Shown: one piece after another, positions 1 to 33,816 of the stretch | Layout of the letters: each line of letters begins with the position of its first letter | Numbering within the stretch: position 1 is the stretch's first letter | Source of the DNA: Candidatus Nitromaritima sp. | GTDB lineage: Bacteria > Nitrospinota > Nitrospinia > Nitrospinales > VA-1 | NCBI GenBank assembly: GCA_041938985.1 | Contig: JBGTUV010000002.1 | Coordinates: 1-33,816, forward strand | DNA: 33,816 nucleotides | Reading direction: 5' to 3' | Notes under the pieces: generated by a model | What the model was told of the DNA's origin: nothing | The model's input: only the letters and a program-made list of their open reading frames with translations | Databases searched by the model: none | Program-made: the position numbers and the translations under genes

Positions 1-134
1 ACTTGTCCTCAATACGTTGCGATGCATAACTGCACATCGCCAATAATGGGCGCAAGGTACGCCTAATAAAATTATAAACAACGATTATTAAGCACTTATT
101 TGAAAATAAATAATTCCAATAGCGAAAGAGCCCT

Positions 135-680
135 CTAATTTTTATCAAGCATATTCTCGCCCGTCTGATCGTGAAAGAGGTCGTATTGTTGTAACTCCGG
201 GTAATACTTTCGAAATTCGTCTATAAATCCATAGATATGAAAATGCTTCCTGTTGGTTCCAATAATTGCCCCGATTACGGTTCCACATAACCCAAAAAAG
301 GTGCCTAAAACTACTGCCTTTTCTTCTTTGGTGAAACTAATAAACCCACTGTTATCATCGCCATCTATGTATCCTGCAATTGCACCCAAAGCTCCTCCGG
401 CGGCAAGCCCTCTTAGGGCTCCACGGGTAACAGCCCCTTTTCTACTGAGCTTTATCTTGGCTATATCCGCAGCTGCTATGACAACCAAACCAACTTTTTC
501 TAATCGTTTACTCGTATCAATTGTGACTCCATCATCGTCTACCTTTACAAGATAACCACGAACTCGAGTTCCGTCCATTTTTTTGACCACCACTTTATAG
601 ATGTTGAGCTTTTGTTGTTCTTGTCCGTAGGTAAAGCTGATGTTGAGCAGTAAAATCAGTAGTAAAAAAAACTTTGTCAT
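135..680 (-). CDS. hypothetical secreted/membrane protein with glycine-zipper-like segments
   Basis: Complete 181-aa ORF. It has an N-terminal hydrophobic signal-like segment (MTKFFLLLILLLNISFTYG) and Gly/Ala-rich zipper-like stretches (GLAAGGALGAIAGY, GLCGTVIGAIIG). No family recognised. Confidence 0.6.
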   Translation of the reverse strand: MTKFFLLLILLLNISFTYGQEQQKLNIYKVVVKKMDGTRVRGYLVKVDDDGVTIDTSKRLEKVGLVVIAAADIAKIKLSRKGAVTRGALRGLAAGGALGAIAGYIDGDDNSGFISFTKEEKAVVLGTFFGLCGTVIGAIIGTNRKHFHIYGFIDEFRKYYPELQQYDLFHDQTGENMLDKN

Positions 681-785
681 TACATCTTGTTTTTGTTAGT
701 GGATCTAAAGTAAGACCCCCTATAGAGATCGAATTCTCAAATAATGGCTACAAGATAAAATAGGACGTCCAGCGATAATTTCAGA

Positions 786-1919
786 CTAGCTTGCACACAC
801 CTTTTTCAGGTATTCTGTAGGGGTAGTCGCCGTAAATTTCTTGAAGGCGGCATAAAAGGTTGAGCGGGAATTAAAACCGCACTCCAGGCCAATGGCTACC
901 ATGGTATAGTTGTTAAAATTTGGATCTGCAAGGAGCTTTTTAGCCTGTTCTACGCGCAGGGAATTGATATAGTCTGAAAAGCTAAAGCCGCTGTGATTAT
1001 TTACCAATTTAGAAAGATGACTTGCACTTATGGAAAGGGTTTCTGCCAGAGAACTCATACTGAGTTCGGGTTCTAAATACTTCTTTTCTGAGACCACAAG
1101 GTCATGGACCTTTTTAAATTCTTCCCGATGCTTATCGTCTACATTGGAGGTCGCTATAGCTCCTATACCGATAAACTTGTTGCTGGTGGCAATGCGTTTG
1201 CGAAGCTGAATTCTGTCTTGTACAATATTGTACCGATACAAGCCCTGATAACCTATCCAATAAAGCAATACGGAGGTCCCTAAGCGCAATACACTGTATC
1301 CCCATTTGATGCCGAACATAAAATCCGCCATCTTGGCGAAAACCCAAAAGACCATCACCAATCCTCCCACCTTAAAGAAGAGTTTTAACCACTTAAGGTC
1401 GTCATAACTCAACATGGACTGATAGACATTCTCCCGTTTGAAAACCAATTCAATGGCCTTGTAAAAAATAGCGATGCTCAGGGCCAGATTAAAAATATCC
1501 TCTATCATCGTATACTGGCTAATCAGATCCGTGTCTTGACCAGGCACATTGTAATACACGTGATAGATCACCGCCGATCTGAGCAAGATCTCCGCCACAA
1601 ACACCACTATGGCAAATTTCACAAAACCAATAATGGTCTTATCTACTTCTAAGAAGTGAATAATAAAGGCATAGAACATGGGCAGGATAAAGAAATACCA
1701 TGGCACAAGCATATTCTTGATATAGAAGAGGTCCGAAGAATATCCAACCTCAATAAGCCATGCCTGCAGGTTATTCAATGAAATAAAGAGCACCACAAGA
1801 TTGAGGTATAAAACCACAATGCTAAAGCGCTTTCTAAACAACAAAGTCACCAGGTTGAAGATAAAACCCTGAATCACTCCTGCAATCAGCAAAAAATTGA
1901 CAATGGCATTAATGTCCAT
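786..1919 (-). CDS. membrane-anchored AraC-family transcriptional regulator
   Basis: 377-aa ORF. The N-terminal ~230 aa form multiple hydrophobic helices. The C-terminal ~100 aa show the typical AraC/XylS double HTH (SLAETLSISASHLSKLVN ... VAIGLECGFNSRSTFYAAFKKFTATTPTEY). Confidence 0.85.
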   Translation of the reverse strand: MDINAIVNFLLIAGVIQGFIFNLVTLLFRKRFSIVVLYLNLVVLFISLNNLQAWLIEVGYSSDLFYIKNMLVPWYFFILPMFYAFIIHFLEVDKTIIGFVKFAIVVFVAEILLRSAVIYHVYYNVPGQDTDLISQYTMIEDIFNLALSIAIFYKAIELVFKRENVYQSMLSYDDLKWLKLFFKVGGLVMVFWVFAKMADFMFGIKWGYSVLRLGTSVLLYWIGYQGLYRYNIVQDRIQLRKRIATSNKFIGIGAIATSNVDDKHREEFKKVHDLVVSEKKYLEPELSMSSLAETLSISASHLSKLVNNHSGFSFSDYINSLRVEQAKKLLADPNFNNYTMVAIGLECGFNSRSTFYAAFKKFTATTPTEYLKKVCAS

Positions 1920-2110
1920 TTATAGTTAGTTGGTGATAAACTAAAAGTAGTAAAATTATGTGGCAAGATACTTTGGCCCAAGTGCAATGACCTTAAAAAA
2001 GGTGTCCTAAATGATCGTTGGACAGCCAGAGTAGTGTATTTCTCCATTACTTTTCTCTGATTCACAACCACACAACAACGACCAACTGCTGAACCGATCA
2101 GTTACGATAA

Positions 2111-2140
2111 ATCAAAAAGCCCACCTAAAAAAGGTGGGCT
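2111..2140 (-). terminator. intrinsic terminator downstream of cassette-1 receiver gene
   Basis: Perfect 9-bp stem AGCCCACCT/AGGTGGGCT (2118-2126 / 2132-2140) with a 5-nt loop. On the minus strand it is followed by TTTTGATTT. Confidence 0.6.
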
Positions 2141-2221
2141 CCTGCGCATGCAAATCCAATTTTCACTAATCCTATATACTAATCAAAAAACGAGATCACA
2201 TGGCATGCGGGGATGAAATCT

Positions 2222-2662
2222 TTAAGAGGCTCTTTCGTCTATGATGTTGCCTTTGATCTTAGTCATGGCTTCACTTAGCTTGCCCACATTGAGAGGTTTG
2301 GTGATGTAGCCCTTACAAACGGGACTTTTAGCACTTCTGGCAATATCACGCGGGTCACTGGAAGAGGAAAGCATGATCACTTCTATATTGAACTGCTTAA
2401 ATACCGCCATGCGTTCAAAAGCAGCAAGTACTTGCCAGCCGTCAACTTCTGGCATATTAATATCTAGAATCACCACTTCTGGAATCACGCAATATCCTCG
2501 TTTAAAGTATCTGTTTAGTTCTTTAAAATACTTGATACCACTTGCTCCGTTGCAGAAGTAGGTAGTAAGTATAGACGGATCATAAGACTTTAGCATGCGT
2601 TTACTCACAAAGCGGTCTACCTTATTATCGTCTATGAGTACGACATGTTTAACACTTCTCAA
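2222..2662 (-). CDS. stand-alone response regulator receiver (CheY-like), cassette 1
   Basis: 146 aa. Receiver signature present: VLIDDN acidic pocket, phospho-acceptor context VVILDINMP, LSSS, and conserved Lys in YITKP. No output domain. The start overlaps the upstream kinase gene by 14 nt. Confidence 0.9.
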   Translation of the reverse strand: MRSVKHVVLIDDNKVDRFVSKRMLKSYDPSILTTYFCNGASGIKYFKELNRYFKRGYCVIPEVVILDINMPEVDGWQVLAAFERMAVFKQFNIEVIMLSSSSDPRDIARSAKSPVCKGYITKPLNVGKLSEAMTKIKGNIIDERAS

Positions 2663-3746
2663 AATACTTACTGGGTTTTGGATTAGGAATGGTCACGCTC
2701 AAATAGGAGCTTTGGTCTTGGTTCATCTCAAACTGAAGTTTTCCGTCAAGAAGTGATGCAATATTGCGAATCAAATAGACGCAAAGTCCCGGTGTTGATT
2801 CATTGGCAGATGTATATTCTTGAAGTCCGTCTGTACAAAAGGGATCTTTCGGGTTAGAGATAGCTCCATTAAATGCAAGTGTGATTATTGACTCTTTGCT
2901 ATTGGTTTTAATGCTGAGTTTCATTAGGTCGTTTTCTTGATCGTCGTCCGAACAGGAATACATTTGGACATAACGAACCATATTCTTAAGTAAAGAACCC
3001 AAGAGTTGCTCGTTAGAATAGAGAGTTGCTTCTAATTGAAGTTCCACATCTAGGTCGACCTTTTCAAAATAATCGGTCATTTGAAGCTTAGATACAGTAC
3101 TGTGCAACATCCGATCTACATCTATAGGCTCAATATTTCTGTAAGCCTTGGCAATGATGGAGATCATGGCCAGATCCTCTAAGAGTTGTTTGCCACTGTT
3201 TAAACTGGATTCCAAGAGGTCTACCAGATCCGAAGCATCCAAGCTCAGATCTTTTTGTCTGAGTAGCTGCAACAAACCTTGGGCCGAACAATACGGAGCC
3301 TTGAGATCATGAGAACACTGAAAGGACAACAAGTCTAAGGCCTTAGCCTTATTAATGAGATCAACTTCTAGGGCTCGCCTACGTGATATATCTATCATAA
3401 CAACGGTATAGACGAGCCCAGAGTTAGTATGCTGCGTGCGAAGTTCGAGTTCTAATGGGAACCGCGACCCATTTTTTTTCAATCCTGTGAACTCTTTAGT
3501 CTCGCTATGGTCTACCCCCATAGACACTTGCAGCATGTGGTCCAACTCTTGCGCTGAAGTTGATTTATTATTCGATGCTAAAAAATTGGCAAGTGGCTTC
3601 CCCATGACCTCGGCAGACTCAAATCCAAACTTGTGCATGGCACAAGTATTCCACTGCGCTATTCTTCCTTGGTCATTTAGGGATATGATCATTGCCACAT
3701 TGCCAACTTCCAAGATACTCTTGCCATTGTCCATTTCCCACTCCAT
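2649..3746 (-). CDS. PAS-domain sensor histidine kinase-like protein (atypical catalytic domain), cassette 1
   Basis: 365 aa. N-terminal PAS-like region (GRIAQWNTCAMHKFGFESAEVMGKPL ... KKNGSRFPLELELR). H-box SHDLKAPY. C-terminal region has an N-box-like LLKNMVRY but lacks canonical DxGxG and GxGLG boxes. Confidence 0.85.
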   Translation of the reverse strand: MEWEMDNGKSILEVGNVAMIISLNDQGRIAQWNTCAMHKFGFESAEVMGKPLANFLASNNKSTSAQELDHMLQVSMGVDHSETKEFTGLKKNGSRFPLELELRTQHTNSGLVYTVVMIDISRRRALEVDLINKAKALDLLSFQCSHDLKAPYCSAQGLLQLLRQKDLSLDASDLVDLLESSLNSGKQLLEDLAMISIIAKAYRNIEPIDVDRMLHSTVSKLQMTDYFEKVDLDVELQLEATLYSNEQLLGSLLKNMVRYVQMYSCSDDDQENDLMKLSIKTNSKESIITLAFNGAISNPKDPFCTDGLQEYTSANESTPGLCVYLIRNIASLLDGKLQFEMNQDQSSYLSVTIPNPKPSKYFEKC

Positions 3747-3787
3747 AATCCTTTACATCCTTTATTGGTCAAAAGTCTTGCTTCAAT

Positions 3788-4183
3788 TCACTTTACAAAC
3801 TGTTTGCAATACTCCAATGCTTCTTCTCGAGTACTACAGATCTTGTAAGGTGTTTTAGAATCGTAAATACGCTTAAAGGAGCGTATGGTCAATTTGGACC
3901 CGATTCTATTTGCCACAAATGCTTCTGCTACTCTTATCTTTTCGAGTTTCTTGCATTTGGCAAAATACTTGGCTGCAGCAATGGAATAACTACCTATGGC
4001 ATCCGTAACATCTATTAGAAACGGTGTTGGTTTATTTTCGCAGAGCGCATGTATGGTATCAACGTAGCGTTCCATAGCGGCAAGAGGCATGGTATGACAG
4101 ATATCCCTATTGTGAAATGTGATGAACAGGATATCTTGGTCACGCCAGAACTTTGCTTTCTCAAATACTACAGCTTGATTCAT
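3788..4183 (-). CDS. small conserved hypothetical protein (possibly STAS/SpoIIAA-like fold), cassette 1
   Basis: 131-aa ORF with a clear paralog at 9408-9818 (e.g. TPFLIDVTDA/TPFLIDMTRA, LTIRSFKRIYDSKTPYKICS/LTLRSFKRIYDPLIPYKICS). The fold assignment is a guess from size and alternating pattern only. Confidence 0.7.
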   Translation of the reverse strand: MNQAVVFEKAKFWRDQDILFITFHNRDICHTMPLAAMERYVDTIHALCENKPTPFLIDVTDAIGSYSIAAAKYFAKCKKLEKIRVAEAFVANRIGSKLTIRSFKRIYDSKTPYKICSTREEALEYCKQFVK

Positions 4184-4208
4184 AGTTGCCTAGTTATGAC
4201 TTCATTAA

Positions 4209-4224
4209 GGCCATAGTCGTACCA
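4209..4224 (-). promoter_or_regulatory. candidate sigma-54 type -24/-12 promoter (degenerate) for the 3788-2222 operon
   Basis: The minus strand reads TGGTACGACTATGGCC, with GG and GC at the canonical 10-nt spacing. It is positionally homologous to the better match at 9836-9851 (13/16 identical). It lies ~25 nt upstream of the ATG at 4183. Confidence 0.35.
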
Positions 4225-4298
4225 AAAAGCGCAAGGCGTGCCAAAAAAATATAAGTTATTCATTACTAGGGTTTTAATTTTGAAAAAAAATATTGCGC

Positions 4299-4331
4299 AA
4301 AAAAATTAGCCCACGGTTATCCGTGGGCTAA
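4299..4331 (-). terminator. hairpin plus T7 tract downstream of activator gene; contains an ACGG-N4-CCGT palindrome
   Basis: 11-bp stem TTAGCCCACGG/CCGTGGGCTAA (4306-4316 / 4321-4331) with loop TTAT. On the minus strand it is followed by TTTTTTT. The core palindrome ACGGTTATCCGT is at 4313-4324. Confidence 0.6.
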
Positions 4332-4350
4332 TTTTTTCAACTTAAGGTTG

Positions 4351-4366
4351 CCACGGAATACCGTGG
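4351..4366. promoter_or_regulatory. palindrome CCACGGAATACCGTGG abutting the activator stop codon (candidate enhancer-binding site or hairpin)
   Basis: Perfect inverted repeat with core ACGG-AATA-CCGT. Its centre is exactly 40 bp from the centre of the 4313-4324 palindrome. The same pair geometry recurs at 9945-9996. Confidence 0.45.
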
Positions 4367-7300
4367 TTAAATGGGGCGTTGTATTTTTAGTTTTTTCATG
4401 CGATCTCGTAGCGTACTGGGTTTCAACCCCAGACGATGTGCGGCTCCCGTTTCACCATCGATCACCCACTGACAATGCTCCAATACTTTTATGATATGAT
4501 CGCGCTGCACTTCATCTAGTGACAATGTTTGCTGCTGAATGGTTCTTTGCTGCGCTCCACCTACTGTTTGTCCAGGGGTCTCAAATTCCACAATTCTCAA
4601 AGTATCAGAATTACAAAGAATTACCGCTCGTTCAACAATGTTCTCCAGTTCACGAACATTACCCGGCCAGTCGTAGGATTTCATTTTACGCATGGTGGTG
4701 TCTGAGATGTACTGAATATTCTTTCGGTAGCTTTTACTGTATTTGTCTACAAAGTGCTCTACTAGAACAGGGATATCCTCCCGACGTTCACGCAAAGCGG
4801 GTACGTGTATTGGAAACACGTTTAACCTAAAGAACAGGTCTTCTCTAAATCGCTTTTTGGCCACCTCTTCTTTCAGATCTTTATTGGTGGCAGCTATTAC
4901 CCTAACATCTACTTTTCGAACTTTAGGGTCGCCAATCATCTCAATTTCTCCTTCTTGCAAAAAACGTAAGAGTTTTGGCTGCATACTCAAAGGCAATTCG
5001 CCAATTTCATCTAAGAACAAACTTCCTCCATCGGCAAGCTCTACTTTACCAATCTTATCGGCAATGGCCCCCGTAAACGAGCCTTTTTTATGTCCGAAGA
5101 GCTCGCTTTCTATCAGTTCTTGTGGTATAGCCGCACAGTTCACTTTAATCAAAGGTTTATTTCGCCTATCGCTCAAGTTGTGGACTGCGCGAGCCAACAG
5201 TTCTTTTCCCGTTCCGGATTCACCTAAAAGTAACACCCCTGCAGGGGTAGGTGCCACCTGCTCCAAATCTGTCAAGACCTGACTGAATGCCGCACTTCCA
5301 TAAACCATCTCCTCAAAATTAAAGACCATATCGAGCTCGTTTCTGAGGTATACGTTCTGGTCCTGCAACTGGTTCTTGAGCTTATTTAATTCCTTAAAGG
5401 CTTCTGACAATTCTTGGTTTACGGCCTGTAACTCTTTTTCTGCTTTTATGCGCTGCTGACTTTGGATGATCAATGACACCAAACTTGCAATGGAGGTCGC
5501 AAACTGCTCCTCTTCGGATTTCCACTGGCGAGCTTCTCCCACATGTTCAAAGCAAATAATCCCGTGGTCCTTCTTTAAACCTTGCACAAAAACATCCATC
5601 ATGGATGTGATACTATTGGGTATTAAATAATCTGTGGCAAAACTGCGTGTGGCTGGATGAGTCTGTGCAGCACTTACGGCTATGGTCTTATTTTGAGACA
5701 GTGAGTGAAAATACTCCGGATGGTCAACTCTTGTGAGTATCATACCTTCTTCATGCTCGTCTTCAGAGCGTTTGTATAGATCTTCACAAACGATCATCGA
5801 AAAGTCATCGTCCAACTTCCATACGCTTACTCGCTCAACTTCCAATATTTCAGCAGCCAAGGAGGTTATGCGTTGCAGAGCTGTCATATAATCACTGCCA
5901 ACTAAACCAGCTAGCTCAAGAATAGCTTGTTTCTTGCGATCGGATTGTTCTGCTAGCAAGGTCTTCTGCTCCATGAGTCGAACCTGATCTGAAATGTCTT
6001 GTATAGTGCAATAATGTGCTATGATATTGCCTTCTTTGTCTCTTATGACAGCACTTTGTGCAGAAATAGGAAACTTGACCCCATCTTTCTTTTGAAACTC
6101 GAAATACATCTGATCATCGGCCTTACCGGCAAGGACCTTATCCAAACAAGCGTTGAAAGCCTCTTTATTATCCTTGGGTAAGAAACCGAATGGCATCTGC
6201 ATTCCGAGTAATTCAGATTCTGTAAAACCAAGCATCTCACAAAAGGCCGGGTTGACATCTATGATCTTAGAATTCAGATCCATTACCATGAGCCCTTCGT
6301 GCAAGGAATTTATCAGTGAACTAGAGAACTCGTTGGCCAATCTTAGTTTATTCTCATACTGATAGCGTTCCGTTATATCTGAAATGGTGCCAATATGCGT
6401 CGTGACCTCACCCCTCTCATTGCGCAGGTGGGTAACAGAGATCCAAACTGGGAAACGCTCCCCATTCTTACGCATAAAGATGAGTTGAAATTGTTCGTCC
6501 TTTCCAGTTTTTAATTGACTAAAGGCTTCTTTGATCTCGTCTATATGTTCGGGAGGCCAATACGAATATGGCGGCTTCATACCTACAATCTCGCTTCGCT
6601 CCAACCCCAACATTTCGCAAAAGGCAAAATTAGTTTCCAAAAACTCACCGGAAACATCGATAATTGCAAGACCCTCTTGCAGCCCTTGAATGACTCGATC
6701 ACTGAATTCTTTTTGTTTTTCTAACAAGTTTTCGGAACGAGAAAGTTTACTGCGATCTCTAACAACACTGACGTTAGAAGAAACATTACCATTAGAATCG
6801 TATAAAACCGAAGTAGCTATGGAGACAGGGAAACGACTACCGTCTTTTCTAATAAAATTGGCGTCAAATGAGGACTGTGCAGAATCTTTGCCTGGCGCCC
6901 TCAGACTAATTAATTCCTCGAAGAACTCGCCCGCCCAATGATAAGGCGGCATTTGCCCCATAATTTCATGACGTTCGATTCCCGTCATCTCCAAATAAGC
7001 AGGATTAACATCGATACATTTTCCCTTGGGGTCTGTAATAACGATCCCATCGCTCATTCCGTGAATAAACTGCCCTTTAAGGTGTTGCTCCTTATTAAAG
7101 AGATCTATTATATCTTCAAGTGATCGCCTTTCTCTTACGGTTATGAGCACGTAGCCACGCGCAATGGCCTCACCTTTGTTCAACTCAGCAACCTGCCGCT
7201 CGCCATTGGCAGTAGTGAAGAATACCAACTTTGGGAAATTCCCAGTTTGTTGCGCCAATGAGCTACTGAATTGTTTGCGGTGTTTTTTATTTCTAAAGGT

Positions 7301-7510
7301 GTCGAGCAGTTTCCATTGCTCCTTAAGCAAGGCAGCAACTTTATGGCCGCTAAGAATCTCAAAAGCTTTGTTTGCAGCTAAGATCGCACCCGTTTTTAAC
7401 TCTAGTACTAGCAGAGCTGACCCAGCAGTATTGAAATACTTCTCTTGCGACTTACTAAGAAAATAAGTCGTAGGAATTTGTTTGGTCTTTTCTTTTTGCC
7501 CCTTTGGCAT
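4367..7510 (-). CDS. sigma-54-dependent transcriptional activator with multi-PAS and GAF sensory region, cassette 1
   Basis: 1047 aa. Contains repeated PAS-like units (e.g. [93 protein letters not shown]) and a GAF-like block. The AAA+ sigma-54 interaction domain shows Walker [24 protein letters not shown] (a GAFTGA-loop variant) and [10 protein letters not shown]. The C-terminus has a Fis-type HTH ([19 protein letters not shown]). Confidence 0.92.
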   Translation of the reverse strand: MPKGQKEKTKQIPTTYFLSKSQEKYFNTAGSALLVLELKTGAILAANKAFEILSGHKVAALLKEQWKLLDTFRNKKHRKQFSSSLAQQTGNFPKLVFFTTANGERQVAELNKGEAIARGYVLITVRERRSLEDIIDLFNKEQHLKGQFIHGMSDGIVITDPKGKCIDVNPAYLEMTGIERHEIMGQMPPYHWAGEFFEELISLRAPGKDSAQSSFDANFIRKDGSRFPVSIATSVLYDSNGNVSSNVSVVRDRSKLSRSENLLEKQKEFSDRVIQGLQEGLAIIDVSGEFLETNFAFCEMLGLERSEIVGMKPPYSYWPPEHIDEIKEAFSQLKTGKDEQFQLIFMRKNGERFPVWISVTHLRNERGEVTTHIGTISDITERYQYENKLRLANEFSSSLINSLHEGLMVMDLNSKIIDVNPAFCEMLGFTESELLGMQMPFGFLPKDNKEAFNACLDKVLAGKADDQMYFEFQKKDGVKFPISAQSAVIRDKEGNIIAHYCTIQDISDQVRLMEQKTLLAEQSDRKKQAILELAGLVGSDYMTALQRITSLAAEILEVERVSVWKLDDDFSMIVCEDLYKRSEDEHEEGMILTRVDHPEYFHSLSQNKTIAVSAAQTHPATRSFATDYLIPNSITSMMDVFVQGLKKDHGIICFEHVGEARQWKSEEEQFATSIASLVSLIIQSQQRIKAEKELQAVNQELSEAFKELNKLKNQLQDQNVYLRNELDMVFNFEEMVYGSAAFSQVLTDLEQVAPTPAGVLLLGESGTGKELLARAVHNLSDRRNKPLIKVNCAAIPQELIESELFGHKKGSFTGAIADKIGKVELADGGSLFLDEIGELPLSMQPKLLRFLQEGEIEMIGDPKVRKVDVRVIAATNKDLKEEVAKKRFREDLFFRLNVFPIHVPALRERREDIPVLVEHFVDKYSKSYRKNIQYISDTTMRKMKSYDWPGNVRELENIVERAVILCNSDTLRIVEFETPGQTVGGAQQRTIQQQTLSLDEVQRDHIIKVLEHCQWVIDGETGAAHRLGLKPSTLRDRMKKLKIQRPI

Positions 7511-7680
7511 AACAAACTAATTGCTAGCGCTGTAACAGCAATTAACGGCCAACAGTTTCTCTGTTCGCTTTGGTGTGGTTTTTCAGTTGGGTTTGCCCTG
7601 TTTTGCGGAAAGGGGGGATGTAATCAGGACAGGCCAAAGATAGTGCTTTTTACGAATTAACACCGAAAATCGGGCTCTTA

Positions 7681-7712
7681 GAAAAAATAAGCCCATCCTT
7701 TGCGATGGGCTT
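7681..7712 (-). terminator. intrinsic terminator downstream of cassette-2 receiver gene
   Basis: 9-bp stem AAGCCCATC/GATGGGCTT (7689-7697 / 7704-7712). On the minus strand it is followed by ATTTTTTC. Confidence 0.6.
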
Positions 7713-7853
7713 GTTTCAGCGTATTGGTCTTCTTTGTTCACTAATCTTAAAAACGTTTCCAAAAACGACCTGCTGGGCTGCGGGGATATGTCAATGAGTT
7801 TTAGCGAATTTAACTTTCCAAAACCCCGCATTAGAAACTACAATAAGGTCTGT

Positions 7854-8285
7854 TTAACCAGCCATAAAACCATTGCGTAAAATGGTTATAGCATTGGAGA
7901 GTTTTTCTATTGTCAAGGGTTTAACTATGTATCCCTTGCAAAACGGATTCACCTCACTACGCATGATATCTTCGTCATAATCTGAATTGGATAGAATGAT
8001 GACATCGATCCGATGCATATGAAACAAGCGCAGGCGCTCAAATTCTTCCAACACTTCCCAACCATTCATATCTGGCATACTCAAATCTAGGATGACCAAA
8101 TTTGGAATGGAGCGAAATTGGGGATTACTGTATTCGCTTAAACTGTTAAAGTAGGCCAAAGCACTACCACCGTTAGAAAAACAAGTGGTTTTAATACTCG
8201 GGTCAAAACACTTGATCAGATGCTTGCTTAAATAATGGGTTGTTCTGTTGTCGTCTATCAATACGATATGTTCTATGCTCCTCAT
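7854..8285 (-). CDS. stand-alone response regulator receiver (CheY-like), cassette 2
   Basis: 143 aa, a paralog of 2222-2662 (MRSIEHIVLIDDN, LVILDLSMPDMNGWEVL, CKGYIVKPL). Confidence 0.9.
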   Translation of the reverse strand: MRSIEHIVLIDDNRTTHYLSKHLIKCFDPSIKTTCFSNGGSALAYFNSLSEYSNPQFRSIPNLVILDLSMPDMNGWEVLEEFERLRLFHMHRIDVIILSNSDYDEDIMRSEVNPFCKGYIVKPLTIEKLSNAITILRNGFMAG

Positions 8286-9369
8286 AAGGTTTGTCTGGTT
8301 TTGGATTAGGAATACTAATTTGAATTTCAGAGCAATTAGTTTCTGTTGCTGTTATGGTTAATGAGCCATTTAAAAGCTCAAGAATTGAATTCATCAGATA
8401 ATAACTCATATTGACCTGAGAGACATCTTCGCCTTGGTTCGGCCTAAAGACCTCTCCGTGTTCTTGCAATGTTAGATCGTGAATTAAATTATTAAATGTC
8501 ATGGTGATCCGAGCTCCTTGCGCAGTTGTTTGTACTCCAATTTTCAGGTGTCGCTTATCGCGGATATCGTCTCCAAAAGTATATCGGTTCACATACCTCA
8601 CAGCAGCGTTCAAGAGTCGTTCAATCAAGATCTTATTGGATCTAAAAGGATAAGCGGTATCGTAATCGAATTCCAACTTTAAATCTTTGAAAACGGGACA
8701 AGCCCCACAACCAATAGATAACTCCTCAAACATTTGGTCAAAATCTACGGTTTCGTCCAACTGATAGGTCTCCGTTAATATGGAGATCGTGGTTAGGTCC
8801 TCTAACAATTGTTTTCCGCCATTTAGGCTAGATTCCAACATGCCGATCAACTTGCTCGCTTCATGCCCTAAGGGTTCTTTTTTAATGAGCTTGATTAGTC
8901 CTTGCGCGAAAAAATAAGGCGCTTTTAAATTGTGATTACACTGGTATAAGAGTAGGTCTAGGGAGGTGGATTTTTTATGTAAATCAACTTCCAAGGCCCG
9001 TCTACGTGAAATATCTACCATCACAACGGTGTAAACGGGCCCGGAGATAGTATGCTGCGCGCGAAGTTCGAGTTCTAATGGGAACCGCGACCCATTTTTT
9101 TTCAATCCTGTGAACTCTTTAATCTCGCTATGGTCTACCCCCATAGACTTTTGCAGCATTTGCACTAACTCCTTCTCAGAAGTTGAATTCTTTTTCGTTT
9201 CTAAAAAATTGGCAAGTGGCTTTCCGATCGCTTCGGACCTAGTGTGTCCAAACTTGCGCGTAGCGCAGTCGTTCCATCTTGTAATTCTTCCCTGTTCGTC
9301 CAAAGACACCAGAACTACCACATTGCCAACTTCTAACAGACTTCTGTCACTGTAATCTTCTTGTCTCAT
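8203..9369 (-). CDS. PAS-domain sensor histidine kinase-like protein (atypical catalytic domain), cassette 2
   Basis: 388 aa, a paralog of 2649-3746. H-box NHNLKAPY. The G1/G2 boxes are even more degenerate than in cassette 1. The 3' end runs 83 nt into the receiver gene in another frame. Confidence 0.85.
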   Translation of the reverse strand: MRQEDYSDRSLLEVGNVVVLVSLDEQGRITRWNDCATRKFGHTRSEAIGKPLANFLETKKNSTSEKELVQMLQKSMGVDHSEIKEFTGLKKNGSRFPLELELRAQHTISGPVYTVVMVDISRRRALEVDLHKKSTSLDLLLYQCNHNLKAPYFFAQGLIKLIKKEPLGHEASKLIGMLESSLNGGKQLLEDLTTISILTETYQLDETVDFDQMFEELSIGCGACPVFKDLKLEFDYDTAYPFRSNKILIERLLNAAVRYVNRYTFGDDIRDKRHLKIGVQTTAQGARITMTFNNLIHDLTLQEHGEVFRPNQGEDVSQVNMSYYLMNSILELLNGSLTITATETNCSEIQISIPNPKPDKPYEEHRTYRIDRRQQNNPLFKQASDQVF

Positions 9370-9407
9370 AATCCATACCTCTTAAACATCGCAACAAAAA
9401 GTCTCGT

Positions 9408-9818
9408 TTAATAATTCGCCACATACTGATCGCAGAACTTTCTCGCTTCGAAGTACGAACTACAGATCTTATATGGAATGAGTGGATCGTAAATGCGCTT
9501 AAACGAACGCAAGGTTAAAATCGATCCTAACTCTTTAGCAACAAATACGTCTACCAAGCGCAATTTGTTCAGTCTAGAACAACTTGAAAAATACTTGGCA
9601 ATAGCTATTGGAGCATTTCCTTTGGCGCGGGTCATATCAATCAAAAACGGGGTGTATTTATTATCGCACAAAAACTCAATAGCTCTAACATATTGTTCTA
9701 ATTCATCGGGTGCAACATGATCAGAAACTTGACGCTCCGTAAAGGTGATCATCATAATTCCCTGTTCATGATTGAACTCGACTTGCTCGAAACTTATATG
9801 TTGTTTTAACGCACCCAT
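9408..9818 (-). CDS. small conserved hypothetical protein (possibly STAS/SpoIIAA-like fold), cassette 2
   Basis: Paralog of 3788-4183. The ORF is open to 9872, but alignment with the paralog supports the internal Met (MGALKQHISFEQVEF vs MNQAVVFEKAKF). The extra 18 codons coincide with a good -24/-12 promoter match. Confidence 0.65.
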   Translation of the reverse strand: MGALKQHISFEQVEFNHEQGIMMITFTERQVSDHVAPDELEQYVRAIEFLCDNKYTPFLIDMTRAKGNAPIAIAKYFSSCSRLNKLRLVDVFVAKELGSILTLRSFKRIYDPLIPYKICSSYFEARKFCDQYVANY

Positions 9819-9835
9819 AATGCTGAATATCCTTA

Positions 9836-9851
9836 TGCCATAGCCGTGCCA
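9836..9851 (-). promoter_or_regulatory. candidate sigma-54 -24/-12 promoter for the 9818-7854 operon
   Basis: The minus strand reads TGGCACGGCTATGGCA, against the consensus TGGCACG-N4-TTGCW. GG and GC are at the canonical spacing with one mismatch in the -12 box. It lies ~17 nt upstream of the ATG at 9818. Confidence 0.55.
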
Positions 9852-9940
9852 AACTACTTTAAATAAGTACATTGAACTTTATAATATATTGGTTTTCAGT
9901 ATTTTAAAAATTAAAAAAGAGGAAAAACCCTTAATCTGCA

Positions 9941-9957
9941 AGTAACGGTATTCCGTT
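9941..9957. promoter_or_regulatory. 17-nt repeat AGTAACGGTATTCCGTT containing an ACGG-N4-CCGT palindrome (copy 1)
   Basis: Identical 17-mer to 9981-9997. The core ACGGTATTCCGT is at 9945-9956. No adjacent T-tract on the minus strand, so it is not a classical terminator. Confidence 0.45.
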
Positions 9958-9980
9958 GGGAAAAATGAACAAGAGAAACG

Positions 9981-10000
9981 AGTAACGGTATTCCGTTACT
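9981..10000. promoter_or_regulatory. palindrome AGTAACGGTATTCCGTTACT abutting the activator stop codon (copy 2)
   Basis: 8-bp inverted repeat with core ACGGTATTCCGT at 9985-9996. Its centre is exactly 40 bp from copy 1. Confidence 0.45.
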
Positions 10001-13000
10001 TTATGCCGGGCGTTGTATATCGAGTTTTTTCATGCGATCGCGCAAGGTACTCGGTTTCAATTGGAGTAACTTGGCTGCACCCTGTTCGCCATTGATCTTC
10101 CATTGGCATTGTTCAAGGGCTTTAAGAATATGTGCTCGCTGCGCTTCATCTAAAGACAAGCCTCCGCTGTGCTGGTTCAGGCTGCGTGTTTTATCCAAAT
10201 TGTCTCCTGGAGTCTCGAACTCCGGAATTCGCAAGGTCTCTGAATTCGACAAGATCACAGCACGCTCCACAAGGTTCTCCAGCTCTCTAACATTACCTGG
10301 CCAAGCATACTCCTTGAGCTTACGCATGACTGAATCTGAAATGAATTGAATCTCTTTGTGGTATTTGGCACTGAACCTATCTACAAAGTGCTGTATAAGC
10401 ACCGGAATATCATCGACGCGCTCTCTTAGCGGCGGCACTTGTATTGGGAATACATTGAGCCTAAAGAAAAGATCTTCTCTAAAGCGTTTTTTCTCAACTT
10501 CTTCCTTGAGATCTCTATTTGTGGCAGCTATGACTCGAACATCTACTTTTGTCGTCTTAGGGTCGCCGATCATTTCGAGTTCTCCTTCTTGGAGGAATCG
10601 CAAGAGCTTGGGCTGCATATCTAGTGGCAGCTCCCCTATTTCGTCTAAAAACAGTGTTCCGCCGTCTGCAAGTTGAACCTTACCTAGCTTATCGGCTATG
10701 GCTCCTGTAAACGATCCTTTCTTATGTCCGAAGAGCTCACTTTCAATGAGCTCTCTTGGAATGGCTCCGCAGTTTACCTTAATAAAAGGTTGCTCTCGCC
10801 TATTACTCAAATTGTGCACCGCGCGCGCCAAAAGTTCTTTACCAGTACCACTTTCACCCAATAAAAGCACTGAGGCCGTGGTTGGGGCCACTTGCTCCAA
10901 GTTTGTAAGTACATCGCTAAAACCAGCACTTGCGTAGACCATTTCTTCGAAATTAAAGGTCATGTCTAGCTCCTTTCGCAGATAAACGTTTTGATCTTCC
11001 AGCTGTGTTTTAAGATTATTGAGCTCCTTCACAGTCTGAGACAATTCTTTGTTAACTTCAAGGAGCTTTTTTTCGGCTTTCATGCGCTGTTCACTCTGAA
11101 TGATCAAAGAGACCAAACTTGCTACCGAGGTCGCAAAATGTTCTTCTTCACTACCCCAAATACGCATGGGCCCAACATGTTCAAAAACTATGATGCCATT
11201 ATCTTCATCGTGCCCTTGGATAAACACATCCATCCAAGAAGTAATGCCATTGGGTTCTAAATATACCTCACTGAAACTCTTGGTGAATTTATGCTCCCGA
11301 GCATTGGTCACTGCAATGGTCTTATGATGATTTAAGGAATCAAAATATTCCGGATGGTCTTTTGCTAGAAACACTGTCTGATTTGTGTGCTTTCCGGTTC
11401 GCTTATCGTAAAGGTCTTTGCATTTCATGCTAGACCAATCTTTGTTGAGCACCCAATAACTTACCCTATCCACTCCAAGTACTTCTGCAGTCAGAGAAGT
11501 AATGCGTTTTAAAGCATTTTCGTAGTTGCTCCCAACAAGTCCAGCTAATTCCAAAATTGCCTCTTTTTTTCTGATGGAATTCTCTGTGAGTCTGCGTTGG
11601 CTTTCAATGAGTCTCACCTGATCTGAAATATCTTGAATGGTACAGAAATGAGCAATTACCAATCCTTCTTTATCGCGAATGATCTGATTGTGGACAGAGA
11701 CAGGGAATGTACTTCCGTCTTTTCTTTTGAACTCAGACTCAAAACCAGAAAACCCTCTTCCTTTTAAAACATTTTCTGCACAAGACTTGAATTCTTTAAT
11801 TGCCTGTGGCGTTAAAAATCCGAATGGCAAAACAGCTCCTGCCAGCTCATCGGCATCATAGCCAACCATCCTGCAGAAGGCTGGATTAACATCGATAATA
11901 ACCGATTCCATATCCATTACCAAAAGACCTTCGTGTAGTGAATTGATCAAAGATTCCGAAAACTCATTGGCCAGTTTGAGCTTGTTCTCAAATTCAAAAC
12001 TGTCGGTGATATCAGAAATGGAACCCACATGAGCAGTTATTTCCCCTTTTTCGTCTCTCAAATGAGTGACAGACACCAAGGCCGGAAAACGCTCACCGTT
12101 CTTACGCATAAAGGTAAGACGCGCAGCCTTGTTGGATTTGTCCATGATATTCGTAAAGGAAGTAATGATCTCGTCCATATGCTCTGGTGGCCAATATGGA
12201 TATGGCGGACTAATTCCAATAATTTCTTCACGATCAAAGCCGATCATCTTTAAAAATGCAGGATTAGCATCTAAAAACTTACCAAGCGGGTCAATTACAA
12301 TGAGACCCTCTTGAAGACCATTGATGACTCGAGCACTGAATTCTCTTTCGCTTTCGAGTTGTTTCTGAGACTTAGAAAGAGCAGATCTGTCGCGCACCAC
12401 AGTAACCACTGAGGTTACCTCGCCCTCATCATCCTTTATCGTAGAGATAGAAATAGACACAGGAAACGGTGTTCCATTCTTGTGAAAAAAGGTAGCTTCA
12501 AAAGAAGGTCGATCTTCTTGGGAATTAGTAGTTCTGAGGTCAACCAGTTCTTCAAAGAATTCTGGAGGCCAGTGATAGGGAGGAATAGTTCCGAGTATTT
12601 CATCGCGTTCTATCCCTGTCATTTTAAGGTAAGCCTCGTTGACGTCGACCACCTTGGTCTCCTTATCGGTGATCACCACACCATCTTTTAGGCCGTGAAT
12701 GAATTGCTGATAAAAACGATGTTCTTCTCCAAATAGGTCAATAATGTCTTGGCGAGACAGATCACGACTCACTTTTACAAATACGTAATCCGGATCTTTG
12801 GTCGGAAAGATCTCTAAGCGCACAAATTCTTGCGCTCCATTCTTATACGTGAGCGAAAGAAGCTTATTTAAATAACTGGCAATATTGGAAACGGCATTAG
12901 AGAATTGAACCTGCTGGCACTCATTGAGCGCTTCTAATAAGGTCCACTGTCCCTTTAGCAGTTCATCTTCCGAATAGCCGGTTAAGTTTTCAAAACATGA

Positions 13001-13102
13001 ATTTACGGCTAATATCTCTGCCGATTTTTTAGAGAGGACCAACTTTGGGCCGTCTTTACTGTAGAATTGATCTCTTTGAGCCTTATTAATAAAATAGGGC
13101 AT
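10001..13102 (-). CDS. sigma-54-dependent transcriptional activator with multi-PAS and GAF sensory region, cassette 2
   Basis: 1033 aa, collinear with 4367-7510 over the full length. Shared motifs include [57 protein letters not shown] and the C-terminal [16 protein letters not shown]. Confidence 0.92.
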
Positions 13103-13462
13103 AGCTCTTGTTGTTTGGTTATTCTGACCGAAGTCAATTCATCTCCTTTTAAAAGGGGGTAACCACAGCTGAAATTCTGGCGAAACCTTAGGTTTCAATC
13201 CTTGAATAACGATTAATCAAGCAAAGATCAAATGGCTTTTAGGGGATGAATATGTTTCCTAAAAATAAGGTTTTCTAAGTAAATGAAAAGTACAATCCCA
13301 CAGACACTCACTATCAGAGTGTTAACTTTAACATTTTCACAACAGTTTGAAGAGTCTTCTACTTAGAGATTGGCCCAAATCAGCATATACAGAAAATGAT
13401 GAGATTACAAAGGTCTAAAAGCTCACAAAGCATGGAATACTCTGCTATTGACAATCTACTTC

Positions 13463-13494
13463 AAACAAAAAAAGCCCATCCAAAAGGATAAGCT
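13463..13494 (-). terminator. possible intrinsic terminator of the RND operon
   Basis: Imperfect stem AGCCCATCC/GGATAAGCT (2 mismatches) at 13473-13494. On the minus strand it is followed by TTTTTTTGTTTG. It lies ~150 nt downstream of the TolC-like stop. Confidence 0.4.
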
Positions 13495-13646
13495 CTTCAT
13501 CGGTCTAATTTGACCACTTCGACCGGTTTAACGGTCTTACACAACGCGGCAAATATACGGACCTTGAAGGGATCTAGCAAACTAATATTTCGTTTTGTTT
13601 TTAACCGATTTGATAGGCAAACTCGAAATCACCTTATTCGGACGTA

Positions 13647-14999
13647 TTAATCGAAAGCTAATGGAAGACCTATTAAAAACTCCAAATACTTCTTCTTTAT
13701 GACCAGTTCGTACTTTGCTCGTATTTCCTCGCTCTGAGCGCGGGCCAATTTGGATTTACTTTCTAAAAAGTCATGACTGGTAAAATTACCCCTTTCATAA
13801 TTGCGAGTAATTATACGAAAGGCCTCCAACTGTGCCTCAAGACCTCTGGCAGTAGCTTCTTTCCCCGCAATTGCCGCCTCAATATCATTTAATGCAATAG
13901 AGATCCGGTTCTTTAGCTCCTTCTTTTGGTTCTCATAAACTTTCTGATTGATGTCAAAATCGATCATTGCCTTTTTTACGGCCGACCTGCCTCTTAAGCG
14001 ATCGAAAATTGGAACCGAAGCCGTAAATCCTATAAAATTGATCTTGTTATTGTCGAGTTGTGTCCAAAAATCGTTGTTGATAAAGGTTCCCGTATCTGGA
14101 TTAAAGATAACATCGTCTTGCCCTAAAATCCCAAAGTAAAAAGTACTAAAGTTATAGTTAAAGCTGAGCTGAGGGTAAAAAGAAGAACGCTCTATACGCA
14201 CCTGTTTCTCGCTTATTTGAGTTTGCAGCTCTGACGATCGCAAAATTGGATTGTTCCGCACTGCCTGGTCAAAGAGTTGATCAGGAGTATCAGACAATAA
14301 CGTACCATCCTCAACCTGATCAAGCGGTGAGATGTCAAAATCTACTATATCCTCAATATCGAGAAGCTCTTTTAGACGTATTAAACTATTGTCTACATTG
14401 GTCTGCGCAAGAATAGCTTCCTTGTAGTCTAACGAATTTGTCGATTGAAACTCCAATAGTTCACTTTTTGAGACCAAACCCTTATCAAACAGTGCTTGTA
14501 ATCTAATTATTTGCTTATCGCTAATTTCTTGCTGTTCTTTGGCTACTTCTAATATTTCCTTATTCAACAATACCTCCAAATAAAGATCTGTTATTTGCAA
14601 AACCGTCTCATAGATTATTCTTTCCGACTCCGCAAGGCCCTTTTGTTGAATTAGCTCGGCCTGCTGAATACTGACATTTTTTCTAAAGCCGTTAAATAAG
14701 ACCAATGTAGAGTTAAGGCTAAAGTTAGAGGAGCGACTTTCTTGTTGCCCGATTCCTGTTGAAACATCGAAAGAACTGCCCAATCTATAGCTTTGAGAAG
14801 CATTAAAGTTCAAATCTGGAAAACGATCGAGCTTTGCTGCAGTAAGGTCTTGTTCATTCTTTAGATTCTCCAACTTTTGGGCAACTACATCAATATTGTT
14901 CTCCCGGGCATGCGCAATACAGCGTTCCAGAGACCATAATTGCTGGCCATAGCTTAATCCAAAAGCCATACAAGACACGATAAGTACCAGGTTTTTCAT
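13647..14999 (-). CDS. TolC-family outer membrane efflux protein
   Basis: 450 aa with a signal peptide. The N-terminus is typical of Bacteroidota outer-membrane factors (LWSLERCIAHARENNIDV). Repeated coiled-coil-rich halves are present. There is a 4-nt overlap with the upstream RND permease gene. Confidence 0.85.
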   Translation of the reverse strand: MKNLVLIVSCMAFGLSYGQQLWSLERCIAHARENNIDVVAQKLENLKNEQDLTAAKLDRFPDLNFNASQSYRLGSSFDVSTGIGQQESRSSNFSLNSTLVLFNGFRKNVSIQQAELIQQKGLAESERIIYETVLQITDLYLEVLLNKEILEVAKEQQEISDKQIIRLQALFDKGLVSKSELLEFQSTNSLDYKEAILAQTNVDNSLIRLKELLDIEDIVDFDISPLDQVEDGTLLSDTPDQLFDQAVRNNPILRSSELQTQISEKQVRIERSSFYPQLSFNYNFSTFYFGILGQDDVIFNPDTGTFINNDFWTQLDNNKINFIGFTASVPIFDRLRGRSAVKKAMIDFDINQKVYENQKKELKNRISIALNDIEAAIAGKEATARGLEAQLEAFRIITRNYERGNFTSHDFLESKSKLARAQSEEIRAKYELVIKKKYLEFLIGLPLAFD

Positions 15000-17900
15000 C
15001 TCTTAAGTTTTGCAAACTGCATATATAGCAGTGGTATTAAGTACAAGCTAATGAAGGTTCCGATTAACATTCCTCCTATCACTGTCAAAGCAAGAGGACG
15101 CTGTAAAAGACCTCCCAATCCATCGATAAACAGAAATGGTACTAAGGCCAAAATAGTGGTAAGTGAAGTCATGACTATGGGTTTCAAACGTAGCTTACTA
15201 CCTTCTTTCACTGCCTCCTCTAGTGGTTTACCTTCTTTTCGCAAAAGGTTAATGGTGTGGATTTTTAATATACTATCGTTAATAATTATGCCGCTCATAA
15301 CCACAATCCCTATCATGGACATTAAATTTATAGTTCCCCCAAAAAGCCATAATAATAATAGGGCTCCACCAATATCGATTGGAACCTCTAGGATAATGAT
15401 CAGGGGTTGCCAAAAGGATTCGAACTGAGCAGCCATTATCAAGTATAAAAGCAGCAATGAGACCGTTATAACAACGGCCAATTCCCCGGCTAATTCTTGT
15501 TTATAGAACCAATTACCATCAAACTTTATATCATAGGGACTAGGCTTAAACCGCTCACGAATTAAATCCATCTGCCTCTCGACATCATTAGGTGAGTTCA
15601 TCTCAAACTCTAAATATTCTCCAATTCTAGAACCGATTATAGACCTGTATTGATTGTCGTTTCTAACCTCGATAAGGTTGCTTACCGCAATCTGTTTCCC
15701 TTCTTCATTCATAACAAAAAGATCGCTAAAAATGGATTCAAAATTGTCAGCTTGGTATACTAGATTGATAGGAATGAAGGACTCAGCCGTCTTGAGATCG
15801 TCTATAAAGTTCTCTCCCAAGGTGGTTTTTAGCTCGGAAAGCAGATCGGCATAATCAACCTTATATAAGAGCAGATTTTCGTGCAGTATTTCTATAGCCA
15901 CAGTTACTTTAGTAGGTATTTCAGAGCTAGTAGTATTACCGAAGAGAACAGCAATATCAGGCAACTCCTTTACTTGAGGCACTTCTAGGGATGATTTAGG
16001 GTACACCTTGGCTATTAGCTCTCTATTATCAGAACCAAAAATATACTCAAATGCTGTCTTTGGTTTACTAAAGCCAAAATTAGCCTTGGGATATTGTTGA
16101 CTCAGTTTCTCTGCAAGTTGTCGTTGACTCCGTTTTATCTTTGCATTGGTCCCTGCATTTAAATAAATCCTGGCCTCTGATGGACTTTTAACCAGCTCTG
16201 ACTGCAACAAATATTGGGTTTCGCCGATTTCCGCAAATTGGGTCTGAATATCATCAACTCCGGAGATCAGGCTTGCAATACGAACCTGACTCTCCTGTAA
16301 ATTTACGGGCTCATTCCAGTCAATAGTCAATTGAGCTTCACCTTGTTCCAAATCTGGCAGCTGCTCGTAACTAATAAGTTGAAAGAACAGCAGTGCGCAC
16401 ACGATACCCACCAAAGAAACCAAGTATACAACCCAAGGTGATTTTGAGAAGTACGCATATCCCTTCACATACATATTCTCCAATCCATTATTCTGCAAGC
16501 GACCCTTTAACCAACGATCGAATCCAAACTCCCTATGGTAAAGTTGCTTGTACAAAACTGGTATAATAAGAATTGAAACCACAAGGGAACTCCCTAGACC
16601 GAGTGAAACAGCAATAGCCTGATCATAGAACAGAGCTCCGGTTATCCCGCTTAAAAAGATAAGAGGCAAAAACACGGAACAAGTTGTAAGAACAGAGCTT
16701 ATTAAAGGAGAAATGATCTCATTGGTACCTTTAACACACGCCTCTGATATCGAGTGGTCATTTTCTAGTTTTTGAGCGATATTATCTGCAACAATAATGG
16801 CATTATCTATCATCATTCCAATGCCGAGAATTAGACCCGACAACGATATAATGTTTACCGAAAGCCCCAAAACATACATTAACAATAAGCTCAAAACTAG
16901 GGACAAGGGTATTGCAATGGCAATGATTAATGGAGATTTTAAGTCCTTTAAAAAGAAGAACAGGATCAAAATTGCGAATAAACCTCCCAGTAGCAGACTG
17001 GATTTTAGGTTATCGATTGAAAGTTTTAACAATCTGGATTGATCTTGATTAGTTTTAAACTGCAACTCAGGATAATCTGCTCTTAACGTCTGCAAAAGCA
17101 AATCCAGCTCTTCTTGCACCTTGTAAACCTGGGTTTCGGCTTGTTTGATGATCGCGAAATTTATACTACGCTGCCCGTCTACGAATACATTGCCCTTCTC
17201 GCGCTGAATCCCCATCTCTATGTCCGCCAATTCCTGCATCTGAAACAATTTGCCCTCTAAATTCAAGTAGAGTGATCTTATATCATCAACATCTCGAAGT
17301 GGATTGGTAAAGCTAAAATTGTATTGATAAATTCCATTCTGGATCACCAAATTCCCCTGGTCAAAATTGTTCTGCTTTATCGCCTCTATTAAAGTATTAT
17401 TGGTAATACCCAGAGACCTAAGTTTGTCAAGCTTCGGACGTATACGCACCTCATTCTTTACTTGACCATTAATATCTGCAAAAGCAATATCCGGAAGTTG
17501 TTCCAAGCGCTTCTTAAGTACCGTTTCTGCAAACAAACTCAGTTCTAAAAAGTCTAGTTTCGTAAAACCATCTTTCAAACTCACTGATAGATTTACAATA
17601 GGAACATCTGTCAGTGAAGCTTTGACAACCCTGGGACGGTCAAGGTCCCGAGGTAAGACATTAAGTGAAGCATCTACTTTTTCATTAGCCTCAACAAAGG
17701 CATAATCGGTATTCGTGCCATAGTCGAACTGTAATTTTAAAGTCGCAAATCCATCCCTGGTCTCACTTCGGATATCCTTTAAATTGCTCAGCTGCAATAA
17801 GCTGTTACGCAAAGGCCTGACTACGTTGGTCTCTAATTCTCTGGCGGTACTGTTAGGATATGCAAGTTGAACGCTAATCTCTGGTACTGCGATATCTGGC

Positions 17901-18004
17901 ATTAATGATGTAGGTATCTGAATGGCCGAAACGACTCCTAAGACAATAAATGCCATAGAAATCATCAGCACTGCAACCGGTCGATCTATTAGGAACTTGA
18001 CCAT
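14996..18004 (-). CDS. RND efflux transporter permease subunit (AcrB/CzcA superfamily)
   Basis: 1002 aa. N-terminus FLIDRPVAVLMISMAFIVLG. Two large periplasmic loops alternate with clusters of TM helices. A TM4-like motif GIGMMIDNAIIVADNI is present. Confidence 0.9.
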   Translation of the reverse strand: MVKFLIDRPVAVLMISMAFIVLGVVSAIQIPTSLMPDIAVPEISVQLAYPNSTARELETNVVRPLRNSLLQLSNLKDIRSETRDGFATLKLQFDYGTNTDYAFVEANEKVDASLNVLPRDLDRPRVVKASLTDVPIVNLSVSLKDGFTKLDFLELSLFAETVLKKRLEQLPDIAFADINGQVKNEVRIRPKLDKLRSLGITNNTLIEAIKQNNFDQGNLVIQNGIYQYNFSFTNPLRDVDDIRSLYLNLEGKLFQMQELADIEMGIQREKGNVFVDGQRSINFAIIKQAETQVYKVQEELDLLLQTLRADYPELQFKTNQDQSRLLKLSIDNLKSSLLLGGLFAILILFFFLKDLKSPLIIAIAIPLSLVLSLLLMYVLGLSVNIISLSGLILGIGMMIDNAIIVADNIAQKLENDHSISEACVKGTNEIISPLISSVLTTCSVFLPLIFLSGITGALFYDQAIAVSLGLGSSLVVSILIIPVLYKQLYHREFGFDRWLKGRLQNNGLENMYVKGYAYFSKSPWVVYLVSLVGIVCALLFFQLISYEQLPDLEQGEAQLTIDWNEPVNLQESQVRIASLISGVDDIQTQFAEIGETQYLLQSELVKSPSEARIYLNAGTNAKIKRSQRQLAEKLSQQYPKANFGFSKPKTAFEYIFGSDNRELIAKVYPKSSLEVPQVKELPDIAVLFGNTTSSEIPTKVTVAIEILHENLLLYKVDYADLLSELKTTLGENFIDDLKTAESFIPINLVYQADNFESIFSDLFVMNEEGKQIAVSNLIEVRNDNQYRSIIGSRIGEYLEFEMNSPNDVERQMDLIRERFKPSPYDIKFDGNWFYKQELAGELAVVITVSLLLLYLIMAAQFESFWQPLIIILEVPIDIGGALLLLWLFGGTINLMSMIGIVVMSGIIINDSILKIHTINLLRKEGKPLEEAVKEGSKLRLKPIVMTSLTTILALVPFLFIDGLGGLLQRPLALTVIGGMLIGTFISLYLIPLLYMQFAKLKR

Positions 18005-18012
18005 AGCAAATA

Positions 18013-19200
18013 TTATAGGAGTTTAAATACCATATATCGTTTTTCATCTTCCTCTTCTTGTTCCAGTACGGGAAAATGCAGGCCTTCCTCTGTGACAAAA
18101 AAATTGTCCCAGATCTGTATTTGTTCATGAGGGAGTTTATAAGAGAATACGGCTTCTGTTTCCAAATCTAGAACAACTAAAGACAAGCCAATCAGCTCAG
18201 CAGTTTCTTTCTCTGTTTCTGCATCAATTATCCTTCGAGATCCATGTTTAAAAAGCCGATAAATGTATCTTCCATTTGGATCTATGGCCATTGTCAAATA
18301 GGTAGGTGATTGATCTGGATTAGGCCCAATACTTATCCCCCCTTCAAAGGTTTTAACAAGAGTATTGTCAAAATACTGCTGGATAGTGGATACTTCTAGA
18401 TCAGAATAGCCCGCATAATAGCTGGCAATCTTCTCATCTTTTCTAAAATGATAAATGCTGTCTCCTATCTCATAGCTGGTGTATAAGAGGTCACCATCTC
18501 TAACAATGTAAAAACCCATGTTTCTAATTCCACCGTTTTCGGCAGTAACCGTATTGTGAGCTAATATCTCGTCATAACCAGACACTAACTCGCGTTCATC
18601 CATATACACCTTTACCACCTCTTTAGATTTTATATCGTATACAACTCGCTTGAAATTGGGCTTTTGTTGGTCTGGCAATACTTGACTGAATCCACAATCC
18701 AATTGATCACCCCTTAGTTGAGTAGCTTGGTCAAGATGAAAGGTTTTTCTTTTAAAGAACCCAGATTGTGATGTTAATTCTGTTTTGTCTTTAACCACCC
18801 CAAACTTGTCAATTATAAAGTAGGCATCCAGATTCGTGGCAAAAATGCTGTCCCAATTTTGCACAAAATAACTCAGGTGACCATACCTTAGTGGCAATTG
18901 ATTAGGACCCTCTTGGTCAAGTACTATCTTATGCACTAGCACTCCTGAATCATAATGATAGGCATAGATGCTGTGATTTTTGCGGTTGAAGAAAGTAAAA
19001 TAAAGACTGTCATTCAGCTCAGTCAGGTTTGGCTGTAAGTACTCGAACGAGGTTTCATTGTCAAGCGCAAATATCTTATCTGTTTGCCGAGTTAATTGTG
19101 GCTTTATTGGCACTTCTCTCTGGGAATTATCAGGACCACAAGCTAAGTATAGCAAGAAACAGCTAATGCCCATAAATTTTAATTTGAAGCTCAAAGTCAA
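18013..19200 (-). CDS. DUF4221-like beta-propeller-type lipoprotein embedded in the RND operon
   Basis: 395 aa with lipobox LYLAC-G. The sequence is rich in aromatic and beta-strand residues. It shares the C-terminal block LSLVVLDLETEAVFSYKL with the paralogs at 21006, 30444 and 32116. Its start directly abuts the MFP stop (19200/19201). Confidence 0.7.
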   Translation of the reverse strand: MTLSFKLKFMGISCFLLYLACGPDNSQREVPIKPQLTRQTDKIFALDNETSFEYLQPNLTELNDSLYFTFFNRKNHSIYAYHYDSGVLVHKIVLDQEGPNQLPLRYGHLSYFVQNWDSIFATNLDAYFIIDKFGVVKDKTELTSQSGFFKRKTFHLDQATQLRGDQLDCGFSQVLPDQQKPNFKRVVYDIKSKEVVKVYMDERELVSGYDEILAHNTVTAENGGIRNMGFYIVRDGDLLYTSYEIGDSIYHFRKDEKIASYYAGYSDLEVSTIQQYFDNTLVKTFEGGISIGPNPDQSPTYLTMAIDPNGRYIYRLFKHGSRRIIDAETEKETAELIGLSLVVLDLETEAVFSYKLPHEQIQIWDNFFVTEEGLHFPVLEQEEEDEKRYMVFKLL

Positions 19201-20376
19201 TTAGTTTGAATTAAATACACCCTCGACTCTAGCATCATGGGCCAAATTTAAATTGCCAGATACAATTATAGAATCCCCTACTTTTAAACTCCCTGGTTTA
19301 AGCGCATAGTGAGAATTATTCTCAGCTATCACATCTACATAATTCCATTTTGCCGATCCGTTCTCATAGACAAACACCACCTCACGGTTAGAACGCAGCA
19401 CCAAAGCTTCTTTAGGAACTACAAAAACATTATCTAGAGGTTGGTTTATAAACACTTTGGCATTCATCCCGTCGTAAAGCCTGTTTCCAGCGTCTTCTAT
19501 AGCTGCGCGGATAGTGATAAGACCGTTCCCGTCTACTAAGGGGTTGACAGAAGTGATTAAACCAGTGTATGTAGCTTGGTCATCAGAAAACGGAACAACA
19601 TTTATCGCCTGCCCGATCGAAACAAAGTTAAATTCAGCTTCAAGCACAGCGAAAACAACATCCAGATTTTGCTGTTCGACCAAGGTACAAAACGCATCTG
19701 CTGAGGTTATATAATCACCTGCTCGGGTTTCAAGGTTGGCCACAAGGCCTGAAAAAGGAGCGCGGACATAGGTCTGTCCTAATTGTAATTTTGCCTCGTT
19801 TAAAGCATTGGCGGCCTCTTGCATTCCAGATCTTAGTTTTAAATTCTTTAAAACCTCATCAGGAATATTGTCTAGTCCGTTCATAGAAGCCCCGTAATTG
19901 ATCTTATCTTCTTCAAATTGGGCTTTGGCCTTATCGAGCTGAATTTGAGCCTTATCTACTGCATTGATCTGTATGGCATTGTCTAATTGGGCCAATAGCT
20001 GGCCCTTGATCACTCTTTGGCCGTTACGCACATTGATTGTAGCGATCTGCCCATTGATCTCGAACCTAAGCTCACTTTTCTGTCTTGATTCAATTTTACC
20101 ATTCGATATCAACTGTTTATCAAAAACTTGCTGTTCTAACGCTACAATTTGTACTTGCGGAGCACTTTTGTCGAAGTTAGAAAGCTGTTCTTCCTGGATT
20201 GCAGCATTGGGGTCATTCTTACAACTACTGACCAAAAGTAAACCTGCAATATAGCATGTACTTATTGTGATACGAGATGGAATCAAAGATCCATAAAAAT
20301 TGAACATGGGGCTGATCTTCATTTTAGGCAACTTAAGAAGAGTAATAATTACACTTGGTAATTCGCCCATTAACAA
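19201..20376 (-). CDS. RND efflux periplasmic adaptor (membrane fusion protein, HlyD family)
   Basis: Lipoyl-hairpin-like GQIATINVRNGQRVIKGQLLAQLD, a coiled-coil segment, and YVRAPFSGLVANL. The ORF-track start is a TTG. A more likely start is the ATG at 20322 (MKISPMF..., lipobox LLVSSC). Confidence 0.85.
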   Translation of the reverse strand: MLMGELPSVIITLLKLPKMKISPMFNFYGSLIPSRITISTCYIAGLLLVSSCKNDPNAAIQEEQLSNFDKSAPQVQIVALEQQVFDKQLISNGKIESRQKSELRFEINGQIATINVRNGQRVIKGQLLAQLDNAIQINAVDKAQIQLDKAKAQFEEDKINYGASMNGLDNIPDEVLKNLKLRSGMQEAANALNEAKLQLGQTYVRAPFSGLVANLETRAGDYITSADAFCTLVEQQNLDVVFAVLEAEFNFVSIGQAINVVPFSDDQATYTGLITSVNPLVDGNGLITIRAAIEDAGNRLYDGMNAKVFINQPLDNVFVVPKEALVLRSNREVVFVYENGSAKWNYVDVIAENNSHYALKPGSLKVGDSIIVSGNLNLAHDARVEGVFNSN

Positions 20377-20545
20377 CTTGACAGGGGAGGAGAATAAAGG
20401 TTAACAGACAAAGTACCAAGATAAGAAGTTTCATGTTATCACTCAAAAGTTAATTGATTTCCTCTCAGCTTAAAGCTAATAACAAAACGTCCGTTCGGAA
20501 ATTAGAAAGTATAAATTTAAAACTAGACCTTATTGCGGGCTCAGC

Positions 20546-21031
20546 TTATCTACCTCTTAGTTGTTGAGCAAATCTATCAAAGTTCTCCGCTAGGTTAAAG
20601 TAAAAAAACTGACTCAACCTGCCCTCTTCATACTTAAAGAAATAAACCATGGAATTTTTGTAAAAACTAGTATTCACCACTTCAAATCTCTTGTCATAGA
20701 TGATATTATATTTGCCCCTTAAAGCATCGTTTAAGAAGAAATTAGCTTCTTTTTTGGTTTTGGAACTCATTACCAAATAGACAGAAGGATCCCCTCTAAA
20801 AGTCTGTGCTTCCAGTAATCCTTTTATTTTCTCTAGACAGCTTGGACAAATATCCATTGGCAATACCAAATAAATTTCGTTTTGACCACTAATTTCCTGC
20901 CCCGATATATGGTTCAAATAACTCTCGAAATCGGCAGCTATATCGGAATATGCACCAGTCTGCTTACAGGCTAAAAAGAACAGAAGAACAAGACCCCAAA
21001 AAGCCTTAGTCAGATATTTTCGCGTATTCAT
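20546..21031 (-). CDS. CxxC-motif lipoprotein (thioredoxin-like?), paralog A
   Basis: The ORF is open to 21070. The Met at 21031 gives a clean lipoprotein signal (MNTRKYLTKAFWGLVLLFFLAC). The CPSC motif sits in IYLVLPMDICPSCLEK. It is a paralog of 30017-30481 and overlaps the upstream gene's 3' end. Confidence 0.65.
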   Translation of the reverse strand: MNTRKYLTKAFWGLVLLFFLACKQTGAYSDIAADFESYLNHISGQEISGQNEIYLVLPMDICPSCLEKIKGLLEAQTFRGDPSVYLVMSSKTKKEANFFLNDALRGKYNIIYDKRFEVVNTSFYKNSMVYFFKYEEGRLSQFFYFNLAENFDRFAQQLRGR

Positions 21032-22151
21032 AGACCTCGTATTGGAAGGCGTCCTCATCAAAATTATCATTGTTGGGATTGTTTAATGATAGATAAAGAG
21101 CATCGTTGCTAATAAATGAACAACCCAAATTGTATGTGCTGGCCTCGAAACGGTGCTCAGAAATTTTGTCAAGACTCTCATCAAGGACTAATATCACGAA
21201 AGGCTTGGAATGCATATCGTTCAGGTTACCAGAATCTGGATCAACCAAAGGAACTCCTAATGAAATAAACATGAAATAACGCTTCTGCTTTGGGTTGTAT
21301 AGCAATTTCTTATTCTGAAAAGCCTCTATATGAAAATTCATAATTCTTTCATAGTCGTTCATATGTATATACTTTTCAAAATAATCGCTCTTAAACTCTT
21401 TCGATTCCAATTTCCCATTCTTATACCAGTAAACTTTGTCACTAGTCGGAAAAGTAAACACAATACCTTTTTCTGCAGATGAAGTAACAATAGGAGTTAA
21501 ATGTCCAGGATAACGAACAGGTTGCACATAATCCAGTTCATATTTCAGCGGAAGTGCTGACAACTTGCGGGAAGCGATATTAATCCGACCAAAAAGGGGG
21601 TCATTTACTGCCATTTTCATATTCCTAGAATTCAAATTTCTCGGAAACACCACGAAGGTTAATTCCTTGTTATCGAATATTCCTGAATTAGTACCCATTA
21701 ATAAATGGACTTGGCCCAGCTCGAGATCCGGATTGGCATCTCGAAATTTGATTTGATCGTAGATTTCTCCGCTTTCTGTGGTAAAATATAGTGTTTGATT
21801 GTAAGGCCCCAGAAAGAAGATTGTGTCCTTGTTATGATAATAGAAATGTCCATTACCCAAAGTATTATCTCCTCCTTCGACCTTAGTGTTAGCAAGGCGT
21901 CTTAATTTCTGACTAACCAGATCTAATTCTATTAATGACTTGTCGTTCTTGTTCGTATTTGAAATAATTAATTTTTCTTCTTCCGGCAGGTATTGATGCC
22001 TGAGATAATAGGGAGAAGTCTGCGAATCGATACTATAACGAACCGTCGTTTTTAAATTTAAAGTGTAATTGCCCTTTGATGATTGCTCAATACTCTCTGA
22101 TTTACAACCGCACAAAAAGACAAGAACAAAAAGTAATAGTTGAAATTTCAT
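21006..22151 (-). CDS. DUF4221-like beta-propeller-type lipoprotein
   Basis: 381 aa with lipobox VFLCGC. It has the length and composition typical of Bacteroidota DUF4221 lipoproteins. C-terminal block FVILVLDESLDKISEHRF. Confidence 0.7.
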   Translation of the reverse strand: MKFQLLLFVLVFLCGCKSESIEQSSKGNYTLNLKTTVRYSIDSQTSPYYLRHQYLPEEEKLIISNTNKNDKSLIELDLVSQKLRRLANTKVEGGDNTLGNGHFYYHNKDTIFFLGPYNQTLYFTTESGEIYDQIKFRDANPDLELGQVHLLMGTNSGIFDNKELTFVVFPRNLNSRNMKMAVNDPLFGRINIASRKLSALPLKYELDYVQPVRYPGHLTPIVTSSAEKGIVFTFPTSDKVYWYKNGKLESKEFKSDYFEKYIHMNDYERIMNFHIEAFQNKKLLYNPKQKRYFMFISLGVPLVDPDSGNLNDMHSKPFVILVLDESLDKISEHRFEASTYNLGCSFISNDALYLSLNNPNNDNFDEDAFQYEVYEYAKISD

Positions 22152-22154
22152 AGC

Positions 22155-22182
22155 AAAAAAAACGCATATGTAATACTATGCG
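22155..22182 (-). terminator. weak hairpin plus T8 tract directly after small peptide gene
   Basis: Stem CGCATA/TATGCG (22163-22168 / 22177-22182) with an 8-nt loop. On the minus strand it is followed by TTTTTTTT, which ends 3 nt before the next ATG (22151). Confidence 0.4.
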
Positions 22183-22210
22183 CTTATTTTCTTAATTTAA
22201 TAAGGCCTTA

Positions 22211-22405
22211 TCAATTCGTTTCGATAATAACTGGGTCTAAGCCAATGCAATTTACCCAAAAGTCGATGCAAAAATCATGTCCAGCCATTAGAAACATGTC
22301 AAAAACAGGTTCATCTTGGGCAATGGCTTTCTCAGGGCTAGTAAAAATGGCTACACTTGCAAGTAATCCCATTCCAACAGCTAAGTTTCTCATTTTTCTT
22401 TTCAT
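22211..22405 (-). CDS. small secreted peptide, 2 Cys (P4)
   Basis: 64 aa. Sec-type signal MKRKMRNLAVGMGLLASVAIFTSPEKAIA, then an acidic/hydrophobic ~35-aa tail with C-x6-C (DFCIDFWVNCIG). It leads an operon and shares upstream elements with 31687-31920. Confidence 0.55.
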   Translation of the reverse strand: MKRKMRNLAVGMGLLASVAIFTSPEKAIAQDEPVFDMFLMAGHDFCIDFWVNCIGLDPVIIETN

Positions 22406-22505
22406 AAGTTTGTATTTAAACCCTACCTACTCTCTTTTGGCTTTTCGGTATCCGCCTATAATATCATAAGATAGATGGAAGTTAAGAATAAGTACCTTAT
22501 AAAAG

Positions 22506-22522
22506 TTGCGCTAAAAGTGCAA
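22506..22522 (-). promoter_or_regulatory. shared 17-nt motif TTGCAC-N5-GCGCAA (copy upstream of P4)
   Basis: The minus strand reads TTGCACTTTTAGCGCAA. It lies ~100 nt upstream of the P4 ATG and 14 nt after the signal peptidase stop. Confidence 0.6.
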
Positions 22523-22535
22523 TTGACAATTCATA

Positions 22536-23588
22536 TCAGCGGATAATTTTAACTACTTTTCCTTGAAGAAAATTAAACGGTACTACTCCAAAATTACGAG
22601 AATCAATTGAGCCATCTCGGTTGTCGCCTAAGACGAAAACATAGTCCTGCTTAAATGTATGCAAATTAGTTTCATTGCCAGAAGGAACAGGAGTTTGCCA
22701 ATCCTCAAAATTCTCTAGGATATACTTGTAGAGTGGATAATTCTCCTTATTGATTAGCACAGTCAGACCTTCCCCAGGAACTATAAGAGGTCCATAATTA
22801 TTCGCATCCCAATTTGGGTGTTGACTCCCTCCCAGCAGGCGGGAACCTTTTGTAATTGTGTCCGGACCAATGCTTAGGTTCTTATTTGCCTCCTCGTTCA
22901 CAAATACCCGATATTCTGAATTTGATAAATTTCTTATTGACCTCTTTCCCAGAGTGTTGGTGACAAGATAGTTTTTGCAGTATTGCTCTTTATCGGGAAG
23001 TAGGCTGCCATTTATTGAAACTTGCCCATTTGCTATTAGAAGGGTGTCTGTGGGTAAACCAACGATTCTTTTTACATAATACTTATCGATTTGGTCAATA
23101 GCCTTAAAAACGACAATATCCTCTCTTTGATAATCTTTAAAGGGATTCAATGAAGTAAAGGGTTGGAAGTTTATCGTGTCTACATGAGATTTAAATAAAT
23201 TACCAAAAACAGGGATCTCTTTCCAACTTCTGGGTATACGAGAACCGTAGGCTACCTTGTTGGTAAGAACATATTCTCCTTTAGAAATAGTTCTTTCCAT
23301 GGAGGCTGTCGGCACGTAGTAGTAGTCAAAAAATAAAGTACGTATTAACACAGCAAATAGTACGGGTGTCGCAATGTAAAACAGAAGCGATATTAATTTT
23401 AAAACAATGGATGGAAGCCGAGGTCTTAGAATAGAATACAGATAGCCCGTAGTAACAAAATCGAATACAATCAACAAAAAGATAAACACCAATACGAGCC
23501 GCGACCAGACTAAAAATACAAGGCTAACTACCACGAGCAAAACGAAAATGATCTTTCTGCCTGGGTTTATATTTGATGCTTCTGGCAA
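22536..23588 (-). CDS. lepB: signal peptidase I (S26 family) with extended multi-TM N-terminus
   Basis: 350 aa. Catalytic Ser context PTASMERTI, Lys context YVKRIVGLPTD, and box E GDNRDGSIDSRNFG. There is no in-frame ATG upstream of the catalytic Ser, so a TTG start at 23588 is inferred. About 95 aa of hydrophobic N-terminal extension. Confidence 0.85.
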   Translation of the reverse strand: MPEASNINPGRKIIFVLLVVVSLVFLVWSRLVLVFIFLLIVFDFVTTGYLYSILRPRLPSIVLKLISLLFYIATPVLFAVLIRTLFFDYYYVPTASMERTISKGEYVLTNKVAYGSRIPRSWKEIPVFGNLFKSHVDTINFQPFTSLNPFKDYQREDIVVFKAIDQIDKYYVKRIVGLPTDTLLIANGQVSINGSLLPDKEQYCKNYLVTNTLGKRSIRNLSNSEYRVFVNEEANKNLSIGPDTITKGSRLLGGSQHPNWDANNYGPLIVPGEGLTVLINKENYPLYKYILENFEDWQTPVPSGNETNLHTFKQDYVFVLGDNRDGSIDSRNFGVVPFNFLQGKVVKIIR

Positions 23589-23633
23589 GCTGAAAAATAT
23601 TATTTATTAAATGAACTTATACCTTTTTTTGGC

Positions 23634-24041
23634 TCAACAGATCGTACCTCTCATAATTAACAAAAGGACCACCTTTGACTTTTCAAAATAGACATTGGCT
23701 TTTTGCTCAAAAAAGCCAGTGATTTCATTATTGTACTGTAAGGTAATGAAAGTTCTCTGCCCCGGTTTGATCGGGCTAGAATCCCAGTCGATAACTGTAC
23801 AATCACAGTCAGCATCAATAGATTCTATTCGAATTGGATTAGTTCCATCGTTTGTGATCTCGAAGGTAGCTTTAGATTCACCGCTCTGAGCAACTCTACC
23901 AATATCAATTATATTTTCCTTCAAGGTTGCCTTTACTTCAACAGGTGCATCTTCCTTTTTTAACCATATATTATATGCCTTAATACCCGAAAGGGACAAA
24001 AGAATTACAAGCGCTACCGTCCATATAATCTTTTCTTTCAT
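23634..24041 (-). CDS. DUF1573-like protein
   Basis: 135 aa with an N-terminal TM/signal anchor. Typical DUF1573 pattern: IDIGRV..G....TFEITNDGTNPIRIESIDADCDCT..DW...IKPGQ...ITLQY. Confidence 0.75.
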   Translation of the reverse strand: MKEKIIWTVALVILLSLSGIKAYNIWLKKEDAPVEVKATLKENIIDIGRVAQSGESKATFEITNDGTNPIRIESIDADCDCTVIDWDSSPIKPGQRTFITLQYNNEITGFFEQKANVYFEKSKVVLLLIMRGTIC

Positions 24042-24050
24042 TGGGTTGGA

Positions 24051-25229
24051 TCAATTGAAGTTATAAAAAAACAGTAGGTCGCTGTTCTCGTAATTCAAAG
24101 AGTCTAAGGCTGGTAACAAGTCGGGGTTTATATTCTGCAATACACCAGTAAATTCATCACTGAGTTCTTTGTAGATTTCAAAGCGCTCAAATTGTAAACC
24201 GCTGATGTATTCGCTGGTACTACTTTTACCCACAGGTATTTCCAAAAATCGCAGTGTGAGGTCGTCGGCCTTATTTTGAGGAATATAGGTTTTATCGGCA
24301 TCCTTGAAATAATAAGCCAGATTATACATACTCTCGTTTATAAAAGAGAATGCTATCATATTCGAATCCACATAGTACTTATTGGTTAAATATGCCACAT
24401 CTCTGGCATTGGTTTTTGCGTCAAAACCAGGAAGATCGAACTTTTGTTCTTCTGGCCAGGTTTTTGGCCCAAAATTAAAGCGGTATACGGGTGTGAAATT
24501 GAGTTCATTATCCAGAGAAAGAATAACTGAAGAAGACTTGTAAGTGAAATACACCTTATCTGCCGATTTATTCATGCCTCCAGACAATCCAAAACTTTTG
24601 TAATCATCATAGTCATCAGGATATTTCCCGAAATAGCCAGTAGGAGTTCCAGTTTTTGTGTCTACTATTTTTATAGCGTATTGACCAGGTTCTATATAGC
24701 CGATGGAACAGGCCAGTACGTTGGGCGCTAAAACCGAGAGTGATTCTGGGTAGAATCCTTTAAAATCAACCTTTCGCACAAAATCGTTTTTTGAATTGTA
24801 AATCGTCAAACGAATTTGTGCATCTAGAATGATGATCTCATCATTCTTCTTATCAATATCGAAATCAAAGATAGATTCATATTCCTTTGGGCCACCACCT
24901 CGGATGCCTACTTTATTTAGAAACTTACCACTCTGGTCAAATACGAGGATATTCGATTTTTTCTTATCAAGAACAAAAAATTTATTCTTGTGTTCAATTA
25001 CTTTGTCTATGCTCGCCAAGGCATCTATTTCCGCTATTTCCATTAATGGAATGAATCTACTCTCACCAAATAGCGAAGCTAGGCGTACTTCTAAGTTCTT
25101 TTCGGCCTGGGTAATGTCAATTAATGAGGCTTGTTGATAATCTATGTGATCCTCTTTTTCAACACAACTTACCGAGAACAATAGCATAAAACAAATAAGA
25201 ATTTGAGGCAGCATTCTTTTCATAACCAT
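24051..25229 (-). CDS. six-bladed beta-propeller-type lipoprotein (BF3164-like)
   Basis: 392 aa with lipobox LFSVSC. Motifs typical of the Bacteroidota TolB-like propeller lipoprotein family (IPLMEI..., FFVLDKKKSNILVFDQSGKFLNKVGIRGGGPKEY). Confidence 0.7.
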   Translation of the reverse strand: MVMKRMLPQILICFMLLFSVSCVEKEDHIDYQQASLIDITQAEKNLEVRLASLFGESRFIPLMEIAEIDALASIDKVIEHKNKFFVLDKKKSNILVFDQSGKFLNKVGIRGGGPKEYESIFDFDIDKKNDEIIILDAQIRLTIYNSKNDFVRKVDFKGFYPESLSVLAPNVLACSIGYIEPGQYAIKIVDTKTGTPTGYFGKYPDDYDDYKSFGLSGGMNKSADKVYFTYKSSSVILSLDNELNFTPVYRFNFGPKTWPEEQKFDLPGFDAKTNARDVAYLTNKYYVDSNMIAFSFINESMYNLAYYFKDADKTYIPQNKADDLTLRFLEIPVGKSSTSEYISGLQFERFEIYKELSDEFTGVLQNINPDLLPALDSLNYENSDLLFFYNFN

Positions 25230-25336
25230 TTACGAATTCCGTGAAACATTAAATGTAATGAGATTAAATACAATAAATAAAGTAGCGCAGTCCATAAAGG
25301 GCCGACACTACTTAGCTATTCAGGTTTTAGTTTTTA

Positions 25337-25561
25337 CTACTGATTCGTTCCATCAGGGCAAGGGTTTGGAGCACAATTACCTCCGCCTTGTACACATAGA
25401 GTTCCGATAGATGCATAGAAACCTTCGTTATTGAAACAAGGAATTTCCATAATCTTCTTCACAGGTCCTATTACACTAGCATCCGATTGAAAATAGCCGT
25501 AAAAACTCAACGAAAATGCCGACACCGCTGCTACGACAGTTAATAATTTTAGTTTTTTCAT
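25337..25561 (-). CDS. small secreted 4-Cys peptide (P2)
   Basis: 74 aa. Signal MKKLKLLTVVAAVSAFSLSF.... The mature part has C-x13-C-x6-C-x4-C and ends CVQGGGNCAPNPCPDGTNQ. Paralog of P1. Confidence 0.7.
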   Translation of the reverse strand: MKKLKLLTVVAAVSAFSLSFYGYFQSDASVIGPVKKIMEIPCFNNEGFYASIGTLCVQGGGNCAPNPCPDGTNQ

Positions 25562-25578
25562 GAATATTAGTTTTAGGA

Positions 25579-25800
25579 TTAATTATTGTTTTCGTCGCCG
25601 CATGGATTTGGAACACAATAACCTTCGCCTTGGATACATTCGGCTCCTGATCCAGTTAATCTTCCAGCTGCATCTCTGCAGTCAATTTGATTAATTTTTT
25701 TTGCCTCTGTAAACGATGCTTCTGCCGAGGTGGTATTAACCAGACTCAAACATGTAAAGGCCACTCCTGCAGCTAGGGTGAATAATTTTAGTTTTCTCAT
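25579..25800 (-). CDS. small secreted 4-Cys peptide (P1)
   Basis: 73 aa. Signal MRKLKLFTLAAGVAFTCLSLVNTTSA. The mature part has identical spacing C-x13-C-x6-C-x4-C and ends CIQGEGYCVPNPCGDENNN. Confidence 0.7.
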   Translation of the reverse strand: MRKLKLFTLAAGVAFTCLSLVNTTSAEASFTEAKKINQIDCRDAAGRLTGSGAECIQGEGYCVPNPCGDENNN

Positions 25801-25864
25801 GATCTCGTGATTACGGAATTAATCTTTTTGTTTTTCAAGAATATTGAAAGAAACGCGATAAATT

Positions 25865-25881
25865 TTGCGCATATAGTGCAA
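25865..25881 (-). promoter_or_regulatory. shared 17-nt motif TTGCAC-N5-GCGCAA (copy upstream of P1)
   Basis: The minus strand reads TTGCACTATATGCGCAA, ~64 nt upstream of the P1 ATG. Confidence 0.6.
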
Positions 25882-25985
25882 ATATGTTTTTTGGAACGAA
25901 ATTTCTCGGCTGATATCTTTTGATCGGAATTTTAAAAAGAACAACTGTTCTGTGTGAGAATACCTCAACGGAAATTTTAGAGCAA

Positions 25986-26660
25986 CTAAATAATACCCAT
26001 AGATTTAGCCTTTAAGATAAGGGCTCGGTTGCTTTGATCTAAAACCCCAAGCTTTTCTTTAAGCCGCTTTTTACGATACTCTATAGCTCGTTTAGATAGC
26101 AGCAAAGACGCTCTCATTTCTTTATTCGTTGAGCCTTGGTTTAACTCGTTGAGCATTTTTAGGTCGGTTTTATCCATACCTAGTTCCTTTAAGGGATTTT
26201 TATTGAGATAGGCTGTTGTACTTTGGCAATAATAATTGCCGCCAGTAACCACGGCCGCTATAGCACGATCTATCTCCCATGCTTTGATACTGCTCTTTAC
26301 TAAGCAACCCTTGGGATTGAGCTCTGCAAAAATACGGTGCAGGTGCCACCAGGAATAATTTGCTGTAGCCACAATAAGCGGCGTTTCACTGTATTGCTTA
26401 AGTAGCAGGTTTCCCACATCGATACCGTTGAATAAATTGTATTGTGAACTGGCGGGAATTCGAAGATCCAAAATCACCAGATCAAATGGGGTTACGCTTT
26501 TGGATATATAGAAATAAGCTTTCTCACAATTATTGGCTTCATAAACACTAAGAACCTTTTGAGCTTGCTGGACGTAACTCTCTAGTTTAGATACGTAAAC
26601 ATTACGCACAAGAGGTTCGTCCTCTACCAATAGTACTCTGAAAGGCTTGTACATAGACAA
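25986..26660 (-). CDS. LuxR/NarL-family response regulator (orphan)
   Basis: 224 aa. Receiver (RVLLVEDEP, DLVILDLRIP) plus a C-terminal GerE-type HTH (LNELNQGSTNKEMRASLLLSKRAIEYRKKRLKEKLGV). No adjacent histidine kinase. Confidence 0.88.
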   Translation of the reverse strand: MSMYKPFRVLLVEDEPLVRNVYVSKLESYVQQAQKVLSVYEANNCEKAYFYISKSVTPFDLVILDLRIPASSQYNLFNGIDVGNLLLKQYSETPLIVATANYSWWHLHRIFAELNPKGCLVKSSIKAWEIDRAIAAVVTGGNYYCQSTTAYLNKNPLKELGMDKTDLKMLNELNQGSTNKEMRASLLLSKRAIEYRKKRLKEKLGVLDQSNRALILKAKSMGII

Positions 26661-26775
26661 TTTGCATTTAGAACAATGCTGTTCCTAAACAACTAGTTGT
26701 GCAATCAGTTATTTACAACTGACCTCAATTATATAAATCGGGGAGAATCACGAAGTTATCAGAATTTCTGCAAAC

Positions 26776-29700
26776 TCAAAATGCATCATCAAATTTTCTA
26801 GCTCTTCTTAAGCTAAATAGGGGCAGATAAATTAGTATTCCTACAAAAGAAAAAAGCAGACCGCCTATAGTCCCCGCTCCTAGGGCAAACCAAAAAACTT
26901 CATTCTGCCCGTCAGCCACAAAGGGTATAAAACCGAGAATGGTAGAGATAATGGTAAGTGAAATTGGGAATATCTTCTGCCTGAAGGCTTTTATATAAGC
27001 TGAGAGTCCATCCATACCGGTCTTTCGCAAAAAGTTGAAATCATTTATAATAAATATAGATGCATTGACAGTGAGTCCACTAAGCAAAACAAAACTGGCC
27101 AAACCGCCTTGATCAAAATTATAATCAAACCAGTAAAAGGTCAAAAACACCCCAATAAAAGAAATGGGAATCACGCTTAAAATTATAAATGGCTGCGTAA
27201 AGCTTTCGAAAAGTGTTGCGCAAAGCAGGTATATTATGGCAATAACCAAAAGAAGCAGCCAAGTATATTGCGAGGTTTCCTCTGTTTTGAAAAAACTTAG
27301 ACTCCTCTGGCTACGCTCAAAGGTAAAACCAATGGGTAATGTAGGATTAATACTGTCTAGGGTCTTGCTCAAAAATCGGCTTCCGAATTTTGCAGCACCA
27401 GTATATTGAAATTTTATTTTTCTCAGATATTCCTGATTCTCTTTATCGATATTCTCTTGCTCTTTTACCTTTACCACCGTTCCTACATTGGCGAAGCGTT
27501 TTGGGAAATCAAGACTGTCCATTGGGTTGTTCTTAATATTCCAAAGGTCAAAGTCATAAGCCCTTGTAGATTCAAAACGCAAGGGATAGTTTTGCCCTGC
27601 CAATGTTAAATTAAGATCTGTGTTCTTTTGCAAGCTAACATCTTGTAGTTGCCGCATAAAACGCTGTGGCGAACTGCCTTGCAATGCCAGGGCCTGTTTG
27701 TCTAAGCTAAACTGATATTCATAACCGGACTTTCTTGAAAAGTCACTATTGTCAGTGATTTGGGCTTCCTGTATACGGGGATGTGCCTCTAGTGCTTCCT
27801 TTAATTGCAGAGCTAATTCACTTAATTTTTCATAATTGTAGCCTCTAGCCTGTACCGAATAATTATTGATAGCCCCAACAGCATTACTGTTGTTAAAGCC
27901 TTGTCCAACACCGTAAATACTCCATTCTAGGCCGCCAAAATCTAAGGCTTTTCTAATTAATCTGGCCTTTAGTTGATTAGGAAATGCTGTGTTTACAAAA
28001 TCCTCTTTAAAGGTTATTTCCATACGGGCGTAATCTCCACTATATACATTGGTCACATACCTATCCACTTCGACCATTGGACTCAAATAATTCTCCAAAC
28101 CAAGAAAAACCTCATTCATTTGATGCACTGTGGCTCCTTTTTCCATGCTGCCTATAACATAAAGTTTTGTCTCTTCGTTACGGCTGTAAAAGGCATTCTC
28201 ATAAACGAAGTACGAAAAGAGTCTGAAACTACCCCCTAGATATTTGTCAACAGAAGGCCGTATATGCTCTAAATACCACTCATTACCCAGTGTATTGTTA
28301 TACGCTTTTTGGTACCAGGTTTGATTGCTCTCTAATTGTTTTGGAAGCATAAAGAAAGGCACACCAAAGATCAGGATGAGCAAGATGATAGCCACTTTCT
28401 TATACCCGAGTAAGAACCGTAGTAAATTTGCATATTTTGGATAGAACCAGACCGAGAATCTCTCAATCGCTACATTTTTTTGCTTTGTCTTGTATGCGAT
28501 CCGCTTTAGAATCGCGGGCACCATATAAAATGCAATTACCAAGGAGACGCCAAGGTTTATACTTATAACTTTAGCAAAGTCTATCAAATTTAGTTTGTAC
28601 TCATCATCCAGAAAGTTGATTACGCTCAAAGCACCCATTGTAGTTAAGGTTGAGGCCAATATGGGAATAATGATTTTTTTGTTTCCCTGCATTCTGAGGT
28701 GATCTGTCATTACGATAATATTGTCAATGATAATGCCTAAAGAAATTGTTATTCCCGCCAGAGAATACAACTGAATCTCCACCCTGAATAAATAATAGAA
28801 TACAAAAGCAATACAAATATTTGCGACCAGGCAGATAACCACCGTAAAGAGATATCGCAAAGACAAGCTCACCAAACCTATGAACAATAGTAGGATTATG
28901 AGGGTGTAAATACTGCGCTTATAGATCTTACTTAGTTCTTCCTGTAGGTATGTGGTACTGTCGTAATCTTTTACGATTGTATAGTCTGATGGCAGTGTTT
29001 TCTGAATCTCATCCAACAGTAGGACAACCTCTTTTGCAAGGGCGATAGTGTTTGCGTCTTTGGTCGCGTTCAAACCAATAGTGATGGCATTTTTACCATT
29101 GACACGGTAATAGCTTCTGGCTTCTTGTTCCTGCTTGCGTATCTGAGATATCTCATCGAGGTAAACTATCTTTCCTCCAACCTCAGTTAAGGGAATATGC
29201 CATTGTAATTGCTGCGGCCCAGGTTTAACCACCACGTTGAATTCCAGCATACTTTGATGCACCTTTCCTATCGAAACTCGTTCGAACAGGCGGTCTACTG
29301 CAAAGACAAGCTGCTGCTTCCCTATATTTAAGGCCCTTAATTTATCATTGTTAAAACTAATAAGGAACTCTAAAGGATTGGCACCATTAACGTTCACTTG
29401 ATCAATGCCACTCAAAGAACCGATCTGGGGAACAATACGCGCACTTACTGTCTCTTGTATCTCCAAACGAGAACGCGGGGCATTAACACTATAAGATAAA
29501 AAAACACCTTGTTGATCATCATCCGGGCGGTTAACACTGATCACAGGATAACTACAGTTAACCGGAAAGCTTTTATACAATTGCCGTATCACAGTGGCTA
29601 CTTCGAAACGAGCTATGTCTATATCGGCATATTTATCAAAACTGATCTGTACATATCCTCTAGATTTCGAAGACCTTGAACTTATCTTTTCTATATTCCG

Positions 29701-29904
29701 AAGGGTACTAAAACCACCTTCCAAGGTAGCTGTGATCTGCTGTTCGACAGATTTAGAAGATGCCCCAGGCCAACTGTAATCAACACGTATAGAAGGAGGT
29801 GTTTTACTTGGGTTTAAGCGCAATGACAAACGCGAAGCCAAACCGAGACCTATTATGGTCAAGACCATAATAACAACTAATATTTTAAAGGAAGAAAACT
29901 TCAA
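26776..29904 (-). CDS. RND efflux transporter permease subunit (AcrB superfamily), no adjacent adaptor or outer membrane factor
   Basis: 1042 aa. Two periplasmic loop/TM cluster halves. TM4-like motif GIIIDNIIVMTDHL. TTG start inferred, as there is no in-frame ATG near the N-terminus. Confidence 0.88.
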   Translation of the reverse strand: MKFSSFKILVVIMVLTIIGLGLASRLSLRLNPSKTPPSIRVDYSWPGASSKSVEQQITATLEGGFSTLRNIEKISSRSSKSRGYVQISFDKYADIDIARFEVATVIRQLYKSFPVNCSYPVISVNRPDDDQQGVFLSYSVNAPRSRLEIQETVSARIVPQIGSLSGIDQVNVNGANPLEFLISFNNDKLRALNIGKQQLVFAVDRLFERVSIGKVHQSMLEFNVVVKPGPQQLQWHIPLTEVGGKIVYLDEISQIRKQEQEARSYYRVNGKNAITIGLNATKDANTIALAKEVVLLLDEIQKTLPSDYTIVKDYDSTTYLQEELSKIYKRSIYTLIILLLFIGLVSLSLRYLFTVVICLVANICIAFVFYYLFRVEIQLYSLAGITISLGIIIDNIIVMTDHLRMQGNKKIIIPILASTLTTMGALSVINFLDDEYKLNLIDFAKVISINLGVSLVIAFYMVPAILKRIAYKTKQKNVAIERFSVWFYPKYANLLRFLLGYKKVAIILLILIFGVPFFMLPKQLESNQTWYQKAYNNTLGNEWYLEHIRPSVDKYLGGSFRLFSYFVYENAFYSRNEETKLYVIGSMEKGATVHQMNEVFLGLENYLSPMVEVDRYVTNVYSGDYARMEITFKEDFVNTAFPNQLKARLIRKALDFGGLEWSIYGVGQGFNNSNAVGAINNYSVQARGYNYEKLSELALQLKEALEAHPRIQEAQITDNSDFSRKSGYEYQFSLDKQALALQGSSPQRFMRQLQDVSLQKNTDLNLTLAGQNYPLRFESTRAYDFDLWNIKNNPMDSLDFPKRFANVGTVVKVKEQENIDKENQEYLRKIKFQYTGAAKFGSRFLSKTLDSINPTLPIGFTFERSQRSLSFFKTEETSQYTWLLLLVIAIIYLLCATLFESFTQPFIILSVIPISFIGVFLTFYWFDYNFDQGGLASFVLLSGLTVNASIFIINDFNFLRKTGMDGLSAYIKAFRQKIFPISLTIISTILGFIPFVADGQNEVFWFALGAGTIGGLLFSFVGILIYLPLFSLRRARKFDDAF

Positions 29905-30016
29905 GTTGGTTAAGAATTACCATTGTAGGGAGAGGCTTAAATTAAACAAAATGGTGGTTATTTGCCTTAACAACTACGAAATATAAAGAATATCAATTAA
30001 GCAGGATGTTCTAAAA

Positions 30017-30481
30017 TTATAGTGCTCGTTTGTCTAAATACATTTTTGCTTCTTCAATTTTAAAGTCGCTTATGTTCAGATGATAAATGCATTTACCATC
30101 TTTCATATCAACAATCATTGGTTTGGAAAAACCTGTTTCATATTGTGATATCACAAACTTATCATCAACTAAAATGTTATCATACAAATCATACAAATTT
30201 TGAATTTGTAATACCCTTTCCGTATCAAAAGTTTCACCAACTAAGATTAGCTGTACATTGTATTTTGTACTACTTAACAAACCTATATTTAACTTTATGC
30301 AGTTATCACAGCCGTTGATTGGAAGCAAAAAATAAATATTCTCTCCCTCTAAATTGTCAACTTGAAGTTCTTGTGTTAAGTAAGCAGTAAAATCTTCACA
30401 GTAAGCATAAGCACCTTCATTTTTACAAGAAACCAATATCTGGTTAAAAATTAATATGAGTAAAAATGTTCTCGCTCTCAT
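30017..30481 (-). CDS. CxxC-motif lipoprotein (thioredoxin-like?), paralog B
   Basis: 154 aa with lipobox ILVSC. CDNC motif in IYFLLPINGCDNCIKL. It aligns with 20546-21031 and overlaps the upstream gene by 38 nt. Confidence 0.65.
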   Translation of the reverse strand: MRARTFLLILIFNQILVSCKNEGAYAYCEDFTAYLTQELQVDNLEGENIYFLLPINGCDNCIKLNIGLLSSTKYNVQLILVGETFDTERVLQIQNLYDLYDNILVDDKFVISQYETGFSKPMIVDMKDGKCIYHLNISDFKIEEAKMYLDKRAL

Positions 30482-31610
30482 CTTCGATATTTTTAGAGTT
30501 TATCAATATACCAGAAGGTGTTGGTGTTACGGCAAAAAAGGTAAATGCTGATCCATCGAAAGCCATTTCGCCAATTTTAATCATGTTCTCATCAAAAGCG
30601 ATAATTGAGAAACTCCTGTTAAAAGTTGGGTTATTTAATCTATTGGTTAACGGATTCTTTAAGGGTTGTTCATGTACAACCACTCTGTAAAATCTATTCG
30701 ATTCCTCCTCGTACATAAGCCGATTATACGACCCATTGGTTGTTATAAAGCTGATATACTTTTGGGCATCTCGCTTTCTTGGTAATTTTTCAAAAGTGTT
30801 TAAAAAATTACTCTTGCCGTCAAAAACCCCTACTAAACTGTCATTATTTGCCTGATACTTATAAATGTTGTGATCGTATTTCATAGACAAAAAATAGATC
30901 CCTTTATCAAAAAAGGGAATGTAGCTTAAATTGTAATTATTGGGTCTTAAAAAATCTTGATTCGCGTATTGGTCTGGCCATTCCCCGAATGATTCTAAAA
31001 AATTCTCGCTCTCCAGATTAAATTTTCTTGCAAAAGCCTTTTTGTAAAATTCCTTATCAGAATCAAAATTGTAAGGTGGAAATGTTCTAAAATGAATATT
31101 CTTGTTTGTAAGATCGAAATGAAATGAATATGAATCAACAGTTGTAATTTCGAAAAAGTCATCAGTTTGTCCACTTTCATATACATCATTGATATTCCAT
31201 ATCTTCTTAATAACTCCCTTGCTATTTATTAAGCAGAGTTTGGCATTTTTATTCGAGAAAAGGAAAATAGAATCCAGATTCACAGCTAAAAAATCACCAA
31301 ATTCCAATTTGCGCTTTAGGAATTGGTCCGTATTGTAAAAATCTAGAATGGTGTCAATTTTCTTTGCTGTGAGATTGACAAGTTCCAACTTCTGTTGCGA
31401 GGTATTAAGCGTAATAAAATACAGGGAGTCCTTTTGACGCAGCACCTTCTTAGATTTCCCCGTGCCTAAATAATTCCAATCTTTTATTGAAAAGGTATCT
31501 GTACTTAATTTTTCAAGCTTTTGATTCTCCTTATAATCTATTCCAACTTCTTTAGAGTTTCGGGAACAAGAAAAAAGGATAATTACCAGTGAAATAAACC
31601 AAATCTTCAT
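30444..31610 (-). CDS. DUF4221-like beta-propeller-type lipoprotein
   Basis: 388 aa with lipobox ILFSC. C-terminal block FSIIAFDENMIKIGEMAF. Same length class as 21006-22151 and 32116-33282. Confidence 0.7.
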   Translation of the reverse strand: MKIWFISLVIILFSCSRNSKEVGIDYKENQKLEKLSTDTFSIKDWNYLGTGKSKKVLRQKDSLYFITLNTSQQKLELVNLTAKKIDTILDFYNTDQFLKRKLEFGDFLAVNLDSIFLFSNKNAKLCLINSKGVIKKIWNINDVYESGQTDDFFEITTVDSYSFHFDLTNKNIHFRTFPPYNFDSDKEFYKKAFARKFNLESENFLESFGEWPDQYANQDFLRPNNYNLSYIPFFDKGIYFLSMKYDHNIYKYQANNDSLVGVFDGKSNFLNTFEKLPRKRDAQKYISFITTNGSYNRLMYEEESNRFYRVVVHEQPLKNPLTNRLNNPTFNRSFSIIAFDENMIKIGEMAFDGSAFTFFAVTPTPSGILINSKNIEDESENIFTHINF

Positions 31611-31617
31611 ATAGTAA

Positions 31618-31647
31618 ATTAAAAAAGGAAGAATACTCTTCCTTTTA
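31618..31647 (-). terminator. hairpin plus T-tract directly after small peptide gene
   Basis: Stem AGGAAGA/TCTTCCT (31626-31632 / 31637-31643) with a 4-nt loop, extendable by A/T pairs. The minus strand continues TTTTTTAATTT. It ends ~10 nt before the next ATG (31610). Confidence 0.5.
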
Positions 31648-31686
31648 CTTGTAATTAAATTCTTTTAGTCAATGCATTAAAGAATG

Positions 31687-31920
31687 TTATTGGTTTGTAC
31701 GAAACTGATAACATATCCAAGTAGTGATATCACAAAGATCACCCACACCTCCACACATATATCTATACCCCGAAAAGCACTCTTCAGTTTCTTGAATAAC
31801 TTCAGTATTACCTCTCAAACTACGCGAAGAAGTATCTTTTGCGTTGATACTATCCAGATTTAGTATTGACGGTGCAAACAAAAAGGCGAATACGATTGCG
31901 AATAATACATTTTTTTTCAT
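31687..31920 (-). CDS. small secreted 4-Cys peptide (P3)
   Basis: 77 aa. Signal MKKNVLFAIVFAFLFAPSILNLDSINA. The mature part has C-x7-C-x6-C-x6-C (ECFSGYRYMCGGVGDLCDITTWICY). It leads an operon. Confidence 0.6.
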   Translation of the reverse strand: MKKNVLFAIVFAFLFAPSILNLDSINAKDTSSRSLRGNTEVIQETEECFSGYRYMCGGVGDLCDITTWICYQFRTNQ

Positions 31921-32010
31921 AATTATGATTTAAGCACCTACTCTATCCAAGGCTTTTCGGTTTACGCCTACAATTAAACCTTGAATGTAAGTATGGTTGA
32001 ATAATTAATA

Positions 32011-32027
32011 TTGCACTTTTAGTGCAA
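32011..32027. promoter_or_regulatory. shared 17-nt motif, perfect palindrome TTGCACTTTTAGTGCAA, in divergent intergenic region
   Basis: Perfect 6-5-6 inverted repeat, ~90 nt from the P3 ATG (31920) and ~88 nt from the ATG of the divergent gene (32116). Confidence 0.6.
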
Positions 32028-32115
32028 TTTTAATATGCAAGTGAGTTGTACCTTTAACATATAAAATTGGTTACTGAGATGTTCAACCCACTTTTCGTTT
32101 TTTTATCTACTTCAT

Positions 32116-33282
32116 ATGCAAACGAAAATTCTAATTATTCTGGGGGTATTTCTCATTGCCTTATTCGGTTGTAATAGTAAATCTGAGTCTACTAAAAAAC
32201 CCATTGATGGGGAGCCAATAGCCAACATTTCATCTGTAGTTCGGGATACCTTAAGCATAAAACTAAAGCCTGAACTCAGTCAATATTATAACACCACGGC
32301 ATTTGACAGTAAATCAAGTTTGTATTACGGCTATAACGAGGTCAAACACGCTATAGATATCTTCAATTTCGAGAGTGAAGCCTATGTAAGAAGCATACAA
32401 TTAGAAATAGAAGGGCCAAATTCAGTGCAACCCTTTAACGAAATCACAGTCGTAAATGACACTATTTTTCTAATTGGATATTTTTACTTTACCGTAATGG
32501 ATGCTGATGGCAATATAAAGAGGAAAATTCCAATAAACAGTAATTCAGATAAACCTTATTATTTGAACCATTTCCTATATCCTGATAAAGATAATGGATT
32601 GATCTACCAAAGGGAAACGGGTAAATTTTTCATCAAAAATGCCAATATGCAGGTATCCAAACAAAAGGACGTTAAAGGTTTTTTTAGATCCTTCAAAGTT
32701 TTAGGGGAATACGACCTAAAAAACGATGAGGCAAAAATTTTGGATATTGGTTTTCCTGAGGCATACTTAGAAAAGGATTTTGGTTTTAATGAGATCGTCT
32801 TTGCAGATAGCGATAACAAGAATATTTATCTAGTCTATTCTGGACTACCAGAGCTACAGGTTTACAACATAGCCTCTGGTGAAACGACAAACTATGAACT
32901 ATCTACAGAAGGATTGGAAGATGTCAATATGAACTACAAAAAAATCAGTGATGCAGGGGCAGATATGACCGATATTAGCAATCTACTCAACGCATACATA
33001 TTTAACTCTAATTACGGGCCTATCTTTGTTAACAACACAATAATTGCACGTGTATATCAAGGAGCAGTGCCAGAAAGTGTTCCGGTTTACGAAGCAAATA
33101 AGCATCCCAAAAAATCTGCAGTTCAGTTATTTGATAAAGGGAGCTTGCAGCTATTAAAAAACATTGATCTAGGATTTACAATCACGTTTTCGGGCATTTA
33201 TTTGCAGGGTAACACCATGTATTTTCAAACACTATCAGAAAACGAAGACGAGCTTCAATTTATTCGTCTGACCTGGGACTAA
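32116..33282 (+). CDS. DUF4221-like beta-propeller-type lipoprotein (only plus-strand gene)
   Basis: 388 aa with lipobox ALFGC. C-terminal block AVQLFDKGSLQLLKNIDL and terminal acidic stretch SENEDELQFIRL, as in the paralogs. Confidence 0.7.
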   Translation: MQTKILIILGVFLIALFGCNSKSESTKKPIDGEPIANISSVVRDTLSIKLKPELSQYYNTTAFDSKSSLYYGYNEVKHAIDIFNFESEAYVRSIQLEIEGPNSVQPFNEITVVNDTIFLIGYFYFTVMDADGNIKRKIPINSNSDKPYYLNHFLYPDKDNGLIYQRETGKFFIKNANMQVSKQKDVKGFFRSFKVLGEYDLKNDEAKILDIGFPEAYLEKDFGFNEIVFADSDNKNIYLVYSGLPELQVYNIASGETTNYELSTEGLEDVNMNYKKISDAGADMTDISNLLNAYIFNSNYGPIFVNNTIIARVYQGAVPESVPVYEANKHPKKSAVQLFDKGSLQLLKNIDLGFTITFSGIYLQGNTMYFQTLSENEDELQFIRLTWD

Positions 33283-33454
33283 ACAAATCTCTAAAAACTC
33301 CACAATTCAATTAGGATGGGATTCTTATAACGAATTAATTTTATGGCCTTCGGCCAATTGCGTTTTTTTGTTTTTCCACCTTAAAAGCAAGCTTTTTCGT
33401 TCAAAACAAAAAAAGCATTTCACTTTCGCGAAAAAATTGACTCGATACGACAAG

Positions 33455-33560
33455 GACGGGATTCATTTTTGCTTCGCAAAAATGGTCCGCAGGGGTGGTC
33501 CTGCAATAAAGTGGACCCTTACCTCCTGCTTGCAGCAGGAGAAGTCTTTTTTTGTTTCCT
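33455..33560 (+). repeat. structured tandem repeat unit 1 (candidate small RNA with its own terminator)
   Basis: 106 nt. Hairpin CATTTTTGC-TTC-GCAAAAATG. Conserved core GGGGTGGTCCTGCAATAAAGTGGACCC. Terminator CTCCTGC-TTGCA-GCAGGAG followed by AAGTCTTTTTTTGTTT. Confidence 0.6.
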
Positions 33561-33602
33561 ACGCCTCAAAAGCATCACCATAATTAATAAGTAGACCTAA
33601 TG

Positions 33603-33710
33603 GACGGGATTGTTTTTTCACTTCGTGAAAAAACGTTTACAGGGGTGGTCCTGCAATAAAGTGAACCCTTACCTCTTGCTTGCAGCAGGAGAAGTCTTTT
33701 TTTGTTTCCT
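33603..33710 (+). repeat. structured tandem repeat unit 2
   Basis: 108 nt. The first hairpin is rewritten as GTTTTTTCAC-TTC-GTGAAAAAAC, with compensatory changes relative to unit 1. Same core and terminator (one G-U wobble). Confidence 0.6.
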
Positions 33711-33739
33711 GCTTTTAAAAAGTACTAGCTAAATTTAGA

Positions 33740-33816
33740 GACGGGATTCATTTTTGCTTCACAAAAATGGTCCGCAGGGGTGGTCCTGCAATAAAGTGGA
33801 CCCTTACCTCCTGCTT
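33740..33816 (+). repeat. structured tandem repeat unit 3 (truncated by window end)
   Basis: Near-identical to unit 1 up to the 5' arm of the terminator, where the window ends. Confidence 0.55.

Follow-up and report, generated by a model that had tools for sequence, protein, structure and literature searches.

Among the closest described systems, the E. coli heat-stable enterotoxins STa and STb are exported by Sec, oxidised in the periplasm by DsbA and released by TolC-dependent efflux. Bacteriocin clusters with a thioredoxin-like accessory include those with a pediocin-type PedC/CxxC protein and the sublancin cluster with BdbA/BdbB. In Bacteroides, genome annotations place NVEALA (PF14055) small proteins beside DUF5128, DUF4934 and TolB_like lipoproteins; our literature search found no paper on this association, and we know of no NVEALA locus linked to a CxxC lipoprotein or to RND genes. 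The methylamine dehydrogenase (mau) cluster encodes a Cys-rich light chain, a beta-propeller heavy chain and the thioredoxin-like MauD, and in the copper efflux system CusCFBA a small periplasmic protein, CusF, delivers the substrate to an RND pump. To our knowledge, RND transport of folded peptides of 4-6 kDa has no described example.

The window, i.e. the whole stretch of 33,816 nt analysed here and taken as DNA of a marine flavobacterium, carries three operons between 13.6 and 33.3 kb that have common control elements and are each headed by one or two peptide genes. The pre-peptides (64-77 aa) possess a Sec signal and an acidic mature part of 35-50 aa with 2-4 Cys, and each operon combines the Cys-containing peptide(s) with a lipoprotein of a beta-propeller family and a small protein of thiol-redox type. 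The best reading, with a probability of about 0.4, is that the lipoprotein pair would act on Sec-exported, disulfide-bonded peptides in the periplasm, with RND/TolC export or self-protection as a possible lineage-specific addition. The genes are the following:

32116-33282, plus strand: DUF4221 lipoprotein (47.5 bits), divergently transcribed; its palindrome-bearing intergenic region is common with the P3 operon
31687-31920, minus strand: P3 pre-peptide, 77 aa; Sec-type signal ending in ..SINA before K; acidic mature part of 50 aa containing 4 Cys
30444-31610, minus strand: DUF4221-like lipoprotein, 388 aa, lipobox LFSC
30017-30481, minus strand: thioredoxin-fold CxxC lipoprotein, 154 aa, motif CDNC; 38-nt overlap with the preceding gene
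26776-29904, minus strand: divergent RND permease ("RND_A" type), 1042 aa, ACR_tran 312 bits
25986-26660, minus strand: LuxR/NarL-type response regulator, 224 aa
25579-25800, minus strand: P1 pre-peptide, 73 aa, mature part with 4 Cys
25337-25561, minus strand: P2 pre-peptide, 74 aa, mature part with 4 Cys
24051-25229, minus strand: DUF5128 lipoprotein, 112 bits (Pfam: "6-bladed beta-propeller" family)
23634-24041, minus strand: DUF1573 protein, 79 bits, CxC motif (C79, C81), in the slot of the CxxC lipoprotein of the other modules
22536-23588, minus strand: signal peptidase I (S26), 350 aa, within the cluster; TIGR02227, 114 bits
22211-22405, minus strand: P4 pre-peptide, 64 aa; signal ending in ..AIA before Q; mature part of 35 aa, hydrophobic and very acidic, containing 2 Cys
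21006-22151, minus strand: DUF4221-like lipoprotein, 381 aa, lipobox LCGC
20546-21031, minus strand: thioredoxin-fold CxxC lipoprotein, 161 aa, motif CPSC; 26-nt overlap with the preceding gene
19201-20376, minus strand: RND periplasmic adaptor (MFP), TIGR01730 172 bits
18013-19200, minus strand: DUF4221 lipoprotein, between the adaptor and RND genes; Pfam DUF4221 35 bits, above the gathering score
14996-18004, minus strand: RND permease ("RND_C" type, HAE1-like), ACR_tran 555 bits
13647-14999, minus strand: TolC-family outer-membrane factor (OMF), OEP/TolC 179 bits

Every ORF named in the first-pass annotation of this DNA was recovered at the same position, and the profile annotation (Pfam, NCBIfam) that it had proposed as a check confirmed the RND, TolC and adaptor genes and the DUF4221 assignment of 18013-19200. 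The annotation had described a module occurring twice, in a string C (13647-22405) and a string A (26776-31920). The repetition goes beyond shared gene order, since the lipoproteins of the two strings are homologous (23% identity over 367 aa, E 1e-7), as are their CxxC proteins (29% over 110 aa, E 1e-7), and the reported gene overlaps (30444-30481 and 21006-21031) are both present. The count of two was too low: a third module lies between the strings and runs from peptides P1 and P2 through the DUF5128 and DUF1573 genes to signal peptidase I. As noted before, recognised maturases are missing; the Pfam and NCBIfam profiles detected no rSAM, YcaO, Lan or C39-ABC domain in the larger ORFs between 13.6 and 33.3 kb. 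In the literature and family libraries searched, no description was found that combines peptide, lipoprotein, redox protein and RND genes.

Judging by the P3 family, the small ORFs are real genes, with the Cys pattern and Sec-type signals kept in seven sequences. P3 homologues were identified in related loci, designated here by L numbers (L006/7, L009, L024, L030 with two copies, L023 and L033), in Flavobacteriaceae genomes, one Cyclobacteriaceae genome and unclassified metagenome contigs. They have the core C-x-SG-x4-C-x-G-x-G-x-LC-x2-T-x-GWDC, and in one family member Cys1 and Cys2 are absent jointly. P1 and P2 are 41% identical, and P1 is missing from L004, a contig of the same species. P4 differs between strains by two nucleotides only, both synonymous, and no homologue was found beyond the species. 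Among the loci sampled with long contigs, the small ORFs located ahead of DUF4221, TolB_like and DUF5128 lipoprotein genes have signal peptides and at least two Cys. None of P1-P4 matched the Pfam NVEALA model (PF14055), which gave one sub-threshold match only (E 0.045) among the peptides of related loci. The pI of the peptides is 4.0-4.7; most bacteriocins are cationic, and this acidity is a point against the best explanation.

The CxxC lipoprotein is predicted to adopt a thioredoxin fold of the CcmG/ResA/TlpA kind: its AlphaFold model (pLDDT 72) displays a beta-alpha-beta thioredoxin topology, and every top Foldseek match of the model is a thiol:disulfide oxidoreductase of the CcmG/ResA/TlpA type (probability 1.0, E about 1e-4). 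Such a fold fits a thiol-disulfide role on the peptides. The family comprises 302 clusters with no existing family model; CxxC is present in 144 of 152 representatives, and neither the lipid Cys nor the CxxC varies in a 56-sequence alignment, where Pro121 hardly varies either. Its commonest motif is CEPC, which we take to be the active site of ResA. Both the ResA/CcmG fold class and CEPC are typical of reductants, not of DsbA-like oxidases, and are a further point against the best explanation; the CxxC protein may act as an oxidase, an isomerase or a reductase. In the middle operon, the DUF1573 protein matches the OS_HP2 (seleno)protein family weakly; the order peptide, lipoprotein, DUF1573 was also observed in L012, which makes two loci with DUF1573 in this slot.

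Queried singly, lipoproteins 21006-22151 and 30444-31610 both fail to reach Pfam's DUF4221 model. The former matches PDB 3S9J ("Member of DUF4221 family") with E 1.4e-5, the 30444 subfamily profile matches the same entry with E 1.8e-8, and a 14-sequence profile aligned with the bona fide DUF4221 protein 32116-33282 at an hhalign probability of 97%. Orthologues of 30444-31610 show 70%, 45% and 28-34% identity. The propeller-like fold noted earlier for both proteins is a prediction from family membership; the AlphaFold model had a pLDDT of 37. The mature propeller-family proteins have one Cys only and are therefore unlikely redox targets.

The order peptide, DUF4221-like lipoprotein, CxxC lipoprotein recurs in 11 distinct loci, with CxxC identity down to 23-30%, and different peptide families are paired with different lipoprotein subfamilies. 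Three groups of regulatory elements accompany the peptide genes of the window:

32011-32027, no strand: palindrome TTGCAC-N5-GTGCAA, a candidate operator located 91 nt before the start codon of P3
25865-25881, no strand: palindrome TTGCAC-N5-GCGCAA, located 65 nt before the start codon of P1
22506-22522, no strand: palindrome TTGCAC-N5-GCGCAA, located 101 nt before the start codon of P4
31935-31970, minus strand: DUF805b RNA motif (Rfam RF02914), 40.6 bits, P3 5' leader, 15 nt before the ATG
22424-22458, minus strand: DUF805b RNA motif (RF02914), 42.7 bits, P4 5' leader, 19 nt before the ATG
31623-31646, minus strand: terminator/attenuator-like stem-loop of 10 bp with U run, in the spacer from P3 to the lipoprotein gene
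25280-25313, minus strand: stem-loop with U-rich run, 3' of P2
22160-22185, minus strand: stem-loop of 9 bp with U run, 3' of P4
13469-13498, minus strand: terminator-like hairpin at the end of the gene string

The three matches to the 17-nt palindrome, against 0.22 expected by chance in the window, all lie upstream of peptide genes, and the palindrome also occurs in L006 and in Dokdonia L024. DUF805b, a candidate cis-regulatory RNA reportedly described in the 2017 survey of Weinberg et al., was matched six times in 147 kb (gathering score 35.6 bits), each time 12-25 nt upstream of a peptide gene. Homologues of the response regulator (E<=1e-5) are restricted to L006/7 and L024, the loci with both the palindrome and the DUF805b motif. 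Strong hairpins separate peptide and lipoprotein genes in 13 of the 17 loci having a spacer.

Taken as a whole, the mechanism suggested by these features, from co-regulated peptide operons to RND/TolC handling, is tentative and falls somewhat short of even odds. Peptide mRNA would be transcribed under the common palindromic operator, with the adjacent LuxR-type response regulator as its probable binder, and the leaders of P3 and P4 carry the DUF805b element. The stem-loop 3' of the peptide gene may let part of transcription through, so that the peptide would be in excess over the downstream proteins. The pre-peptide would cross the inner membrane by Sec and be cleaved by signal peptidase I, possibly the copy in the cluster. 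Once in the periplasm, its disulfides would be formed or shuffled by the CxxC lipoprotein, or by the DUF1573 CxC protein in the middle operon, and the cognate DUF4221 or DUF5128 lipoprotein, by binding the peptide, may act as its chaperone, adaptor or protector. In the lineage of the window, the module is joined to RND pump operons, one pump having a DUF4221 subunit of its own encoded between adaptor and permease. The weakest step is the last, in which RND pumps would collect the folded peptide in the periplasm and route it through TolC for secretion, self-protection or both. The peptide itself might serve in antagonism or in signalling.

RND/TolC export of the peptides had been proposed in the first-pass annotation, and the neighbourhoods give partial support to a link between module and pumps. 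An RND gene is located within 10 kb of the module in 6 of the 11 loci, in at least five arrangements and with two RND subfamilies, a tally that overstates the support because the loci are phylogenetically non-independent. None was found within 10 kb in L023/28, L025, L026, L027 and L030 (both flanks sampled in four of these five), so the pump is no obligatory part and must be either dispensable or encoded at another site. The module precedes MFP, DUF4221, RND and TolC genes in string C and L007, is followed by RND_A in string A and L024, and lies between the adaptor and permease genes in L009 (MFP, module, RND); both RND types flank two modules in L033, and RND_A and MFP genes are found upstream of the modules of L011. 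RND_A orthologues adjoin peptide modules in Dokdonia L024 (60% identity), L011 (37%) and L033. Taken by itself, export of the peptides from the periplasm through the RND pumps and TolC appears less likely than not.

A rather unlikely alternative retains the same peptide, lipoprotein and redox core, and assigns the pumps to another task, such as shielding the producer's envelope against the peptide it makes, or to membership of the same regulon on other grounds; the peptide would be retained in the periplasm or at the cell surface, or exit otherwise. Such an arrangement would account for the five loci without a nearby RND gene, for the string A permease, which has neither an adaptor nor an OMF gene of its own, and for the ordinary domain content of the RND proteins of the window; moreover, RND substrates are usually small amphiphiles. 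It is harder to reconcile with the insertion of the L009 module between adaptor and permease genes, or with the recurrence beside modules of two RND subfamilies that are unrelated (mutual identity 19%). The coupling of DUF4221 genes to pump genes also speaks against it: gaps of 0 and 8 nt separate 18013-19200 from the adaptor and RND genes, its position is kept in L006/7 (27% identity there, versus 59% for the RND protein), such abutting genes also occur in L007, and in L024 the end of the RND gene shares 4 nt with a DUF4221 gene.

The peptide might also not be released at all and serve the DUF4221 lipoprotein as a small subunit, ligand or inhibitor stabilised by disulfides, with the CxxC protein as its dedicated folding factor; the complex would have a binding or catalytic role in the envelope, its product leaving through the pump. 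Methylamine dehydrogenase, whose light chain pairs with the propeller heavy chain and depends on MauD, is a comparable case. The strict adjacency of peptide and lipoprotein genes, whose families are paired locus by locus, is consistent with this proposal, as are the overlap of the Trx-like gene with the lipoprotein gene and the spacing of 8-11 nt, free of a hairpin, between peptide and lipoprotein genes in L011. We nevertheless consider it improbable: the terminator-like hairpins found after the peptide gene in 13 of 17 loci imply that expression is non-stoichiometric, peptide copy number varies (none of P1 in L004, two P3-type copies in L030), and neither a cofactor-type conserved Trp pair nor MauE/MauG-like genes are seen. 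Finally, that spurious or unrelated small ORFs and chance neighbours were brought together in a variable genomic island, as the numerous DUF4221/DUF5128 paralogues of related loci, the IS element interrupting L006 and the species-restricted P4 might suggest, is already disfavoured and highly improbable, given the P3 core conserved across distant lineages, the common operator and leader RNA motif far above chance, the gene overlaps and the order conserved in 11 loci.

The preferred reading, periplasmic handling of disulfide-bonded peptides, can be set against the described systems. STa and STb had been cited as precedent, and the likeness holds for the small Sec pre-peptide, the Cys pairs in the mature part and a nearby tripartite pump with a TolC duct, the redox step here being presumed. 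The pump differs: reviews (e.g. PMC5985334) regard MacAB-TolC as the exporter of STII. MacB is ABC-type, whereas the pumps here are RND. The redox protein likewise differs, being a dedicated in-operon TlpA/ResA-like lipoprotein instead of the housekeeping DsbA, and the enterotoxins lack a counterpart of the DUF4221 lipoprotein. PedC/BdbA-type bacteriocin clusters resemble the window in having a ribosomal peptide, a cluster-encoded oxidoreductase and a structural gene placed first and followed by a leaky terminator; however, they feature double-glycine leaders and C39-ABC exporters in monoderm hosts, in contrast to the Sec signals, diderm setting, acidic peptides, propeller-family lipoprotein and RND genes observed here. 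NVEALA proteins are similar as signal-bearing small proteins of about 75 aa upstream of the same broad lipoprotein group, but P1-P4 do not match their model. The mau cluster unites the same three kinds of protein, with a small Cys-rich polypeptide, a member of a propeller family and a TlpA-like thioredoxin dedicated to them; the window differs in lacking the TTQ-forming Trp pair and MauE/MauG, and in its hypervariable peptides, post-peptide hairpins and a DUF4221 lipoprotein instead of the MADH heavy chain. CusCFBA, with its extra periplasmic component in an RND operon, offers a conceptual model for the inter-gene DUF4221 protein, although CusF is a small metallochaperone and the protein here is a 395-aa lipoprotein with a presumed peptide cargo. 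The leader elements agree with Rfam RF02914 in sequence and hairpin, above the gathering score, and in their 5' leader position; the motif is named for DUF805 genes, none of which was seen in the gene lists of the loci with DUF805b copies, whereas all six copies here precede Cys-peptide genes.

Nearly all genes between 33.3 and 13.5 kb of the window are carried on the minus strand, and checking of the ORFs against Pfam and NCBIfam returned the same coordinates, overlaps and family assignments as the first-pass annotation. In transcription order, the following genes and elements were observed, where P1-P4 are genes for small secreted pre-peptides:

32116-33282, DUF4221 lipoprotein gene, divergent from P3
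31687-31920 (-), first unit: P3, followed by a 388-aa lipoprotein (30444-31610), a 154-aa CxxC lipoprotein (30017-30481) and a 1042-aa RND permease (26776-29904)
minus strand, after this permease and before P1: LuxR-type response regulator gene
25579-25800 (-), middle unit: P1, followed by P2 (25337-25561), a DUF5128 lipoprotein (24051-25229), a DUF1573 protein (23634-24041) and signal peptidase I
22211-22405 (-), third unit: P4, followed by a 381-aa lipoprotein (21006-22151) and a 161-aa CxxC lipoprotein (20546-21031)
minus strand, after the P4 module: pump genes for an RND adaptor, a DUF4221 lipoprotein (18013-19200), an RND permease (14996-18004) and a TolC-family protein
13469-13498, terminator-like hairpin closing the string after the TolC-family gene

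Two strings with the same gene order, led by P3 and P4, had been described as a repeated module. Their homology is true, but the peptide modules number three, the middle one holding other families in the same slots. Also encoded within the peptide cluster is the 350-aa signal peptidase I (22536-23588), which may be either an additional paralogue serving these peptides or the housekeeping enzyme. As the first reading had it, recognised peptide-maturation genes are absent: a Pfam scan of the larger ORFs between 13.6 and 33.3 kb found no RiPP maturase (rSAM/SPASM, YcaO, LanB/C/M, MNIO and the like). The region does not qualify as a double-glycine-leader bacteriocin locus either, given the Sec-type signals of the peptides and the absence of an ABC or C39 gene.

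Several metagenome contigs are near-identical to the window, and the genes of the window have their closest relatives in Flavobacteriaceae, namely in Dokdonia ponticola and in the MAG of an uncultured member of this family. At 33455-33816, 3' of the DUF4221 gene 32116-33282, a repeat with a 77-nt core, extending to ~108 nt, is present in three copies at a spacing of 135-150 nt and with 69-99% identity; each copy has a short internal palindrome (CATTTTTGCTTCGCAAAAATG). The minus strand also carries two tandem copies of a regulatory cassette of four genes (2222-7510 and 7854-13102), with identities between copies of 62% for a PAS/GAF sigma-54 activator, 47% for a histidine-kinase-like protein, and 48% for both a receiver-only response regulator and a small STAS-like protein. 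No convincing sigma-54 promoter consensus was found upstream of any peptide gene, and the activators were therefore not tied to the peptide operons.

P1-P4 are real genes. By inspection, each product starts with a basic stretch, followed by a hydrophobic core and a cleavage site of the AxA type (INA/K, AIA/Q, AEA/S and SDA/S), so that the pre-peptides carry the Sec signal of an enterotoxin-type route. The mature peptides, of 35-50 aa, contain 2 or 4 Cys and have a pI of 4.0-4.7. Homologues of P3 precede the orthologous lipoprotein gene in the unclassified metagenome contigs L006/L007 (40% identity) and L009 (31%). They occupy this position also in Dokdonia (L024), in the 281-kb metagenome contig L033, in L023, which agrees in sequence with contig L028 of the Flavobacteriaceae MAG, and, as two tandem copies, in the Cyclobacteriaceae MAG L030. 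The doubt raised at first reading, that the small ORFs might lack conservation, is answered for P3 by the Cys core common to the homologues of L006/7, L009, L023, L024, L030 and L033: E-T-x-x-C-x-S-G-x4-C-x-G-x-G-x-L-C-x2-T-x-G-W-D-C. In the L023 homologue, Cys 1 and 2 are both replaced by Tyr and the last two Cys are retained; this joint loss suggests a C1-C2 / C3-C4 disulfide pairing in the P3 family.

No P4 homologue was found outside the species. Between strains, P4 shows two changes only, both synonymous, and it has upstream elements in common with P3. A same-species contig, L004 (7722-7746), lacks P1 through a ~215-nt deletion between the homologous P1 and P2 (window 25563-25778), and peptide copy number is therefore variable within the species. 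Pfam NVEALA (PF14055) gave no match to P1-P4 at E<=10; a peptide of L011 (15223-15414, '..VQNVEAC..') reached 13.9 bits (E 0.045) against a gathering score of 27. A beta-defensin match of P2 (E 0.0036), below threshold, was treated as noise.

An alignment of the two lipoproteins preceding the CxxC genes spans 367 residues at 23% identity (E 1e-7). Pfam DUF4221 (PF13970, threshold 23.4 bits) matches the proteins encoded at 18013-19200 (35.2 bits) and 32116-33282 (47.5 bits), and gave no match at E<=0.01, in Pfam as a whole, for the lipoproteins 21006-22151 and 30444-31610. The label 'DUF4221-like' is nevertheless justified, though neither of the two reaches the Pfam model alone. The PDB entry 3S9J ('Member of DUF4221 family') was matched by 21006-22151 with E 1.4e-5 and by a 30444-subfamily profile with E 1.8e-8. 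In hhalign, a profile built from 14 sequences could be aligned to 32116-33282, a bona fide DUF4221 protein, with a probability of 97%. Both are divergent DUF4221 relatives beyond the current Pfam model. Membership of the DUF4221/3S9J group would suggest a six-bladed propeller fold for the DUF4221-like lipoproteins; the AlphaFold model of 30444-31610, built from a 4-sequence alignment, had a pLDDT of 37, too low for use. For the middle-module lipoprotein (24051-25229), Pfam's description of DUF5128 would likewise imply a propeller. The DUF5128 protein was not related by hhalign to the DUF4221-like profile and was therefore treated as a separate family. Literature searches found nothing on DUF4221, and nothing relevant on NVEALA, DUF5128 or DUF4934.

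The relatedness of the two CxxC proteins, seen at first reading, was borne out by an alignment that spans 110 residues at 29% identity (E 1e-7). The CxxC lipoproteins are a new, unmodelled family, as no match was found to Pfam (Thioredoxin/Redoxin/AhpC-TSA) or NCBIfam, nor, with the family profile, to PDB sequences even at E<=10; a cathepsin C match was treated as noise. An exhaustive HMMER search returned 302 CxxC-family clusters at E<=1e-3, and all 150 of those listed were single-domain proteins, mostly of 140-170 aa. Only the lipobox Cys and both Cys of the CxxC motif are invariant in a 56-sequence alignment, in which Pro121, directly before strand 122-127, is conserved in at least 90%. The CxxC motif is present in 144 of 152 representatives, CEPC being the most frequent form, followed among the commonest by CDPC and CSPC.

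The AlphaFold model of the CxxC lipoprotein (pLDDT 72, pTM 0.71) has the topology beta-alpha-beta-alpha-beta..beta-beta-alpha. The CxxC motif occupies residues 58-61, directly following strand 47-54 and opening helix 1 (59-69), and the conserved Pro lies where the cis-Pro of thioredoxins is placed. The best 50 Foldseek matches in the PDB were nearly all members of the thioredoxin superfamily, for the most part CcmG/ResA/TlpA/DsbE-type thiol:disulfide oxidoreductases of the periplasm, M. tuberculosis DsbE among them; the best 30 had probabilities of 0.97-1.0, E-values from 1e-4 and TM-scores of 0.35-0.51. Given this topology, the placement of the CxxC and Pro residues and the Foldseek matches, the predicted thioredoxin fold is reasonably secure, at moderate rather than high confidence.

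As to the direction of the reaction, the TlpA/ResA/CcmG fold class and the CEPC motif, which we take to be the ResA active site, are typical of reductants and hint at this role; oxidising members of the class also exist, such as M. tuberculosis DsbE. Oxidation of the propeller itself by the CxxC protein, in the way that DsbL/DsbI oxidise arylsulfotransferase, was set aside, because the mature lipoproteins have a single Cys each. For that reason the peptides, with their conserved Cys pairs, would be the obvious substrates. In the middle module and in L012, the position of the CxxC lipoprotein is occupied by a DUF1573 protein; that of the window (23634-24041) has a CxC motif and matches the NCBIfam OS_HP2 (seleno)protein family weakly, a hint that DUF1573 might be a redox protein.

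Conservation of the gene order in related genomes was examined by sampling the contexts of CxxC-family members one representative at a time, at falling identity. The order of a small ORF (signal peptide, >=2 Cys), a DUF4221-like gene and a CxxC gene was found in 11 distinct loci and is conserved, as had been proposed. By CxxC identity, it was seen in L006-8 (72%), L009 (51%), L023 (45%), Dokdonia L024 (30%), L025, L026 and L027 (28-30%), and L011/L012 and L014 (22-23% in alignment, 26-27% by BLASTP); the module is also present in L030 and L033. The CxxC gene overlaps the lipoprotein gene in many loci, and on the short contigs L019 and L020 only an upstream lipoprotein gene overlapping the CxxC gene is visible. 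On some contigs, L011 among them, five or six pairs of peptide and lipoprotein genes follow one another. As the order recurs across the sampled loci, the core unit is widespread in this set and not peculiar to the window genome. In the reference genome collection the module appears uncommon: with the lipoprotein subfamily alignment, a genome scan by two narrow peptide patterns found 3 loci (one genome per species, 185,579 species). A metagenome scan with this alignment also gave 3.

Some of these contigs hold further genes. Proteins of ~320-350 aa adjoin the CxxC gene on its 5' or 3' side (L011 10480-11436 and 16624-17583; L026 8986-10032; L014 2066-2782), the L011 and L026 ORFs having no Pfam match, and a protein of similar size lies 3' of a CxxC-like gene at L024 18392-19390. 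These proteins may be a fourth, optional module component, absent from the window. In L033, the CxxC gene (11100-11602) is in two ORFs, owing to a frameshift or sequencing error.

The peptide operons have several candidate control elements in common, of which the following were located:

32011-32027, 17-nt palindrome, 91 nt upstream of the P3 start codon
25865-25881, 17-nt palindrome, 65 nt upstream of the P1 start codon
22506-22522, 17-nt palindrome, 101 nt upstream of the P4 start codon
31935-31970 (-), DUF805b motif, 15 nt upstream of P3
22424-22458 (-), DUF805b motif, 19 nt upstream of P4
L006 3719-3754 and 14765-14800, DUF805b motifs
L024 6306-6340 and 15683-15718, DUF805b motifs

The palindrome, TTGCAC-N5-GYGCAA, occurs exactly 3 times in the window at <=1 mismatch (0.22 expected), only upstream of the three peptide operons. 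It is also present upstream of peptide genes in L006 and Dokdonia L024, near LuxR-type response-regulator genes and, in L024, directly after one. Homologues of the window LuxR-type regulator at E<=1e-5 are confined to palindrome-bearing loci, from which we infer that this regulator binds the palindrome. In L006, an inserted IS3-family transposase gene (2367-3505) separates the gene for the response regulator from that for the peptide.

The Rfam DUF805b RNA, a candidate cis-regulatory motif (RF02914, threshold 35.6 bits), was detected in the window at 42.7 and 40.6 bits and in related loci at 43-49 bits. All six matches in 147 kb lie 12-25 nt upstream of Cys-peptide genes. Since no DUF805 protein gene was seen in the gene lists of the loci bearing the motif, its name may not fit its real partner here; the recorded association with a gene could be incomplete, or could stem from small ORFs left unannotated. 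A third element, a strong stem-loop usually with a U run, separates peptide and lipoprotein genes in all three window modules and in 13 of the 17 loci having a spacer, its sequence varying and its structure retained. Bacteriocin and lantibiotic structural genes have a leaky terminator downstream, which leads to an excess of peptide, and the matching arrangement argues for a peptide that would be made in excess rather than as a 1:1 subunit.

The place of the RND pumps is less uniform. A complete tripartite set (HAE1-like) follows the P4 module, with ACR_tran at 555 bits, TIGR01730 at 172 (cutoff 95) and OEP at 179; the P3 unit encodes a permease only (312 bits) and hence no tripartite set. An RND permease lies within 10 kb of the module in 6 of 11 loci, which are not independent samples (the window, L006-8, L009, L011, L024 and L033), and none was found within this distance in the other five: L023/28 (one flank only), L025, L026, L027 and L030. 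Because of the five pump-free loci, the core is taken to work without a linked pump.

In the loci that have it, the association is a close one and has persisted through rearrangements. L009 has the module inserted between its adaptor and permease genes; in the window and L007 the module immediately precedes a run of adaptor, DUF4221, permease and TolC genes; and in the window P3 unit and Dokdonia it is followed by a divergent permease (1040 aa). Both permease types flank two modules in L033. The two types have 19% identity to each other, and each recurs beside modules. The gaps between the DUF4221 gene within the pump operon and the genes on either side measure 0 and 8 nt, and in Dokdonia the divergent permease gene and a DUF4221 gene overlap by 4 nt. 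In a comparison of the window with L007, the pump has 59% identity and the DUF4221 protein encoded within its operon 27%; such fast divergence would be expected of a specificity component. Relative to E. coli AcrB, D407 is kept and D408 and K940 are both replaced by Asn in both window permeases (14996-18004 and 26776-29904) and in three relatives. This may be normal for the subfamily (NF033617-like) and does not show a loss of function.

Taken together, the best explanation is that Sec-exported disulfide peptides would be handled by a lipoprotein and a redox protein, and that RND-TolC systems would export them, protect the producer, or both, a combined reading to which we assign a probability of about 0.4. 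Its parts differ in strength. Peptide, DUF4221 lipoprotein and redox protein very probably form one functional unit, and action of the redox protein on the peptide cysteines is fairly probable. For the peptide itself, an abundant released product is slightly favoured over a stoichiometric subunit. The first-pass proposal of periplasmic handling by the lipoprotein pair followed by RND/TolC expulsion is thus partly supported, and export or expulsion of the peptide by the pumps, judged from gene neighbourhoods, seems rather unlikely; we know of no RND pump that carries folded peptides of this size.

An extension of the combined reading is more doubtful still. It is improbable that DUF4221 lipoproteins serve as substrate adaptors passing Sec-delivered, disulfide-folded peptides to RND-TolC, each peptide having its own propeller adaptor and thioredoxin-like folding lipoprotein under control of the response regulator and the DUF805b leader. 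Such a handover would constitute a previously unrecognised two-step outer-membrane secretion route for small proteins in Bacteroidota.

If the combined reading is true, two large orphan lipoprotein families of Bacteroidota (DUF4221 and relatives), DUF1573 and the orphan Rfam motif DUF805b would for the first time be placed in a functional context, and the thioredoxin-fold lipoproteins would be established as a new family not covered by existing models. The reading would also point to small disulfide peptides in marine Flavobacteriia and Cytophagia as a large and hypervariable repertoire, with possible roles in antagonism or signalling. Were the pump link also true, RND tripartite pumps would be a secretion route for folded peptides, helped by a dedicated periplasmic lipoprotein, and their accepted substrate range would be widened. 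Even on a conservative reading, the system is compact and testable, and both the source organism and Dokdonia ponticola are represented by an isolate genome.

A full-text literature search found no paper on this gene combination, in agreement with the earlier remark that no described system of this composition was recognised. The five nearest parallels, drawn from general knowledge, each have only one or two parts in common with these modules. Enterotoxin export employs Sec, Dsb and TolC; some bacteriocin clusters have dedicated thioredoxin-like helpers; the mau triad consists of a Cys-rich light chain, a propeller heavy chain and MauD; RND pumps may have CusF-type accessory proteins; and Bacteroides have NVEALA/propeller gene pairs. 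The system described here would be a peptide-production cluster with a dedicated redox helper, distinct in composition from all of those compared.

Follow-up and report, generated by a model that had tools for sequence, protein, structure and literature searches.

A palindromic candidate operator ahead of Cys-rich peptide operons and its association with a NarL/LuxR-type response regulator in marine Flavobacteriaceae

Described operators and the palindrome of the peptide locus

The operators of NarL/FixJ-type regulators, among them the NarL 7-2-7 sites and the lux box of LuxR, are palindromic sites for HTH dimers that lie by or over the -35 region of activator-dependent promoters. Within the NarL/LuxR family, the quorum-response regulator ComA of Bacillus subtilis is a dimeric response regulator with a tetrahelical HTH, which activates operons for secreted peptides and lipopeptides. 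Its binding site, the ComA box, has two inverted copies of TTGCGG separated by 4 nt (TTGCGG-N4-CCGCAA), and this inverted repeat has been assigned to class I (PMC4797271). No NarL/FixJ-family operator with the sequence TTGCAC-N5-GTGCAA was found in a literature search, and searches on the motif, on DUF4221/DUF5128 peptide systems and on DUF805b returned nothing useful.

The window analysed here, a whole stretch of 33,816 nt, contains exactly three copies of such a palindrome (TTGCACNNNNNGYGCAA), each ahead of genes for small peptides:

22506-22522, minus strand: copy ahead of P4, TTGCAC TTTTA GCGCAA (pattern search)
25865-25881, minus strand: copy ahead of P1/P2, TTGCAC TATAT GCGCAA (pattern search)
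32011-32027, both strands: copy between P3 and a DUF4221 gene, TTGCAC TAAAA GTGCAA (pattern search)
22211-22405, minus strand: P4, a 64-aa peptide with a signal peptide and two Cys
25579-25800, minus strand: P1, a Cys-rich peptide
25337-25561, minus strand: P2, a Cys-rich peptide
31687-31920, minus strand: P3, a 77-aa Cys-rich peptide

From 100 dinucleotide shuffles of the window 0.01 copies would be expected, and no shuffle reached the observed count. The copy at P4 is located 13 nt past the stop codon of the S26 peptidase gene and 100 nt ahead of the P4 ATG, that at P1 lies 104 nt past the regulator's stop codon and 64 nt ahead of the P1 ATG, and the third sits in a divergent intergenic region, 90 nt from the ATG of P3 and 88 nt from that of the DUF4221 (PF13970) gene, so that it may serve both directions of transcription. 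A preliminary description had reported three copies of TTGCAC-N5-GYGCAA at these places, with the same spacings to P4, P1 and P3 and with the third copy as a perfect palindrome near the midpoint, and the pattern search confirmed each of these points; its remark that the motif was not seen in the other intergenic regions scanned by eye was borne out even with two mismatches to the perfect form allowed, at which no further copy occurs in the window. The window contains no tRNA genes. The looser pattern TTGCRC-N5-GYGCAA was also sought in 153 other Bacteroidota loci (about 1.35 Mb); every occurrence belonged to a copy or an orthologue of this locus, and the unrelated and paralogous loci among the 153 had none.

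The palindrome is built of the hexamer half-sites TTGCAC and GTGCAA, with a centre-to-centre distance of 11 bp, that is, one helical turn; short inverted half-sites about one helical turn apart are the arrangement expected of a NarL/FixJ(LuxR)-type operator. Since the half-sites are self-complementary, the site at P3 matches on both strands, and its arms (TTGCACT/AGTGCAA) pair perfectly on either side of a 3-nt centre. The ComA box resembles it in being an inverted hexamer repeat that starts with TTGC and ends with GCAA; however, the half-site is TTGCAC rather than TTGCGG, the spacer has 5 nt instead of 4, no accompanying direct-repeat element was seen at the palindrome, and the phylum (Bacteroidota) and the type of sigma-A promoter (-33/-7) differ, as does the class II position proposed below. 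TTGCAC-N5-GTGCAA is therefore not a ComA box sensu stricto (TTGCGG-N4-CCGCAA), but by analogy it appears to work like one. Half-site sequence and spacing also set it apart from the NarL 7-2-7 sites and the lux box. The half-sites of NtrC-type enhancers (UAS), TGCAC/GTGCA, have the same pentamer as the palindrome, but the palindrome's spacing is shorter and no -24/-12 promoter lies 80-150 nt downstream.

Linkage to one clade of regulators

The candidate binding protein is encoded between the operons of P3 and P1:

25986-26660, minus strand: NarL/FixJ(LuxR)-type response regulator, receiver domain and GerE-type HTH (Pfam, NCBIfam and PDB matches)

Both domains expected of a cognate regulator were recognised by Pfam, Response_reg with 33.2 bits, above its cut-off, and GerE with 22.5 bits, marginally (1 bit) below the cut-off of 23.5. 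NCBIfam gave generic NarL-type matches only. Inspection by eye located the acidic pocket at E13 D14, the phospho-acceptor Asp in ILD65L, the Thr in VAT99 and the Lys in LVK122; no cognate histidine kinase is encoded in the window. The closest solved relative is the C-domain of B. subtilis ComA (2krf); EvgA, VraR and DevR were also among the PDB matches. The match to ComA is weak (E 3e-4), which makes ComA a superfamily analogue and not an orthologue, although the start of the recognition helix is nearly identical (LSKRSIEY in ComA, LSKRAIEY here). The complete helix reads LSKRAIEYRKK, and the EYRKK ending is rare, being present in 5 of the 150 best cluster representatives.

The RND permease proved a productive anchor for finding related loci; word-indexed homologue searches returned 6 matches for the 388-aa propeller and 2 for the regulator. 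In five other marine Flavobacteriaceae lineages the palindrome lies beside an orthologous NarL/LuxR-type regulator gene, 0-16 nt past its stop codon, or separated from it by an IS insertion in one of them:

L130/L147: TTGCACGAAAGGTGCAA, 0 nt past the regulator stop codon
L154: TTGCACTCAAAGTGCAA, 5 nt past the regulator stop codon
L152: TTGCACATATTGTGCAA, 10 nt past the regulator stop codon
L149 (Dokdonia ponticola): TTGCGCAAAAAGTGCAA, 16 nt past the regulator stop codon
L008: TTGCACAATATGTGCAA, IS inserted between regulator and palindrome

The regulators preceding these five sites have the helix LS[KR]R[AT][IV]EYRKK and are only about 31-51% identical to that of the window, and the DNA flanking the palindromes cannot be aligned between lineages. 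Regulators with the EYRKK helix carry the motif in all six lineages, and it is absent for about 14 regulator genes with other helices; linkage is thus conserved and site and regulator co-vary, but the clades are phylogenetically nested, so that the co-variation is worth roughly one evolutionary event. No other DNA-binding protein common to these loci was found. In the window the single degenerate base falls in the downstream half, and in L149 it is the upstream half that bears it (TTGCGC), the remaining sites being fully symmetric; in the TARA contigs L004-L006 the P4 site (TTGCAC TTATA GTGCAA) has regained perfect half-site symmetry. As either half-site can bear the degenerate base, the element is without orientation. 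The arms keep their sequence across lineages without compensatory changes, a signature of protein recognition and not of RNA pairing.

Paralogous regulators of the same family (27-37% identity), with the helix LSKSG[IV]EKR[KI]R, carry (GTAAGC)-N5-GCTTAC in the corresponding position, where TTGCAC never occurs. The 6-N5-6 geometry is identical and the site likewise follows the regulator gene, about 75-130 nt ahead of genes for Cys-rich or GG-leader peptides; this pair differs from that of the window in the half-site and in the recognition helix (LSKSGIEKRKR); degeneracy of the left half is frequent, and commonly there is a third half-site after another 11 bp. The EYRKK/TTGCAC and EKRKR/GTAAGC pairs coexist in one locus in L008, L149 and L152. 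Peptide operons of Winogradskyella carry the GTAAGC-type motif as well, and the 21 kb examined there contain no regulator gene.

Promoter geometry and downstream genes

The sigma-A box TAnnTTTG of F. psychrophilum spans -12 to -5 (PMC9723704). Putative boxes of this general kind are found beside the palindromes of the window:

22477-22484, minus strand: TAACTTCC, sigma-A -7-like box (TAnnTT), starting 22 nt after the P4 palindrome
25836-25843, minus strand: TATTCTTG, -7-like box, starting 22 nt after the P1 palindrome; TAnnnTTG, one base off the pattern
31982-31989, minus strand: TACATTCA, -7-like box, starting 22 nt after the P3 palindrome
32049-32056, plus strand: TACCTTTA, -7-like box, 22 nt from the other side of the P3 palindrome, facing the divergent DUF4221 gene

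A TAnnTT starts 21-22 nt past the palindrome in six of seven sites, which was reached in 0 of 20,000 shuffles, and an eighth site examined afterwards, that of L154, has TACATTTA at offset 22 (7/8 in total). With the box at this distance, the palindrome would be centred near -41/-42 of a Bacteroidetes sigma-A promoter, the position of a class II activator. This inference is weakened by a control on the opposite flank, where four of the eight sites unexpectedly proved to have a TAnnTT(T) at the same offset of 21-22, in three cases within the 3' end of the preceding gene. The boxes are poor matches to TAnnTTTG, and neither a -33 TTG nor a perfect TAnnTTTG was found near the sites. At the GTAAGC-type sites the TAnnTT offsets are scattered from 20 to 39, and the class II geometry is therefore not extended to them.

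Two RNA leaders lie between palindrome and start codon:

22424-22458, minus strand: DUF805b RNA leader (Rfam RF02914), between palindrome and P4, 42.7 bits against a gathering score of 35.6
31935-31970, minus strand: DUF805b RNA leader (RF02914), between palindrome and P3, 40.6 bits against a gathering score of 35.6

The leader also exceeds the Rfam gathering threshold in L008, it is absent at P1, and its distance from the palindrome varies from 38 to 52 nt. That the palindrome simply travels with this RNA was ruled out: DUF805b is widespread before unrelated genes with varied upstream sequence, and the palindrome is absent from 120 DUF805b-leader loci (about 0.95 Mb of background).

P4 is the first gene of an operon that continues with a 381-aa propeller-like protein, a CxxC protein and HlyD/DUF4221/AcrB/OEP genes. 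P1 and P2 (73-74 aa) are followed by genes for a DUF5128 propeller, a DUF1573 protein and the S26 peptidase, and P3 by those for a 388-aa propeller-like protein, a 154-aa CxxC protein and an atypical RND permease, after which comes the regulator gene. None of the peptides and propellers of these operons has a functional family name.

Competing explanations and the proposed circuit

The palindrome is probably an operator bound by a dimer of the neighbouring NarL/LuxR-type regulator, through which the peptide operons would be switched on by class II activation. A dimeric-regulator operator, with the adjacent LuxR-type gene as candidate, was the first of two readings offered in the preliminary description, and it gains computational support from the conservation beside orthologous regulators in five further lineages, the orientation-independent degeneracy, the switch of motif with recognition helix in the paralogues and the similarity to ComA.

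The second, a variant sigma-54 -24/-12 promoter (TTGCAC for TGGCAC, GYGCA for TTGCA) driven by the two PAS-GAF-AAA-HTH_8 activators encoded in the window, found no such support and is very unlikely. The palindrome does share with the sigma-54 promoter (TGGCAC-N5-TTGCW) the 6-N5-5/6 layout and the letters T.GCAC and.GCA, matching the consensus at 8-9 of 11 positions, and one bona fide-looking promoter of the window likewise has GCGC in the -12 region. However, the GG, whose lack had already been held against direct sigma-54 use, is missing from all nine distinct site sequences (TTGCAC or TTGCGC, never TGGCAC), the would-be -24 half is TTGCGC in L149, the symmetric conservation is at odds with the fixed orientation that a promoter has towards its gene, the distance to a following sigma-A -7-like box is fixed, and the functionally equivalent GTAAGC-N5-GCTTAC motif is not sigma-54-like. 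No homologue of the window's activators was detected by tblastn in 18 related loci. Moreover, both activators have canonical GG/GC promoters of their own, which serve as internal controls:

9836-9851, minus strand: TGGCACGGCTATGGCA, canonical sigma-54 promoter, after the activator gene 10001-13102 and before a DUF7793/PAS-HisKA/receiver module
4228-4243, minus strand: TGGCACGCCTTGCGCT, canonical sigma-54 promoter (the one with GCGC), after the activator gene 4367-7510 and 45 nt ahead of the DUF7793 gene 3788-4183

Upstream of the former, at a distance of about 90-150 nt, are two GTAACGGAATACCGTTAC-type palindromes, and upstream of the latter are CCACGGTATTCCGTGG and CCACGGATAACCGTGG; these putative enhancers have the forms CCACGG-N4-CCGTGG and AACGG-N4-CCGTT. 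The presence of such promoters, with palindromes of their own next to the activators, led us to reject the sigma-54 reading, which removes a tempting but wrong annotation.

Among the readings that retain a DNA-binding protein, it is unlikely that the regulator acts as a repressor that occludes the -33 region, the operons being derepressed on its release or dephosphorylation: NarL-family proteins can repress, and the site, at about -50 to -34, overlaps the expected position of a -33 element, but no TTG/TTTG is found at the proper distance from the -7-like boxes, the usual hallmark of activator dependence. From such positions, ComA and the majority of NarL-type regulators act as activators (PMC4797271). 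That a different dimeric factor encoded elsewhere binds the palindrome, which the regulator would merely adjoin, is unlikely; linkage is not binding, and the nearest upstream genes at P4 and P3 are those for the S26 peptidase and the DUF4221 protein, yet the motif directly follows this one regulator clade in six lineages, paralogues with another helix have another motif beside them, the loci share no other DNA-binding protein, and the helix is similar to that of ComA, which binds a box with the same TTGC/GCAA. An inverted repeat acting in RNA, as hairpin terminator or processing site of the upstream gene, would suit the several copies close behind a stop codon, and the folding energy of the perfect copies is -9 to -10 kcal/mol (z about -4). 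This highly improbable reading was rejected, since for two of the window's three copies the folding energies, -3.1 and -4.4 kcal/mol, are no better than those of shuffles (z -0.01 and -0.75), and there is no U-tract, so that the stable GC-rich hairpin with U-tract of an intrinsic terminator is lacking; one copy lies between divergent genes, and the arms lack compensatory changes. A recombination or boundary site of mobile peptide-operon cassettes is extremely improbable: the sites head modular, shuffled operons and an IS adjoins the copy in L008, but a recombinase is linked in no locus and the sites hold a fixed place relative to the -7-like box, leader and start codon.

In the activator model, a dimer of the regulator, probably phosphorylated, would occupy the two-fold symmetric 17-bp operator and, at a sigma-A promoter with a -7-like box but no -33 TTG, would replace the missing -33 contact and activate transcription as a class II activator. 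Transcripts would begin just upstream of the DUF805b leader, where it is present (not at P1), and would encode small Sec-exported Cys-rich peptides along with the products of propeller, thiol-oxidoreductase-like, signal-peptidase and RND export genes. With its gene placed behind the P3 operon, the regulator may also activate its own expression. More tentatively, these elements may belong to a ComA-like circuit of marine Flavobacteriaceae, undescribed for Bacteroidota and centred on peptides for signalling or as bacteriocins, in which a small family of NarL-type regulators would have split into orthogonal regulator/operator pairs, each switching on its own Sec- or GG-exported Cys-rich peptides, possibly with peptide feedback as the signal and possibly with symmetric bidirectional promoters.

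The palindrome offers a concrete, testable regulatory handle on uncharacterised gene clusters that recur in marine Flavobacteriaceae and combine Cys-rich secreted peptides, DUF4221/DUF5128 propellers, thiol-oxidoreductase-like proteins, an S26 peptidase and atypical RND pumps. With a defined operator, a candidate regulator and an orthologous system in the cultured Dokdonia ponticola, the regulon is open to experiment, and the diverged regulator/operator specificities would provide a small natural example of the re-tuning of NarL-type recognition.

The palindrome ahead of the peptide operons

A pattern scan of the whole window for TTGCACNNNNNGYGCAA returned three matches, at 22506-22522, 25865-25881 and 32011-32027, against 0.01 expected, a count that was reached in no dinucleotide-preserving shuffle. 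On the minus strand, which carries all the relevant genes, these copies lie 100, 64 and 90 nt upstream of the start codons of P4, P1 and P3, the small cysteine-rich secreted-peptide genes that head three operons, and the divergently transcribed DUF4221 gene is 88 nt away from the P3 copy. Allowing up to two mismatches to the perfect palindrome adds no further copy anywhere in the 33.8-kb window. The preliminary description had placed the motif before all three peptide-led operons, with the third copy about midway between P3 and its divergent neighbour, and in none of the other intergenic regions scanned by eye; all of this is borne out, and there is little doubt that this is a true, conserved cis-element. 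The operons are listed in order of transcription.

P4 operon, minus strand: P4 palindrome copy, DUF805b RNA leader, P4, 381-aa propeller-like protein, CxxC protein, HlyD, DUF4221, AcrB, OEP
P1 operon, minus strand: P1 palindrome copy, P1, P2, DUF5128 propeller, DUF1573, S26 signal peptidase
P3 operon, minus strand: P3 palindrome copy, DUF805b RNA leader, P3, 388-aa propeller-like protein, 154-aa CxxC protein, atypical RND permease, response regulator of NarL/LuxR type (receiver domain and GerE-type HTH)

Between the RND and regulator genes is a gap of 115 nt, in which a lone TTGCAC half-site (26694-26699, minus strand) precedes the regulator start codon by about 35 nt; the regulator may be autoregulated, or may share a transcript with the P3 operon. 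Marine metagenome contigs from TARA, JGI and Logan carry near-unchanged versions of the window; of named organisms, Winogradskyella and Dokdonia (both Flavobacteriaceae) are closest to it. The last part of the window, 33455-33816, is taken up by three direct repeats, each about 77-108 nt long and 69-99% identical, at spacings of 150 and 135 nt; neither a tRNA nor an Rfam match was found there.

Conservation and the nature of the element

With the propeller, the regulator and the RND permease as anchors, related loci (L-numbers) were recovered. In five further lineages the palindrome recurs behind a regulator gene belonging to the same clade as that of the window.

L130/L147: site TTGCACGAAAGGTGCAA, 0 nt after the regulator stop
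L154: site TTGCACTCAAAGTGCAA, 5 nt after the regulator stop
L152: site TTGCACATATTGTGCAA, 10 nt after the regulator stop
L149 (Dokdonia ponticola): site TTGCGCAAAAAGTGCAA, 16 nt after the regulator stop
L008: site TTGCACAATATGTGCAA, with an IS between regulator and site

The IS element of L008 (2367-3505; HTH_Tnp_1 plus rve transposase) splits the regulator gene from the palindrome, the two being adjacent elsewhere. The regulators of these lineages share only about 31-51% identity with that of the window and the DNA flanking the sites gives no alignment between lineages; the hexamers are invariant save for one position. The degenerate base falls in the downstream half-site in the window (GCGCAA) and in the upstream one in Dokdonia (TTGCGC), and TARA variants of the P4 site return to GTGCAA, so that the constraint is two-fold symmetric and without polarity, which, judged from sequence, would be expected of a dimeric DNA-binding protein and not of a promoter. 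A search for TTGCRC-N5-GYGCAA through about 1.35 Mb, in 153 loci, places it in these orthologous loci only.

The alternative reading of the preliminary description was a variant sigma-54 -24/-12 element, against which it had itself raised the missing GG. Two paralogous sigma-54 activator modules do lie further downstream of the peptide operons, each with an activator (three PAS domains, GAF, AAA+, HTH_8) followed by DUF7793, PAS-HisKA and receiver genes, and each with two palindromes upstream of a canonical -24/-12 promoter between the activator and DUF7793 genes.

13102-7583, minus strand: first module; promoter TGGCACGGCTATGGCA at 9851-9836, minus strand, after the activator gene, preceded by a GTAACGGAATACCGTTAC-like palindrome pair (AACGG-N4-CCGTT)
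7510-2222, minus strand: second module; promoter TGGCACGCCTTGCGCT at 4243-4228, minus strand, after the activator gene, preceded by a slightly different palindrome pair (CCACGG-N4-CCGTGG)

The organism thus uses ordinary GG/GC sigma-54 promoters and both activators already have targets. Since none of the nine distinct motif sequences gathered contains GG, and since tblastn found no homologue of the activators in 18 related loci, the sigma-54 reading fails. A function as RNA hairpin is argued against by the absence of compensatory changes in the palindrome arms and by the folding of two of the three window copies, which is no better than that of shuffled sequence. The motif is very likely a protein operator, and not a sigma-54 promoter.

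Predicted promoter geometry and the DUF805b leader

A TAnnTT box follows the palindrome by 21-22 nt in six of seven independent sites, a number reached by none of 20,000 shuffles, and an eighth site, in L154, looked at afterwards, has TACATTTA at offset 22. In Flavobacterium psychrophilum the sigma-A box TAnnTTTG occupies -12 to -5 (PMC9723704); applied here, this would place the palindrome between about -50 and -34, centred on -41/-42, and a -33 TTG would be missing; the predicted layout would be that of a class II activator-dependent promoter. At the same offset, the TAnnTT(T) box is found towards the peptide gene in seven of the eight sites and away from it in four (e.g. window 22544-22551 and 32049-32056; L147; L149). 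Three of these mirror-position boxes sit within the final few codons of the preceding gene, so that the promoter placement is no more than tentative; activation by the regulator from about -41, as predicted from the spacing, is given an even chance. The box facing the divergent DUF4221 gene (TACCTTTA, 32049-32056) suggests that the P3 copy may work in both directions; boxes on both flanks could be chance, mark an antisense promoter or reflect a promoter architecture that is symmetric or bidirectional.

Two of the three peptide operons have the DUF805b RNA motif (Rfam RF02914) as their leader, beginning 38-52 nt past the palindrome.

22424-22458, minus strand: DUF805b, P4 operon
31935-31970, minus strand: DUF805b, P3 operon
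L008 3719-3754 and 14765-14800: DUF805b

In 120 other Bacteroidota loci a wide variety of genes follow DUF805b, their start codons 17-30 nt past its end, with 47 of 117 downstream ORFs at most 130 aa long and many encoding GG-leader or Cys-rich peptides. It therefore gives the impression of a general 5' leader or an element of translation, and not of one specific to DUF805 genes. In L011, L045, L058, L075, L076, L078, L089 and L118 (Chitinophagaceae, Saprospiraceae and Flavobacteriaceae), a shared GGGTAACAAAA box, which may be an ECF-type -35 element, precedes DUF805b by about 45-60 nt.

The candidate regulator and a second probable operator specificity

All regulators adjoining the motif have in common the recognition helix LS[KR]R[AT][IV]EYRKK; among the best 150 cluster representatives of an exhaustive HMMER search the EYRKK helix occurs in only five, all among the closest relatives. 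The acidic pocket, the phospho-acceptor Asp and the conserved Thr and Lys of the receiver domain can all be recognised by inspection. No kinase gene adjoins the regulator in the window; in one related locus a TPR-HisKA_3 kinase lies upstream of such regulators. The best solved relative is the DNA-binding domain of Bacillus subtilis ComA (2krf/3ulq, E 3e-4), whose helix start LSKRSIEY aligns to LSKRAIEY. In the canonical ComA site two inverted copies of TTGCGG are set 4 nt apart (PMC4797271), and the outer TTGC...GCAA is shared with the present motif. The motif is read from its sequence as a NarL/LuxR-family operator; it is ComA-box-like in its predicted working and, since half-site and spacer both differ, not a ComA box.

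Paralogues with the helix LSKSG[IV]EKR[KI]R are accompanied in the same place by (GTAAGC)-N5-GCTTAC, with the same 6-N5-6 geometry; the regulator clades are phylogenetically nested, so that this co-variation of helix and motif counts for roughly one evolutionary event. The EKRKR-type helix goes with the GTAAGC-type element in L008b, L131, L132, L134, L136, L140 and L142, and the Winogradskyella L007 peptide operons have the element with no regulator gene within the fetched 21 kb; TTGCAC is absent from all these regulator sites and operons. The right half is invariant, variants GTAAGG/CCTTAC exist, and a further GTAAG half-site often follows 11 bp on. Both regulator types occur together in L008, L149 and L152.

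GTAAGC-N5-GCTTAC sites upstream of Cys-rich or GG-leader peptide operons, adjoining paralogous regulators (helix LSKSGIEKRKR)
L007: 97-113, 9364-9380
L008: 14842-14858
L131: 9036-9052
L132: 6685-6701
L134: 6699-6715
L136: 6767-6783
L140: 6626-6642
L142: 9702-9718
L146: about 1997-2015
L153: about 4290

In L140 an rpoN (sigma-54) gene (1988-3433, minus strand) lies about 1.8 kb from a tandem regulator pair and a four-peptide operon; this proximity looks coincidental, the operator there being of the GCTTAC type.

The suggestion of the preliminary description, an operator for a dimeric regulator with the LuxR-type neighbour as candidate, finds support in the symmetric conservation, the linkage to the regulator, the pairing of helix and motif and the likeness to ComA, and the neighbouring ComA-like regulator probably binds the motif. 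The mechanism is in itself unsurprising; what the result offers is a clean way into a so far uncharacterised family of secreted-peptide clusters, together with two naturally diverged regulator/operator specificities.

Follow-up and report, generated by a model that had tools for sequence, protein, structure and literature searches.

The window, i.e., the whole stretch of 33,816 nucleotides analysed here, comes from Gilvibacter sp., a marine member of the Flavobacteriaceae near-identical to strain SZ-19, and carries a signal peptidase I gene among genes for small peptides, propeller lipoproteins, Cys-motif partner proteins and RND pumps (Table 1). Behind the P1/P2 pair of peptide genes lie three minus-strand genes, for a propeller lipoprotein, a DUF1573 protein and an S26 peptidase, with gaps of 9 nt (propeller/DUF1573) and 45 nt (DUF1573/S26), and both the open reading frames and the profile searches agreed with the first-pass annotation on this arrangement. 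In total, the window holds four peptide genes in three cassettes.

Table 1. Features of the window, in order of position.
Feature	Position	Strand	Remarks
TolC-like OEP	13647-14999	-	Within the MFP/propeller/RND/OEP group 13647-20376
RND permease	14996-18004	-	Same group
DUF4221 propeller lipoprotein	18013-19200	-	Same group
MFP	19201-20376	-	Same group
Small lipoprotein with CPSC motif	20546-21070	-	174 aa; homologue of the 154-aa thioredoxin-fold protein
381-aa lipoprotein	21006-22151	-	Related to the 388-aa DUF4221-like propeller lipoprotein
Peptide precursor	22211-22405	-	64 aa; predicted cut AIA/Q; 2 Cys; terminator-like hairpin 3' of it (22160-22185)
Palindromic box, copy 2	22506-22522		Just past the S26 stop, ~100 nt 5' of the third peptide gene
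S26A signal peptidase I	22536-23588	-	350 aa; TTG start; Ser96/Lys173; three N-terminal hydrophobic segments; rare accessory subfamily
DUF1573 Ig-like protein	23634-24041	-	135 aa; N-terminal membrane anchor; CxC (C79-D-C81); putative thiol-redox partner of the cassette
DUF5128 NHL-type six-bladed beta-propeller	24051-25229	-	392 aa; probable lipoprotein (LFSVSC)
Hairpin with U-rich tail	25280-25313	-	3' of the second peptide gene
Peptide precursor, P1/P2 pair	25337-25561	-	74 aa; Sec-type signal peptide; predicted cut SDA/S
Paralogous peptide precursor, P1/P2 pair	25579-25800	-	73 aa; predicted cut AEA/S
Palindromic box TTGCAC-N5-GCGCAA	25865-25881		~65-80 nt 5' of the first peptide gene; putative operator
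LuxR/NarL-type response regulator	25986-26660	-	Directly 5' of the S26 gene in several relatives
Divergent RND permease 'ACR2'	26776-29904	-	21% identity to the second pump
Third cassette	30017-31920	-	Peptide, propeller-like lipoprotein, thioredoxin-fold lipoprotein
154-aa CxxC thioredoxin-fold lipoprotein	30017-30481	-	Third cassette
388-aa propeller-like lipoprotein	30444-31610	-	Third cassette
77-aa peptide	31687-31920	-	Third cassette
Palindromic box, copy 3	32011-32027		Between the 77-aa peptide gene and the divergent DUF4221 gene
Divergent DUF4221 gene	32116-33282	+	Beyond the third palindromic box

Peptides, partner proteins and transcription

The core of the 74-aa precursor contains four cysteines (C-x13-C-x5-C-x4-C) and ends in PNPC, and some strains, which carry a 239-nt deletion allele, lack the gene of its 73-aa paralogue. 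All precursors display the n/h/c layout of signal peptides, small residues occupying positions -3 and -1, and the predicted precursors bear AxA-type SPase I sites. In most of them 10-15 residues separate the predicted cut from the first cysteine, and some possess two AxA-like motifs, e.g., ADAQTSTDAQAQ of L016.

The propeller protein matched PF17170 (DUF5128; E 4.5e-32, 112 bits, cutoff 22.9) over model positions 10-314 of 321. Its earlier designation as BF3164-like held at the level of the fold and failed at that of the family, since no NCBIfam match to the BF3164 model appeared at E<=0.01 and the closest PDB sequence matches were NHL-repeat propellers and 4RAA. The LFSVSC lipobox, judged by its sequence, is non-canonical yet plausibly acceptable. 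This DUF5128 subtype had just three relatives in the protein search, and the metagenome scan with the propeller retrieved only the identical contig and two distant matches. The adjacent protein, whose gene has the locus tag BTO09_07500 in SZ-19, belongs to the DUF1573 family (PF07610; E 2.3e-22, 79 bits, cutoff 26.1); across six locus-linked DUF1573 proteins the motif C-[DHG]-C-T is invariant and the anchors look uncleaved. As for the small CxxC proteins, sequence searches against the PDB gave no match and the predicted fold alone was informative. The AF2 model of the 154-aa protein (pLDDT 77, pTM 0.72) places a strand at 48-54, the CxxC at 58-61 and a helix at 59-69, i.e., a thioredoxin fold with the CxxC at the N-terminus of helix 1, and its top Foldseek matches were all thiol-disulfide oxidoreductases (CcmG, ResA, TlpA, FetE), at TM scores of only 0.45-0.52. 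Both the 154-aa and the 174-aa partners are predicted to be TlpA/ResA/CcmG-like periplasmic thioredoxins.

The locus is covered by metatranscriptome contigs, and cDNA contigs span the regulator, peptide, DUF5128, DUF1573 and S26 genes (X26 record 12; X28 record 29; X25 record 7). In run X13 a depth step was observed at the box upstream of P2, together with an RNA contig break at 25806/25905, bearing in mind that contigs of RNA libraries may contain DNA and that contig depth is a poor measure of expression. The palindromic box, TTGCAC-N5-GYGCAA, occurs in three copies, upstream of peptide genes only, and the copy past the S26 stop would mark the start of the next transcription unit. The bridging cDNA contigs and the putative operator support P2-P1-DUF5128-DUF1573-S26 as one transcription unit; the co-transcription proposed earlier is borne out to that extent and is tempered by the hairpin and U-rich tail that follow the second peptide gene, which might attenuate transcription or terminate part of it. 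None of the intergenic hairpins had a significant folding energy. Scans of the intergenic regions for sigma-70-type promoters and for the Bacteroidetes -7 element (TAnnTTTG) yielded nothing useful, and the sigma-54 consensus showed no enrichment. An RNA end at 23359 was traced to mispriming of the SMART oligo on the genomic sequence AGTACGGG, and no transcript ends there.

A rare S26 subfamily distinct from ordinary LepB

The S26 protein was recognised by PF10502 (Peptidase_S26; E 1.4e-32, 113 bits, cutoff 22.9) and by TIGR02227 (signal peptidase I; 114 bits, cutoff 47), and it contains SMERTI (S96), VKRIVGLPTD (K173) and GDNRDGSIDSRNFG. The P-type of S26A is defined by the box B serine (SM), the general-base lysine of box D (KR.xG) and the GDNxxxSxDSR of box E; besides passing the profile cut-offs, the window protein has these catalytic boxes intact. 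In an alignment with E. coli LepB (PDB 1T7D), S96, K173 and G321-R331 fall on its serine, lysine and box-E segments, and the boxes are invariant in a ten-protein S26 alignment, which confirms the catalytic motifs that had been called intact. The gene is accordingly predicted from sequence to encode a catalytically competent P-type signal peptidase I.

The TTG start proposed in the first-pass annotation was likewise upheld. The open reading frame offers no ATG 5' of the codon for the catalytic serine; the earliest in-frame ATG is M97, and initiation there would remove S96. NCBI sources hold a 317-aa form that begins at an internal GTG, codon 34, and at the protein level relatives keep the first hydrophobic segment (F.LW[SA][KRN]L), which lies 5' of that codon. 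With no usable ATG and with coding sequence conserved upstream of the GTG, TTG is the best start call. The resulting N-terminal region of ~87 aa contains three hydrophobic segments ahead of the catalytic domain, and its charges, as read from the sequence, fit an N-in topology. E. coli LepB has two TM segments within about 76 aa. The description of this N-terminal extension as unusually long did not survive comparison with ordinary Flavobacteriaceae LepB, whose multi-TM DUF5684 N-domain is longer.

Housekeeping LepB of the Flavobacteriaceae, built of DUF5684 plus Peptidase_S26 and 520-580 aa long, shares with the window protein the catalytic family, the motifs and a multi-TM N-terminus; identity to these long forms is 26-30%. 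Whereas DUF5684 occupies residues 33-111 of one long-type protein (P0078), the N-terminus of the window protein gave no match to this domain at E<=10; it also lacks the C-terminal IRWxR tail of ordinary Bacteroidota LepB and has shorter inserts. The 'signal peptidase I' entries of Maribacter, Allomuricauda and Apibacter are of the long DUF5684 type, and ten long-type clusters inspected (from these genera and others) included no Gilvibacter entry. A separate housekeeping copy in the same Gilvibacter genome is presumed. The S1/S3 pocket positions, on the other hand, are similar to those of ordinary Bacteroidota LepB and give no sign of a special specificity; these AxA sites would probably be open to cleavage by the general SPase as well.

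In a tree of 126 S26 sequences, the window protein fell within an exclusive, monophyletic clade of 11 tips, apart from the ordinary LepB type. A search of 1.84 billion proteins returned 58 of 16,778 S26-like cluster representatives at E<=1e-30; about 25-30 of those 58 were subfamily-like (334-358 aa, matching at full length including the N-terminal TM region), and in this exhaustive search the boundary to other S26 proteins was graded rather than sharp. Only seven species-representative genomes, all Flavobacteriaceae, contained the subfamily (one Tenacibaculum MAG, one Kordia MAG, one Flavobacterium single-cell genome and four unclassified), in a scan that returned no Gilvibacter locus, the window's own region included. 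By these sequence comparisons the subfamily, with proteins of about 340-350 aa, is rare and monophyletic and occurs in marine Flavobacteriaceae. Its nearest relatives outside are not Flavobacteriaceae LepBs, and a more distant S26 (P0006, 30% identity) sits beside rpmB, rpmG and ftsY, a housekeeping context.

A recurrent locus type in several genera

The subfamily is linked to the same peptide/propeller/redox-partner/RND locus in other genera. In the twelve distinct related loci examined, it was tied to one locus type. This type combines a divergent RND pump with an MFP/RND(/OEP) exporter and with cassettes, in each of which a Cys-rich peptide of the Sec type is encoded together with a propeller lipoprotein and a small partner bearing a Cys motif (CxC in DUF1573, CxxC in the thioredoxin-fold proteins). 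Among the related loci long enough to show it (L005, L006-L010, L012-L014, L016, L017 and L039/L040), the S26 gene adjoins an orthologue of the divergent RND permease (50-59% identity), and beyond these two genes lie peptide, propeller, small-partner, MFP and RND genes. Clear homologues of P1/P2 are the 75-aa peptide of L039 and a peptide fragment of L047, both followed by DUF5128 and DUF1573 genes.

Gene order and strand differ among the related loci. In L039, S26 and the homologous peptide-DUF5128-DUF1573 cassette are in convergent orientation. On three short contigs (P0002, P0003 and L018), only the regulator-S26 part of the locus type is seen, with S26 straight after the LuxR-type regulator and no peptide, propeller or DUF1573 gene in between. 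Because order and strand vary and S26 directly follows the regulator in some relatives, the peptidase looks dedicated to the locus and not to P1/P2. The earlier idea of a substrate-dedicated paralog is therefore retained as regards a rare subfamily linked to a peptide locus with AxA sites, and finds no support as regards a dedication to P1/P2; as a whole, the earlier interpretation is partly supported.

Proposed role, alternatives and known systems

Very probably, the window S26 is an accessory paralog of a conserved but rare Flavobacteriaceae locus, found here in Gilvibacter, and it probably trims the Cys-rich peptides of that locus. The best explanation, to which we give about an even chance, is that it serves the whole locus rather than the P1/P2 pair alone. 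In the sequence, the promoter region of each cassette contains the same palindromic box, and P2-P1-DUF5128-DUF1573-S26 appear to be transcribed together in Gilvibacter. Under this scheme, the precursors would pass the inner membrane via Sec. The locus's own S26 would then cut the signal peptides at A-x-A, often A-[E/D]-A followed by Q (a Q-rule is described for Bacteroidetes; PMC5837995). DUF1573 or thioredoxin-like partners may make or rearrange the disulfides, while the propeller lipoprotein may bind the peptide, whether to chaperone it, to process it further or to confer immunity. For each peptide type, the locus encodes a matching propeller lipoprotein (NHL/DUF4221/DUF5128) and a small partner with a Cys motif, tethered to the membrane. 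Finally, a tripartite RND pump might expel the folded peptide from the periplasm, by analogy with E. coli STII. A bolder version, which we regard as rather unlikely, sees here an undescribed, self-contained Flavobacteriaceae production line for disulfide-rich secreted peptides (bacteriocins or signals) with exchangeable cassettes of peptide, cognate NHL-propeller lipoprotein and thiol oxidoreductase, in which S26 would be physically coupled through its conserved three-TM N-domain to its constant neighbour, the divergent RND, linking cleavage to the hand-over for export through the outer membrane.

The similarity of catalytic and pocket residues to ordinary Bacteroidota LepB, the standard AxA sites of the peptides and the place of S26 directly after a LuxR/NarL-type response regulator in several relatives would also suit a load-sharing paralog, an SPase I of general specificity co-induced for a burst of Sec substrates (peptides, OEP, DUF1573). 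There is a parallel in B. subtilis, where DegS-DegU, with a NarL/LuxR-type regulator, controls sipS and sipT jointly with secretory proteins. A generic booster would, however, be expected in many contexts, whereas this subfamily is rare and bound to one locus type across genera, and we consider load sharing a reasonable but less likely reading. It is improbable, though conceivable, that LepB removes the signal peptide and S26 makes a second cut, in a pro-segment ahead of the Cys core or in a different product of the locus, e.g., the membrane-anchored DUF1573: the stretch between cut and first cysteine, the doubled AxA-like motifs and the apparently uncleaved DUF1573 anchors would leave room for it, but S26 enzymes are known for membrane-proximal signal peptides and the pro-segments are not conserved.

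That the window S26 is the organism's only, housekeeping SPase I, incidentally placed, is very improbable, given the restriction of the subfamily to seven species-representative genomes, the long DUF5684 type of the named Flavobacteriaceae LepB entries and the position of its closest outside relatives apart from Flavobacteriaceae LepBs. Slighter still is the chance that the locus makes an SPase I inhibitor to which the paralog, as a target, is insensitive. A copy of an essential target inside a biosynthetic locus is a known resistance strategy, but no biosynthetic enzymes are encoded within the window, and at what we take to be the position of the arylomycin-resistance proline in E. coli LepB, the window protein has Tyr89 and its relatives have Val, Ala or Gly.

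For the preferred reading, that of an accessory peptidase serving the whole locus, B. subtilis tapA-sipW-tasA offers a functional parallel, which the first-pass annotation had drawn: in both cases the peptidase gene lies within the operon of its presumed substrates, in SipW's case beside general signal peptidases and presumably likewise here. SipW, which processes TasA/TapA, is an ER-type signal peptidase with Ser/His, whereas the window protein has a Ser/Lys dyad (K173 in the KRIVGLP box), so that the likeness is functional and no family kinship follows. The presumed substrates differ as well (Cys-rich peptides of 60-90 aa versus fibre proteins), and the host here is diderm and has an RND exporter. 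Most known cases of a signal peptidase encoded inside an operon come from Gram-positives, SipW being the standard example, and the window locus would provide a Bacteroidota case linked with small Cys-rich peptides and with export by RND pumps.

Within the Bacteroidota, Bacteroides arrays combine small NVEALA proteins with BF3164/six-bladed propeller lipoproteins, according to database family descriptions. The window locus resembles them in its small, N-terminally hydrophobic peptides beside six-bladed propeller lipoproteins and in leaders ending in about VEA.A. Nevertheless, ten peptides (three of the window, seven of related loci) matched no NVEALA-named Pfam family even at E<=10, and with the propeller equally outside the BF3164 model, membership in these arrays was rejected. 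To our knowledge, such arrays include neither a signal peptidase nor redox partners or RND pumps. The E. coli STII route leads through Sec, signal cleavage, DsbA and MacAB-TolC (PMC5985334) and shares with the scheme proposed for the window locus a small Cys-rich Sec peptide, periplasmic disulfides and a tripartite pump with a TolC-like duct. STII relies on the general LepB and DsbA and on an ABC-type pump encoded elsewhere, whereas the window locus encodes its own peptidase, redox partners and RND-type pumps, and its propeller lipoproteins have no counterpart in the STII pathway.

If the peptides prove to be antimicrobials or signals of phycosphere and biofilm Flavobacteriaceae, the modular cassettes would supply new disulfide-rich peptides and the locus a model for RND-pump export of peptides from the periplasm to the outside. 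A literature search on NVEALA, DUF4221, DUF5128 and BF3164 found nothing relevant. DUF5128, DUF4221, DUF1573 and the tiny thioredoxin-like family have almost no literature, and the locus offers a testable role for each of them; DUF1573 occurs, in addition, in UGC selenoprotein forms (PMC9312934, PMC13188914).

The signal peptidase and its subfamily

The block of propeller lipoprotein, DUF1573 protein and S26 signal peptidase genes, with intergenic gaps of 9 and 45 nt, agrees with the first-pass annotation in its three ORFs, their coordinates, strand and spacing, as confirmed by ORF positions and Pfam assignments. The propeller had been called BF3164-like, which holds at the fold level only: the closest solved structures by sequence are NHL-repeat propellers and 4RAA, and the BF3164 family model gave no match to the 392-aa protein in an NCBIfam profile search. 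Exact-sequence look-ups place the window DNA in Gilvibacter (Flavobacteriaceae), and neighbouring proteins in the window are at least 90% identical to those of Gilvibacter sp. SZ-19 (genome of 3.10 Mb), where the DUF1573 gene corresponds to BTO09_07500 and the RND and TolC genes to BTO09_07535/07540. Identical DNA is present in numerous marine, ballast-water and host-associated sequencing runs.

Features of the locus and its surroundings, in window positions
Feature	Position	Strand	Details
DUF5128 '6-bladed beta-propeller' gene	24051-25229	-	392 aa; Pfam 4.5e-32
DUF1573 gene	23634-24041	-	135 aa; Pfam 2.3e-22
Peptidase_S26 gene	22536-23588	-	350 aa from the best-call TTG start; Pfam 1.4e-32
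Peptide gene	31687-31920		predicted cut INA|K
Peptide gene (P1/P2 pair)	25579-25800	-	predicted cut AEA|S
Peptide gene (P1/P2 pair)	25337-25561	-	predicted cut SDA|S
Peptide gene	22211-22405		predicted cut AIA|Q
Palindrome copies	25865-25881, 22506-22522, 32011-32027		each 65-117 nt upstream of a peptide gene
Hairpins with U-rich tails	25280-25313, 22160-22185		after peptide genes
CxxC lipoprotein genes	30017-30481, 20546-21070
Divergent RND gene	26776-29904
MFP-RND-OEP pump genes	13647-20376
Duplicated regulatory module	2222-7510, 7854-13102		adjoins the locus
Tandem array	33455-33816		units spaced 135-150 nt

The S26 protein scores 114 bits against the NCBIfam model TIGR02227 'signal peptidase I' (cut-off 47). 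Its motifs SMERTI, VKRIVGLPTD and GDNRDGSIDSRNFG, described as intact from the outset, indeed fall, in an alignment with PDB 1T7D, on the segments of E. coli LepB that hold its catalytic Ser, its general-base Lys and box E, and are unchanged across ten aligned S26 proteins; because of this agreement, the enzyme reads as a Ser/Lys peptidase of the P-type without signs of decay. The proposed TTG start, in the absence of an in-frame ATG, also gains support. No ATG precedes the catalytic serine S96, and the 254-aa JGI/IMG form (length counted from the sequence) starts at M97 and thus misses S96. The 317-aa form in NCBI sources starts with the GTG at codon 34, and since relatives keep the protein sequence F.LW[SA][KRN]L 5' of that codon, TTG appears to be the best start call. 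The long multi-helix N-terminus, on the other hand, is not unusual as had been thought: a multi-TM N-terminus is normal in the phylum, ordinary Flavobacteriaceae LepB having an ~80-aa DUF5684 domain there.

A word-indexed protein search with the S26 protein returned one 99% copy and then four proteins of 316-345 aa with 35-42% identity, the remaining matches listed being at or below 35%. The phylogeny that the first-pass annotation proposed, here a neighbour-joining tree of 126 S26 sequences, sets the window protein, those four and six genome-derived relatives in an exclusive clade. Among the 16,778 S26-like matches of an exhaustive HMMER search (1.84 billion cluster representatives), just 58 reach E<=1e-30; about 25-30 of the 58 have lengths of 334-358 aa and align from residue 10-15 on, thus spanning the N-terminal TM region, and the subfamily boundary in this search is graded, not sharp. 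Compared with ordinary Bacteroidota LepB, the subfamily is missing DUF5684, a number of inserts and the IRWxR tail at the C-terminus. In a genome scan, the species representatives that carry the subfamily numbered seven, each of them a member of the Flavobacteriaceae: one MAG each of Tenacibaculum and Kordia, the single-cell genome Flavobacterium sp. SCGC AAA160-P02, and four from uncultured members of the family. Named Flavobacteriaceae 'signal peptidase I' entries, from Maribacter, Allomuricauda, Apibacter and Myroides, are of the long type with the DUF5684 N-domain. From this rare and exclusive clade, its lack of long-type features and the long type of the named entries, we infer an additional signal peptidase I in this subfamily.

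The recurring locus, its peptides and their partners

Subfamily members sit in one recurring locus type, in which S26 adjoins an orthologue of the divergent RND (50-59% identity), usually convergently; beyond these follow a small peptide gene, a 360-420-aa lipoprotein of the DUF4221/DUF5128 kind, a 135-170-aa partner, an MFP and a second RND permease. Gene order and strand differ between loci: a LuxR-type response regulator lies directly before the S26 gene at P0002, P0003 and L018, the peptide-DUF5128-DUF1573 cassette is convergent to it on contigs L039/L040, and in the window the cassette stands between regulator and peptidase, all on the same strand. The more distant homologue P0006 (30% identity) adjoins rpmB, rpmG and ftsY, a housekeeping setting. 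The idea of a peptide-dedicated paralog survives in modified form: the window enzyme is very probably a locus-linked accessory paralog, with a link that appears to be to the entire locus and not to the P1/P2 pair. Furthermore, the upstream flank of S26 differs entirely between genomes, and the peptidase therefore lies at a boundary of the locus, whose distribution is sporadic. In two relatives (L002, 1-8744; L006/L007, 1-9573), a defence/mobile-element island lies upstream of S26, with restriction-modification genes (Eco57I/MmeI-type methyltransferases), HATPase proteins, AbiEii, RteC and HTH_17; the flanks suggest that the locus borders variable regions. The divergent RND of the window shares 21% identity with the second pump, and just its first half fits the ACR_tran profile well; in the window, its immediate neighbours include no MFP gene.

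In each of the four precursors in the window, a basic n-region is followed by a hydrophobic core; the residues at -3 and -1 are small, and the mature part contains Cys. Peptides of the same design lie upstream of propeller genes in related loci, with predicted sites including VEA|Q, AEA|Q, ADA|Q and AVA|Q, Gln directly after the cut being the usual Bacteroidetes pattern (PMC5837995). P1 and P2 have in common the core C-x13-C-x5-C-x4-C, ending PNPC, which is also found in a 75-aa peptide on L039 and a peptide fragment on L047. Because these same-core peptides again precede DUF5128 and DUF1573, peptide type, propeller type and partner type travel together. The DUF5128 subtype of the window has just three relatives at E<=1e-10 among 5.8 billion proteins. 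Ten peptides scanned against Pfam matched no NVEALA-named or other known peptide family, and we found no literature linking these peptide and propeller families to such a context. P1/P2 is a strain-variable tandem duplication, a 239-nt deletion allele (window 25558-25796; contig L001 and a cDNA contig of run X26) leaving one peptide gene behind the upstream promoter region. Additionally, the predicted sites of 15 precursors (window, L005, L008, L012-L014, L016, L017, L039, L047) mostly combine an acidic residue at -2 (A-[E/D]-A|) with a polar c-region of unusual length (7-10 residues), by which the locus peptidase could perhaps recognise them.

The small cassette partners look like thiol-redox proteins. 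A CxC motif (C-[D/H/G]-C-T) is invariant across six locus-linked DUF1573 proteins; UGC selenoprotein forms of DUF1573 exist (PMC9312934, PMC13188914), and for the window protein there is a weak match to the OS_HP2 (seleno)protein model. At the equivalent position, the two sister cassettes carry lipoproteins that are homologous to each other and bear the motifs CDNC and CPSC. This pair of small CxxC lipoproteins, with no match in Pfam, comes from a tiny family (8 members in 5.8 billion proteins) for which a TlpA/ResA/CcmG-like thioredoxin fold is predicted: the AlphaFold model of the 154-aa protein (pLDDT 77) has thioredoxin topology, CxxC sitting where helix 1 begins, and matches solely CcmG, ResA, TlpA and FetE-type oxidoreductases at modest TM scores of 0.45-0.52.

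A possible pathway for the peptides

Alongside the observed gene content, motifs, linkage and RNA coverage, we infer a pathway in which the precursors would cross via Sec and be cleaved at the AxA site by the signal peptidase encoded in the locus. The peptide cysteines would then be oxidised or shuffled by the DUF1573 or thioredoxin-like partner, the propeller lipoprotein would bind the peptide for chaperoning, further processing or immunity, and the MFP-RND-OEP pump would carry the peptide, once folded, out of the periplasm to the cell exterior. A known parallel is the E. coli enterotoxin STII, with Sec, signal cleavage, DsbA and MacAB-TolC (PMC5985334).

Since the peptidase is constantly paired with the divergent RND, a more novel but less likely reading is that signal-peptide cleavage would be physically coupled to export via that protein. 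A serious rival is that the paralog simply boosts processing capacity, because the active-site region gives no argument for altered specificity. The analogy with SipW drawn earlier holds as a functional parallel only, since SipW is a Ser/His enzyme and the window enzyme a Ser/Lys one of the P-type. Signal peptidases embedded in operons are already known as a kind; new here is that the enzyme is of the P-type, comes from Bacteroidota and goes together with Cys-rich peptides, redox partners, propeller lipoproteins and RND export, a variant on which we found no literature.

Transcription and regulation

SMART cDNA contigs bridge regulator-peptide-DUF5128-DUF1573-S26 (X26 record 12, 23360-26378), DUF5128-DUF1573-S26 (X25 record 7 and X28 record 29) and peptide-lipoprotein (X28 record 28), and metatranscriptome contigs span the entire locus. 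In sequencing run X13, there is a break between a contig ending at 25806 and its successor, which starts at 25905, with a word depth of 108 downstream and 24 upstream. As these are assembler contigs that may contain DNA, the claimed co-transcription, here of P2-P1-DUF5128-DUF1573-S26, is supported through S26 but not proven; the hairpins after the peptide genes could lower read-through.

A 17-bp palindrome, TTGCAC-N5-G(T/C)GCAA, is sited in the window only upstream of peptide genes, and its count was reached in 0/100 shuffles. It is kept in the 99%-identical contig L001, not in other genera, and the L039 peptide genes have a different upstream box in common. A regulator of the locus, possibly the LuxR-type response regulator, probably uses the palindrome as its operator. 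Because the second copy follows just 3' of the S26 stop codon, S26 would be the last gene of the unit starting at 25800, and the 64-aa peptide gene would open the next. The duplicated regulatory module contains a sigma-54 activator with PAS/GAF (~1040 aa), a DUF7793 protein, a PAS histidine kinase and a receiver-only response regulator; the sigma-54 promoter consensus is not enriched in the window.

Each unit of the tandem array carries a short palindrome (CATTTTTGCTTCGCAAAAATG), and since the window ends inside the array, this may be a repeat that broke the assembly. False cDNA ends occur at 23359 in four runs because the genomic AGTACGGG (23359-23366) is identical to the bases at the 3' end of the template-switch oligo used in SMART libraries. 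Finally, RNA-derived contigs from four runs have a length polymorphism of +1 or +2 A (plus strand) at window 22154, in the T-run that separates the hairpin behind the 64-aa peptide gene from the ATG of the gene for the 381-aa lipoprotein.

Follow-up and report, generated by a model that had tools for sequence, protein, structure and literature searches.

Predicted exported four-Cys peptides encoded ahead of DUF5128 propeller lipoproteins form a family in Bacteroidota

Escherichia coli STa and STb are made as precursors of ~72 amino acids that consist of a Sec signal, a spacer and a C-terminal Cys-rich core; their disulfides form in the periplasm, and they leave the cell through a TolC-dependent tripartite pump. 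These peptides have six or four Cys residues, use the general oxidase DsbA and the ABC-type pump MacAB, and have no propeller partner. In gut Bacteroides, the NVEALA small proteins (PF14055) are presumably signal-bearing, often encoded in tandem, and located upstream of DUF5128/TolB-like propeller lipoproteins. Environmental Bacteroidota (Cytophagia, Saprospiria, Chitinophagia and Sphingobacteriia) are major members of marine and soil communities, and to our knowledge next to nothing has been learned about how they use peptides in antagonism or communication. The bacteroidetocins (class IIf) are peptide toxins of Bacteroidetes that contain four Cys residues and are encoded together with their own thiol oxidoreductase (Coyne et al. 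2019, PMC6671954). Their leader is 15 aa long and of the double-glycine type, and their loci also encode a 5-TM protein and an ABC exporter with a C39 peptidase (PMC6671954).

We analyzed a stretch of 33,816 nucleotides (the window), in which a first-pass annotation had reported two adjacent genes, P1 and P2, for small secreted peptides. Both genes were present on the minus strand at the reported coordinates, with 17 nt between them (Table 1). Their products started as claimed with M(R/K)KLKL (MRKLKL in P1, MKKLKL in P2) and carried Sec-type signal peptides, in which the hydrophobic stretch was followed by a small-x-small site (AEA-S in P1, SDA-S in P2). The spacing C-x13-C-x6-C-x4-C was confirmed (Cys 41, 55, 62 and 67 in P1; 42, 56, 63 and 68 in P2), and the tail C(I/V)QGxGxCxPNPC was found in both peptides. 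An extra Cys of P1, C17, is located within the signal peptide. The mature peptides are acidic to neutral rather than cationic, with a net charge of about -3 for P1. A BLASTP comparison of P1 with P2 (41% identity, E = 6e-17) showed that they are indeed paralogs rather than chance look-alikes. However, the description of the loop between Cys1 and Cys2 as fully diverged was overstated: two glycines are common to P1 and P2, one of which (G52 of P1) is nearly invariant across the family described below, and the other common.

Table 1. Positions of the features discussed, numbered from the first letter of the window
Feature	Position	Strand	Description
TolC	13647-14999	(-)	
RND pump	14996-18004	(-)	
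DUF4221 lipoprotein	18013-19200	(-)	
MFP	19201-20376	(-)	
174-aa CxxC protein	20546..21070	(-)	probably thioredoxin-like
381-aa lipoprotein after P4	21006..22151	(-)	lipobox FLCGC; paralog of the 388-aa protein, E = 4e-8
Hairpin after P4	22160-22185		terminator-like
P4	22211..22405	(-)	64 aa; signal peptide and C-x6-C
Rfam DUF805b cis-regulatory RNA motif (RF02914)	22424..22458	(-)	P4 5' leader; 42.7 bits
Palindrome copy 2	22506..22522	(-)	upstream of P4
Signal peptidase I (S26)	22536..23588	(-)	in loci of this species only; not conserved in others
DUF1573 protein	23634..24041	(-)	membrane-anchored, Ig-like; CxC motif DADCDCT; Pfam E = 2.3e-22
DUF5128 six-bladed NHL-type beta-propeller lipoprotein	24051..25229	(-)	lipobox LFSVSC; Pfam E = 4.5e-32
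Stem-loop and U-rich tract	25280..25313	(-)	between P2 and the propeller gene; fold z-score only -0.9
P2	25337..25561	(-)	74-aa paralog of P1 with identical Cys spacing
P1	25579..25800	(-)	73-aa precursor; signal peptide ~residues 1-28, AEA-S site, then four-Cys core
17-bp palindrome TTGCACTATATGCGCAA	25865..25881	(-)	65 nt ahead of the ATG of P1; putative operator common with P3 and P4
NarL/LuxR-type response regulator	25986..26660	(-)	directly upstream of P1
Divergent RND permease	26776..29904	(-)	between the P3 module and the regulator
154-aa CxxC protein	30017-30481	(-)	downstream of P3
388-aa lipoprotein	30444-31610	(-)	downstream of P3
Hairpin after P3	31623-31646		terminator-like
P3	31687..31920	(-)	77 aa; signal peptide and C-x7-C-x6-C-x6-C
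Rfam DUF805b cis-regulatory RNA motif (RF02914)	31935..31970	(-)	P3 5' leader; 40.6 bits
Palindrome copy 3	32011..32027	(-)	divergent region between P3 and the DUF4221 gene 32116-33282 (+)

Word-index protein searches with P1 and P2 singly returned only same-species copies from marine metagenomes, including Tara Oceans. A HMMER profile built from the two sequences, as the first-pass annotation had proposed, was run exhaustively against 1.84 billion cluster representatives and did find relatives with matching Cys spacing elsewhere: 41 proteins were detected at E <= 1e-3, 35 of which were peptides of 48–87 aa with a signal peptide and the four invariant Cys residues. Three large proteins among the profile matches (P0008, P0010 and P0029) were aligned to the signal/linker part only. 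We also made by hand a degenerate DNA motif for G-x2-C-x2-G-x3-C-x-PNPC and scanned one genome per species (185,579 species) with it. Among the 42 matches, 13 were true members, i.e., small ORFs with signal peptides, and 13 out of 13 belonged to Bacteroidota. They were distributed over Cytophagia, Saprospiria and Chitinophagia, with hosts that included Ilyomonas, Lewinellaceae, Saprospiraceae, Dyadobacter sp. SG02, Thermoflexibacter ruber, Algoriphagus winogradskyi, Algoriphagus marinus, a Cytophagales MAG and Bernardetiaceae; Sphingobacteriia were added by Mucilaginibacter daejeonensis. Scanning of metagenome contigs with the same motif provided five more loci. The matches discarded in the two scans (~29 of 42 and ~27 of 34) were chance occurrences in GC-rich genomes, large proteins (e.g., myxobacterial) or other non-family sequences. 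Altogether, the profile search and the two DNA-motif scans yielded ~60 relatives of 48–104 aa, every one of which had a signal peptide, four invariant Cys residues in the arrangement C-x10-16-C-x6-C-x4-C and a CxxNPC tail. All named hosts were Bacteroidota. With the DUF5128 protein as a query against genome contigs, no related locus was found.

In an alignment of 37 members, G52, G58 and N65 (P1 numbering) were conserved in at least 90% of the sequences, next to the four invariant Cys residues. The spacing between the second and third Cys was x6 in 36 of the 37 and that between the third and fourth was x4 in all 37; only the first spacing varied (10 to 16, mode 13). The family can thus be defined by a signal peptide, the Cys arrangement given above, a Gly three residues before Cys2, a Gly three residues after Cys2 and an Asn two residues before Cys4, all of which are present in both P1 and P2. 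Tandem pairs of family members were the norm (at least 13 loci), L052 had a triple, and a pair of one A-type and one B-type peptide was kept across L014, L060, L062 and L063. In existing annotation these peptides were either "hypothetical proteins" or had no gene called.

The motif had been presented as unnamed, and no Pfam or NCBIfam model indeed covers the family: none of the 37 members reached any family threshold, and P1–P4 matched no model, apart from a sub-threshold beta-defensin match of P2. The latter domain (PF00711) was matched by three of the 37 members over the C..G.G.C..NPC stretch with 17.7–18.6 bits (cut-off 21). We rejected a defensin identity because these scores are below the gathering score and because defensins need six Cys residues, whereas the family has four. 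Five of the 37 members had sub-threshold matches to DUF6520 (PF20130), with a best E-value of 0.003; the match of P0021 covered residues 3–62 and scored 15.4 bits against a gathering score of 25.4. DUF6520 may be a distant sister family.

We further compared orthologs from two Algoriphagus-like genomes. The two peptides had dN/dS of 0.31 and 0.23, and the neighboring propeller gene 0.15. These values indicate translated genes under purifying selection, and the hypervariability claimed in the first-pass annotation was not upheld. It could still be argued that the genes are spurious ORFs or that their similarity is due to chance, but nothing favors this view beyond their small size and the "hypothetical" annotation; it is refuted by conservation of the family together with dN/dS < 1 and is effectively excluded, its chance being close to nil. 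Judged from these sequences, P1 and P2 are real genes of a family of predicted exported four-Cys peptides that extends across Bacteroidota. An AF2 model of P1 based on the family alignment (pLDDT 84.9) had a signal helix (residues 2–21), a long beta-hairpin (34–42/48–57) and then a C-terminal Cys loop. A Foldseek search with this model against PDB gave no match with E < 1, and no similar solved structure was found there.

Same-species sequences revealed variation at the peptide locus. A 99% identical copy of P2 (P0003) was found on 23 marine metagenome contigs, and P1 was missing from 5 of 11 informative same-species contigs. Three alleles could be distinguished: (i) tandem P1-P2 (the window, L005, L007, L009, L010 and L085); (ii) P2 only (L003, L004, L006, L008 and L011), in which the 5' region of P1 joins P2 exactly at the shared start-codon sequence; and (iii) a chimera of P1 body and P2 tail (L001), in which the crossover lies within the PNPC codons. 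As read from these junctions, loss of P1 and fusion of P1 with P2 are products of unequal recombination between the paralogs. Many strains have only P2, so P1 is dispensable in nature, which speaks against a mechanism that strictly needs both peptides in this species.

The two peptide genes are located within a long series of genes on the minus strand. The order is LuxR/NarL-type regulator, P1, P2, DUF5128, DUF1573, signal peptidase I, P4, 381-aa lipoprotein, 174-aa CxxC protein, MFP, DUF4221 lipoprotein, RND pump and TolC; upstream on the same strand are P3, the 388-aa lipoprotein, the 154-aa CxxC protein and another RND pump. The signal peptidase is possibly just the housekeeping enzyme. When matched with PDB sequences, the DUF5128 protein was similar to TRIM-NHL domains and 4RAA. 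A DUF5128 gene was found directly after the peptide gene(s) in 16 of 16 modules tested by Pfam, i.e., that of the window and 15 others (Mucilaginibacter, L014-16, L026, L027, L030, L031, L039, L050-L053, L058, L060 and L062, the last with two modules), and in 9 of the 16 the next gene was DUF1573. Sequences of 11 DUF1573 partners were only 20–33% identical, but the CxC motif (C-x-C-T) was invariant. DUF1573 is listed among the selenoprotein families, with UGC as its motif (PMC9312934), suggesting a redox use of this motif. Our literature searches for DUF5128, DUF4221, DUF4934, DUF6520 and NVEALA returned no relevant paper.

Such strict adjacency of peptide and DUF5128 genes, seen in every module tested, would also be expected if the peptide stayed with the propeller in the periplasm or at the surface, as a small stoichiometric subunit, an inhibitor or a cofactor-like ligand of DUF5128 that is not released, with the RND pumps being unrelated or exporting some other product. 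Long beta-hairpins, as modeled for P1, would suit strand addition to beta-rich partners, the PapD/ASH-like Ig fold suggested for DUF1573 by Pfam co-hits is typical of periplasmic chaperones, and linkage to RND genes is not universal. However, terminator-like hairpins between the peptide and propeller genes suggest unequal stoichiometry, a single propeller is accompanied by one to three peptide copies, and P1 has been lost while the propeller remained unchanged. We consider this explanation rather unlikely.

RND pumps recurred near loci of the family, frequently if not universally. For example, a single gene run in L060 consisted of peptide, peptide, DUF5128, DUF1573, MFP and RND genes; for Mucilaginibacter and Algoriphagus, the retrieved sequence contained no pump. 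Four Cys residues in the peptide, CxC or CxxC motifs in its partners and weak CusB/CzcB-type matches of the MFP could point to thiol-based metal or redox buffering, in which the peptides would act alongside an efflux pump much as CusF, a periplasmic metallochaperone, does. We regard this as highly improbable, since the RND permeases scored best with multidrug (HAE) models and not with CusA/CzcA, the Cys spacing is unlike that of known metal sites, and no metal-sensing regulator was present. The chance is smaller still that the peptides are RiPP precursors, heavily modified before export (e.g., by radical-SAM enzymes). Small Cys-rich peptide genes in tandem that are followed by accessory genes would fit such a pathway, but none of ~25 loci contained radical-SAM, YcaO, lanthipeptide or peptidase-ABC genes, and the N-terminus is a classical Sec signal rather than a leader, so that this possibility is effectively excluded.

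P3 and P4 were also included in the first-pass annotation, and both have the Cys spacings given there. The common logic proposed for them was supported as well: in each case a peptide gene is followed by a propeller-like lipoprotein and a Cys-motif partner and is preceded by the same palindrome. Thus, by gene order and predicted features, P3 and P4 belong to the module logic of P1/P2, with unrelated Cys peptides. The secondary-structure order of the CxxC proteins fits a thioredoxin fold, and top Foldseek matches included ResA/TlpA, none of which was significant (E >= 0.13). An AF2 model of the 154-aa protein was of low confidence (pLDDT 52.5), and its profile had a weak match to a thioredoxin oxidoreductase among PDB sequences (E 0.18). 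A match of the same profile to GhpA was probably spurious. These models and matches suggest that the CxxC proteins of the P3 and P4 modules may have a thioredoxin fold. Modules of the same plan were shared by L014 and L016, in which a GerE gene, a 53-aa C-x6-C peptide, DUF4221, a kinase, a CxxC protein, MFP and an RND pump were found; the 53-aa peptide resembles P4 and has the same position in the module. In addition, L016 and L039 had a "CRCH" peptide family, followed by genes for a lipoprotein, a CarboxypepD_reg protein and DUF1573.

The three peptide operons of the window also share a candidate operator. The palindrome TTGCACT-N3-WGYGCAA occurred at exactly three sites in the window (0.07 expected), which were located only before P1, P3 and P4 and at a distance of 65–117 nt. 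Other lineages had their own, different operators ahead of all their peptide operons; for example, two ATAGGAA-N3-TTCCTAT dyads were common to the peptide operons of L014, L016, L060, L062 and L063, and in Thermoflexibacter the peptide operons shared a stretch of 200 nt containing (ATAATTC)n repeats. In addition to the palindrome, the 5' leaders of P3 and P4 contained the Rfam DUF805b motif (gathering score 35.6 bits), which was also detected ahead of both four-Cys peptide genes of L030, a Saprospiraceae MAG, with 46.1 and 42.1 bits; in a covariance-model test, the gathering score was not reached upstream of P1. The stem-loop between P2 and the propeller gene is a possible attenuating terminator, although a weak one, and weaker than the terminator-like hairpins after P3 and P4. 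A sigma-70 promoter scan gave nothing above chance, that consensus not being appropriate for Bacteroidota. Regulator genes occupied the same upstream position as in the window in Dyadobacter (GerE-containing), L014 and L063 (GerE-only) and Mucilaginibacter (LytTR-only).

Regulators of the LytTR and LuxR types classically control peptide quorum-sensing and bacteriocin loci. The peptides might therefore be autoinducing or signaling peptides, sensed perhaps via the propeller lipoprotein and feeding back, through LuxR, GerE or LytTR proteins, on the palindromic operators that precede all peptide modules. A regulator directly upstream in five distant lineages, one operator common to all peptide operons of a genome and peptides that are not cationic are all consistent with this idea. 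Yet the module lacks a sensor-kinase gene, no obvious input domain is present in the GerE-only and LytTR-only proteins, and at least three unrelated peptide families per regulon would be unusual for a signal; we regard this reading as rather unlikely. Neither purifying selection nor the loss of P1 in some strains helps to tell it from the others.

The explanation that we put forward, and to which we give an even chance, is that these are exported Sec peptides that mature with a propeller and a redox partner and are then released via RND-TolC, acting outside the cell as a toxin-like effector or a signal. The peptide genes would be the first of the operon, with a palindrome-containing promoter that is probably read by the adjacent LuxR-type regulator, and the hairpin behind them probably allows an excess of peptide over the downstream proteins. 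Removal of the Sec signal peptide at the AxA site would leave ~45 residues, which are predicted to fold as a beta-hairpin, with two disulfides stapling the C-terminal CxxNPC loop. In the periplasm, the membrane-anchored DUF1573 protein with its invariant CxC may oxidize or chaperone the peptide, a job that could be done in the P3 and P4 modules by the thioredoxin-like CxxC protein. The DUF5128 NHL-propeller lipoprotein might bind the peptide as a chaperone, an immunity protein or a receptor, and the linked MFP-RND-TolC pump could move the folded peptide across the outer membrane. Outside the cell, the peptide may be a bacteriocin-like effector on other cells, often as a two-peptide pair, or a signal.

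Several observations weigh against this pathway of maturation and release. The peptides are acidic to neutral, unlike most membrane-active bacteriocins, dN/dS below 1 shows no sign of an arms race, and no obvious small membrane immunity protein was present in the loci. In addition, we know of no case in which RND pumps are established as peptide exporters, and the pumps found here are of the generic HAE type. The dispensability of P1 also speaks against a classical bacteriocin.

A broader possibility, which we hold more tentatively, is an undescribed pathway present throughout the phylum Bacteroidota, in which several unrelated families of Sec-exported Cys peptides, each with a dedicated propeller lipoprotein and a Cys-motif partner, would be controlled as one lineage-specific regulon (in some lineages via DUF805b) and expelled by RND-TolC. 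Here, the propeller lipoproteins would be DUF5128, DUF4221 or relatives, and the Cys partners either DUF1573 with CxC or thioredoxin-like proteins with CxxC. If true, such a pathway would represent a new route of maturation and export and would give first functions to DUF5128, DUF4221, DUF1573 and DUF805b. Strict gene order, shared operators and RND linkage make a testable system out of orphan DUF domains and one Rfam motif, and the carriers include named, sequenced strains: Algoriphagus marinus, A. winogradskyi, Dyadobacter sp. SG02, Thermoflexibacter ruber and Mucilaginibacter daejeonensis. If a toxin or signaling function is confirmed, the peptides would form a new class that is easy to synthesize, with ~45 residues and two disulfides.

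Compared to known systems, the precursor layout of P1 and P2 and the proposed route via Sec, periplasmic disulfides and a TolC pump are similar to those of E. coli STa/STb, but the Cys pattern is different and there is no Pfam match. Class IIb two-peptide bacteriocins, too, are encoded by a pair of adjacent paralogous genes that have diverged; unlike P1/P2, they have GG leaders, GxxxG helices, a dedicated ABC exporter and no disulfide scaffold. NVEALA proteins presumably share with P1–P4 a layout in which small peptide genes, often in tandem, precede genes for six-bladed propeller lipoproteins from the same Pfam families. PF14055 was not matched at E <= 1 by P1–P4 or the 37 members, in which no NVEALA motif was found. 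The bacteroidetocins resemble the P1/P2 family in that both are ribosomal Bacteroidota peptides of ~42–45 residues with four Cys residues (thought to form two disulfides) and are encoded by small, variable gene families. Bacteroidetocin loci have a dedicated thiol-redox gene, and the CxC (DUF1573) or CxxC partner genes of P1/P2 loci have a putative redox role. However, there is no sequence similarity, and the partners of P1/P2 are the DUF5128 propeller, DUF1573 and RND pumps. No GG cleavage motif was found in P1, P2 and 35 relatives, all of which had the n-region, h-region and AxA-type site of a Sec signal, and Pfam analysis of the window cluster and related loci identified neither a C39-peptidase ABC exporter nor a 5-TM gene. 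Secreted disulfide peptides that come with accessory genes of their own are an already known kind of system; what has not been described before is the P1/P2 family itself, its obligatory pairing with DUF5128/DUF1573, its linkage to RND pumps and the architecture of its regulon.

A 17-bp palindrome, TTGCACT-N3-WGYGCAA, was found upstream of P1, P4 and P3 only (3 sites observed vs 0.07 expected), that is, before the first gene of the tandem four-Cys pair and before each of the other two Cys peptide genes of the window. The palindrome overlaps a putative Bacteroidota -7 box (TTTG) and, judging from the sequence, is likely an operator common to P1, P3 and P4. In Thermoflexibacter ruber (L039), nearly the same sequence, with (ATAATTC)n heptamer repeats in it, lies upstream of all three peptide operons. 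Poly-G tracts near operators, which at L014 are located at the 3' end of small GerE regulator genes, are candidate sites of slipped-strand phase variation. Coordinates of these and other features are collected in the table.

Features of the window and of related loci (L-numbers) on other contigs
Feature	Location	Strand
Palindrome before P1	window 25865-25881	
Palindrome before P4	window 22506-22522	
Palindrome before P3	window 32011-32027	
DUF805b motif (RF02914), P4 5' leader	window 22424-22458	-
DUF805b motif (RF02914), P3 5' leader	window 31935-31970	-
DUF805b motif (RF02914), both four-Cys peptide 5' leaders, Saprospiraceae MAG	L030 2425-2457 and 2755-2787	
Region with (ATAATTC)n repeats	L039, ~200 nt 5' of positions 233, 2992 and 7274	
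Poly-G tracts (7-10 bases) just 5' of operators	L014 ~8770-8790 and ~12160-12175; upstream regions in L016, L052, L058, L062	
CRCH-type peptide genes	L016 586-807; L039 2992-3219 and 3247-3441	
P1/P2 copy-number variants	L001 643-864; L003 8455-8865; L005/L007/L009/L010	
Signal peptidase I gene, length differing by strain	window 22536-23588; L003 10902-11666; L012 2075-3028	
Two regulatory modules, each a ~1040-aa multi-domain protein with 365- or 388-aa, 146- or 143-aa and 131- or 154-aa proteins	window 1-13100	

The copy number of P1/P2 is polymorphic in nature: strains have both P1 and P2, P2 alone or a chimera of the two, with crossover points in the shared start-codon region or the PNPC codons. 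Separately, a 991-bp Tara contig (L002, 511-828) joins P1 residues 1-36 to an unrelated 69-residue tail, either by rearrangement or as an assembly chimera. The length called for the signal peptidase I gene depends on the strain (350 aa, or else 254 or 317 aa), which suggests an indel or start-site difference in the N-terminal membrane region. The left half of the window, adjoining the peptide supercluster, holds two paralogous regulatory modules, whose largest proteins, to judge by their sequence, may resemble sigma-54-type activators.

L016 and L039 encode a further family of small Cys-rich signal-bearing peptides (motif CRCH...C...C.C), after which come a lipoprotein of ~385 aa, then a CarboxypepD_reg protein, then DUF1573. 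The module logic is the same here, the peptide being of a third type. Three large proteins (P0008, 433 aa; P0010, 383 aa; P0029, 680 aa) hit the P1+P2 profile repeatedly (E 5e-9 to 1e-4), over its signal/linker part. Large secreted proteins of Myxococcales and other deltaproteobacterial MAGs (L021, L028, L044) carry a C-x-PNPC string inside Cys-rich repeats; they were rejected as relatives of the peptide family, the string being judged convergent or EGF-like.

The region upstream of P1 was without the DUF805b cis-regulatory RNA motif of Rfam. Because this orphan motif sits in the leaders of the P3, P4 and L030 peptide genes, small Cys-peptide genes overlooked by annotation may be its targets, and DUF805b a possible regulator of them.
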